In this document: positions 1 to 33,034 of the stretch, in pieces
How positions within the stretch are numbered: position 1 is the stretch's first letter
Layout: every line of letters begins with the position of its first letter
Assembly (NCBI GenBank): GCA_049700215.1
Contig: JBNAVT010000013.1
Location: forward strand, 17,278-50,311
Reading direction: 5' to 3'
Length of the DNA: 33,034 nucleotides
DNA from: Thermoproteota archaeon
GTDB lineage: Archaea > Thermoproteota > EX4484-205 > JAAOZP01
Made by a program: the position numbers and the translations under genes
Notes under the pieces: generated by a model
Databases searched by the model: none
The model's input: only the letters and a program-made list of their open reading frames with translations
Told to the model about the DNA's origin: nothing

Positions 1-869
1 TCGGAGGACCTGGGGACGATTCTTTCCTAAGCCTCTGCGTAGACAACGAGAGGGTCCACGTAGTTGGCCACGCGGCTAGAGCCACGGGGATGCTGCCGTT
101 ATACTTGCAATACGGGTTTAACGGGACGCTTATCGGCAACTGGACTCTTTCAATAGACTTCCTATCATCCTGGACGGGGGTTTACCCTGCTGACGGCGTT
201 ATCCACATGGTTGGGAACAACGTGAGGAGCCTGTTTCGCAACAGGGGCATATACGCCCGTTACGTTACGAGCTACGGGTTGACGGTGAACTTTCCGGGCG
301 ACGGTTTCTGGGCTGCTTTAGACGGTGAAAACAAGACTGGGAGAAGCGTCAGCTTCGAGGCCACGGGCGTGGAGCACAGGCTTGAAGCAGCTTTTTACAA
401 GACTACTGGGGAAACCAGGCTGGCTTTCAGCGCGTGGAGCGACGGCGCTGCCGATAATCCCCGCGTTATAAGGTTGAGCAGGGACACTGTTCTCGACGCC
501 GTCTACAGGGTTGAGCATCATGTAGCCGTGTCGAGCGAGCTTGGAGAAGCCTCTGGGGAAGGATGGTATGCCGAGGGCTCGACCGCAACAGTATCAGTAA
601 CGCCGAGCATAATTCCCAAGGATTTTTTCACGAACAATGTTTTCGACGGATGGGTTGAGAACGGGAGGAAGGCGTCGTCTTCAGCCGTTTACTCGTTCAT
701 CGTGTCGAAACCCGTTTGCCTCAAGGCAAGTTGGAGAACCGAGCTGAACCCTGTCATGTTAGCCTTAGTAGGACTCATAGCGATTCTTCTAGCCCTCTCA
801 GTTCTGCTAGTGTTTTTGGCAAGGAAGAGGAGAAGATTACCGGTATCTCCTCCGCCTCCACCACCGTGA
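1..869 (+). CDS. 5'-truncated membrane-anchored surface protein (possible beta-propeller part, one InlB-B-like repeat, C-terminal TM helix and poly-Pro tail)
   Basis: Frame is open from base 3 (GGPGDDSFLSLCVD...), so the start lies outside the window. GEGWYAEGSTATVSV...VFDGW repeat resembles those of the 2180-aa protein; hydrophobic helix followed by RKRRR and PPPPPP. Confidence 0.75.
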   Translation, partial: GGPGDDSFLSLCVDNERVHVVGHAARATGMLPLYLQYGFNGTLIGNWTLSIDFLSSWTGVYPADGVIHMVGNNVRSLFRNRGIYARYVTSYGLTVNFPGDGFWAALDGENKTGRSVSFEATGVEHRLEAAFYKTTGETRLAFSAWSDGAADNPRVIRLSRDTVLDAVYRVEHHVAVSSELGEASGEGWYAEGSTATVSVTPSIIPKDFFTNNVFDGWVENGRKASSSAVYSFIVSKPVCLKASWRTELNPVMLALVGLIAILLALSVLLVFLARKRRRLPVSPPPPPP

Positions 870-1002
870 CACGTATGAGGACAGCGTTTCGGCGTTACAG
901 CTGGAAAAGAGACGGTGTAAACATACTCCTCGCTTAGAAGCGGTTTCCACCAGTATGAAGCGCTGCTAACCGGGTTTTAGTCAACATGGTTTTAAAATGC
1001 GG

Positions 1003-1017
1003 AAAAACACTTATATT
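1003..1017 (+). promoter_or_regulatory. Putative archaeal BRE/TATA promoter
   Basis: AAAAACACTTATATT about 40 nt upstream of the ATG at 1054. Confidence 0.4.
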
Positions 1018-1053
1018 TCCAGCTTTCATGGATAATGGTCTAAAGGGGGCATT

Positions 1054-2106
1054 ATGATGAGGAGCACGGATAGGGCGTTCTATGTTTCTCTCGACGCGTT
1101 GAAAAGCCGGGAATCCGTGGAGCACGCGGTATCGGAATGGGTTGAAACCGGTGTGAACAGGATCTACCTGTTGACTAAGCGTTCAGACGGTGTTACGTAT
1201 AGAAGCAGGATTGCAAGGTCAAGGGTTGAAGGCGAGTTTGACGCTTTCGCAGAAACAGTGGGGCGCGCGAAGGATGCTGGGATAGAGGTCCACGCATGGT
1301 TCTGCTGCTATATTGAGAGCGTTAGGGAACCCAGCGAATACCTGAGGACGCATCCTGAGGCTCTGCTTGTAAACAGGCTTGGAAAAACGAATCTGGAGGA
1401 GCCTACGTGGAGCACGGTTGACACCCGTTACAGCACTTACTGGGTTTGCCCAAGCCACACTGGGTACCGCCAGTACTTAACGTCCCTTATGAGGGAAGTG
1501 GTTGAAAACTATCAGGTTGACGGGATTCATCTCGACTATATAAGGTATCCTGAAGCAGTTGAGGGAAGATACTATTGTTACTGCCGTAGATGCAGGGAGA
1601 AGTTTAAAGAGGAATACGGGTATGAGCTTCCAGCCAACGATGTTATTAAAAACAGGTATTATGTTTCAATACTTTGTGAAAACGTCACGGATTCCGTTAG
1701 GGAGTTTTCAAGCCTGGTGCACCGGATGGGTAGGAAAATATCAGCGTATGTTTTCACCGACTACGTGACGGCTATTGAATCCTGCTACCAGGATTGGCCC
1801 TACTTCACCAGGTTTCTCGACTTCCTCTGCCCAACTACCTACGAGGTTTCTCCGGATCACGTGAGGACGCTGGTTCACAGGGCTAGGAGCGTCATGCATG
1901 AGGGGTGTGCGCTGACACCGGTTGTGTTATCGTAGCGCGCGCGCTCTAGGGAGGGTGGTAGAAGGTGGAGCAGGGACAGGACTCCTGAATACGTGTCATC
2001 GGCGGCTAGAGCATGCTTGGAGAGCGGGGCTGACGGGGTTGTTTTCTTTCTCTATGACTCTACGCCGCCTGAAGTCTTAAAAGCCCTGAGGTCTCAGGCT
2101 TTTTAA
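1054..2106 (+). pseudogene. Glycoside hydrolase-like family 10 (DUF187/GHL10) TIM-barrel protein interrupted by an in-frame TAG at 1933-1935
   Basis: GIEVHAW, W-V-C-P and DGIHLDYIRYP motifs. After the TAG the same frame continues for 56 codons, including GADGVVFFLY (last barrel strand), to TAA at 2104-2106. Confidence 0.75.
1933..1949. repeat. TAG-(CG)n motif copy (TAGCGCGCGCGCTCTAG)
   Basis: Read directly; supplies the amber that interrupts the GHL10 gene. Confidence 0.9.
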
Positions 2107-2137
2107 TGTTTTAATGAAAAAAACAGGAAGTAAACTT

Positions 2138-2524
2138 CTATTCTATGCCCCATTTCGCAGTGACTTTCACCAGCAGGAAGATTACGAAGGCTACGATTAG
2201 GAAAGTTATCAGCGTTCCTGTGAAATGACCTATTCTGAACGGTCCAGCCGTAACCTGCTCCCATGCTACGTCAGGCGTGGCGAGCTCGATAATAGGCATT
2301 ATCAGGTCGTTGACTAGCGCCTGCACCAGTGCTCCGAGATACAGGCCGAGTATGAAGGCGACAGCCATCCCGAGAACCCTGTATTTCGAGATGAAGGCTT
2401 TAAACTCCTCCAACAGTCCTTTCGGCGCTGGCGGCGCGGGCGGAGCCGGCTTAGGCTCCAAAAGCTGCCTGATCTTTCTCAACTCCTCCACTATCTCATC
2501 CTCTTTAGACGGCATGCTTAACAC
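2138..2524 (-). CDS. mscL: Large-conductance mechanosensitive channel MscL family protein (may start at ATG 2515)
   Basis: EEFKAFI S1 helix, LGMAVAFILG...LVNDLIMPII TM1, and IGHF...LITFLIVAFVIFLLVK TM2. Confidence 0.85.
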   Translation of the reverse strand: MLSMPSKEDEIVEELRKIRQLLEPKPAPPAPPAPKGLLEEFKAFISKYRVLGMAVAFILGLYLGALVQALVNDLIMPIIELATPDVAWEQVTAGPFRIGHFTGTLITFLIVAFVIFLLVKVTAKWGIE

Positions 2525-2620
2525 TGTAATAGGCTTTTAACCACTGTATAAAGCTTTCCAGGCGTCTGCTGAAAGGATTGTTGAAACGCTTAAAAACAGG
2601 TTTGGAACCATGGTGGCGGG

Positions 2621-3277
2621 TTGAAGATTGACCTGCATGTTCACACCGTCTACTCAGACGGGAGTGGGACGGTTGAGCAGGTTCTTCAGACTGCTAGAGC
2701 AAAGGGTTTAGACGGCTTAGCCATTACTGACCACGCTACTCTCAAGGGGTATTTCAAGGCTAAACAATACTGTGGCGGGATGCTTGTCCTACCCGGGTAT
2801 GAGCTCAGCACAGACGCTGGCCACGTTTTAGTCATAGGGCTGGAACACCTGCCGCCGGGTAAAAGCGTTTTAAACTATGAGGAGCTTGTCGAGTGGGCTA
2901 GGGGCGAGGGCGGGTTAACGGTTCTGGCCCACCCTGCTTTAAACACGGGTAAACTGGGAAGATGGATTGATTGTAAAACTGATGCCGTTGAGGTTCTAAA
3001 CGCTTCATACCCGTTAAGCATCCTCGTGAAAAAGGGTTTGAAAATCTCCATGATGCTGAGTATCCCAGGCGTCGGTGGGAGCGATGCTCATTTCCCAGGA
3101 AGCGTTGGAGACGCGTACACGCTTATCGGGGTAGACAACATGGGCTTCGAAGATTTTTCAAGAGCCCTTAGGGAAGGCAGGGTTTCTTACAACGGCCGGC
3201 TGTCACCCTTATCCTCGAGGTTGAGAATCGGGTTTAGATACTTAGCGTGGAAAACCCTTTCCCCAGAGGCTTTCTGA
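2621..3277 (+). CDS. PHP-domain metal-dependent phosphoesterase
   Basis: DLHVHT..SDG, AITDH, GYE, AHP and GGSDAH motifs. Confidence 0.9.
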   Translation: MKIDLHVHTVYSDGSGTVEQVLQTARAKGLDGLAITDHATLKGYFKAKQYCGGMLVLPGYELSTDAGHVLVIGLEHLPPGKSVLNYEELVEWARGEGGLTVLAHPALNTGKLGRWIDCKTDAVEVLNASYPLSILVKKGLKISMMLSIPGVGGSDAHFPGSVGDAYTLIGVDNMGFEDFSRALREGRVSYNGRLSPLSSRLRIGFRYLAWKTLSPEAF

Positions 3278-3341
3278 AAAACCTTCCAGTCTTCAAGATA
3301 GGCTTAATACTGGTCGCGCTTTTTCAGCCTAGGGCTTAGCG

Positions 3342-4943
3342 ATGAGGGGCTTCGCACTAGTTGACGGACGAATATACGTCTCGTTTAAACCTGTTTTAAG
3401 AGTCGAGGCGGCTGTGATCCTTGGGAACAGGGTTGCATACGTGGGTAGTGAAGCCGGGGCTCTCAGCATGTCTAGGACACTCGGCCTCGACACTGTGAGC
3501 CTTAAGGGTAGGACTGTGCTTCCAGGGTTCATAGATGCTCACGTGCATCTCGACTCCCTAGGCGTTTTTTTAAACACTCTCAACCTGAGGGGGGTTAGAA
3601 GCATAGGGGAGCTTAAGACAAGGCTGAGAAACCACGCTGCGAAGAGCTTGTCACGCTGGGTCCTGGGCCGCGGCTGGGACCAGGAGACGCTGGAGGAGAA
3701 GCGTTACCCAACCAGGTGGGATCTTGACGAGGCTGTGAGCGAGAGGCCCGTGTTTCTCAGCAGGGTGTGCGGCCATGCTGCAGTCGTTAACACTATGGTG
3801 CTCGAGCTGACAGGGCTGACAGGGGGGAGCGTGCCCGGTGTTTTGAAGAATGAGGCTGGCGCGCCAACAGGGGTCCTAGTGGGAAAGGCTTTGGAGACTG
3901 TTAGGAGCATGATTGAGGAGCAGACGGCTTTCCAGGAGCGTAAAAAACTCCTGACGGATGCGCTTGCATACTCTGCCTCCCAGGGCGTGACCACAGTGGG
4001 CTTCGTATCCTGCGGCTCAGCGAGCCTCAAGGCTCTTCAAGAGCTTGAGGCTGAGCTTAAACGCCTCCCGGTTAGAGTAAGGGTGTACTTGAACCCTGGT
4101 GAGGCTGGGGAAACGGGGCTTCAAGCCTTGAAACACGGCTCACCATTCCTAAGGGTTAACGGTGTTAAGCTTTTCGCCGACGGTTCCCTCGGGGCTAGGA
4201 GCGCGCTGCTTTCAAAACCATACTCGGATTCTCCAGAAACCTCGGGCTGTGCAAGCATGGATGAGGCCTCGCTGCGGGCACTGGTTAAAGAGGCGTGTGA
4301 AAAAGGCTTGCAGGCTGCTGTCCACGCGATAGGCGATAAGGCTGTTGAGAACACTCTTAAAGCCTTTGAAACAGTGGCCGAGTGCTCCAGGAGACTAAGG
4401 CACAGGGTTGAACACGCTTCAGTCTTGAGGAGCGACCTGGTGGAGATGATGAGGAGGCTGGGCGTAGCGGTAGTCGTTCAGCCGCATTTTATCATGACTG
4501 ACTGGTGGGTGGTTAACAGGGTTGGGGTTGAGAGAGCAGGGCTCGTCTACCCTTTCAAGACCCTGGCTGAGAACGTTAGGCTCAGCCTGAGCACAGACGC
4601 GCCTGTGGAACCCTTGAACCCTTGGGAGACGGTTTACGCTGCGACGACAAGGGGCGGGCGCGACGATATACCTCTCTACCAGCATACTGCTGGCGAGTGT
4701 TTAACGCTTGAGGAGGCTCTCCACCTGTACACGGAGGGCTCCGCCTACGCGCTGCTCGAGGAGGGTGGGCTCGGCTCTTTGAAAGAGGGCAGGCTGGCAG
4801 ACCTCGTTGTCGTCGATAAGGATCCTTTCAACATCCCCCTGGAGGAGGTTAAGGAAACAAGGGTTCTCGCAACGTTCGTCGACGGTTGCTGCGTGTTTAC
4901 CGCCGGGGGCTCCGGGTTAGAAGGCTTTTGCAACCTCTTTTAA
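3342..4943 (+). CDS. Amidohydrolase family 3 (YtcJ-like) metal-dependent hydrolase
   Basis: PGFIDAHVH, KLFADGSLGARSA, HAIGD, HRVEHAS, STDAPV and GRLADLVV motifs. Confidence 0.9.
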   Translation: MRGFALVDGRIYVSFKPVLRVEAAVILGNRVAYVGSEAGALSMSRTLGLDTVSLKGRTVLPGFIDAHVHLDSLGVFLNTLNLRGVRSIGELKTRLRNHAAKSLSRWVLGRGWDQETLEEKRYPTRWDLDEAVSERPVFLSRVCGHAAVVNTMVLELTGLTGGSVPGVLKNEAGAPTGVLVGKALETVRSMIEEQTAFQERKKLLTDALAYSASQGVTTVGFVSCGSASLKALQELEAELKRLPVRVRVYLNPGEAGETGLQALKHGSPFLRVNGVKLFADGSLGARSALLSKPYSDSPETSGCASMDEASLRALVKEACEKGLQAAVHAIGDKAVENTLKAFETVAECSRRLRHRVEHASVLRSDLVEMMRRLGVAVVVQPHFIMTDWWVVNRVGVERAGLVYPFKTLAENVRLSLSTDAPVEPLNPWETVYAATTRGGRDDIPLYQHTAGECLTLEEALHLYTEGSAYALLEEGGLGSLKEGRLADLVVVDKDPFNIPLEEVKETRVLATFVDGCCVFTAGGSGLEGFCNLF

Positions 4944-5065
4944 AAAACTATCGGGCAGCCGGGCTCAGGTTGAAAAATTTTAAGAAACCGTGGGAAACCA
5001 TGGTGAACAATGCTAAACTAAAGGAAGGTTAAAAAACGCCTGAAACTGTTTTAAGCGGAGACGCT

Positions 5066-5317
5066 ATGAAGCTGGTCCAGGTGAAAATCTACAAGGGGGA
5101 GAGATACTATATTGCTGAATGCGTCGATATCCCGCTGTTCACCTACGGCAGGACTCTAGACGAGGTTGTTGAAAAGATGAGGGAGGCAGTCGCCCCCCGT
5201 TTGAAAAACGATGGCTTGAAGAAGTGGGAGATTCCTCCGGACTTCTCGATCCTGCTGAACCTCGAGCTCCCTTCTCCAGCTGGAAAAGGAAGCGTGGAGC
5301 AGACCAGGTTCAGCTAG
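5066..5317 (+). CDS. HicB/UPF0150-like antitoxin-fold protein (no adjacent HicA)
   Basis: YIAECVDIP-LFTYGRTLDEVVEKMREAV matches the HicB N-terminal partial RNase H fold pattern. Confidence 0.75.
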   Translation: MKLVQVKIYKGERYYIAECVDIPLFTYGRTLDEVVEKMREAVAPRLKNDGLKKWEIPPDFSILLNLELPSPAGKGSVEQTRFS

Positions 5318-5390
5318 GCTTTTCAACGGGCCGGCTGCTTCAAAAAATCTTTCAGGAAGACCGTTCAGGCTTTGAAAGCACGCTGCATGC

Positions 5391-6077
5391 TCAGCCTTGG
5401 CTGGAGAGCCTCATCCTTACTTCCTCAAGGTCCTTAACAGTGTCTATAGACTTCCAGTATGCTTCAGCCTCAAAATATTTCCTCAGCAATCCTTCTCCAG
5501 CCAGCCTTGGGAAAACCAGTTTCTCAACATCACCCTCCTCATACTCTAGAAACCTGTGTTTAAGCCCACCGTCTATCAGGTAGATGCCGGCGTTAATATA
5601 GTGTGGCAGCACTGGTTTCTCCTCGAAACCCGTTATCTTCTCCCCGGAAACCTGGACGACGCCGTAGGGCGACCTTAGGCTTGTCAGAGCCATGCTCACC
5701 GTCCCAGGCTTCCACTCCGATATCATTCTAGACAGGTCTATGTCGGTGACGATGTCGCCGTTCATCACGAGGTACAGGTCTGACTCGACACTGCTCAAAA
5801 GGCTGTTGATAGCGTACAGCGTGCCCCTAGGCTTGTCCTCAACAATATAGTGGATTCTAACGCTCCTCCAGTTTTCCCCATATCTCTTAACCAGCTTCTC
5901 ATGCTGGTAGCCCGCCAGCAGGTAGACGTTCGAGATGCCAGCGTGCTTCATCTGCATTATCAGCCTGTCTAGGATCGTAAGGTTCCTACCTATCTCCAGC
6001 AGCGGCTTCGGAACATTGTCTGTCAGAGGCCTCAGCCTTTTCCCAAGGCCTCCGCAGAGCACTCCGCCCACGATCAT
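5391..6077 (-). CDS. Sugar-phosphate nucleotidyltransferase (NTP_transferase family)
   Basis: LCGGLGKRLRPLT..PKPL, NGD, FEEKP and INAGIY motifs. Confidence 0.9.
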   Translation of the reverse strand: MIVGGVLCGGLGKRLRPLTDNVPKPLLEIGRNLTILDRLIMQMKHAGISNVYLLAGYQHEKLVKRYGENWRSVRIHYIVEDKPRGTLYAINSLLSSVESDLYLVMNGDIVTDIDLSRMISEWKPGTVSMALTSLRSPYGVVQVSGEKITGFEEKPVLPHYINAGIYLIDGGLKHRFLEYEEGDVEKLVFPRLAGEGLLRKYFEAEAYWKSIDTVKDLEEVRMRLSSQG

Positions 6078-6189
6078 CCTGAGGATTCGGGGGTGAGCAG
6101 GGTGGTTAAAAACTTCTCTCCCACGGATTCTTGAAACCAGTGTTAGCCTTGAGGCGAGCAGGCGAGGCAGGCTGGCGTTTCACATGCTT

Positions 6190-6665
6190 AAGCGCGCGAT
6201 CGTGGAGGAGGAGTTCAGGGGGAGAATGCTTGGAGAGGAGCCTGTGAAACACTGGCTTGAAACAAGGTTCAAAGAGGCTTCGGAGTTCGCTCCCCTCGGG
6301 GTTGTTTTCGACACTATAGAGGTTTCAGTAGGCTGGAACAGGGCGGTAAGTCTCTACCGAAGCCTTGTTGAAGCGATGCGGGCTGTTAAGGGAATGCTCT
6401 CCGCATCCGCTCATGCTTCACACTTCTACCCTCAGGGCGTCTGCTTAGCGCGCGCCTAGGCGCGCGCACCGGAGAAGTATTACAGCGACGTGTGGGACGC
6501 TGCGATGAAGACTACTCTCGAAAACGGCGGGTCGATAAGCCACCACCACAGCGTCGGCAGGCAGAGAAGAAGATGGCTTAAGGATGAGCTCGGCCCTGCC
6601 CTCGACATTCTCAAAAAGGGTTAAGACTGCTCTAGACGATAAGGGTTTGTGAACCCGGGGGTGAG
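6190..6665 (+). pseudogene. Remnant of an FAD-linked oxidase (alkyl-DHAP synthase/GlcD-like), C-terminal domain only
   Basis: DTIEVSVGW, HASHFYPQGVC, then past an in-frame TAG: PEKYYSDVWDAAM...GGSISHHHSVGRQR. Further frameshifts precede KTALD..NPG. The N-terminal FAD-binding domain is absent. Confidence 0.8.
6446..6467. repeat. TAG-(CG)n motif; contains perfect 20-bp palindrome GCGCGCGCCTAGGCGCGCGC (6448-6467)
   Basis: Read directly. Confidence 0.9.
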
Positions 6666-6707
6666 CCTAAGGCAAGCTGGAGCAGAGCCTTGAGAAGGCT
6701 TCTTTAA

Positions 6708-8135
6708 TCAGCCGCCAGCCTGTTTAAAGTACACCGGGTTCGTCAAGGCGAACACAGTATCATCCTCGCCAGGGTTGACTGAAAACGGGTCCGCAAACCA
6801 GCCGAGCTCAGCCCTTATAAACAGGCAGCCGCGTCTCAAGGCGATCTCCTTCACACGCCTGAAGCTTTCCCCCTCAACCGGGACAGCCTCCTCAACGCCT
6901 TGGGAAGAAATCAGCCTGAGAATCGCACCGTCTCCGCCCCGGGCTTCAACCACCGTTTTCAACACGTCCCCATGCTTTGCTTCAACAGTTTCCCCGGTTT
7001 CGAAGACGCTGGAGCCGGCGTAAGCCTTCAACCCTAGGAAGGGGCCGCTTGGAGACTGGGATACGAATACCCTGCCCTGCTTGATGGAGCTGATCACGCT
7101 CCCCACTGTTGGCGAGTCCACCAGTATCCATGTAGTAGGCTCGCCGAGCCTGGCTAAAGAACCCTCCCCGCCGTGGTAGTCGCTACCGCCTACCGCCGTC
7201 ACCGCGAGCCCTTCGCTCAGCAGGCTGTGCCACCAGGCCAGGGGCTCCCAGTTCTTCACAAACCAGGGGCCGTTCCAGACTTCGACAGCGTCGAAACCCC
7301 TTAACTGTTTAAACTCGAAGTCGCAGCCTATGCACAGCTCCCCCAGGTCCCTCGGATGGTCAACCGATATTGCGAGGCCTTTCTCATGCACCTCGCTGAT
7401 CAGCCTCGCGAAGTCTTCGAGACGCCTCCTTCTGAAGTCGAACCAGGGTCCTCCCCAGACGCTCAAGTGCCCATGGTAAGTGGTCACCTCTACCCCAGGT
7501 ATGAGGAGGACAGGCGGGTTCATGATCTCCCTGATCTCGTAAACCTGGCTTACCGTGCTGTGATCAGTCACGGCAATGTAGTCGAGAGCCTGCTCAACAG
7601 CCTTGGCTACGAGCCCGCGGACACTGTGCTTACCGTCGCTGTGATGACTGTGAACATGCAGGTCGCCCCTTATCCATGCTGGGGCTACGGCTGGCTTCGG
7701 AACACTCAGCCGTGTAACGCCCTCCTCGGGAAAACGGTTCACGCAGGCGTGGCCCCCGAGTCTTGAAGCCTTGACTAACACTCTGTAACCGCATCCTTCC
7801 GGAGGTATCTTCGCCAGCCCGAGGATGATGGACCAGGCTCCCGGGTTAACCTCCCCCGCGACATACCCGGGCGTGGCTTCTCCAGCGGATATTGAGAACA
7901 CGGGTTTATCAGAGCCGCTCCAGCCCCTGAAGCACCCCTCCGGGTCGATTAAGCCTATGTCGACAACACACTTAGAGCTCTTCGGGTACTCGTACGAGAC
8001 CTCTATCGCGTCATACCCCTGAGGAACGTTGAACTGCAGATACTTATACTCGTCCTCATCCCTGTCCCTGAGGGTTAACACGCCTTGAAACTCCCATTTC
8101 AAGAACCCCGTGTCTCCCACGGCTTCCCTCAACAC
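6708..8135 (-). CDS. CehA/McbA-family PHP metallohydrolase with N-terminal beta-sandwich domain
   Basis: RGDLHVHSHHSDG, VTDH, PGVEVTT..GH, EVWNG and GGSDYH motifs; N-terminal DIGL.DP..FRGWSG. Confidence 0.85.
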   Translation of the reverse strand: MLREAVGDTGFLKWEFQGVLTLRDRDEDEYKYLQFNVPQGYDAIEVSYEYPKSSKCVVDIGLIDPEGCFRGWSGSDKPVFSISAGEATPGYVAGEVNPGAWSIILGLAKIPPEGCGYRVLVKASRLGGHACVNRFPEEGVTRLSVPKPAVAPAWIRGDLHVHSHHSDGKHSVRGLVAKAVEQALDYIAVTDHSTVSQVYEIREIMNPPVLLIPGVEVTTYHGHLSVWGGPWFDFRRRRLEDFARLISEVHEKGLAISVDHPRDLGELCIGCDFEFKQLRGFDAVEVWNGPWFVKNWEPLAWWHSLLSEGLAVTAVGGSDYHGGEGSLARLGEPTTWILVDSPTVGSVISSIKQGRVFVSQSPSGPFLGLKAYAGSSVFETGETVEAKHGDVLKTVVEARGGDGAILRLISSQGVEEAVPVEGESFRRVKEIALRRGCLFIRAELGWFADPFSVNPGEDDTVFALTNPVYFKQAGG

Positions 8136-8243
8136 TCGTTAGAACCTTGCTTAGGCTGATTTAAACCCTGCTGGCCGCATGCGGGCTGAACCGTCACCGG
8201 GCACGGTTAAATACTTGCTCAAGCCTGTTTAGAACGACCTGGA

Positions 8244-9053
8244 ATGAGCCAGTGGGGCAGGCTTCTTCTAGACGAGATCGAGGGTGCAAGCGTAGAGCAG
8301 GGTTCTGCAGTCGTCTGGAGCATAGGGGGCGCTGGAGTAGTCGTCAAAACACCTTTATCCACCGTGATGATAGACCCGTTCTTCGGCTCAAGCGGGTCCA
8401 GCGAATGGGTTAGAATGATCCCTGCACCCCTAGACCCTTGGGAGATGCGTTTCTGCAACCTGTTCCTGTCAACCCATGAGCACGAGGATCATTGCGAGAG
8501 GAACACTGTTCTAGCAGTGGCGAGGCGGACTGGGGCAAGGTTCATAGGGCCCGAGTCCTCATGCCGCAGGTTCCTCGAATGGGGGGTTGAGGAAAACAGG
8601 GTTACTGTCCTTAGGCCCGGAGAATCCCTCAGCCTTAACGACGTTACTGTTACAGCATGGTTCGCGAACGATCCTGACGCTGAGTCAGCATTATCCTTCG
8701 TCATAAGTGTCGGCGGCGTCAAGCTGTTCCACTCTGGAGACGGCAAGTTCTCAGAGGAGTTTTCGAAAATCGGCGAGCAGGGCGGTGTCGACGTCGCCTT
8801 CCTCTCCCTCGGCCGGAACCCGCGTGGCCACAAGTATTACATGAATGCTTGCGACACGCTTGAGGCTGCAAGGGACCTTGGCGCTCGAACACTCATACCC
8901 GTGCACTGGGATCTTTGGAGGAGGACTCGTGAAGACCCTTGGCTTGTGAAGGAGATCGCGGGGCGCTGGCGGCTGCCCGTGGAAGTCGTTATACTCGGGC
9001 TGGGGGACAAGCATGTCTGCAGGGGGCACGGGCATGAACGCTGCGTGCGCTAA
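8244..9053 (+). CDS. MBL-fold metallo-hydrolase (UlaG-like)
   Basis: IDPF, THEHEDH (HxHxDH), FHSGD and IPVHWD motifs. Confidence 0.85.
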   Translation: MSQWGRLLLDEIEGASVEQGSAVVWSIGGAGVVVKTPLSTVMIDPFFGSSGSSEWVRMIPAPLDPWEMRFCNLFLSTHEHEDHCERNTVLAVARRTGARFIGPESSCRRFLEWGVEENRVTVLRPGESLSLNDVTVTAWFANDPDAESALSFVISVGGVKLFHSGDGKFSEEFSKIGEQGGVDVAFLSLGRNPRGHKYYMNACDTLEAARDLGARTLIPVHWDLWRRTREDPWLVKEIAGRWRLPVEVVILGLGDKHVCRGHGHERCVR

Positions 9054-9838
9054 GTAAGCTTGTTGAAGAGCCTCATGCTCTTCTCATGCGCCTCAACAGC
9101 GAGCCTAAGCCCCTCCTCAAAGCCTCCAAGCCTAAGCCTTGTTTCAGCCTCTTCAACCAGCCTAGCCAGCTCAGCAGCCTCCCTCGTAACGCTCCTCCTG
9201 AGCAGCGCTTCGACCGCAGACCTTGCGAGGTAAAGGATTTCGTCAGTAACAGTGTAACGCATGTACGGCGTCCCCTCGAGTTCTGAAAGCCTGCTGTAAA
9301 GGTCGCTTCGCTTCTCCGCGAAGGCTTTCTCCACTAGCATCCCGCCCCAGGACCCGGCTAGTCCAAGAGCCAGGTCAAGATTATACCTGGTAACGGGCTC
9401 AGCCACAACAGGGCTGAAGCCGACCATCACCATCCACCTGCAGATCTCTTGAAGCGCGGTTATGCAGCCCTTTCCCGTTCCGCCTGCCACAGCCACGGCG
9501 ACGGAGGGCCTAACACCCCCACGATAGTTCCTCATCCTGTCCATGAAGCTTTTCGCAAGCCCGTTGACTGAGAGAAAGTAAACCGGCGCTGCGAAGACAA
9601 GCGCGTCACACTCGTTGAAAAGCATCCTCAGCTCAAGCCCATCATCTTTAAGAACACACCTCATGCTCTCCCAGCATTCAGCGTTTCCACACGCTAAGCA
9701 CGGCTGGACCGTTTTCCCAGAGAGGTCGACCAGCTCTACACTAGCACCCTTCTCCACAGCCCCCTCGACTATTCTGGTTAAAATTTTTTTGCAGAGCCCC
9801 TCCTTGTGCGGCGACCCGTTAACAGCCAGGATCCGCAT
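9050..9838 (-). CDS. Iron-sulfur flavoprotein / flavodoxin-like (NADPH-dependent FMN reductase family) with helical C-terminal extension
   Basis: NGSP, Cys cluster CLACGNAEC...C..KDD, APVY, K.FMDR. Confidence 0.85.
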   Translation of the reverse strand: MRILAVNGSPHKEGLCKKILTRIVEGAVEKGASVELVDLSGKTVQPCLACGNAECWESMRCVLKDDGLELRMLFNECDALVFAAPVYFLSVNGLAKSFMDRMRNYRGGVRPSVAVAVAGGTGKGCITALQEICRWMVMVGFSPVVAEPVTRYNLDLALGLAGSWGGMLVEKAFAEKRSDLYSRLSELEGTPYMRYTVTDEILYLARSAVEALLRRSVTREAAELARLVEEAETRLRLGGFEEGLRLAVEAHEKSMRLFNKLT

Positions 9839-10092
9839 GATTAAGAAGCGTGAAGCCTTTTATTAAGGATTCTGAATGCTTGCTGCTGCACAACAGGCGT
9901 GGGATGCTTCAGCAAGCTGATTACGAATGGTTTCCGCCTTGGTAAACGGCTTTGAGAAACACACGCCGCCGGCGTGTCGCTTAAAGACAAGGACAGGTTT
10001 AAAATTTTTCATCAGAAGCGTTTTATACGCATTTTTTTAAAAAATAAGCTTAAAAATACTTATTTTCATAAAAAGCTTAAATATTAGGCTGT

Positions 10093-13000
10093 TTGTCAAC
10101 TTTTGAACAGACAATGAGCAGATTAGAAGCCGGTTACAGGTCCGTTAAGCGTCTGGGGAAAGCGTGGGCCGGAATACTCGTCGCGAGCATGATGCTCCTG
10201 CTCACACCTCTACTGCAGCCAGCCCCCCTGCAGGCTGGAGTAACCAGCCCGAGGGTCGTGCTCTACACTCCGACTCAAAACGGCAACCTGTTTACCGTCG
10301 AGGGGTTTGCAAGCTTCACCATCCCCCCTGGGCAGCCTAGTCAATACCATGTTCAAGTAGTATGGGAGCACGAGGGGGAGCACGAGGGCACGGTTGTTTT
10401 CCAGAACGATTCAGCGGAGCTCCCTCCGCTGAGGGACATGGGGGGAGGGAAATACGAGTTTAATTTCACCGATTCTCAAGCGTTGAACACGGGTGGAGAA
10501 TGGATCGTAAGGGCTAGGCTCTACCACCAGCGGCCCCCTGGGAACGATAATCAGGCAGACGCTTTCGCGACGATCATAATCGAGGCTTTCACCGTGAGCG
10601 TCACCACTGAGCCGGAGGGCTTGAGCATAACTGTAGACGGGGCTGTCTACACTTCCCCGCAAACCTTCACCTGGCTAAGCGGCACTGTGCATACGATCGG
10701 CACCGTGTCGCCGCAGCTTGGGGACGGCACGATTTACACTTGGGTTTCCTGGAGCGACAGCGGGGGAATCAGCCACACTATTGCAGCGACTGGCGACGCT
10801 GTCTACGTCGCCTACTTTAGGAAGCAGTTCTCAGTATGCTTCAGTCAAACAGGCCTCGACGATTCTGCAACCGGGACTGTTGTCACAGTTAACAGTGTTT
10901 CTAAAAGCATGAGTGAACTACCGTTCAGCAACTGGTATGACGAGGATGCTTCAATAAGCTATGGCTACGCTCCCATCGTGGAAAGCTCTGAAACAGGGAA
11001 ACGTTTCAGCCTCCACTCCATCACGGGGCCCGCGTCACCCTTCAGAGTCACCGCTCCCACTCTCGTCACCGGAAACTATGTTATGCAATACTGCTTGAAC
11101 GTTGGAACAGAGCCGGAGGGCCTGGCGGCTATTCCAGGGGGAGGATGGTATGACGCGGGCTCCTTCGTCACTTTAACCGCTCCCGGAGAAATACTTGTTT
11201 CACAGGGTGTTCGCTACAGGTTCAGCCATTGGAGCGTCGACGGAGCGTCGCAGGGCAGCGGGGTCAACCAGGTTACTGCGAAGATGGACATGCCGCACAC
11301 GGCGATAGCCCACTACGTTACTCAATACTACTTGTCTGTAGACTCCCCACACGGGGAGCCTAGCCCGGAGAGCGGATGGTTCGACGCTGGAACAGTGATA
11401 ACCGCGTCAGTAACCTCACCCTGGCCTGTTGATGCCGTCGACACCCGGAGCTTCTGCACCGGGTGGACCGGTACGGGAAGCGTCCCGCCCTCTGGAGCAG
11501 ACACTACAGTAACCTTCACTATCGACGCGCCTTCAAGCATAACCTGGGCTTGGAAAACCCAGTTCCGAGTCGTCTTCACCCAGACGGGCGTGGGAGACGA
11601 CTACACCGGGGTGGTGGTGACTGTAGACGGCGCCGACTACGGGAGGGAGGGACACGCAGCCTGGTGCGACGCTGGGGCAAGCATCGTCTTCACCTACAGG
11701 AGCCCGCTGGTTGCCGCAGCCAACCGGAAGCAGTACGTGCTGACAGGCGTCGACGCTTCCACACCCCTGACTGTCACAGGGCCTGTCACGGTCACAGGCA
11801 GCTATAAAACACAGTACTACGTGGAGGTTTCCACGAGCCACGGAACCGTCAGCCCGGAGAGCGGATGGTTCGACGCGGGTTCAACAGTGGAGATAGCCGC
11901 CGCCGCGCCTCCGACGGTTGAAGGCGAGCGCTTCACCTGGCTGGGATGGGTGGGAACCGGAGCCGGCTCCTACACGGGCATGGAGAACCCTGCTCAAATA
12001 ACTGTTAACAGCCCGATTAGCGAGACAGCCTCCTGGGCACACCAGTATTATCTGACTGTCGACTCGCCCCACGGCACTGTCGGCGGCGGAGGCTGGTATG
12101 ACGAGGGCTCGACAGCGTACGCTACAGTAGCGCCGCTTACGGTAGACGGGCCTGACGGTGCACGCTACGTCTTCACGCATTGGAGCGGCGACGCATCTGG
12201 AACAATATCGCCTTCAAACCCGATCACGATGGACAGGCCTAAGACGGCAGTAGCCTGCTGGAAAACACAGTTCAGCATCGTCTTCACTCAGGAAGGCTTA
12301 GACGGGACAGCAGCCGGGACGGTTGTCACGATAGACGGTTCAGCAAAAACCTTCAGCAGCCTTCCTTTCACAGCTTGGGTTGACAACGGGGCTTCAGTCG
12401 GCTACGTTTTTGAAGAAGTTGTTTCAAGCAGCGCCCCGGGTAGACGGTTCAGGCTTAACAGTGTAAACGGGCCGGCTTCACCCGTAGTCGTCACAGCCCC
12501 CTTAACCGTAACAGGCAGCTACGTTGCTCAATACGAAGTCACCTTCGCGCAGAGCATGCTTGACGATTCTGCAACCGGGGTTGTAGTGACGGTGGGCGGC
12601 GTCGGGAAGACGATGGCTGACCTTCCTTTCACAGGCTGGTTTGACAGCGGGGCGACATACTCCTACAGCAGTATTGTCCCAAGCACGGAGCCGGGTAAAA
12701 GGTTCAGGCTGGAGAGCGTAACCGGGCCGGCTTCGCCGATAACAGGCCCCGGCACGGTTGCAGGCGTCTACGTGCCGCAGTACAGGCTGGTCTTCACACA
12801 GACAGGTTTAGACAACACTGTAACCGGGACTGTCGTCACGGTTAACGGTGCTCCGAAAACCATTTCGGAAACACCGTTCGCGACAGACTGGCTTGACCAG
12901 GGTTCCCTGGTTTCCTTCGAGTACTCCGACCCTGCGGCAAGCCTGGTTGAAGGCAAGCGGTTTAGGCTCGTGAGCGTGAGCCACGCTTCCCCGCTGACAG

Positions 13001-16000
13001 TCACGCAGCCCGCTACAGTGACCGGCAACTATGTTGCACAATGGCTGGTCGCCTTCACGGTTAACCCGCCTGGCGCTGGAGCAACTGTTCCGTCCGGGGC
13101 AGACTGGTATGACGCCGGCGCCCAGGTCAGCGTCTCAGCCGAAGCCAGCGCGGGATACTCTTTCTCAGAATGGAGCGTGAACACCCCGTTAATAACCGTA
13201 GCAGACGCTTCATCGAAGCAGACTATCGTAACCGTAAACGGCCAGGGCACTGTGACAGCATGCTTCACACCTTTCTACACCATCTCCTTCACCCAGGCTG
13301 GTTTACCGCCTGGAACAGAGTGGAGCGTAACCTTCAACGGGGCTACGAAGTTCTCAACCGCCAGCATCATTGTCTTCAGCGACATCCTCCCCGGAGACTA
13401 CTCGTGGAGCGTTTCGACGCCTATCTATGCGGACCCGGGTGTGAGATACGTGGCTTCACAGTCTTCCGGAACAGTAAGCGTGCCCTCGCAGCTGACGCAG
13501 ACAATAGTTTTCACAGCCCAGTACAGGGTTGCAATATCATGGTCTGGTCTCGGCGCCGACGCCGACGGTGGGAAAGTGGCTACGATAACCGTGGGCGGCA
13601 CCATCTACGTCAGGAATGCTGGAGAAGCTTTCTACGAGGAGTGGGTTGACGCTGGAACCACCGTGGGCTATTCTTACGAGGAGTTCGCATCAACCACGGT
13701 TGATGGGAAAAGGTATAGGCTTTACTCCGTCTCCGGAAGCTCTGGAAGCATCTCCCACGACTTCGGACCTGTTTCGGAACCGGTTTACGAGACAGCTTAC
13801 TACAGGGCTCAATACTACATTGAGGTTGTCAGCGCCCACGGCAGCCCAACGGCCTCAAGCTGGGTTGACGAGGGAAGCAGCTTCACCGCCTCGGTGACAA
13901 GCCCGGCTGAAACCGTGGTTAACGATCACCAGTGGGTTTGCACAGGCTTCAGGGTTGACGAGAACCCTGTTCAAGAGGGTGTGGGCCATACTTTCGAGAG
14001 CGTGGAGGCGCCGCACACCATAGTGTTCTACTGGAGGCAGCAGTTCTGGATACAGGTGAACAGCGCCCACGGTTCTCCAACACCCTCCCAGTGGGTGGAC
14101 CAGGGTGGAAGCCTCGCTGTGAGCGTAGCCTCGCCCGCGGACGAGTCCGGCGGGTCCAGGTTCAGGTGCACAGGCTACACGCTCGACAGCAACCCGCCGG
14201 TTGAAGACGGGAGCACGAGCCATGTTTTCACGAACGTTCAGAGCGCTCACACCATTACTTTCAACTGGATCATCCAGTACAGGGTTACTTTCTACACTAA
14301 TCCGGAGGGCGGGAGCATAACCGTGGGAGGAGTAGTTAAGAACAGTGGGGAGAGCGAGTTTTACGACGAGGGGGCAGCCGTCCCAGTTGCTCCCGGCGCT
14401 ACCGCAGGCTACTTGTTCTCAAGCTGGACAGTAACCGGCGGAGTGACTGTGGAAGACCCTGCTAGCGAGACGACCGTTATGAGGGTTGGCGGAGCGGGAA
14501 GCCTTTCAGCCAACTTCGTCGTAAACACTGTTTCAATAACCGTTACTTCAAGCCCGGTTACAGGCGGAGGCTTCATCATGGTTGACGGCACCCCCTACGC
14601 CACGCCGGCGGCATTCACATGGGTAATCGGCTCAACCCATGTTCTGGAGGCTGTTTCAACAGTCTCAGGCCCAGCGGGCACCAGGTACGTCTGGACAGGT
14701 TGGAGCGACGGCGGGGCTCAGAGCCATGTCTACACTGTTCCCAGCACGCCTGAGACTTTGACGGCATTCTTCAAAACCCAGTATTATCTGAACGTGGTTT
14801 CACCCCACGACACGCCCGGGGGCTCAGGCTGGTATGACGAGGACTCGACAGCGTACGCAACCCTTGAAGCTGGAAGCGTGGTGGAGAACGGTGTGCAATA
14901 CTTGTTCACCGGCTGGAGCGGCGACGCGTCTGGAACCAGCTTAATAAGCAACCCGATGATGATGAACGGGCCTAAGACTGCTGTGGCGAACTGGGTGGCG
15001 GGAGCATACACCGTCACCTTCGACAAGAGCCCCAGGCAGGGAGTAATCACGGTGGACGGCACTGTTTACACGAGCCTACCGGTGGTTCTCCAATGGGTTC
15101 CAGGATCATCCCACGAGGTGGTTGCTCCGGAAACCGAGGGAGCTGGAGGCACAAGGTATGTTTTCAGAGAGTGGTCAGACGGCTCAACCCTAGCGAGCAG
15201 AACAATCGTTGCAGACACGCCTGGAGCAGTCTACACTGCTTACTACAACGTGCAGCACAGGCTGACAGTACGTTCTGAACACGGCGTAACCACGGGCTCC
15301 GGATGGTACGACGAGGGTGTTGAAGCAGTCTTCTCCGTCTCGCCCACCGTAGTCAGGGACGAGTCGGAGGGAGTGGAGTACAGGTTTAAAGGCTGGGTTG
15401 GAAGCGGCGCCGGCGCATGCTACACTGGGCCTGATAATCCTGCGCGAGTATTAATGACCGGGCCTGTTGAAGAAACAGCGGAATGGGAGCCGACAATGTA
15501 CTATTTGAAGGTTGTCAGCATGTACGGCGACCCGTATGGGAGCGGCTGGTATCCTGCAAACTCTGAAGCGAGATTCGGGGTTAACACGCCTGTGAACCAT
15601 GGGAACGGGACGCTTAGAGTGTTCCTAGCCTGGTCTGGAGACATAAGCCTCAGGGAGCCTGCTGGAACCCTGTTGATGGTTAAGCCTTACGCTGTAATAG
15701 CCGGCTGGGATACTCAATACCTCGTGGTCTACAACACTACTGCTCCAAACGGGGTTCTGCTATCCATTCCGAGAGTGCCTCAAACCCTGCCCCCTGGCTT
15801 CAACGTTTACGCCGCGTACTACCCCGCTGGCAGCAGCGTTGAAGTCGGGCCGGCGCCTGAAACCGTGTACGGGGCTGAGGACGTGAGATACTGTTTCGAA
15901 GCCTGGGCGATAGACGGGGAGCCTGCTGCTTCAAGCCTGAACCTGACCTTCACCGTAGATAAGCCTCTAAACGTCTCAGTAATATACGGGATCGAGATAC

Positions 16001-16635
16001 TTCTTACTGTAAACGTCGTAGGCGTGAGCCAGCCGTACACGGTTAGGCTGACGGTGGAGAAGAGCCCAGCCCACGTGTTCGACATCACCCCCGCGTCACC
16101 GTTCAGAGAATGGGTTAGAAAGGATTCTACAGTAACCCTCACAGTCTCAAGCCCGAACAAGATTGGCCGCGGCGAGTGGGCTGTTTTCAGAGAATGGGCT
16201 GGGGACGTTCAAGGGGTTCAGAGAACAGTCTCGTTTAAAGCCTCCAGCCCAACAACTGTGAACGCGGTGTTCTTCGCAGTCAACCCGGTGGCGCAGTCAA
16301 TACCCTTCTCGCTTCTAGCCGGCTTAGCGTCAACAGTCGTCTCACACTTAATCCGGAGGCGTGGAGGAGGGCGGCGGCGCTTCCGGCGCTACTCTCCAAC
16401 CCTGGCAGTAATGACGCTAACAGCTGTGCTGGCTGCGGCTGCAATAGTCAGCTCCGCCGTGGCCGCGGGCTACGGGATAGACGCGTGGGAGCTCCCCGAC
16501 TTCACAAACTGGGCTGTAGTGTTCACTGCTGTTGAGGCAGCCGTCTTCCTGGCGGCTACGCTGCTCGCCACAAGACTAGCCTACCCGAGGAAGGTTGAGA
16601 TCCCCGCGATCTACCCGAACCCCTACGGTGTTTAA
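10093..16635 (+). CDS. Giant (about 2180 aa) cell-surface protein of tandem beta-sandwich repeats (InlB-B/Flg_new-like and thermopsin-tail-like) with signal peptide and C-terminal TM helices; may start at ATG 10114
   Basis: Hydrophobic N-terminus; recurring QYYL.V.S.HG...G.GWYD.G, FxQxGLD..ATG.VVTV.G and ITVDG..Y..P..F.W...WSDG units; one GLPPGTEWSV unit; 2-3 hydrophobic helices at the end. Confidence 0.85.
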   Translation: MSTFEQTMSRLEAGYRSVKRLGKAWAGILVASMMLLLTPLLQPAPLQAGVTSPRVVLYTPTQNGNLFTVEGFASFTIPPGQPSQYHVQVVWEHEGEHEGTVVFQNDSAELPPLRDMGGGKYEFNFTDSQALNTGGEWIVRARLYHQRPPGNDNQADAFATIIIEAFTVSVTTEPEGLSITVDGAVYTSPQTFTWLSGTVHTIGTVSPQLGDGTIYTWVSWSDSGGISHTIAATGDAVYVAYFRKQFSVCFSQTGLDDSATGTVVTVNSVSKSMSELPFSNWYDEDASISYGYAPIVESSETGKRFSLHSITGPASPFRVTAPTLVTGNYVMQYCLNVGTEPEGLAAIPGGGWYDAGSFVTLTAPGEILVSQGVRYRFSHWSVDGASQGSGVNQVTAKMDMPHTAIAHYVTQYYLSVDSPHGEPSPESGWFDAGTVITASVTSPWPVDAVDTRSFCTGWTGTGSVPPSGADTTVTFTIDAPSSITWAWKTQFRVVFTQTGVGDDYTGVVVTVDGADYGREGHAAWCDAGASIVFTYRSPLVAAANRKQYVLTGVDASTPLTVTGPVTVTGSYKTQYYVEVSTSHGTVSPESGWFDAGSTVEIAAAAPPTVEGERFTWLGWVGTGAGSYTGMENPAQITVNSPISETASWAHQYYLTVDSPHGTVGGGGWYDEGSTAYATVAPLTVDGPDGARYVFTHWSGDASGTISPSNPITMDRPKTAVACWKTQFSIVFTQEGLDGTAAGTVVTIDGSAKTFSSLPFTAWVDNGASVGYVFEEVVSSSAPGRRFRLNSVNGPASPVVVTAPLTVTGSYVAQYEVTFAQSMLDDSATGVVVTVGGVGKTMADLPFTGWFDSGATYSYSSIVPSTEPGKRFRLESVTGPASPITGPGTVAGVYVPQYRLVFTQTGLDNTVTGTVVTVNGAPKTISETPFATDWLDQGSLVSFEYSDPAASLVEGKRFRLVSVSHASPLTVTQPATVTGNYVAQWLVAFTVNPPGAGATVPSGADWYDAGAQVSVSAEASAGYSFSEWSVNTPLITVADASSKQTIVTVNGQGTVTACFTPFYTISFTQAGLPPGTEWSVTFNGATKFSTASIIVFSDILPGDYSWSVSTPIYADPGVRYVASQSSGTVSVPSQLTQTIVFTAQYRVAISWSGLGADADGGKVATITVGGTIYVRNAGEAFYEEWVDAGTTVGYSYEEFASTTVDGKRYRLYSVSGSSGSISHDFGPVSEPVYETAYYRAQYYIEVVSAHGSPTASSWVDEGSSFTASVTSPAETVVNDHQWVCTGFRVDENPVQEGVGHTFESVEAPHTIVFYWRQQFWIQVNSAHGSPTPSQWVDQGGSLAVSVASPADESGGSRFRCTGYTLDSNPPVEDGSTSHVFTNVQSAHTITFNWIIQYRVTFYTNPEGGSITVGGVVKNSGESEFYDEGAAVPVAPGATAGYLFSSWTVTGGVTVEDPASETTVMRVGGAGSLSANFVVNTVSITVTSSPVTGGGFIMVDGTPYATPAAFTWVIGSTHVLEAVSTVSGPAGTRYVWTGWSDGGAQSHVYTVPSTPETLTAFFKTQYYLNVVSPHDTPGGSGWYDEDSTAYATLEAGSVVENGVQYLFTGWSGDASGTSLISNPMMMNGPKTAVANWVAGAYTVTFDKSPRQGVITVDGTVYTSLPVVLQWVPGSSHEVVAPETEGAGGTRYVFREWSDGSTLASRTIVADTPGAVYTAYYNVQHRLTVRSEHGVTTGSGWYDEGVEAVFSVSPTVVRDESEGVEYRFKGWVGSGAGACYTGPDNPARVLMTGPVEETAEWEPTMYYLKVVSMYGDPYGSGWYPANSEARFGVNTPVNHGNGTLRVFLAWSGDISLREPAGTLLMVKPYAVIAGWDTQYLVVYNTTAPNGVLLSIPRVPQTLPPGFNVYAAYYPAGSSVEVGPAPETVYGAEDVRYCFEAWAIDGEPAASSLNLTFTVDKPLNVSVIYGIEILLTVNVVGVSQPYTVRLTVEKSPAHVFDITPASPFREWVRKDSTVTLTVSSPNKIGRGEWAVFREWAGDVQGVQRTVSFKASSPTTVNAVFFAVNPVAQSIPFSLLAGLASTVVSHLIRRRGGGRRRFRRYSPTLAVMTLTAVLAAAAIVSSAVAAGYGIDAWELPDFTNWAVVFTAVEAAVFLAATLLATRLAYPRKVEIPAIYPNPYGV
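11362..11876 (+). repeat. Identical 26-bp intragenic repeat AGCCCGGAGAGCGGATGGTTCGACGC (11362-11387 and 11851-11876)
   Basis: Read directly; encodes SPESGWFDA in two repeat units. Confidence 0.85.
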
Positions 16636-16713
16636 GATGGGAGTTAGACAACTCATGGACAAACAACGTCTTTATAGCAACGTTAAACCTAGGTTAAGGG
16701 GATTGATGGAGAG

Positions 16714-17817
16714 TTGAAGGAGCTAAGGGAACTCAGTGAGACTCACGTCCACTTCCTGAGACAGCCGTACGGCTCCTTCTACTCCATGGACAGCCTCGAC
16801 CTGAAAATCGTTGAAGAAGTCCGTAAGCGTGGCCCGAGCAACATTGCGGAAATATCTAGAGTGTTAAACGTGGCGCCGTCGACAGTCTCGAGGAGAATGG
16901 ATAAAATGGCTGAGAGCCTCAAGCTCAGGATCCTGACGAACCTCGCCTACCATAAGATAGGCATTAGGAGAGCGATGGTTGAGATTGAGCCTGAAGCCTG
17001 GAACGAGGCGGAGGTAATGGGGAGAGTCTCATCCTTAAACTACTGGTTCCAATCCTACAGGATCCTTGGGAGCATGGGCTACCTAGTTGGCTTCAAGATA
17101 CCGGATGTGTTCTACCATTCTTACGAGTCGATGCTGAACGATCTGAAGGAGAAGTACGGGGTGAGGCGCCTCAGCATGCACCCGCTCGGCGAAATAGTTG
17201 GCGTCGGCCCCTGTTTCCAAAACTATGACGCTGAGGCTAAGAAATGGAGGATTAACTGGAGCGACGTTAGGAGGAGCCTGACCGAATCAAGCCCAATAAT
17301 CCTGGAAGACCCTGTCGGCTACAGCATGGAGGCAGACCCGCTGGATGTTCAAATAATGCTCATTCTCGAGAGCGATGCACGGGTCACAATGTCGGAGATC
17401 GCCAGCGTCACAGGGGTCTCTGTCCCAACCGTGTCGAACAGGATTAGGAGGCTGACGGCGAACGGGCTGATCCTCGGCTACGTTGCAAACATCCTCCCGT
17501 TCCCGCTGGAGGACTCGCGACTCCTCCAGCTAGTGGCGGAGTTCCCGGGGGGAGCAGAGATGCAGACTTTCGCCTCAGGCCTCCTGCAGACGCCTTTCCT
17601 CCTGAGCTTCCAGAAGGAGATTATGAAGACAACGCTCTTCGCGAGGCTTTACCTGCCTAACCGGGAGTTCCCCTCGCTATCCGACCTCTTGAGAAGCCTT
17701 GTGAAAGACGGGTTTCTGAAAGGCTTTAAAATTATTGAGCTGGACATTGTGAGCGAGCAGTCTAGAAAAATACCTTTAGAGCTTTTGGATTCTAAAGGCA
17801 GGTGGCAATTCGGCTGA
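16714..17817 (+). CDS. Tandem (double) Lrp/AsnC-type winged-HTH transcriptional regulator
   Basis: Two HTH modules: DSLDLKIV...IAEISRVLNVAPSTVSRRM and DPLDVQIM..LESDARVTMSEIASVTGVSVPTVSNRIRRL. Confidence 0.8.
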   Translation: MKELRELSETHVHFLRQPYGSFYSMDSLDLKIVEEVRKRGPSNIAEISRVLNVAPSTVSRRMDKMAESLKLRILTNLAYHKIGIRRAMVEIEPEAWNEAEVMGRVSSLNYWFQSYRILGSMGYLVGFKIPDVFYHSYESMLNDLKEKYGVRRLSMHPLGEIVGVGPCFQNYDAEAKKWRINWSDVRRSLTESSPIILEDPVGYSMEADPLDVQIMLILESDARVTMSEIASVTGVSVPTVSNRIRRLTANGLILGYVANILPFPLEDSRLLQLVAEFPGGAEMQTFASGLLQTPFLLSFQKEIMKTTLFARLYLPNREFPSLSDLLRSLVKDGFLKGFKIIELDIVSEQSRKIPLELLDSKGRWQFG

Positions 17818-17839
17818 AAAAAGGCTGGTCGCTGAAGCC

Positions 17840-17851
17840 TAGCGCGCGCTA
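17840..17851. repeat. Perfect 12-bp palindrome TAGCGCGCGCTA (motif consensus)
   Basis: Read directly; intergenic, 22 nt after the regulator stop. Confidence 0.9.
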
Positions 17852-18069
17852 CTTTTCTTCCAAAAACTACGGGTTACGCTTTCCGACAGGCAACCAGCCT
17901 TTTAAAATGGTTTAGAGGCAGCAGGCTCTTCCCCGGTTCACGCTTAGAAGCCTTCGATGCTCAGCAGGCTGCCTTCAAACCCTGTCTGTATTCTTCAACG
18001 CAGACAAAAGTGTCTGTCTTTTTCAAGCCGAACTGAATCATAAGTATAGATAAATCTACATTTTTCCCT

Positions 18070-19434
18070 GTGGCGGGTTTAGAAAGACCGGGGAAAATCC
18101 TTATTCGAGTCCTATTGATAGCGATAATGATTCTCCCCTGCTGCCCGCTTCTAAACCATGCTGTGGCCGAGACACCCGCCGGCTACGACCTGCTGATCAT
18201 CGGGCCAGAATCCTACAGGAGCATCCTGCAGCGCCTTCTAGAATTCAAGGCGGCGCAAGGAGTGAAAACCATGTTCTTCACGATCGAACAGATCAGCATG
18301 AACGCCACGGGGCCGCGTGCCGCTGAAAAACTCCACGAGTTCGTCGCCGGAGAATACGAGAAGTACGGCGTCAAGTATCTCCTCCTCGTGGGAACATACG
18401 AGCAGGTGCCCACCAAGTACGTTTACTCGCCTAGCGACGAGCATGGGCTGGCTGATTTCAACTATAAGCCGTCAGACTGGTATTACGGGGTCCCAGACTG
18501 GAACGACTCTGAAGTCGGCCTCCTCGGCGGAAACATTCCGAGGATCGCTGTCGGAAGACTACCCGTTAGAAACGGGGAGGAGCTGGACCGTTTAATCCGG
18601 AAGATCATCAGGGTGGAAACAGGTTTTCAACCAGGCTTGCTCCTAATCCTGAACGACCCGCGTGTCGACGCTGAACCCCTAGCTGAAGCCCTGGGCGCTC
18701 ACCACCCGGCGTGCGTGGACGCGACGGTGAAAAACCTAGACCCCTCCCTCTTCAACAACGTGACCTACCTGGTGACGGTAACCCACGGCAGCCCGGACGC
18801 GCTTTTCACCAGAACGCCTGACGGAGAGCTGAAACCCCTGATAACGTCCAGGGAGGCGAGCCGGGTGACTTGGAACTACGCTATTCACTACATGGCCGCC
18901 TGCTTCTCTGGAGCGCTCGACCTAGACGGGGAGAGCCTGGCCCGCGTCCTCGTAACGTCGGAAGAGGGACCAGCCCTAGTGATAGCCAGCACCCGGACAG
19001 AGTCCTCCGGCAACCCTATTCTAACCGTTTTCTGGGAAAGGTTTTTCGCAACCGGGGACGTGGGCAGCTCGTTCATAGAGGCTGTTGAAACATACCTGCT
19101 TGACGAGAGAGTCTTCTCAACCTCTAAGCACCTGTTCAACGCGTATAATCTCTACTTGACTAAGGAGATATATGGAGACGTGTCCTGGAGGATTAGAGAC
19201 CCGGGGAGCAGCATAAGGGGTGAGAGCGCCACGCGTAATCCAGACACGCCGGTGGGAAACAGTGTTAAAGAACCCTTGAACACGGGCCCCGCTGAGAAAA
19301 CAGCCCCGCCGTTGGGAAGCACCATTATCCTCATGCTGGCCCCCGCGTTTTCAACCTGCATGCTCGCCGCGGGGCTGAGGCTGTTCGCAAGGAGGCGGCA
19401 GCCCCGTTTATCAAGCCGGGCGGGCCGTCAATAG
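18070..19434 (+). CDS. Peptidase C25 (gingipain-like) family cysteine peptidase, secreted and membrane-anchored
   Basis: YLLLVG..VP, SDWYY and IAVGRLP motifs; putative catalytic H (THG) and C (AAC); signal peptide and C-terminal hydrophobic helix. Confidence 0.8.
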   Translation: MAGLERPGKILIRVLLIAIMILPCCPLLNHAVAETPAGYDLLIIGPESYRSILQRLLEFKAAQGVKTMFFTIEQISMNATGPRAAEKLHEFVAGEYEKYGVKYLLLVGTYEQVPTKYVYSPSDEHGLADFNYKPSDWYYGVPDWNDSEVGLLGGNIPRIAVGRLPVRNGEELDRLIRKIIRVETGFQPGLLLILNDPRVDAEPLAEALGAHHPACVDATVKNLDPSLFNNVTYLVTVTHGSPDALFTRTPDGELKPLITSREASRVTWNYAIHYMAACFSGALDLDGESLARVLVTSEEGPALVIASTRTESSGNPILTVFWERFFATGDVGSSFIEAVETYLLDERVFSTSKHLFNAYNLYLTKEIYGDVSWRIRDPGSSIRGESATRNPDTPVGNSVKEPLNTGPAEKTAPPLGSTIILMLAPAFSTCMLAAGLRLFARRRQPRLSSRAGRQ

Positions 19435-19485
19435 ACGGCTGGGGCGCTGAAAGTTTAAAAACGATGACTCCATCCCCGGATTAAG

Positions 19486-20520
19486 TTGCAGCATGCGAAG
19501 CTCATCCTGGGAGTGTTTTTAATCGCCGTGGGTGCCGGACTAGTGTTGGGCTTCCTGCCCGGGGAAACGCCATACCCGCAAGAGGAGCATCAGGCTGCCC
19601 CGAGGGAGGCTCGGGCGGAGTATGTTGAGAAACGCAACTATACTTACCTGCTGAGCCAGAGCTTCCTGCTTAGAAACCCGTCTAATAACACTGTAGCCGA
19701 CCTGGTTTACATGTTTCTCCCGGTTAACGCGAGCAACCAGTTCGTCAGGCTCCTGGAGACGAGTCTAGAGCCATTATACTGGAAGAACAGCGGCGACGGC
19801 GGCGTGATACTCGTATACAACGTCAGCCTGCCGAGCCGTGAAACCACTTGGCTGAACGCTACTCTTCAAGTAACGGTTGAAAAATACAGGCTTCTCGCCG
19901 AGAACCTTCCCTGGCTCAACTATTCTCAGGTTGAGAAGAACACTGGGGGTAAGAGATACTGGGCTGTTGAAAACCAGACATATGTTTCAATAGCCCAGGA
20001 CATCGGCCTAGACGCCAGGGACCCTCTGGAAGCGTGTAGAAACATTGGGAAATGGATTCTAGCCAGGCTTGACTACCAGCCGACTTGGAGAAGAGGCGCT
20101 GAGCACGCGCTCGTCACCAGGGGCGGCAGGCTGATCGTCTACGGGGACTGCGAGGAGGTTGCCGACGTTTTCGTAACGCTTGCAAGAATACTTGGAATAC
20201 GTTCGAGAGTTGCTCACGGCCTCTATCTGCTTGAGGACAAGGATGTTGTGACTATGTGGATCAGGAGGACTGAAACAGGTTACGAGACTTCGGACAACTG
20301 GGGCGGGCACGCTTGGCCGCAGATATATGTTTCCAAGGCGGGATGGGTTGACGTCGAGCTTCTTGAAGGGGGCACTGTTAAAATAGGAGACTTCTCCCAG
20401 TATCATGTTAAATACGGCTTCGAGGAGAAAAGCTTCCTCGGCTCAACCATGCTTTACTGCCAGGCGATGTACCTGGAGACAGACTTCTTCCACTTCACCT
20501 TCAGGAGGGTTGAGGGTTGA
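19486..20520 (+). CDS. Transglutaminase-like domain protein, N-terminally anchored
   Basis: GDCEE..DVFVTLAR.LGI.SR...G, HAW.QIY and GWVDVE (Cys-His-acid triad). Confidence 0.85.
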   Translation: MQHAKLILGVFLIAVGAGLVLGFLPGETPYPQEEHQAAPREARAEYVEKRNYTYLLSQSFLLRNPSNNTVADLVYMFLPVNASNQFVRLLETSLEPLYWKNSGDGGVILVYNVSLPSRETTWLNATLQVTVEKYRLLAENLPWLNYSQVEKNTGGKRYWAVENQTYVSIAQDIGLDARDPLEACRNIGKWILARLDYQPTWRRGAEHALVTRGGRLIVYGDCEEVADVFVTLARILGIRSRVAHGLYLLEDKDVVTMWIRRTETGYETSDNWGGHAWPQIYVSKAGWVDVELLEGGTVKIGDFSQYHVKYGFEEKSFLGSTMLYCQAMYLETDFFHFTFRRVEG

Positions 20521-21590
20521 AAAACTCCTGGAAAAACCTGGCAGTAATCATCGTAGCAGCCTCCCTATTGTTGAGAACCCTGCCCGCTAAGCCGCAGGAG
20601 AACTATCTGACTGGGCTCAACATGGAGGTTGAGTTCGCTGAAAACGGGGTTGCCAGGGTAACTTTGAAGCAACACCCGTTCGACGCATCCGGCAGAAGCC
20701 TTATTTCGAACACTGAGGTCGTGGAGAGAGTAATAGGCGAGGAGGACTCGATCATAAGCCTGGTCCTGCTCTTCTTCACGACGGATCCTTCTAAAACATC
20801 CTACGTGGTCCACTCGCATTCAAAGCTGGACGCTGGCGAACAGGTCTTATGCAACACGGGTACACCCGGCGAGATGAAGAGGTTCGAAGGCGCTGTGACG
20901 CTTACCGTCGACATACTTCTGAACACTACTAGCAGCCTAATACCGCTCGGAGGAGACGTTTACCAGATTGTTGTCACAGACTATTTCACGCTCACAGACC
21001 CGCGCAGCTGGATAGACGTTATGGATTTCAGGTTCACCGGGAGCGTTAGCCTCCTGAACTTTTCAGTAGACCCCTCCTGGGCTAAGCCTCCTGCAGTAGC
21101 GAGCCCAGCGCGGCTGCAATGGTTGAACATGAACGAGGCGGATGCCCCGGACAATTATGTTCTCACCCTCCGAATACCCGGGGTCGTTCTCTCGACAACT
21201 CCCCTAAGGCTTAGGGCGGAAGTGTCTGGAGCAAGGTTTTCAAACGCGACCTCAACCCTCCGGGTGGGTGTTAGAAACACTGGGGGCGACGAGGGAGTGT
21301 TCACCGTAGTTCTGCTCGAGGAGGGTTTTGAACAAGCCAGGAAGATAAGCCTTAAGCCGGGTGCTGAGGCCTGGGTAAGGTTCCCGGTTCACGCGCCGGA
21401 CGGTGGGGAGCTAGTGGTGAAAGTATACGGGGGAGGAGAGCAGCTGGACGAACAAAGGCTAACCGTCGCGGTTGAGAAGCCGGTGGAAAACCGGTTACCG
21501 ATGCTCAGCGCAATAGGCTTAATCCTGATGGTTATCGGCGGCTTCACGATACTTCTTTACCTCGGCGAGAGGCTTAAGCGTCAACGATAG
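20517..21590 (+). CDS. Secreted, membrane-anchored hypothetical protein with CARDB-like Ig domain
   Basis: Signal peptide, V.VRNTGG.EG..TV motif, C-terminal TM helix; overlaps the upstream stop by 4 nt. Its stop is the TAG of a motif copy. Confidence 0.7.
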   Translation: MKNSWKNLAVIIVAASLLLRTLPAKPQENYLTGLNMEVEFAENGVARVTLKQHPFDASGRSLISNTEVVERVIGEEDSIISLVLLFFTTDPSKTSYVVHSHSKLDAGEQVLCNTGTPGEMKRFEGAVTLTVDILLNTTSSLIPLGGDVYQIVVTDYFTLTDPRSWIDVMDFRFTGSVSLLNFSVDPSWAKPPAVASPARLQWLNMNEADAPDNYVLTLRIPGVVLSTTPLRLRAEVSGARFSNATSTLRVGVRNTGGDEGVFTVVLLEEGFEQARKISLKPGAEAWVRFPVHAPDGGELVVKVYGGGEQLDEQRLTVAVEKPVENRLPMLSAIGLILMVIGGFTILLYLGERLKRQR

Positions 21591-21599
21591 CGCGCGCTT
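21585..21599. repeat. TAG-(CG)n motif CGATAGCGCGCGCTT (identical 15-mer at 25053-25067)
   Basis: Read directly. Confidence 0.9.
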
Positions 21600-22332
21600 C
21601 GGGTTGAACACGGATCCTGAGACGAGGGTGAGGGTTCACGACGACGCGCGGGCGGCGATGTTGACAAGCGGGTGCTTAACGGTTCGCGTTGAGAAGGAGG
21701 GGGGATGGCGGGTTGCGTTCCAAGACGGCGGCCGCGTAGTCACGAGCAGCGGCTGGAGAGCAATGGGTCTGATGGATACTCCTGAGGGAAGATACATGAG
21801 GGAGCAGCTTTCCCTGGGCGTTGGCGAATGCGTCTACGGGCTGGGAGAGCGGTTCACAAGCTTCGTTAAAAACGGACAGACGGTTGAAACGTGGAACGAG
21901 GACGCTGGAACAGTCAGCGAGCACGCTTACAAGAATATTCCCTTCTACTTGACGAACAGGGGCTACGGGGTTTTCGTAAACCATCCGGAGAAAGTTTCCT
22001 TCGAAATAGCCTCTGAAAACGTTGAGAGAGTGCAGTTCAGCGTACCCGGGGAATACTTAGACTACTTCCATATATACGGGCCGTCGCCGAAGCAGGTTTT
22101 AACACGCTACACTGCTTTAACCGGGAGGCCAGCACCGCGATGACGCTGGAGGCGAGTAGAACAGGGGGGAAGCATCAGGGTTAGGGCTGACGGCTATTCT
22201 AGAAAATGGTTCCTGCTTCTAAGGGGAGTTGGCAGGGTTGAGTCGGTCGAGGGAGGGACGGCTAGAGCGGAACCGCTGGGCACGCTGATAACCCCGCTGG
22301 AAGACGCGGAACACCTATCCATCAGCCTTTAG
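21598..22332 (+). pseudogene. yicI: GH31 alpha-xylosidase (YicI-like) remnant lacking the N-terminus and the catalytic barrel
   Basis: GECVYGLGERFT.FVKNGQ.VETWNED.GT.SE.AYKNIPFYLTNRGYGVFVNHP...RYTALTGRPA is joined directly to a YicI-like C-terminus (TLEASRTG, frameshift, SIRVRADG..KW.LLLRGV...GTLITP...ISL*). Confidence 0.85.
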
Positions 22333-22477
22333 CGTTTTTAAGGACCCTGGGAGCCGGTGAAGAAAACACACCATTATGTTTTCCAGCCATCCTCCGTTTC
22401 CCCCGCGCTAGAAACCTAGGGCAAGCGCAGCTTTGAACGCCCTAGTGTCAGTGGTAAATCAGCCCCTATTCAGAGTG

Positions 22478-22491
22478 AAAAATATTATAAC
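22478..22491 (+). promoter_or_regulatory. Putative BRE/TATA promoter of the UroD-family gene
   Basis: AAAATATTATAA about 27-38 nt upstream of the ATG at 22517. Confidence 0.5.
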
Positions 22492-22516
22492 TTAAGCCGA
22501 ATGCTTAACACGGAGA

Positions 22517-23581
22517 ATGTGCTACGAGAGGGGTCTTGCAGCAGTGATGCTTGAGGAAGCCGACCGGGTTGCTCAAGTAGAGTTCATCTCGCACACGGGC
22601 TTCGTGAGGAAAGTCTCGGGAATAGACCCGGTGAAGCATCCTGATGAAGCCCTTAGAAAAACGTATGGTGCTCTCGACCTAGACATGATCTGGGCAACCT
22701 GGGACCCGGTGCACCCGTGGGATATTCTTGGGAGAAACACGGAATACTTCAAGACCAGGGTGGACTCGTGGTCGGAAGCATACCCGACGACGTGGAGAAC
22801 AGTCTTCAAAGTTAAATCCGTTGAAGACGTTCTGGAGTTCAACCCTCTGGAGGAGTGGAGAATACCGGGTAGAGAGGAGCTGGCTGAGTTCTTCAGAAGA
22901 GAACACTCCGCGAAGCAAGCGTTCTACAGGAGCCAACTGGTTCCAGGAGGCAAGTACCAGACGTGCTTCATGTGGCTGATAATGACTTTCGGATTGGAGT
23001 GGACTGTTAAGGCAGCTCACCGCGACCCGAAGCGTTTCGAAAAACTCTTGGATAGGTTCCACAGGGTTTCGAGACTCGAGTTCGAAGCGTGGGCGGAGAC
23101 AGACATTAAGGTTTTCATAAGCCACGACGACATCTGCTCCACTAGAGGACCATTCTTCCCGCCGAAGTGGCTCAGGAAACATGTTTTCCCACGCTACGAA
23201 GAGCTCTGGAGCATTCTGAAGCAAAAAGGGATAAGGGTTCTCTTCTGCTCGGACGGCGACGTCACCACGATAGTTGACGACATAGCTAGGGCTGGGGCAG
23301 ACGGGTTCATACTGGAGGAGTGCAGCGACCTAGGAAGCATAGTTGAGAAACACGGCTCCGACAAGGTTATAGTGGGGGGAGTGGACATCGGTGTTTTAAC
23401 ATACGGGAGTGTTCAAGAAGTTGTCAGCGAGGTTAAAAAATGCTTGAGGATAGCCGGCGGATACCCGGGCTACTTCATAAACGTCTCAGGCTCTATTCCT
23501 GACAACGTTCCCATGGAGAATCTTGAAGCATATTTCGAAGCCTGTAGAAAATACGGCAGGAGGCCGGTTGAACTAGCCTAG
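22517..23581 (+). CDS. Uroporphyrinogen decarboxylase-family (URO-D/MtaA-like) TIM-barrel protein
   Basis: HDD....GPFF.P.WLR..VFP.Y, FCSDGD, GADG, IVGGVD..L..GS.QEV..EV and IPDNVP.EN motifs. Confidence 0.85.
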   Translation: MCYERGLAAVMLEEADRVAQVEFISHTGFVRKVSGIDPVKHPDEALRKTYGALDLDMIWATWDPVHPWDILGRNTEYFKTRVDSWSEAYPTTWRTVFKVKSVEDVLEFNPLEEWRIPGREELAEFFRREHSAKQAFYRSQLVPGGKYQTCFMWLIMTFGLEWTVKAAHRDPKRFEKLLDRFHRVSRLEFEAWAETDIKVFISHDDICSTRGPFFPPKWLRKHVFPRYEELWSILKQKGIRVLFCSDGDVTTIVDDIARAGADGFILEECSDLGSIVEKHGSDKVIVGGVDIGVLTYGSVQEVVSEVKKCLRIAGGYPGYFINVSGSIPDNVPMENLEAYFEACRKYGRRPVELA

Positions 23582-25008
23582 TGCGCCGCCCCTTTTCGTT
23601 TTCAGACGGCTTGAGACGTTTCGTCGGAAAAGCGCGCGCGCTCACCCTCACCACCATAGTGCTTGTAAGCGCCGCGGTCTTCGCATACTGTACTTCAAGC
23701 TTGGCTGCGGGATGGGCTGACCCGCCTGTAAGGCTTCGAGACCCGGGAACGCTGGGCGTCACAGTAAATCTTTACGATGACGATACAAGCGCGAGAGTGG
23801 ACGTGACTAGCCAAGGAGTCCTTGCGCGTGTCCGGAGAAGCGCCTTCATCTGGGACGACTACTCCGACGATCCTTTCACCAGCGGGAGGCTCACCGTTAA
23901 CGATGGAGCATGGAGCTGGAACCCGGCGGGATACGTGGCGGTAACAGCAAGCTATTTAGCCCAGACTTGGGGAGGCGCGTGCGTCGCCTACTATTCCACC
24001 AGCCCACCTGCTGGAGCCAGCGTGATACACGTGCTTGTGAAGGAACTTCACATTACGAATGCGAACAATCAGTACAGTGGGCTTATCACTGCTAATTCAC
24101 CCGTGCTTTTCAACCTGATTGGGTATCGCCGTGGAACCGGGTCCAACAGGTTTATAACTATAAGGAGGTTTTCAGGCGCCTGGTCCACTCTCGTCACTGC
24201 TTCATTAACACTGGCTGAGAACACTTGGTTCATCCTGCTGGGAAGGAGAGAATACTCCGGATCAGTTGGTTTAACCGTCTATGACTCTGCTGGCGTGCAG
24301 CAAGGCAGCCCTATAGGCGCCGCGGACACAGCGTTCCAGGTTAATCTCGTCGGAGTCGGCGTGTACAGGGCAGGGGTCACCATAACGGCGCGTTTCGACG
24401 ACTTCGTTGCCTGCGCCGACGCTAACCCTAGCTTCGTAAACGTCACGGGGCTTGAAGAAGGCTGGACGGTCTATCTCTACGATGAAAACGGGAACCCTGT
24501 AAACCAGGCTACAGCAGGCCAGGATGGGAAGGCGAGCCTAAATGTTTTAACCAGGCCCATAGTCAGGAATGCCCGCTTCGAAATAAGGCTTGGAGAAACA
24601 ATCATCCTGCCCCCGCAATCGTTCAGCGAGGTTGTCGGCGGCGACGTTTACGAGTGCAGCATAAAAGACATGGTTATCCTAGGCTTTCAAAACCAGGATT
24701 CTAAGGCTTACAGCGTCTACCTTAAGGTTGAAAGCATCCAGGTTCCGCCGGGATACTCCGGCTCGATAAACCTGTGGGTTGGGCCGGATGCTGGAACAAC
24801 ACCTATTCAAATAGTTGGAGACAGTGTTCTAGTGGACACTACTTCAGAAATAAACTTGAATCCATCTGATACTGGCCATATTCACAGCACATTCTCCCTG
24901 AGCCCGGCACCGCCCTCGCAAATAGTGCTTTCTCTCAGCCTCCACTACTATATTCCAAGCTCCAAGGTTGAAGTAGAGTATCCTGTTGAGGTGAGTATGC
25001 ACAGGTAG
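23581..25008 (+). CDS. Secreted protein, possibly a TasA/archaeal-bundling-pilin-like subunit with inserted beta-sandwich domain; true 5' end uncertain
   Basis: Hydrophobic signal segment, then PPVRL...TSARVDV; beta-rich body; C-terminal ILGFQNQD.KAYSVYL...IQI.GD...LHY...VEYPVEV; no C-terminal anchor; lies upstream of a signal peptidase. Confidence 0.6.
   Translation: MRRPFSFSDGLRRFVGKARALTLTTIVLVSAAVFAYCTSSLAAGWADPPVRLRDPGTLGVTVNLYDDDTSARVDVTSQGVLARVRRSAFIWDDYSDDPFTSGRLTVNDGAWSWNPAGYVAVTASYLAQTWGGACVAYYSTSPPAGASVIHVLVKELHITNANNQYSGLITANSPVLFNLIGYRRGTGSNRFITIRRFSGAWSTLVTASLTLAENTWFILLGRREYSGSVGLTVYDSAGVQQGSPIGAADTAFQVNLVGVGVYRAGVTITARFDDFVACADANPSFVNVTGLEEGWTVYLYDENGNPVNQATAGQDGKASLNVLTRPIVRNARFEIRLGETIILPPQSFSEVVGGDVYECSIKDMVILGFQNQDSKAYSVYLKVESIQVPPGYSGSINLWVGPDAGTTPIQIVGDSVLVDTTSEINLNPSDTGHIHSTFSLSPAPPSQIVLSLSLHYYIPSSKVEVEYPVEVSMHR
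23631..23642. repeat. Motif core, 12-bp palindrome AGCGCGCGCGCT
   Basis: Read directly; immediately before the signal-peptide hydrophobic segment. Confidence 0.8.
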
Positions 25009-25022
25009 GGAAAGGGGGTTAG

Positions 25023-25153
25023 ATGCATGCCACGCCAACCTGCCTGGGGAAGCGATAGCGCGCGCTTATTCTGACCTTAAGCACGATTCTGCCGTGGTTG
25101 AGACAGAGCGTTTAAACAATATTGTTAGCCCCACCGCGGGGGTGCGTCCATAG
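25023..25153 (+). pseudogene. Probable collapsed gene remnant (start plus tail fused at a motif copy, 25053-25067)
   Basis: G-rich RBS and ATG at 25023, reading MHATPTCLGKR to the motif TAG. A different frame after the motif reads YSDLKHDSAVVETERLNNIVSP... and stops at 25153, 3 nt before the next ATG. Confidence 0.45.
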
Positions 25154-25156
25154 GAG

Positions 25157-26299
25157 ATGGAGCCACCCAACCCCTTCAAGTGTTCGCGGCGCAGTCTTCA
25201 TCTAGCAGGCTATTTCCTCCTCGCCATCCTCATCCTACTCGCCTTAGCAAGGTTCCTAGACCTACCGGTTTCTTTCTTCATGGTTTCAGGCAGGTCGATG
25301 GAGCCAACCCTTTTGATCGGCGACCTTGTTTTCGGCGTTAAGGCCAACTATACTGTTGGCGACATAGTTATTGTCGAGGGTGCTAACAGAGTCAACTGCA
25401 TAGTCCACAGGGTTGTGGAAATAACCCTGAGAAGCGTCACCACCAAGGGCGATGCTAACCCTGGCCCGGATAACCCGGTGGGCAGGGAGCACGTGCTCTA
25501 CAGGGTTTTCCTAGTTGTCCCAAGGCTCCTCTGGATCCCGCCGCTTCTAGCCGTTTTATTCCTCACGGGGCTCAGGTATTTGAAGAGTCTTCTCCACGGG
25601 GCGGAGCTCGGCAGGACCCTATTAACCATCGTCCTTTTCTTCTCCGTTTTCGACATCGCCACTATGACGATGATCCCAATATTCCATGTTAACCAGGCTA
25701 TAGAGGTTAAGAGGCCCAGCATAGTTCTGCGGTCAGCATCCCTCTCAGGAGACTACCGGTTTTTCAAAGCCGTCTACGGGAGCGTAAGCATGCTGGAGCC
25801 CATCAGAGTGGGTTGGGTTAGGATCAACATAACCAGCATGGAGTTCACACCCAGCGAGTATTTTCTCGAGAACAACACTCTGATAGTGAGCATTCCGCAA
25901 GGGGTTTACGATGTCCTATACGCAAACTCGTCTTCAACCGCGTGCAGCTTCCGGGTATACTGTAACATCGTCTTCGACAAAGCTAGCCTCTACGGCTCCT
26001 ACCCTGTTGTTTTAAGCTGGAGGAGGCTTGAAGTCAAGACGGTTAACGACACTTTCACGGTTTTCAACAATAATCCCGTCGCCTTCAACGCCACGTTTGA
26101 AATCCAGTATTACGATCTCGACCAGTTTGGAAGACTCTACCACATTGGCTCAGACAGGTTTAACAAGACGCTTCAGCCTGTTTCAAGCTTCACGGTTAAG
26201 CCTGAGAAGAAGGGCGTCACCTGCTACATCATAATGAGGTATGTTTTCCTTGGAGACAGCGTTATGGAGTCCAGGAAGGTGAATCTGGTTGACGGCTAA
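25157..26299 (+). CDS. Signal peptidase I (S26B, archaeal/SipW-type) with long C-terminal TM and extracellular extension
   Basis: VSGRSMEPTL..GD, GDIV, IVHRV and TKGDAN..PD motifs (Ser-His type), followed by two TM helices and a beta-rich domain. Confidence 0.85.
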   Translation: MEPPNPFKCSRRSLHLAGYFLLAILILLALARFLDLPVSFFMVSGRSMEPTLLIGDLVFGVKANYTVGDIVIVEGANRVNCIVHRVVEITLRSVTTKGDANPGPDNPVGREHVLYRVFLVVPRLLWIPPLLAVLFLTGLRYLKSLLHGAELGRTLLTIVLFFSVFDIATMTMIPIFHVNQAIEVKRPSIVLRSASLSGDYRFFKAVYGSVSMLEPIRVGWVRINITSMEFTPSEYFLENNTLIVSIPQGVYDVLYANSSSTACSFRVYCNIVFDKASLYGSYPVVLSWRRLEVKTVNDTFTVFNNNPVAFNATFEIQYYDLDQFGRLYHIGSDRFNKTLQPVSSFTVKPEKKGVTCYIIMRYVFLGDSVMESRKVNLVDG

Positions 26300-26906
26300 G
26301 ATAATGATTCGGCTTGAAAAAAGGCTTCGAAGATTGCTGCTGCTCGGCGCCCTGGCCTCAGTGGCTACGGGAGTATTCTTCATAGTGCTGCTAAGCCTCC
26401 CGCTCGTGGTTTTCGACGGCGACATGCTGAACGGGAGTGTCGCAATAACATGGTACGACTTGAAGAACTACGGTGAGCCTGTTGAACACCCAGGCTTGGC
26501 AAGCATCCCCCTTCTTTCAATACCCGTCTTCGTCACAGCGTTCTTCAGCATAGCCACTGGCTTGTTAACAATAGTTAAGGCTTCCAGGAGCAGCATGGTC
26601 AGCCACATTATTGTCGAACTCCTACTGGGTGGTTTAGAGGCCTGCGTGGTTTTCACCGGCGTGTTCTACTCTCTGAGGTTCAACGTCATCCACGCTGTCT
26701 CAGTTCTTTCAACACAGGTCGGCGGAGCCGGTTCAGCAGACCTGCTCGTCGTCCAGGGCTCGGCTAGAAGCGAGACCCTAGCGTCAACACTGATAAGACA
26801 GTTCTACCCGCTGGTCTTCGCAAACACTCTGCTCACGGTTCTCGTAGCGATAATAGGCTATGAGACTGCTAAGGCTTTAGAAACCCCTGTTGAAGGACAG
26901 GTTTAA
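26289..26906 (+). CDS. Hypothetical integral membrane protein (about 4 TM)
   Basis: Four hydrophobic segments; overlaps the signal peptidase stop, suggesting translational coupling. Confidence 0.65.
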   Translation: MTAKIMIRLEKRLRRLLLLGALASVATGVFFIVLLSLPLVVFDGDMLNGSVAITWYDLKNYGEPVEHPGLASIPLLSIPVFVTAFFSIATGLLTIVKASRSSMVSHIIVELLLGGLEACVVFTGVFYSLRFNVIHAVSVLSTQVGGAGSADLLVVQGSARSETLASTLIRQFYPLVFANTLLTVLVAIIGYETAKALETPVEGQV

Positions 26907-26963
26907 CGTATGCAGCGCGCGAAAGCAAGTCTTAATAATCTAGGGGGCTGTTTTCAAAATGGC

Positions 26964-27359
26964 TTGAGAGACGAGGCTTCAAGATGGTTAAAGGAGGGGG
27001 TTTGGGACCTAGAGACCGCGAAGATACTTCATAACTCGGGACGGTACAACGCAGCCGCCTACTATTCACACCAAGCTGCTGAGAAGGCTGTCAAGGCCCT
27101 ACTCTACCTTGTGAACGAGGCTGCTTGGGGCCACAGCGTGAGAATACTGTTGGAGAGGTTTGCGGAGAAGAAGAAGCTGATGGTCAACGAGCTTCTACAA
27201 TACGCTAGGGAGCTGGACAGACACTACATACCTTCACGATATCCTAATGCGCATCCTGCGGGAACGCCTCATGAAGCCTATGATGAGAACACGTCCCTGA
27301 AAGCCGTCGAAGCCGCGGAGCGTTTAATCAGCTTCGCGAGGAAATTCATCGAGACGTGA
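26964..27359 (+). CDS. HEPN-domain protein (MNT-HEPN module)
   Basis: RW...DLETA...YN.AAY.SHQAAEKAVKA, GHSV..L and LDRHYIPSRYP. TTG 26964 is a more likely start than the track's 26910. Confidence 0.9.
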   Translation: MRDEASRWLKEGVWDLETAKILHNSGRYNAAAYYSHQAAEKAVKALLYLVNEAAWGHSVRILLERFAEKKKLMVNELLQYARELDRHYIPSRYPNAHPAGTPHEAYDENTSLKAVEAAERLISFARKFIET

Positions 27360-27371
27360 GGATGCTTACTC

Positions 27372-27773
27372 TTGCATGGCGTTGAGGATGTTGTGAAAAG
27401 GCTGGCTTCAAGATACAGGCTTACAGCAGTAATACTCTTCGGCTCCCGCGCCAGAGGAGACTGGGGACCCTGGAGCGACTACGACCTGCTAATAATAGGA
27501 GGCTTTGAGAAAAACTATGTTGACAGAATAGGCGAGATCCTGGAGCTCCTCTCAGACGTAAAGATCCCGGTGGAACCACACCCCTATACTCTTCAAGAGG
27601 CTTTGCAGATGCTGGGTGAAGGAAACCCGCTGATGGTTGACGCGATTGAGGAGGGAATGGTGCTTTACAGGAGTGGGGACTACGACAGGCTGCTCGAAAC
27701 CTTCCGGAGGCTCAGGGAAAAAGGCATGCGGAGAAGCAGCACATCCATTATCCTGCCTGAGAAAGACGCTTAA
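27372..27773 (+). CDS. Minimal nucleotidyltransferase (MNT), partner of HEPN
   Basis: ILFGSRARGD....SDYDLLII motif. Confidence 0.9.
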   Translation: MHGVEDVVKRLASRYRLTAVILFGSRARGDWGPWSDYDLLIIGGFEKNYVDRIGEILELLSDVKIPVEPHPYTLQEALQMLGEGNPLMVDAIEEGMVLYRSGDYDRLLETFRRLREKGMRRSSTSIILPEKDA

Positions 27774-27974
27774 CCCCTGTTCCCCTAAGCGTGATTCCAA
27801 AGCAAACTGATTCCAGCGTGCTAAAGCCTAGGCGGCAACACACGCTTGAAACACGCGGTGGCGAAAACCGTTTTGAAAGAAACCAGTGCAACCCGCCTCC
27901 TTGAAACGCGTCAGCAGCATTTAGCATGGCCTCTGGCGACGCGCAAACGGGTTTGAAAAAAAGATTTTCGGGGG

Positions 27975-28202
27975 TTAAGTGGCTTCCAAGAGAGTCTCAG
28001 TGCTTCTAACGCCCTTTAAAGACAGTATTTTCAAAGCTGTTTTCCTCAAGCCCTTAACGTCCTCAGCCTTGATGAAGACCACGGCGTCGAACCTTCCGAA
28101 AACAGGGTAAGCGTCTACAACACCCTTAATCTTCGAAGCAGCCTGACAGATTTCAAGAGCAGCCGCGTAACCTGCTTTAACAAGCATGACTCCCCTAATC
28201 AT
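27975..28202 (-). CDS. Stand-alone Lrp/AsnC ligand-binding (RAM) domain protein
   Basis: 75 aa; GV...Y.VFGRFDAVV and GVRSTETL; no HTH. Confidence 0.85.
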   Translation of the reverse strand: MIRGVMLVKAGYAAALEICQAASKIKGVVDAYPVFGRFDAVVFIKAEDVKGLRKTALKILSLKGVRSTETLLEAT

Positions 28203-28206
28203 GACT

Positions 28207-28434
28207 CTACACCTCCAGCGCTATCAGCGTCTCGGTTGCAAGCACGCCACTGACCCTGCTGATCTCAGACAACAGTGACGCAAGCTCCTTGAAATCACTA
28301 ACCTTCGCGTCCACAACAACGTCAGTCCTACCGAAGGTTGGGAAAACCATTTTAACGCCAGCCATGCCTTTTATTTTCCTAGAAACATCCTTATGCTTCC
28401 CGGGACCGGTTTTAACCAGGATACATGCTTTCAT
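28207..28434 (-). CDS. Stand-alone Lrp/AsnC ligand-binding (RAM) domain protein
   Basis: 75 aa; ACILVK..PG, FGRTDVVV and GVLATETLI; no HTH. Confidence 0.85.
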   Translation of the reverse strand: MKACILVKTGPGKHKDVSRKIKGMAGVKMVFPTFGRTDVVVDAKVSDFKELASLLSEISRVSGVLATETLIALEV

Positions 28435-28457
28435 TTCTACACTTATAGTGGGCGGAG

Positions 28458-28475
28458 GTTTTTATATATTCTTTT
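28458..28475 (-). promoter_or_regulatory. Putative BRE/TATA for the RAM-domain pair
   Basis: Minus strand AAAAGAATATATAAAAA about 25-40 nt upstream of the ATG at 28434. Confidence 0.5.
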
Positions 28476-28630
28476 CCCTCTTCACGAAAATCCCTAAACC
28501 CTGGCACGCTCGTCCCCAAGCCGCCAAATCAGAAAAACCCCGGGGAAGAACAGTCTCGCAAGCATCTTGAAAAGAATTCGTAAACCAGGCTATTAACGGC
28601 TGGAAACCCTTGTTTCAAGGAGGATTCAGC

Positions 28631-28730
28631 CTAGCGCGCGTTTCTCGGAAAAACAAGGATTAGCTCAGAATCGTTCAAGACGGTTTCTAGTGGAGGGCTT
28701 GAGGCTGTTGCTCCAAAGTTAGCGCGCGCT
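28631..28730. repeat. Two motif copies (CTAGCGCGCG 28631-28640; TAGCGCGCGCT 28720-28730) bracketing a 79-bp segment
   Basis: Read directly. Confidence 0.85.
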
Positions 28731-28925
28731 CCACATGGTCGAAGCTTTCTGAAGGAGTTCTTTCGCACTCCCCCGTCAAGGAACAGCCCGAGGAAGACGC
28801 CGGTGTCAAAGAGAAGCACTCAGTCGACGCTCCTCCAAGCCTCGTGCTGCAGCCCTACAGAATTAGATTCCAACCTACCACAACGCCTCAACTTTTTCCA
28901 GTCAACCCTACCTGACGCTGTGAAG
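28731..28925 (-). pseudogene. Remnant vapBC-like toxin-antitoxin pair (antitoxin tail plus PIN-domain N-terminus)
   Basis: ...RVDWKKLRR...SVGLQHEAWRSVD* abuts (TGA-GTG at 28822/28819) MLLFDTGVFLGLFL, a PIN-type hhhDT start, which breaks off at the motif at 28730. Confidence 0.55.
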
Positions 28926-28999
28926 TGCCCAGCCGCCCGTGTTTCAAAACGAAACCCGTCAAGATGCGGAAAAGCCGGAATAAGGATTAGGAATACTTG

Positions 29000-30334
29000 T
29001 TAAACCCATCCCCTGGCCTTCATAGCCTCAACAACCCTTCTAACAGCAACAACGTAGGCAGCCGTCCTAGGGTCAATACCCTTATCCTTAAACTCCTTCA
29101 AGGCTTCAACAACCTCCCAGAAAGCCCTAGTCATCTTAGCGTCAAGCCTCCTGTAAACCTCCTCATAATCCCAGTAGTACCTCGAAAGATTCTGAACCCA
29201 TTCGAAGTAGGAGACAGTCACACCCCCAGCGTTAGCCAGAAAATCCGGAACGACGAAAACCCCCTTACCGTGAAGAACCTCGTCCGCCTCAGGCGTCGTC
29301 GGACCGTTAGCAAGCTCCAGAACAACCCTAGCCTTAACCCTGCCAGCGTTACCCCGGGTTATCTGGTTTTCAAGAGCAGCCGGGATCAAAACGTCAACCG
29401 GAAGCTCCAAAACCTCCTCGCTACTAATCCTCCTCGAAGACCCATAGTTAACAACGCTCCCAGTCTCCGCCTTAACCCTGCTAACCCTGCCATACGGCAG
29501 CCCATCCTCGTTGAAAACCCCTCCCCGGGAATCACTCACCGCAACAACCCTCACGTTTTTAAAAAGCCTCGTCGCCAAGAAATGCGCAAGCGAGCCAGCA
29601 TTACCATAACCCTGAATCGCAACAGTCACTACATCACCCCCGGGAGAAGCATCAGGAATATTCGAAAGCACTTGAGGAGGCAAGTAAAGCCTAGACTCGT
29701 CAACCTCAAGACCAAGCCCGAGAAACCTGGCAGCCTCCCTTAAGACAAACATGCCACCCCTCGCAGTAGCATCCTCCCTACCCTTCGAACCACCCGTCGC
29801 AAGCAGCTTACCCGTAATAACCTCAGGCACATTATACCCGGCAATCACTGAAAACTCATCCATCATCCAAGTCATCACCTGAGGATCAGTGTAAACATCC
29901 GGAGCAGGAACATCCTTCAACGGTCCCAGGAATCCGGAGAGAGCCCTAACATAAGCCCTAGCAAGCCTCTCCTTCTCGCCAACACTCAGCTTCTTTGGGT
30001 CGCACACAACACCACCCTTCCCACCGCCAAAAGGCAAATCAAGAAGAGCACACTTCCAAGTCATCCAAGCAGCTAAAGCCTTAACAGTATCCAGGTTCTC
30101 CTCAGGATGCCACCTGATCCCACCCTTAGTAGGACCAAGCGCATCATTATACTGAACCCTGAAGCCGGTGAAAACCCTGACAGAACCATCATCCATCTTA
30201 ACAGGAATATTAACAACCAGCGTCCTCAAAGGCTCCCTAAGCAAAGAACGCGTAGCCTCATCCAAACCCAAAACCCCAGCACACCTATCAACCTGCCTCT
30301 GCGCATTCCTAAACGGATTCAGCTCCTCAGTCAA
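29000..30334 (-). CDS. gdhA: Glutamate dehydrogenase (Glu/Leu/Phe/Val dehydrogenase family)
   Basis: [51 protein letters not shown] and [20 protein letters not shown] motifs. Confidence 0.95.
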
Positions 30335-30355
30335 GCCACAAAGCCCGCAAAAATG

Positions 30356-30372
30356 GAATATATAAACTTTTC
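30356..30372 (-). promoter_or_regulatory. BRE/TATA of gdhA (leaderless spacing)
   Basis: Minus strand GAAAAGTTTATATATT about 25-35 nt upstream of the TTG start. Confidence 0.6.
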
Positions 30373-30476
30373 CTTAAATCCCATTTAAACATATCGGAAA
30401 AAACATCCATCAAGCATCGCCAGGACACTGGCACACGTTAAATACGAGGAGGCAAATATAGATTTAGCAGGTGGAA

Positions 30477-30639
30477 ATGCCATTCGAGGAAAGAAGTGAA
30501 AGGTTGGCGAAGTTTCCGATTTACGACGCGCGCACGCGGCGAAGTAAAGCTGGTCGTGGATACTGAAAACAGGCTGGAGCCAATACGCCTGGAGAAAATA
30601 TTGTTCCTCAGGGAAGATTACCCGGAGCTATTCACCTAA
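30477..30639 (+). pseudogene. Small gene remnant with a frame break at a (CG)n motif
   Basis: AGGTGG RBS and ATG (MPFEERSERLAKFPIY), then CGCGCGCACGCG, then a different frame GEVKLVVDTENRLEPIRLEKILFLREDYPELFT*. Confidence 0.5.
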
Positions 30640-31052
30640 CATAGCACGCGCGGGGACATGGGTTTGAGGGGGTGGGGTGGCTAGTGCGCGCTAGTGGATG
30701 CCACAGGATTGCATGATAGGCGAGAGCGATAAAACAATAAGGCCGGAACTCTACATTGCATGAGGTATTTTTGGGGCATTGCGCCATGTGGTTAGCGTTA
30801 GGGGGAAGCAGGAAAATCGTCGCGACCAATAATGTTCCTAAACACCCATAGCGCGCGCGCGCTAGAGTTATATGGAACGTAAAGAGCACGCCCGAATCTT
30901 TTTATATACAATTTTATGACTCCAGCGCACGCTAAAATGCTTGGGGTGCTACTGCTAAAGCCACTGATGCACTTCTTTATGCTAGGGAAAGTTTGAGGTT
31001 GTTGGAAGATTAGAAAGGAGAAGGGAGTTGTACAAATTAGCCCGTAGCGCGC
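30527..31052. repeat. Cluster of six motif copies (30527, 30642, 30681, 30849, 30924, 31045), including perfect 16-bp palindrome TAGCGCGCGCGCGCTA at 30849-30864
   Basis: Read directly. Confidence 0.85.
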
Positions 31053-31190
31053 CTTTATTTAAGTCTTAATCAATAGTTTATAAAAAGCTTCATTCCACAT
31101 ATCCCCCTTCAGTCCCTCCAGAGTACGTGAAATCTGACGAAGACTTTTCTCTTCCTCCTCCTTATTTTTCGGAAACTCGAATAGCCGGCA

Positions 31191-31517
31191 TTAATTGCCG
31201 TTAATTAAAATCAGGCTTGGAACAGCCCAAATCTCCGAAATTAAAACTCCGCTGTCCTTATTCTCCTCTTTCAGCTTTCTCAGCAAGTTCTTGTTATCTG
31301 AGCAGACTATGACTCTCTTAAACCTCTCCAAGGCGCTTTTGATGTTCTTCTCAGCATCGGACCTTCCAAGTTCTATGTTTATCGCAGTCTTGAGAGAAGG
31401 TATTTCTACGTCAGGCTTCTCCTCCCCTATCTTAGCAACCCTGCAAACCAGCCCCCTACCTGTAAGCTCATTGACAATCCAGTAGACGTAATACTCGTGC
31501 TTGATGCTCGGCCTCCT
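31191..31517 (-). pseudogene. 5'-truncated PD-(D/E)XK nuclease-like domain
   Basis: Not in the ORF track (no start codon). Reads RPSIKHEYYVYWIVNELTGRG...KPDVEIPSLKTAINIELGRSDAEKNIKSALERFKRVIVC and begins exactly at the (CG)n motif 31516-31527. Confidence 0.6.
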
Positions 31518-31633
31518 ACGCGCGCGCCTGAGCCATACTTGTTCTTGTTAGGTTTAACGTTATGCTGGATTTTTATCTCTTGAATTAAAAGTTATATATA
31601 TTTCCAGTAGCTAATAAGAACTATGGTGAACAA

Positions 31634-31813
31634 ATGCCTGTGAATGAAGATCAATCAGCCAAACTCTTTGAATTTTTGTCAAAACTCTTGAGACTTATTG
31701 AGAAACATCCAGAAGAAATAAGTAAGTGGTTAACAATGAAAGAGGGGAGAGAAATATTTTCGCTGGCATTCTCCTTCTCTCCGTATGCTTTTAAAAAGAA
31801 AAGATGGGAGTGA
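31634..31813 (+). CDS. Small hypothetical protein (59 aa)
   Basis: GGTGA RBS and upstream TTATATATA; MPVNEDQSAKLFEFLSKLLRLIEKHPEE...KKKRWE*; below the track length cut-off. Confidence 0.55.
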   Translation: MPVNEDQSAKLFEFLSKLLRLIEKHPEEISKWLTMKEGREIFSLAFSFSPYAFKKKRWE

Positions 31814-31817
31814 GAAA

Positions 31818-31976
31818 TTAATTTGCCGCTTTCTCTGCTAATTTTTTAGCAAGTTCCTCGGTTATTCTCAGAGCAGCAGTCCCGCAGCAACTGTGGCCCA
31901 TCCTCCAGCCACCGCCTGTAAGCGCAGTAATCAAAGCATACATCCCTATTTTGGCAGCTTCTTTCTTTGCACCCAG
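31818..31976 (-). CDS. Small Gly/Ala/Lys-rich amphipathic peptide (up to 52 aa; CTG start at 31976 or ATG at 31943)
   Basis: GAKKEAAKIGMYALITALTGGG...TAALRITEELAKKLAEKAAN*; AAAACTTATATT on the minus strand about 25 nt upstream. Confidence 0.4.
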   Translation of the reverse strand: MGAKKEAAKIGMYALITALTGGGWRMGHSCCGTAALRITEELAKKLAEKAAN

Positions 31977-32102
31977 TTATAGGCTTTAGGTAGAAAAATA
32001 TAAGTTTTACCATATTAGGTTGTAGATTTTTAAAAGGCTAATTTCGGTTTTTAGCGTAGGCTAATCCCTTTTTTGATTTGTAGTTATCTAAAGGCTTAAA
32101 TA

Positions 32103-32363
32103 TTACCAACTTCCTTCACTCTTCGCACAATTCTCACATAGCAACATCCTGGTTAGCATGCCCTGCCTCCAGACCTCAACCCTTCTGACATGGTTGAAGC
32201 AAAATGCTTTCTGACATTTCTCGCAAACCCTATAACAGTATATGCAAGTCCTTTTACCGCAGATGTTGCATTTGCCCTCTATCTGGTCTCTCCTGACTAT
32301 TGACTTGCAGGTTTCGCATTCCCAAAGCTCGTTGCAAGTCTTCATGAAACGTTGAACACTCAT
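32103..32363 (-). CDS. Cys-rich multi-zinc-finger small protein
   Basis: CETC, CNIC, CIYC, CEKC, CFNH and CENC in 86 aa. Confidence 0.75.
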   Translation of the reverse strand: MSVQRFMKTCNELWECETCKSIVRRDQIEGKCNICGKRTCIYCYRVCEKCQKAFCFNHVRRVEVWRQGMLTRMLLCENCAKSEGSW

Positions 32364-32456
32364 GCTGAGAAAACTCTCCCTCCTGCAATCTAGAAGAGAA
32401 TGCGTTTAACACGGAAAAAGATTTAAGCATCAGGCTTCAGTTTATTATTGAGCCTT

Positions 32457-33034
32457 ATGGAAGAGGCGAAAGAGATAGAGGAGTACCTTGAATGCATAGA
32501 CCCTTTCGAAATTCCTTTAGACAAGTATAGGAAAATTATTAACGATGATAAATATGGCAGCTTAGCGGAACAGATAATAACCAAGAGACTGGAGGAGCTT
32601 CATGGAAGCTGGATAAAGAAGAAGCTGAGAGAGACGAAAGCTCAGTCGATAGTTGTCTGTGATGGAAGAGTGATCTACTTTTCAAAAAACAGGTATGAGC
32701 CTCCTGACGAGAAGCTGAGAGAAATGGAGGAAGAGACGGGTAAGCCGTGCTACGTGATAACGGGTGAGCCTTTGATAGAAGAGCGAAGCGGCTGGTCTTA
32801 TTTGAGCAAAAGCGACTATTACCCTACCGTCGAAATCTACGTGGGGAGCATCAACTGGGAAGATGAGGACATATTCAAGAAAGGTGTTAAGGTTAGGAGC
32901 GATTTCGACACTGGAAATCCTGAATATACTGTTTTAGATGAGAGATTGTGCAGAAGCATAGAGAAGGAAACATCAATGAGAAGGAGAGGATACCATCTTG
33001 GGATACTTTATCTTTATTTCCCAAGGATGATGAA
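32457..33034 (+). CDS. 3'-truncated protein: DUF5678-like N-terminal region fused to a retropepsin-like (clan AA) aspartic protease domain
   Basis: Not in the track (runs off the window). Open frame from ATG 32457: ...SIVVCDGRVIYFS...EEETGKPCYVI...DYYPTVEIYVG...VRSDFDTGNPEYTV, with the DTG catalytic motif. Confidence 0.65.
   Translation, partial: MEEAKEIEEYLECIDPFEIPLDKYRKIINDDKYGSLAEQIITKRLEELHGSWIKKKLRETKAQSIVVCDGRVIYFSKNRYEPPDEKLREMEEETGKPCYVITGEPLIEERSGWSYLSKSDYYPTVEIYVGSINWEDEDIFKKGVKVRSDFDTGNPEYTVLDERLCRSIEKETSMRRRGYHLGILYLYFPRMM

Follow-up and report, generated by a model that had tools for sequence, protein, structure and literature searches.

Inserts at known end-joining junctions are either random or copied from nearby sequence. 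The footprint of a Tc1/mariner-IS630 transposon consists of TA, the two element ends and TA, fusion of hairpin telomeres in Borrelia leaves scars in the form of short palindromic vestiges, and Z-DNA-forming (CG)n tracts are deletion hot spots. The cyanobacterial palindrome HIP1 is tolerated in coding frames. In synthesis-dependent MMEJ, Pol theta adds nucleotides to create microhomology, and archaeal alternative end joining is stated in the same source to have been seen in Haloferax and Sulfolobus islandicus only, with an unknown enzymatic basis (PMC8708640). Thermophilic A- and B-family polymerases can produce repetitive or palindromic DNA free of template, as described in section 4.7 of PMC10520511.

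In a subset of hot-spring archaea, an identical ten-letter palindrome, AGCGCGCGCT, is found where DNA has been lost and rejoined, and it appears to be the mark of a so far undescribed route of mending DNA breaks. It was followed from a stretch of 33,034 nucleotides (the window) in the 2.09-Mb genome of a Thermoproteota archaeon (G000) into other genomes of its genus, all of which are metagenome bins. The main comparison was with G002, a relative approximately 92% identical, of which 452 kb were fetched.

Definition and distribution of the palindromic unit

The unit is sharply defined as A(GC)4T, and TA..TA surrounds about half of all copies. The 10-mer AGCGCGCGCT occurs 118 times in G000 against 1, 2 and 2 occurrences of three control palindromes, an over-representation of approximately 100-fold and a density of about 1 per kb of non-coding DNA; genome-wide abundance is far beyond chance. 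Counts of A(GC)nT for n = 2 to 6 in 274 kb of non-coding DNA were 54, 28, 86, 18 and 1, and those of three control forms 34-65, 1-4, 0-1, 0 and 0. A(GC)2T is thus without excess, and units one GC longer or shorter than A(GC)4T are also present. The CG run had been described as variable in length; units do differ, but length is not free and peaks sharply at (GC)4. Among 271 sites, +1 was T in 86% and +2 was A in 49% (background 27%), with no flank signal beyond +2 and no reuse of flanks past that position among copies.

Open frames of at least 200 codons span 11.9% of the 210 merged TAGCGCGCG-type sites in G000, compared with 77% of 5000 random sites, in keeping with the contrast to HIP1 drawn at the outset. 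Contig ends are enriched for the motif (24 of 381 motifs lie within 300 nt of an end, against 9.3 expected); contigs often end 53-56 nt past a motif, and the sequence past it differs each time, except in one allelic pair. Counts of the 12-mer in seven species of the genus are 35, 28, 26, 14, 11, 9 and 4, with 0 in eight others, and the motif is abundant in six sister species, each assembled independently. Gain and loss of the motif are rapid: in 302 kb of aligned G000/G002 blocks, 6 runs are conserved, whereas G000 alone has 17 and G002 alone has 11, and GCGC is involved in 16 of 174 small indels. Orthologous copies differ through point mutations.

All 18 window sites named in the original prediction were found in place (Table 1). 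Full copies, whose core holds 7-12 alternating G/C, number eleven (1935, 6192, 6448/6460, 17842, 21590, 23632, 25058, 26915, 28634, 28722 and 30851), and degenerate copies with CG>TG/CA-type changes lie at 23578, 30527, 30642, 30681, 30924, 31045 and 31516. The 9-mer TAGCGCGCG does occur 8 times on the plus strand, with 2 more on the minus strand; dinucleotide-preserving shuffles give 0.17 expected, and not one of 100 yields as many as 10. For TAGCGCG, 13 occurrences compare with an expectation of 4.04. The 6.5-kb ORF (10093-16635) was rightly reported to be free of full copies, having no alternating run of at least 6 nt. Short alternating runs inside window ORFs lie at 1263, in a gene remnant, and at 3859 and 4201, in an amidohydrolase gene, the latter two being 6 nt long and without TA flanks.

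Table 1. Copies of the unit in the window, named scars where they are read as probable repair joints, with associated gene remnants
Feature	Position	Strand	Context
Scar TAGCGCGCGCGCTCTAG	1933..1949		Its TAG terminates GHL10-like gene remnant (ORF 1054-1935)
Scar AAGCGCGCGAT	6190..6200		Joint of ~1.07 kb deletion; 5' part of FAD-oxidase-like gene gone
Double scar TAGCGCGCGCCTAGGCGCGCGCA	6446..6469		Within FAD-oxidase-like gene remnant
Full 12-mer TAGCGCGCGCTA, old scar	17840..17851		Downstream of AsnC-type regulator gene
Scar TAGCGCGCGCTT + 7 nt	21588..21604		In place of 332 nt (GH31 gene promoter and 5' end)
GH31 (yicI-like) gene remnant	21604..22143	+	
Degenerate old scar CTAGTGCGCCGCC	23578..23590		3' end of URO-D/MtaA-like gene
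A(GC)5T	23631..23642		Exactly at joint of G000-specific 784-nt deletion
Young patch scar GCGAT[AGCGCGCG]CTTATT	25056..25067		G002 reads GCGATCCTTATT
Scar CAGCGCGCGAA	26913..26923		Common to G002 (TAGCGCGCGCAA)
Scar CTAGCGCGCGT	28631..28641		Common to G002, mutated there to CTAGCGCATGT (C45 10741)
Patch scar TAGCGCGCGCTC, G000-specific	28720..28731		G002: TGG instead of GCGCGCGC (C45 10657)
109-nt internal gene fragment 30529-30637	30527..30655		Left scar CGCGCGCACGCGG, right scar TAGCACGCGCGG
157-nt internal gene fragment 30694-30850	30681..30864		Abutted by CTAGTGCGCGCTA left, TAGCGCGCGCGCGCTAG right
Degenerate copy AGCGCACGCTA	30924..30934		Non-coding fragment graveyard 30500-31550
Partial copy TAGCGCGCC	31045..31053		
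Copy CTACGCGCGCGCC	31516..31528		5' end of broken minus-strand gene

Deletion junctions and a probable repair origin

Comparison with relatives upheld the claim that genes are cut off at copies for the FAD-oxidase-like (6190), GH31/yicI (21588) and GHL10-like (1933) genes and for the graveyard at 30500-31550. The 3' remnant of the FAD-oxidase-like gene occupies 6191-6660, and G008, G007 and G006 hold approximately 1070 nt between the equivalents of window 6162-6182 and 6191. At 1933, G008 has the gene end, GCGCGCGC and a 130-nt 3' remnant, G002 has only gtGCGCGCtaaggag, and G007, G009 and G006 have neither gene nor motif; nested deletions with scars are thus present in three lineages (G000, G008 and G002), and re-breakage at a pre-existing motif fits them equally with fresh scarring. 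The 332 nt lost at 21588 are kept in G002, G009 and G007, and a 785-codon GH31 frame crosses the breakpoint in G002. In the outgroup G009 the spot carries the motif, with the GH31 gene intact and no deletion, and the G000 joint, with AAACA microhomology, lies 12 nt from the motif, which indicates that here the motif predates the deletion. The GH31 remnant has suffered a further, scar-free internal loss of 1336 nt at ~22135 via GCACTGC microhomology.

The 784-nt segment missing at 23631 is present in G002, G009 and G007, where 0.8-1.0 kb is retained with motif-free edges, and contigs of Logan run X3 have the long form. The orthologous spot of 17840 reads TAGGCGCCGC in G002, TAGCGCGCTA in G009 and TAGGCGCC in G008, and that of 23578 reads CTAGCGCGCTGCC in G002 and CTAGCGCGTCTACC in G009. 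The 26913 locus falls ~130 nt short of its length in G009 and G007. A separate observation is that G008 lacks the 3.3 kb which in the window separates the 23578 copy from that at 26914. Homologues of 30529-30637 extend past both ends in G006 (C11) and G009 (C6), and the gene containing 30694-30850 is continuous over both ends in G008 (C3:138812-138968). The segment 31166-31314 matches G002 C4, in which a GCGCGC scar comes after the match, and on the minus strand CTACGCGCGCGCC places a TAG seven codons past an ATG. Logan contigs of run X1 match nine window scars with 0 other letters, among them those at 17840 and 25056, and a single X1 contig (30608-31245) crosses both scars around 30694-30850; runs X3 and X4, from other studies, hold long forms.

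Between G000 and G002, a scar was scored where at least five alternating G/C stand at the junction of the short allele. Eleven of the 26 clean large indels have the palindrome exactly at this junction, where chance would give 0.88 (binomial P=3e-10), and one further indel holds a degenerate copy, giving 12 scar-bearing short alleles, 7 in G000 and 5 in G002. Eleven short alleles carry a filler of 1-21 nt, of which 9 were scored as scars and a tenth is a degenerate copy. The remaining 14 of 26 are scar-free, 7 of them with 3-21 nt of overlap or microhomology, and the scar pathway is therefore not the sole route. Deletions with the unit exactly at the junction span sizes between a few nt and 9.9 kb. 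Of the 12 corresponding long alleles, some 10 are motif-free within their printed edges, and in the 88-nt case the G002 long allele contains a degenerate copy, 13 nt in from the edge. For a 464-nt deletion, G009, G010 and G007 are contiguous over both breakpoints, for the 9.9-kb deletion G010 and G009 are contiguous over the left breakpoint, and frames of 785, 303 and 264 codons cross deletion breakpoints; the long allele is therefore ancestral and the events are deletions. The proposal that the motif is written at DNA joints gains support from these polarised junctions.

Independent origins of the unit are seen in separate species and at separate breakpoints. A GNAT-like (acetyltransferase-like) gene, intact in G002, carries three independent scars in three species, each at a different breakpoint: ..ggctta/GCGCGCGC/taatgc.. 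in G000, ..aaaata/GCGCGCGC/caacga.. in G006 and ..ataata/GCGCGCG/accatc.. in G010. Small events swap 2-30 nt of original sequence for the unit, and this combination of loss and gain suggests that the unit is added after resection. Microhomology between flank and insert is 0-3 nt, and some joints hold extra non-motif bases and truncated units. No template source for the unit was found, and longer fillers, GCGCGCACATTG for example, have no second copy in the genome.

Judged from these alignments, the motif is probably a stereotyped end-joining repair scar in one sub-clade of this hot-spring Thermoproteota genus; the first suggestion, that ends are joined while a GC tract complementary to itself is synthesised, is still the best fit. 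Copies build up where selection tolerates them, in non-coding DNA and decaying genes, which accounts for their apparent marking of gene breakpoints, and in our reading scar formation drives gene erosion. A stepwise mechanism can be offered only tentatively. A double-strand break would be resected, a short GC template or oligonucleotide, complementary to itself, would pair with each 3' end over 0-3 nt of microhomology, and that 3' end would be extended as far as the GC unit reaches. The two identical tails would be mutually complementary and remain paired even at high temperature, and so would anneal in full register and be ligated, leaving exactly one unit. Old scars decay afterwards through CG>TG/CA changes and slippage. 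Scars are probably preferred sites of later breaks, with the consequence that genes would be nibbled away around a persisting scar.

Of the candidate enzymes, Ku, a PolX/TdT-like polymerase, a reverse transcriptase and an IS630 transposase were not found: Ku, the PolX thumb domain and RVT_1, sought as nucleotide-adding joint enzymes of known kind, gave 0 of 17 genomes of the genus, and DDE_3 transposase was not found in G000, nor was a C5 methyltransferase. AEP2, a RadA-linked PriS-like primase-polymerase paralogue (G000 contig C17, 241-1062), is a weak and rather doubtful candidate, as it follows the scar-bearing species imperfectly. G010 has 16 copies of the 10-mer, yet AEP2 was not found in this 89% complete genome, and in G023 an AEP2-like gene is present while the 10-mer is not enriched (3 copies against 9 for the control).

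Alternative origins of the motif

The order of events may have been the reverse, with a pre-existing intergenic GC palindrome acting as a fragile site (Z-DNA, a cruciform or a nuclease target) and adjacent deletions keeping the motif at one edge. The history of the 21588 locus, the nested deletions around the persisting motif at 1933, the degenerate copy in the 88-nt case and the persistence of the 17840 and 23578 scars at orthologous sites across species are all consistent with this, and the enrichment at contig ends fits hypervariability. As a general origin it is nevertheless unlikely, since the long allele lacks the motif in ~10 of 12 scar-bearing indels (in three genomes for the 784-nt case), the GNAT-like scars fall at positions that are coding in G002, units created by patch replacement stand opposite unrelated sequence in the sister genome, and the 100-plus copies of a precise 10-mer would be left unexplained. 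Fragility is probably a secondary property of scars, not their origin.

No pair of motifs bounds an element with extended inverted repeats, and at contig ends no two motifs are followed by the same sequence, bar the one allelic pair; both argue against the excision footprint first suggested, here taken as that of a TA-duplicating, Tc1/mariner-IS630-like cut-and-paste transposon with GCGC termini. The modal form TA-GCGC/GCGC-TA does have the architecture of such a footprint, the fixed unit length, lineage-specific distribution and contig-end enrichment would agree with it, and deletions could be made by intramolecular transposition ahead of excision. DDE_3 was not found in G000, although multi-copy elements can drop out of metagenome bins. 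This origin is distinctly improbable: TnpB number is uncoupled from the motif (26 motifs and 0 TnpB in G002; 1 motif and 6 TnpB in G011), A at +2 is far less frequent than T at +1, insertion then excision would retain the bases that small events delete, and A(GC)2T, the product mainly expected of self-complementary GCGC overhangs, is not in excess.

A site-specific recombinase core, integron- or dif-like, would delete and shuffle modules via two copies, and is very improbable. It would account for the single copy at deletion joints, for modules with copies on both sides and for the 3.3 kb missing from G008, but copies are needed at both parental edges and none of the 12 long alleles has them there; joints also hold extra bases and truncated units, and patch replacements do not result from recombination. 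It is extremely improbable that the motif is a functional intergenic signal, such as a terminator or a site bound by a chromatin protein or a dimeric regulator. Its palindromic form, strong exclusion from long ORFs, few positions conserved across species and somewhat higher density in convergent (65 copies in 50.7 kb) than divergent (44 in 72.7 kb) spacers could be so explained, but all spacer types carry roughly 1 per kb irrespective of adjacent genes, 6 conserved runs stand against 28 lineage-specific ones, copies are found within gene remnants and at the exact joints of deletions, and flank conservation ends at 2 nt. Almost no credence can be given to an assembly, library or binning artefact, which the bins and the contigs ending 53-56 nt past a motif might suggest, because no assembly k-mer is as short as the motif, which is present in seven independently assembled species-level bins and absent from eight of the same genus, carries point mutations in orthologous copies and is matched exactly by Logan contigs from another assembler, with related joints in runs of other studies, and the contig-end pattern fits real population polymorphism.

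Comparison with known systems

The proposed repair scar shares with Tc1/mariner-IS630 footprints a short TA-flanked palindrome of fixed length scattered in non-coding DNA; here, however, no element or DDE_3 transposase was found, original bases are deleted and the A of TA is present in 49%. HIP1 (GCGATCGC) and other cyanobacterial iterated palindromes are similarly lineage-specific, short, GC-rich and ~100-fold over-represented, whereas the present motif avoids long frames, lies at deletion joints and is found in a genome in which the C5 methyltransferase search was negative. Like Z-DNA-forming (CG)n tracts, it is an alternating CG palindrome tied to large deletions, and like Borrelia telomere fusion scars it is a short palindromic vestige that separates the gene fragments of a mosaic, but the tract is only 8 nt, is mostly missing from the ancestral allele and shows no inverted duplication of its flanks. 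Ab initio or hairpin-elongation synthesis, as far as section 4.7 describes it, would be expected to yield this kind of product, a heat-stable self-complementary GC unit, although it is an in vitro phenomenon with long tandem arrays as its product, in contrast to single units in chromosomes at repair joints. Pol-theta MMEJ, TdT N-nucleotides and LigD/Ku NHEJ are similar in that extra bases stand exactly at the deletion joint, flanking bases are lost first and flank/insert microhomology is 0-3 nt; here, however, Ku, PolX and RVT_1 were not found in any of the 17 genomes, and in place of random or copied inserts there is one fixed palindrome, A(GC)4T.

Definition, placement and lineage distribution of the motif

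The repeated motif described in the original prediction was found at all 18 of its listed sites in the window, and its recurrence is borne out by counts in the window, across the genome and in relatives. The window holds ten copies of the 9-mer TAGCGCGCG, eight on the + strand and two on the - strand (expected 0.17), and sites of this type number 210, after merging, in the source genome G000 (2.09 Mb, 85 contigs, 49% GC), in which the window occupies C13:17278-50311. The motif is a 10-nt palindrome, A(GC)4T (AGCGCGCGCT), lengthened to the 12-mer TAGCGCGCGCTA in half of cases. G000 contains 118 copies of AGCGCGCGCT, against 1, 2 and 2 copies of three composition-matched control palindromes. Counts of A(GC)nT in non-coding DNA (274 kb) were 54, 28, 86, 18 and 1 for n=2 to n=6, and the control forms T(GC)nA, A(CG)nT and T(CG)nA gave 0-1 copies at n=4 and zero at n=5. 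At 271 sites the base directly after the core is T in 86% and the second base is A in 49% (27% background), with no conservation past +2, where relative entropy is ~0. A unit so sharply defined, with no conserved flanks beyond +2, is a 10-nt palindrome, distinct from microsatellites, MITEs and long repeats; the flanks of 60 printed sites share only TA.

Sites lie within open frames of at least 200 codons in 11.9% of cases, compared with 77% for random sites. The density is ~0.9-1.1 per kb across every non-coding stretch of at least 100 nt, and convergent, divergent and tandem spacers all carry the motif. The gene content of the window is archaeal in appearance, and the named record nearest to its glutamate dehydrogenase comes from a 'Thermoproteota archaeon' MAG of hot-spring origin (81% identity). 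Searches for RNA genes in the window returned zero tRNAs and zero Rfam matches at the gathering threshold. Elsewhere in G000, the first 80 nt of contig C28 hold a CGCGCGCG run just upstream of sequence resembling the T-arm/acceptor 3' half of a tRNA (..GGGTTCAAATCCCAC..) at the contig end, which may be a scar within or next to a tRNA gene. Separately, words like CTTGAAA/TTTCAAG crowd the non-coding stretches at window 27774-27975 and 28540-28960, and the top 8-mers of G000 include GTTGAAAA (653), TTGAAAAC (626), GCTTGAAA (512) and AGGAGGCT (737), with ~64 expected for a random 8-mer; these words may be a further non-coding motif or an effect of codon usage.

Contig ends (up to 300 nt) hold 24 of 381 motifs, where 9.3 are expected, and one cluster of motifs lies 53-56 nt from the contig end. 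An insertion sequence end at contig breaks was rejected, as the sequences following the motif differ at 24 contig ends with the exception of one allelic pair (C41_L, C69_R). The enrichment is probably the expected product of assembly-graph forks at polymorphic scars. The start of C41 and the end of C69 are identical for 54-56 nt past the motif, with different cores (GCGCGCG and GCGCGCGCGC) and different nearby bases, and are either strain variants or paralogous cassettes.

Among the genomes compared, all of them metagenome bins, the 12-mer is present at 35 copies in G000, 28 in G008, 26 in G002, 14 in G007, 11 in G009, 9 in G006 and 4 in G010, at one copy each in G011 and G013, and at none in eight further species of the genus. 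Outside the genus, in a 401-genome sample of the phylum, TAGCGCGCGCTA occurs at 4-12 copies (~0.1 expected) only in G285, G105, G142 and G389, with G285 also carrying 4 copies of the reversed control. Orthologous copies have diverged by point mutation: the scar at window 17840 reads TAGCGCGCGCTA in G000, TAGGCGCCGC in G002 and TAGCGCGCTA in G009. In addition, Logan contigs from sequencing run X1, probably the source sample, which were built by a different assembler, match the scars at 17840, 25056, 26914, 28631, 28720 and 30642-31045 without a single differing letter. The motif is thus real and lineage-specific. None of the X1 pieces listed spans 21588 or 23631, with contigs ending at 21412/21793 and 23560/23721, and these two joints, the best in the window, rest on assembled sequence. 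Run X2 covers parts of the window only, and runs X3 and X4, from other studies, contain long alleles of a G002-like relative. A joint in X4 (23586>27114, with GCGCT between) was given no weight because one side is 30 letters at 88% likeness and the DNA is that of a relative.

Deletion junctions and the polarity of scar formation

A fixed palindromic unit is written at sites of DNA loss and rejoining, after loss of flanking bases. The evidence comes chiefly from comparison with G002, a species of the same genus that is syntenic with G000 at 91-95% identity; 452 kb, roughly one fifth of that genome, was fetched, and 325 kb of it lay in kept BLAST blocks. Of 51 collinear block junctions, 26 are clean large indels, in which the shorter allele measures at most 45 nt and the longer at least 50 nt. 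At least five alternating G/C bases lie at the joint of the short allele in 11 of the 26, and a twelfth bears a degenerate copy; length-matched non-coding windows predict 0.88 motif-bearing indels (binomial P=3e-10). With the long allele ancestral, these junctions support the earlier proposal of a scar written at DNA joints. The scar-bearing short allele is that of G000 in seven of the twelve cases and of G002 in five, so the process has been active in both lineages after their divergence, and in the 325 kb of aligned blocks scar-marked deletions have removed 12.0 kb from G000 and 5.2 kb from G002. Motif-free indels (14/26) comprise seven with 3-21 nt of overlap or microhomology, two of them intein-like, and seven with other or no filler. 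At G000 C24:13499-15029, compared with G002 C45:63308, a 1529-nt in-frame insert, missing from G002, stands right after ..CPWC of a radical-SAM-like gene and, judged on sequence, looks like an intein; conversely, a 1578-nt insert after the GPPGTGK P-loop at G002 C7:13278-14857 is missing from G000. Individual scars and junctions are collected in the table.

Positions of scars, deletion joints and AEP2 loci (plain numbers are window positions; joints are written flank/filler/flank)
Location	Feature	Joint	Observation
1933	End of GHL10-like remnant		Same locus scarred in G008 and G002 with larger nested deletions
6190	FAD-oxidase-like gene		Seals 1.07-kb 5' deletion
6446	FAD-oxidase-like remnant		Double scar within remnant
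21588	GH31 gene		Next to 332-nt loss of promoter and 5' end
23578, 26914, 28631	Older scars		Common to relatives
23631	Joint of 784-nt deletion	ggaaaa/GCGCGCGCGC/tcaccc	Replaces 784 nt
25056	Young patch scar	G000 GCGAT/AGCGCGCG/CTTATT	G002 has GCGATCCTTATT
28720	Young patch scar		
30500-31550	Graveyard		Fragments from within genes (109 and 157 nt), each with scars on both sides
G000	GNAT-like gene	ggctta/GCGCGCGC/taatgc	Replaces 320 nt
		cgtta/GCGCTCGCGCT/accgtc	Replaces 9908 nt
	303-codon frame	cccgtt/AGCGCGCGCGCacattg/tccg	Replaces 464 nt within frame
G002	264-codon frame	gccggc/GCGCGCT/atttta	Replaces 1750 nt; frame cut
G000 C17:1-1062	AEP2 and RadA-like gene		
G008 C7:378924-379781	AEP2 and RadA-like gene		
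G002 C43:33926-34777	AEP2 and RadA-like gene		

The polarity of these events is given by further relatives. The segment lost at 23631 is kept in G002, G009 and G007 with the motif at neither edge; G009, G010 and G007 are continuous over both breakpoints of the 464-nt deletion; the left breakpoint of the 9.9-kb deletion is uninterrupted in G010 and G009; and the breakpoint at 21588 lies inside a 785-codon GH31 frame of G002. A (CG)n Z-DNA fragile site would call for a tract already at the breakpoint; one was present beforehand in 1-2 of 12 cases and lacking in ~10, and ~10 of the long alleles are motif-free at both edges. No long allele among the 12 carries the motif at both edges, which rules out recombination between two copies, contradicts the suggestion that the motif is a recombinase core site, and separates it from site-specific recombination cores and attC-like sites, in which both partners carry the site. 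Independent recurrence is seen in a GNAT-like gene that is intact in G002: the internal deletion in G000, a different, 5' deletion in G006 also sealed with GCGCGCGC, and a third deletion in G010 sealed with GCGCGCG. Three scars at three breakpoints, in sequence that is coding elsewhere, cannot derive from one pre-existing site. The same gene has gone from G009 through a filler-free deletion at ATGC microhomology.

Small events follow a similar course. The aligned blocks (302 kb) contain 6 conserved runs, 17 specific to G000 and 11 specific to G002, and GCGC is involved in 16 of 174 indels of at least 3 nt. The young events are patch replacements, in which 2-30 nt are lost and the unit is gained; besides that at 25056, they include AGCGCGCGC(TA) in place of 8-30 nt. 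At such patches, loss of the original bases comes first and addition of the unit second. At several joints the terminal AG or GC of a flank also serves as the beginning of the unit, which suggests that a fixed-length unit is either copied, with microhomology as the primer, or joined on.

Within the window, scars can precede later breaks. At 21588, G009 has the motif with its GH31 gene intact and the G000 joint lies 12 nt off, at AAACA microhomology, so that here the scar is the older feature and the deletion stems from a later, second break. The same gene has lost a further 1336 nt at 22135, between GCACTGC direct repeats and with no GC scar; this is an ordinary microhomology deletion in a gene that is also scar-marked. 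Re-breakage at old scars is plausible. The genes from which the two graveyard fragments derive continue past the fragment ends in G006/G009 and in G008. A scar-free ORF of 2180 aa occupies 10093-16635, with a sole Pfam match, to three divergent InlB B-repeat (Flg_new_2) stretches; its product is probably a large surface protein. At 26910-27773, HEPN (149 aa) and minimal nucleotidyltransferase (133 aa) genes are neighbours, a pairing that is a usual toxin-antitoxin-like module; G008 lacks the 3.3 kb with three genes that lies at window 23581-26906, which places the pair directly after a URO-D-like gene.

Possible mechanism and candidate enzymes

The unit may act in end joining as a self-complementary microhomology that withstands heat: a pair of 3' tails, both copied up to the end of a template of fixed length, would anneal in full register, with subsequent slippage giving the n=3 and n=5 units. 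Such template-length tails fit the sharp n=4 maximum and the absence of an n=2 excess, both of which argue against free-running tailing and against annealing of 4-nt sticky ends. A template source for the unit was not found in G000. Copying in trans from other scar loci was rejected, since each extended filler is found once in G000 and flanking 7-mers recur three times at most.

Across the 17 genomes of the genus, Ku, reverse transcriptase (RVT_1) and the thumb domain of PolX were each found in none, and Prim-Pol PF09250 gave one weak match, in G002. Neither IS630 transposase (DDE_3) nor C5 methyltransferase was detected in G000. The distributions of TnpB and Y-family polymerase do not track the motif, and CCA-adding enzyme is present in 16 of 17 genomes (one copy in 15, and two pieces of one frame in G010).

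A primase-polymerase paralogue, AEP2, was considered as a candidate. PriS is the catalytic subunit of archaeal primase and belongs to the archaeo-eukaryotic primase (AEP) superfamily; AEP2 is a PriS paralogue of 273-297 aa (G000 C17:241-1062), lying directly downstream of a RadA-like gene with its start overlapping the stop of that gene. Identity of AEP2 is only ~60% between genomes that are ~92% identical overall. It matches Pfam PF01896 (E 2e-7), all 27 sequences keep residues D97, D99, S147, G151, H153, H155 and D205 (motifs DxD, sGxGxH and hD), and the top PDB match of its structural model (pLDDT 81.7) is P. abyssi PriS (E 1.8e-11), with NHEJ polymerases lower in the list. Its catalytic motifs and modelled PriS-like fold thus place AEP2, as a predicted member, in the AEP superfamily.

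Full-length, near-full or fragmentary AEP2 is present in G000, G002, G008, G006, G007, G013 and G009 and was not found in the ten remaining genomes of the genus; across 401 genomes, strong profile matches were confined to seven genomes of the genus and to G023. One homologue carries the label Candidatus Brockarchaeota, and none of G285, G105, G142 and G389 has a strong AEP2 match. Two exceptions weaken the link with the motif: the search detected no AEP2 in G010, whose genome contains 16 copies of the 10-mer, and the homologue in G023 is more distant, with no enrichment of the 10-mer in that genome. Moreover, AEP2 is a multi-copy family of which several copies are cut short by scars, so its correlation with the motif, which is confounded by relatedness, may mark only the clade or a decaying gene family. 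Additional scar-truncated AEP2 fragments occur on G000 contigs C64, C69 and C85, with a conserved hairpin-like stretch downstream. A mobile-element-derived PrimPol performing terminal transfer and MMEJ is described in PMC11724360, which makes the enzyme class of AEP2 plausible. AEP2 as the scar-making enzyme is a candidate lead, and a doubtful one. Less probable still is the fuller proposal of a dedicated break-repair route, as yet unknown, in which a self-complementary AGCGCGCGCT oligonucleotide, made or copied at unit length by RadA-linked AEP2, would act as a universal heat-stable splint or microhomology able to join DNA ends of any sequence. Such a route would leave its own mark in the genome and would be the chief cause of gene loss in the clade.

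Significance and comparison with known systems

The scars bear on the question of how Ku-less archaea rejoin broken DNA; according to PMC8708640, archaeal alternative end joining has been observed in two genera only, and the enzymes behind it are not known. If repair joints carry a fixed sequence, that sequence would serve as a barcode for the pathway, allowing past break-and-rejoin events to be read from genomes and the rates and size spectra of deletions to be measured. The search for the enzyme could combine comparative genomics with a simple biochemical assay for the synthesis or addition of AGCGCGCGCT by a candidate. Ongoing gene erosion is visible in the scars too, as nested deletions about persisting scars, and annotators of this lineage gain a practical marker of pseudogene boundaries. 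A description of an A(GC)4T motif or of a fixed palindromic filler was not found in the literature searched, most subscription journals lying outside its coverage, and published papers containing the 10-mer, among the matches listed, concern primers or constructs.

The scar behaves like the filler of alternative end joining (MMEJ/NHEJ), since the insert stands exactly at the joint of sequences that are separate in the ancestral allele, and flanking bases (here 2-30 nt) are lost in the same event. Filler inserts are random or templated from neighbouring sequence, whereas the scar is a fixed A(GC)4T with 86 non-coding copies against 0-1 for controls, no flank reuse was found at scars, and the known enzymes Ku and PolX are missing in the genus. 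The footprint of a Tc1/mariner-IS630 element, a case of the excision footprint that the original prediction put forward for an unknown element, resembles the scar in the form of the motif. Unlike such a footprint, the scar has an incomplete TA duplication (T at +1 far more often than A at +2), and target bases are deleted, not preserved. No TIR-bounded elements with cores of at least 6 nt were found among 809 pairs, in bins that may lack multi-copy elements, and none with AGCGC..GCGCT ends and 16-nt arms, all 13 matches being due to the motif itself. With target bases lost, and neither an element nor DDE_3 detected in G000, where the same caveat on bins applies, excision is disfavoured; were it nevertheless true, this would be, to our knowledge, the first such footprint landscape in archaea. 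HIP1-like palindromes share the strong genome-wide over-representation (118 copies against 1-2) and are spread over coding and non-coding DNA alike, whereas the scar motif is shut out of genes. REP/BIME elements are imperfect hairpin palindromes of 20-40 nt associated with a Y1 transposase gene (RAYT), in contrast to a scar unit that is 10-12 nt long, loop-free and lacking conserved flanks.

Follow-up and report, generated by a model that had tools for sequence, protein, structure and literature searches.

Alternating-GC palindromes at deletion junctions in a Thermoproteota archaeon as candidate scars of chromosome rejoining

One short palindrome, TA(GC)nTA, recurs at hundreds of sites in the genome of the Thermoproteota archaeon studied here (G000), and comparison with relatives places copies of it exactly where DNA has been lost. 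We judge it rather probable that these tracts are scars, left where the chromosome broke, lost between 0 and about 2 kb and was rejoined via a short, fixed and self-complementary bridge. The pattern points to an undescribed mode of DNA cutting and rejoining. We know of no precedent for a fixed filler sequence in end joining, and a survey of the literature on archaeal intergenic GC repeats, deletion-junction filler, hairpin elongation and archaeal end joining turned up no account of such scars. The analysis set out from a 33,034-nt stretch of DNA, here called the window, in which a first-pass annotation had flagged about one kilobase containing seven copies of the motif.

Tracts in place of lost DNA

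An indel census was carried out between G000 and its closest relative, G002, for which 505,597 nt of G002 were used and 347,335 nt could be aligned. The census yielded 25 clean indels. In ten of these, a tract of the short allele stands exactly in place of 122–1988 nt (binomial tail 1e-5 at p = 0.079; a random non-ORF position falls within 20 nt of a tract in 3.9% of cases). All ten long alleles have tract-free ends, and none of the 25 indels is an insertion into a tract. Outgroups carry the long allele in seven of seven cases tested, the tests leaving out three of the ten scars and the site at window positions 921–2117 being complex. The polarised segments measure 784, 332, 1750, 1988, 222 and 464 nt, to which may be added 129 nt lost in G009. 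Together, the exact replacement, the tract-free ends of the long alleles and the derived state of the tract allele in each polarised case argue that the tracts are deletion scars. The first-pass annotation had suggested comparing the locus among strains for polarised gain or loss; a comparison of this kind among relatives, across the aligned DNA, uncovers polarised loss, with the tract as the derived allele. Sites in the window that differ among relatives are as follows.

1935–1944, no strand: (GC)5 inside a G000-specific 1.2-kb block (921–2117); position common to G008
6192–6198, no strand: tract at which G008 has 1070 nt more
21590–21597, no strand: scar, (GC)4 replacing 332 nt held by G002, G009, G007 and G013
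23632–23641, no strand: scar, (GC)5 replacing 784 nt (a whole 188-aa gene) held by G002, G007, G006, G010 and G009

At the first of these sites G002 has GCGCGC only, and the history of the site is complex.

What has been lost is ordinary gene content; a glycoside hydrolase, an AOR-like and a DJ-1-like gene are among the missing segments. A metalloprotease gene which is intact in G002 is represented in G000 by a pseudogene, in which three tracts replace sequence inside the alignment and a fourth lies just beyond it. Within aligned DNA, tracts also stand in place of as little as 8–36 nt (about ten cases) or appear as pure insertions, six in G000 and one in G002, which replace 2–5 nt and are not clean TA duplications. 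The size of the loss thus extends down to zero. Of 20 scar sides, 13 have a TA directly next to the tract, and in eight of these the TA is already present in the long allele. The other 15 clean indels have no tract, nor do three independent deletions at the same loci (in G008, G006 and G009), and the tract process is therefore not the sole route to deletion.

The tract in the genome and among relatives

The unit is a bare palindrome with a mode of n = 4, spanning 10–16 nt for n = 3–6. In the flanks of 608 runs, position −1 is A in 63% and position −2 is T in 41%; no flank conservation extends beyond this TA, positions past −2 being at background composition. GCGCGC is the most over-represented hexamer of the genome, and 548 of its 876 sites fall outside long ORFs, in DNA that makes up 14.7% of the total, this non-ORF DNA being defined by greedy ORF calls without a gene finder. 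There, A(GC)nT occurs 53, 31, 90, 20, 2 and 1 times for n = 2–7, against expected counts of 101, 5.6 and 0.3 for n = 2–4, and TA(CG)3TA does not occur at all. This length distribution and the lack of TA(CG)3TA mark the motif as a defined unit rather than a random microsatellite. The tracts are enriched in every intergenic class, most highly in the convergent class, and have no preferred distance from gene starts or stops. The palindrome bears TAG on both strands, and two ORFs of the window terminate in it.

An extended repeat or MITE was ruled out by the absence of conservation past TA in the flanks of the 608 runs, and by self-BLAST of the genome, which revealed no family of repeats with tracts as its boundaries; a single pair of paralogues, on contigs C11 and C85, has a tract at one edge only. 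A tract lies in the last 150 nt at 18 of 170 contig ends, a mild excess only. Tract length is variable within the population. Copies of A(GC)4T altered at one position comprise 71 transitions and 37 transversions genome-wide, so that transitions outnumber transversions although twice as many of the latter are possible. The variant copies are consistent with decay by transitions. Cytosine methylation, at which the first-pass annotation had hinted, is not required by the transition bias alone.

The tracts are restricted to one sub-clade of the genus, and the process is recent. Counts of TAGCGCGCGC and of its reversed control are 224 and 6 in G000, 156 and 7 in G008, and 117 and 2 in G002. Four other congeners have 31–55 copies, G011 and G013 have 13, G014 has 5 and the other seven have 0–1. 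Most of the 44 genomes examined from other genera have 0–4, and higher counts among them are matched or exceeded by the control, except in G037 (10 and 0).

The cluster beside the glutamate dehydrogenase gene

Inspection of the flagged kilobase located all seven motif copies (M1–M7) within 30527–31528, separated by spacers of 27–461 nt. The copies and the segments between and beside them (S) are listed here in order.

29000–30334, minus strand: GDH (glutamate dehydrogenase) gene, the last gene keeping synteny with relatives
30527–30541, no strand: M1, a CGCGCG run joined to native CACGCGGCG; left junction of S1
30529–30640, plus strand: S1, first ~36 codons of an RHH-like gene
30642–30653, no strand: M2, TAGCACGCGCGG, one transition off a perfect tract; right junction of S1
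30682–30693, no strand: M3, TAGTGCGCGCTA, one transition off a perfect tract; left junction of S3
30694–30850, plus strand: S3, a 157-nt internal piece of an ETF-alpha gene
30849–30864, no strand: M4, TA(GC)6TA; right junction of S3
30924–30935, no strand: M5, CAGCGCACGCTA, one transition off a perfect tract; left junction of S5
30936–31041, plus strand: S5, a ~35-codon internal piece of a PaREP1-family gene
31045–31053, no strand: M6, TAGCGCGCC; right junction of S5
31194–31517, minus strand: S6, 3'-terminal 108 codons of the gene for a ~590-aa DUF87/HerA-like ATPase
31516–31528, no strand: M7, TACGCGCGCGCC; junction of the truncated ATPase gene and unrelated AT-rich DNA
31529–33034, no strand: AT-rich island, GC 0.40–0.42, reaching the contig end

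There is no ORF of at least 100 aa in 30335–31193, and the original description of seven copies with irregular spacers and no intact gene is accurate. So is the placement at the edge of an AT-richer island, as the GC content drops to 0.40–0.42 from about 31000 and stays there as far as the end of the window, where the contig ends too. The window contains 33 GCGCGC sites against 9.5 expected, a number reached in none of 100 shuffles. The region 30335–31194 holds the most alternating-GC runs of all regions between called ORFs genome-wide, and the 1054-nt stretch from 30527 contains six perfect runs, more than any other such stretch of the 2.09-Mb genome. No other cluster of alternating-GC runs in the genome is as dense, and the term hotspot is apt. 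The sequence had also been held to be real rather than an assembly artefact, and independently built contigs agree: those of run X1, which may be the sample behind the window's own assembly, span 30200–31700 with 0 mismatches, the one difference being 2 nt fewer in the (GC)6 run at 30851, and a contig of X2, from a second study, spans 31093–31556 and so covers M7. X2 coverage is absent in parts of 30237–31092, which has no bearing either way.

Each of the seven copies falls at a homology boundary or gene truncation, with the homology of the fragments stopping no more than about 4 nt from the motifs. The GDH promoter region (30335–30433) can still be aligned to G002. Beyond it, the fragments derive from four different genes: an RHH-like start, ETF-alpha, PaREP1 and the tail of a DUF87/HerA-like ATPase. 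S1 has a paralogue on the organism's own contig C55 (1332–1404, 94.5% identity) and homologues in G006 and G009. The G006 homology begins at 30529, inside M1, and it identifies the CACGCGGCG half of M1 as native coding sequence of the gene fragment at its right. The proposal that several copies are decayed fits M2, M3 and M5, but not the CACGCGGCG half of M1. A glutamate-synthase/ETF operon adjoins GDH in G008, where the identity to S3 is 83%, and in G003; S3 is a remnant of this native operon. The best match of S5 is in G037, a member of another family (74% identity). The ATPase gene of S6 lacks its 5' ~1.45 kb, being cut at M7, and the homology of another contig to the right side of M7 starts at 31526.

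No homologue of S0, S2, S4, S6a or S7 was found among the relatives compared or elsewhere in G000. In the island, the ORF that starts at 32448 is a member of a hypothetical family of ~260 aa. Neither the island ORFs nor the S1 paralogue had a match in a Pfam search, and GDH was the only match among the ORFs in 28500–33034. A viral origin of the island gained no support: IMG/VR scans with the DUF87 relative and with the ORF at 32448, which reach close relatives only, found no relatives. C55 was considered as a continuation of the island past the contig end, and this is unsupported, as C55 ends in glnA and is not AT-rich. The pieces between the copies are unrelated gene fragments rather than collinear parts of one ordinary sequence. 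The first-pass annotation had seen in them the graveyard of a foreign element repeatedly cut and rejoined; this is partly supported, for short unrelated fragments have indeed been cut and rejoined at the motif, but the DNA is partly native, as S3 shows. The remnants besides the ETF relic come from other genes, probably mobile ones. We propose that the flagged kilobase is dispensable DNA after at least seven scar events, in which gene splinters between scars, including residue of the native ETF operon, would have been left beside GDH.

Origin of the tracts

The scars can be accommodated in the following scheme. The chromosome would break, lose 0 to about 2 kb and have its ends rejoined by a TA(GC)3–6TA bridge. 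Both broken 3' ends may gain the same TA(GC)n tail, through templated or reiterative synthesis, and the two tails would anneal because (GC)n pairs with itself. Annealed tails would give the mode of n = 4, and slipped registers n = 3 and n = 5. A TA or A already present at the break could serve as a 1–2-nt alignment point. Later, the scars would decay by transitions and change in length by slippage. A further step, which we advance tentatively and consider somewhat doubtful, is that a recently gained, lineage-specific enzyme system heals breaks with this fixed self-complementary tail on both ends, independently of Ku. Protein or RNA might provide the template for the tail, as with telomerase or CCA-adding enzymes, and the two tails would then zip together. 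Such a system would amount to end joining suited to high temperature, leaving a readable barcode at each gene loss. In a bolder variant, a domesticated excisase would actively remove dispensable genes and leave the tract as its mark.

Filler DNA and microhomology occur at the junctions of NHEJ and of polymerase-theta-type alternative end joining. The scars resemble these, and N/P nucleotides, in the extra bases placed exactly at the deletion junction in 10 of 25 clean indels, in the variable size of the deletion and in the 1–2 nt of homology between end and insert. The filler of end joining is, however, variable or copied from nearby, whereas here it is one fixed palindrome throughout, and the machinery is Ku-dependent, whilst Ku was not found in G000, a hot-spring archaeon. 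De novo telomere addition and CCA addition are known forms of defined-sequence tailing. Chromosome healing by telomere addition, like CCA addition, shares with the scars a defined sequence added to DNA ends that have only 1–2 nt in common with it; here, by contrast, the ends are rejoined and not capped, and a search of 17 genomes revealed no reverse transcriptase.

Tc1/mariner/IS630 excision leaves TA-flanked palindromic footprints, and the tracts might be the footprints of a TA-targeting cut-and-paste transposon of this type with GC-alternating ends, the deletions resulting from an intramolecular hop to a nearby TA followed by excision. The palindrome with TA on both sides and a mode of n = 4, the TA pre-existing at 8 of 20 scar sides and a lineage-specific burst reminiscent of an invading element would all agree with this. 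We nevertheless consider it unlikely. Such footprints are left without loss of flanking host DNA, whereas the ten scars replace up to 2 kb of it, and each deletion would need two further steps. DDE_3 was found in none of 17 genomes, no tract-flanked repeat family exists in G000, none of the 15 tract-free clean indels has GCGC at both insert ends, and the seven pure insertions lack a clean TA duplication. Alternatively, the tract could be a small mobile or recombination site, either mini-REP-like or recognised by a site-specific recombinase, which is inserted first and of which a single copy remains after deletion between two neighbours. Hundreds of extragenic palindromic copies in one lineage and the existence of pure insertions are in keeping with such a site, and REP/BIME elements are likewise short extragenic palindromes present in their hundreds in a narrow lineage. 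Those elements (PMC3733652) are imperfect palindromes of 20–40 bp, carry a GTAG or CGTC head and are associated with RAYT transposases. The tracts, on the other hand, are perfect GC palindromes of 10–16 nt with TA, replace deleted DNA and have no accompanying Y1 transposase of RAYT type in any of the 17 genomes. All ten long alleles have a tract at neither end, and seven standing insertions are set against ten large and about ten small replacements, though each deletion would use two insertions. The seven copies of the cluster, 27–461 nt apart, have moreover persisted long enough to acquire point changes. This makes a mobile or recombination site quite improbable.

Three further explanations carry still less weight. 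Z-DNA-forming (CG)n tracts induce deletions, and the tracts might be pre-existing fragile sites which cause adjacent breaks and deletions; a review of Z-DNA by Wang and Vasquez is cited in PMC4060949. Alternating GC is a classic Z-DNA former, normally suppressed in prokaryotes according to PMC4060949, and the variable tract length within the population would suit this idea. We give it little credence, since the ancestral long allele has no tract in the seven polarised cases, nor at the ends of any of the ten long alleles; the tract appears with the deletion, and is its product rather than its cause. It is equally hard to credit that the motif is kept by selection as a protein-binding site or a signal in transcription (an operator, terminator or nucleoid site), with its position at junctions incidental. 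Enrichment in all intergenic classes, above all the convergent one, TAG on both strands and two window ORFs ending in the palindrome speak for a signal, but the motif keeps no set distance from gene ends, appears de novo where genes have been deleted and inside pseudogenes, decays by point changes and is absent in close congeners with the same genes. Finally, the first-pass annotation had raised a primitive repeat-spacer-like record, as a repeated motif divides unrelated short segments beside an AT-rich island. CRISPR repeats are conserved direct repeats of ~23–50 nt, and their spacers are regular in length and foreign-derived. Here a 10–16-nt palindrome without conserved flanks separates irregular spacers, of which S3 is a native-operon relic and S1 a copy of a gene from the same genome (contig C55), and the same motif marks ordinary deletions genome-wide. 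A CRISPR-like record of foreign DNA can be set aside as having next to no likelihood.

If the tracts are scars of rejoining, their interest lies in the way broken chromosomes are rejoined in Ku-less hyperthermophilic archaea, a question which becomes testable because the genome records hundreds of events under one signature. The signature turns on within a single genus, and the responsible gene should therefore be findable by comparison of close relatives. The scars would serve as natural tags of gene loss, making deletions countable and datable and showing which DNA is dispensable, and they would explain assembly breaks and variation at tract sites. There would also be practical interest in an enzyme able to add or join one fixed GC palindrome at high temperature.

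Among the domains searched (DDE_3, Y1_Tnp, RVT_1, Ku, Prim-Pol and PolX palm), no responsible enzyme was identified. DDE_3 (PF13358, IS630-type), Y1_Tnp (PF01797, RAYT-type) and RVT_1 were each found in 0 of the 17 genomes of the genus, which are MAGs 57–95% complete in which multi-copy elements may be unassembled. In G000, a genome 94.6% complete, neither Ku (PF02735) nor Prim-Pol was found, and matches to the PolX palm were all below cut-off, with no correspondence to tract counts. G000 has five TnpB-like matches; one IS607-like copy is itself hit by a tract, and we read it as a victim of the process and not its source.

The motif cluster beside the glutamate dehydrogenase gene

All seven motif copies (M1–M7) reported by the first-pass annotation in positions 30477..31530 were located in the window, and the observation of a motif hotspot is confirmed. 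The copies, the neighbouring gene and the gene fragments between or beside the copies are as follows.

Features of the flagged kilobase and its flank
29000-30334, minus strand, glutamate dehydrogenase (GDH) gene
30527-30541, M1, CGCGCGCACGCGGCG
30529-30640, S1, start of an RHH-like gene, ~36 codons
30642-30653, M2, TAGCACGCGCGG
30682-30693, M3, TAGTGCGCGCTA
30694-30850, S3, internal piece of an ETF-alpha gene
30849-30864, M4, TA(GC)6TA
30924-30935, M5, CAGCGCACGCTA
30936-31041, S5, internal piece of a PaREP1-family gene
31045-31053, M6, TAGCGCGCC
31194-31517, minus strand, S6, 3' end (108 codons) of a gene for a DUF87/HerA-like ATPase of ~590 aa, truncated at M7
31516-31528, M7, TACGCGCGCGCC

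The window holds 33 GCGCGC sites against 9.5 expected, a number reached in none of 100 shuffles. The 1054-nt stretch from 30527 contains six alternating-GC runs, the maximum for the 2.09-Mb host genome and a value attained once, and region 30335-31194 ranks first among inter-ORF regions for tract runs, a tract being the palindrome TA(GC)nTA. There are no ORFs of at least 100 aa between the GDH gene and 31193. GC content drops to 0.40-0.42 at ~31000 and stays there up to the window end, where contig C13 also stops. Contigs from X1, a public metagenome run, cover 30200-31700 in three pieces without mismatches, interrupted only at a 65-nt repeat also present on host contig C55; the (GC)6 run of M4 is two letters shorter in these contigs. 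Since X1 may be the source sample, independent support for the region comes only from a second study, in which a contig of run X2 spans 31093-31556, including M7.

The segments between the copies were searched against relatives and protein families, and boundary alignments together with family scans identified S1, S3, S5 and S6 as pieces of different genes. In a DNA search of 40 relatives separate segments matched separate places and every match stopped at a motif. A full paralogue of S1 lies on C55 (94.5% identity), and M1 is in part native coding sequence of the RHH-like gene; on the right side of M7 the sequence matches another contig of this metagenome from 31526 onwards. With fragment boundaries at every copy, all seven motif copies lie at a junction. 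In X1, contig record 6 (513 nt, at lower depth) contains part of S5 (30934-31003), nearly identical, in another context; the gene from which the fragment came persists in the community. Relatives of both the DUF87 ATPase (31194-31517) and a 260-aa hypothetical protein (32448-33034) occur on contigs of identical sizes, 4290 and 11590 nt, and the two genes probably move as parts of a single element.

Two congeners, G008 and the distant G003, have a glutamate-synthase and ETF operon of ~9 kb next to GDH. In G008 (contig C3, locus L014:7790-16596) it comprises an archaeal glutamate synthase (Glu_synthase, GXGXG, GATase) and ETF alpha/beta, and its counterpart in the window is 30335-31194. The three glutamate-synthase genes found no match in a tblastn search of the host genome, which, to judge from these comparisons, has lost the operon beside GDH. 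A homologue of S3 lies within the operon in both congeners, so that S3 is a native relic and not foreign DNA. The proposal of a graveyard of a foreign element, repeatedly cut and rejoined, holds in substance, though not as regards a wholly foreign origin. In the closest relative, G002, whose GDH is 95% identical, an intact metalloprotease gene follows within 300 nt of GDH and no tract is present over 3 kb.

The palindromic unit and its distribution

By a maximal-order Markov model GCGCGC is the most over-represented hexamer in the host genome (876 sites, observed/expected 1.8). Alternating-GC runs are generally suppressed in prokaryotes (PMC4060949). Non-ORF DNA, defined by our own greedy ORF calls, makes up 14.7% of the genome and holds 548 of the 876 sites, as compared with 10-18% of sites for other GC-only hexamers. 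Alignment of the flanks of 608 maximal runs gave A at -1 in 63% and T at -2 in 41%, with nothing further out, so that the unit amounts to no more than the palindrome TA(GC)nTA. Counts of A(GC)nT in non-ORF DNA for n=2 to 7 are 53, 31, 90, 20, 2 and 1, against expectations of 101, 5.6 and 0.3 for n=2 to 4, a distribution which is peaked rather than geometric, and the opposite phase TA(CG)3TA has no occurrences there. Tract density per kb is 0.92 in divergent, 1.18 in tandem and 1.62 in convergent intergenic regions, and distances from tract to gene end in the host genome show no preferred value. Two back-to-back tracts (TAGCGCGCGCCTAGGCGCGCGCA) at window 6448-6467 possibly record two events at one site.

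The suggestion that the motifs decay by substitution is borne out: a single transition separates each of M2, M3 and M5 from a perfect tract, and single-change variants of A(GC)4T genome-wide comprise 71 transitions and 37 transversions. Methylation is not needed to account for this decay. Tract length is polymorphic within the population, as judged from X1 contigs against the window. The 5' end of host contig C41 and the 3' end of C69 are mutual reverse complements across a tract, (CG)3C versus (GC)5, and differing tract length seems to break the assembly.

Counts of TAGCGCGCGC versus its reversed control are 224/6 in the host genome, 156/7 in G008 and 117/2 in G002. Other congeners have 55 (G007 and G009), 33 (G006), 31 (G010), 13 (G011 and G013) and 5 (G014), and the seven remaining congeners 0-1. 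Across 44 genomes of other genera counts are mostly 0-4, the few higher ones being matched or exceeded by controls, except in G037, from another family (10/0). Among genomes with a GDH match, the tract bearers are those with at least 85% identity to the host GDH (G010 and G011 gave no GDH match); with counts restricted to these congeners, the process is recent and limited to one sub-clade.

Tracts are derived scars of lost DNA

To census deletions, 505,597 nt of G002 were aligned to the host genome, of which 347,335 nt aligned. Among 59 collinear junctions, 25 were clean indels (short-allele gap of at most 35 nt, long allele, which keeps the segment, at least 100 nt). In ten of these the short allele carries TA(GC)3-5TA exactly replacing a segment of 122-1988 nt, and in an eleventh the degenerate TAGCGCGAGCGCTA replaces 9.9 kb. 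A random non-ORF position has a 3.9% chance of lying within 20 nt of a tract; even at double this rate the binomial tail is 1e-5. Elsewhere in aligned DNA tracts are pure insertions (six in the host genome, one in G002) or replace 8-36 nt.

Outgroups polarised seven cases, in all of which the tract allele is derived. Segments of 784 nt (window 23632) and 332 nt (window 21590) absent from the host genome are kept in 3-5 other congeners, and segments of 1750, 1988 and 222 nt absent from G002 in 3-4. The host genome lacks 464 nt of G002 at C5:43516, where three other congeners have a segment of ~455 nt, and in G009 a tract has taken the place of 129 nt that are kept in G008, the host genome and four distant congeners. 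A further case, window 921-2117, has a complex history. The tracts are thus derived scars standing in for 0 to ~2 kb of lost DNA. The deleted segments code for ordinary chromosomal genes. A tract is lacking from 15 of the 25 clean indels and also from three deletions that arose independently, in G008, G006 and G009, at the same loci, and tract-linked loss is one deletion route among several.

The palindrome carries a TAG stop on both strands, and a scar can therefore supply a truncated gene with an immediate stop. ORFs 1054..1935 and 20517..21590 terminate in a tract TAG (window 1933-1935 and 21588-21590).

Proposed formation of the scars and alternative readings

Scar formation would begin with a break and variable loss, after which an identical tail would be put on both 3' ends. 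The two tails could then anneal, as (GC)n self-pairs, and register slippage would give n=3-5 about the n=4 mode. On 13 of the 20 scar sides the tract is bordered directly by TA, which at eight of them is already in place at the aligned position of the long allele and at the others is new. This pattern resembles a 1-2-nt homology shared by the broken end and the TA(GC)nTA unit. Scars accumulate where DNA is dispensable, as in the flagged stretch. A second example is the metalloprotease pseudogene on C55, where three tract replacements fall within the aligned gene and a fourth tract lies immediately beyond the aligned part; the G002 copy is intact.

No long allele has a tract at either end (0/10), which excludes simple recombination between two tracts as well as a duplicated target site. 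The idea that tracts are inserted sites, with deletions arising by recombination between them, fails on this point, and also because seven close copies still stand in the flagged stretch. A transposon footprint would account for a TA-flanked palindrome, yet would not be expected to survive loss of the flanking DNA, and neither transposase nor element was found for it; we consider this origin unlikely. To regard tracts as fragile sites reverses cause and effect. The repeat-spacer-like record envisaged in the first-pass annotation must be abandoned: a CRISPR-like array fails on how long the repeat is, how regular the spacers are and where they come from. The motif is a scar and does not serve as a repeat that keeps a record.

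Searches for an enzyme able to form such scars gave no candidate among the domains sought: DDE_3, Y1_Tnp and RVT_1 were detected in none of the 17 genomes of the genus, searches of the host genome for Ku and Prim-Pol found neither, and PolX gave sub-threshold matches only. Background papers deal with terminal transfer by archaeal primase (PMC3333859) and untemplated polymerase synthesis (PMC13061963). As far as the literature searched shows, there is no description of deletion junctions filled by a fixed palindrome.

Several other loci deserve mention. A broken IS607-like element (C19:9975-11679, L074), with serine-recombinase TnpA and TnpB, has a TTAGCGCGCGCTCA tract within tnpA at the reading-frame split, and its tnpB is also in two frames. 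Five TnpB-like (Cas12f1-like_TNB) matches occur in the host genome (C46, C49, C11, C60; L071-L075), three at contig ends and three with open frames of just 104-117 aa. Contig C55 (L063) brings together NrpR (260-1309), glutamine synthetase (5977-7440), the paralogue of S1 and the metalloprotease pseudogene with its scars; it unites pieces 38 kb apart in G002 and hence bears a rearrangement or inversion breakpoint. In G002 (C7:13278-14857) a 1578-nt in-frame insert in a ...GPPGTGK ATPase gene, with Cys as first residue and absent from the host genome, looks like an intein. Lastly, an open reading frame of 2180 aa occupies window 10093-16635 on the plus strand.
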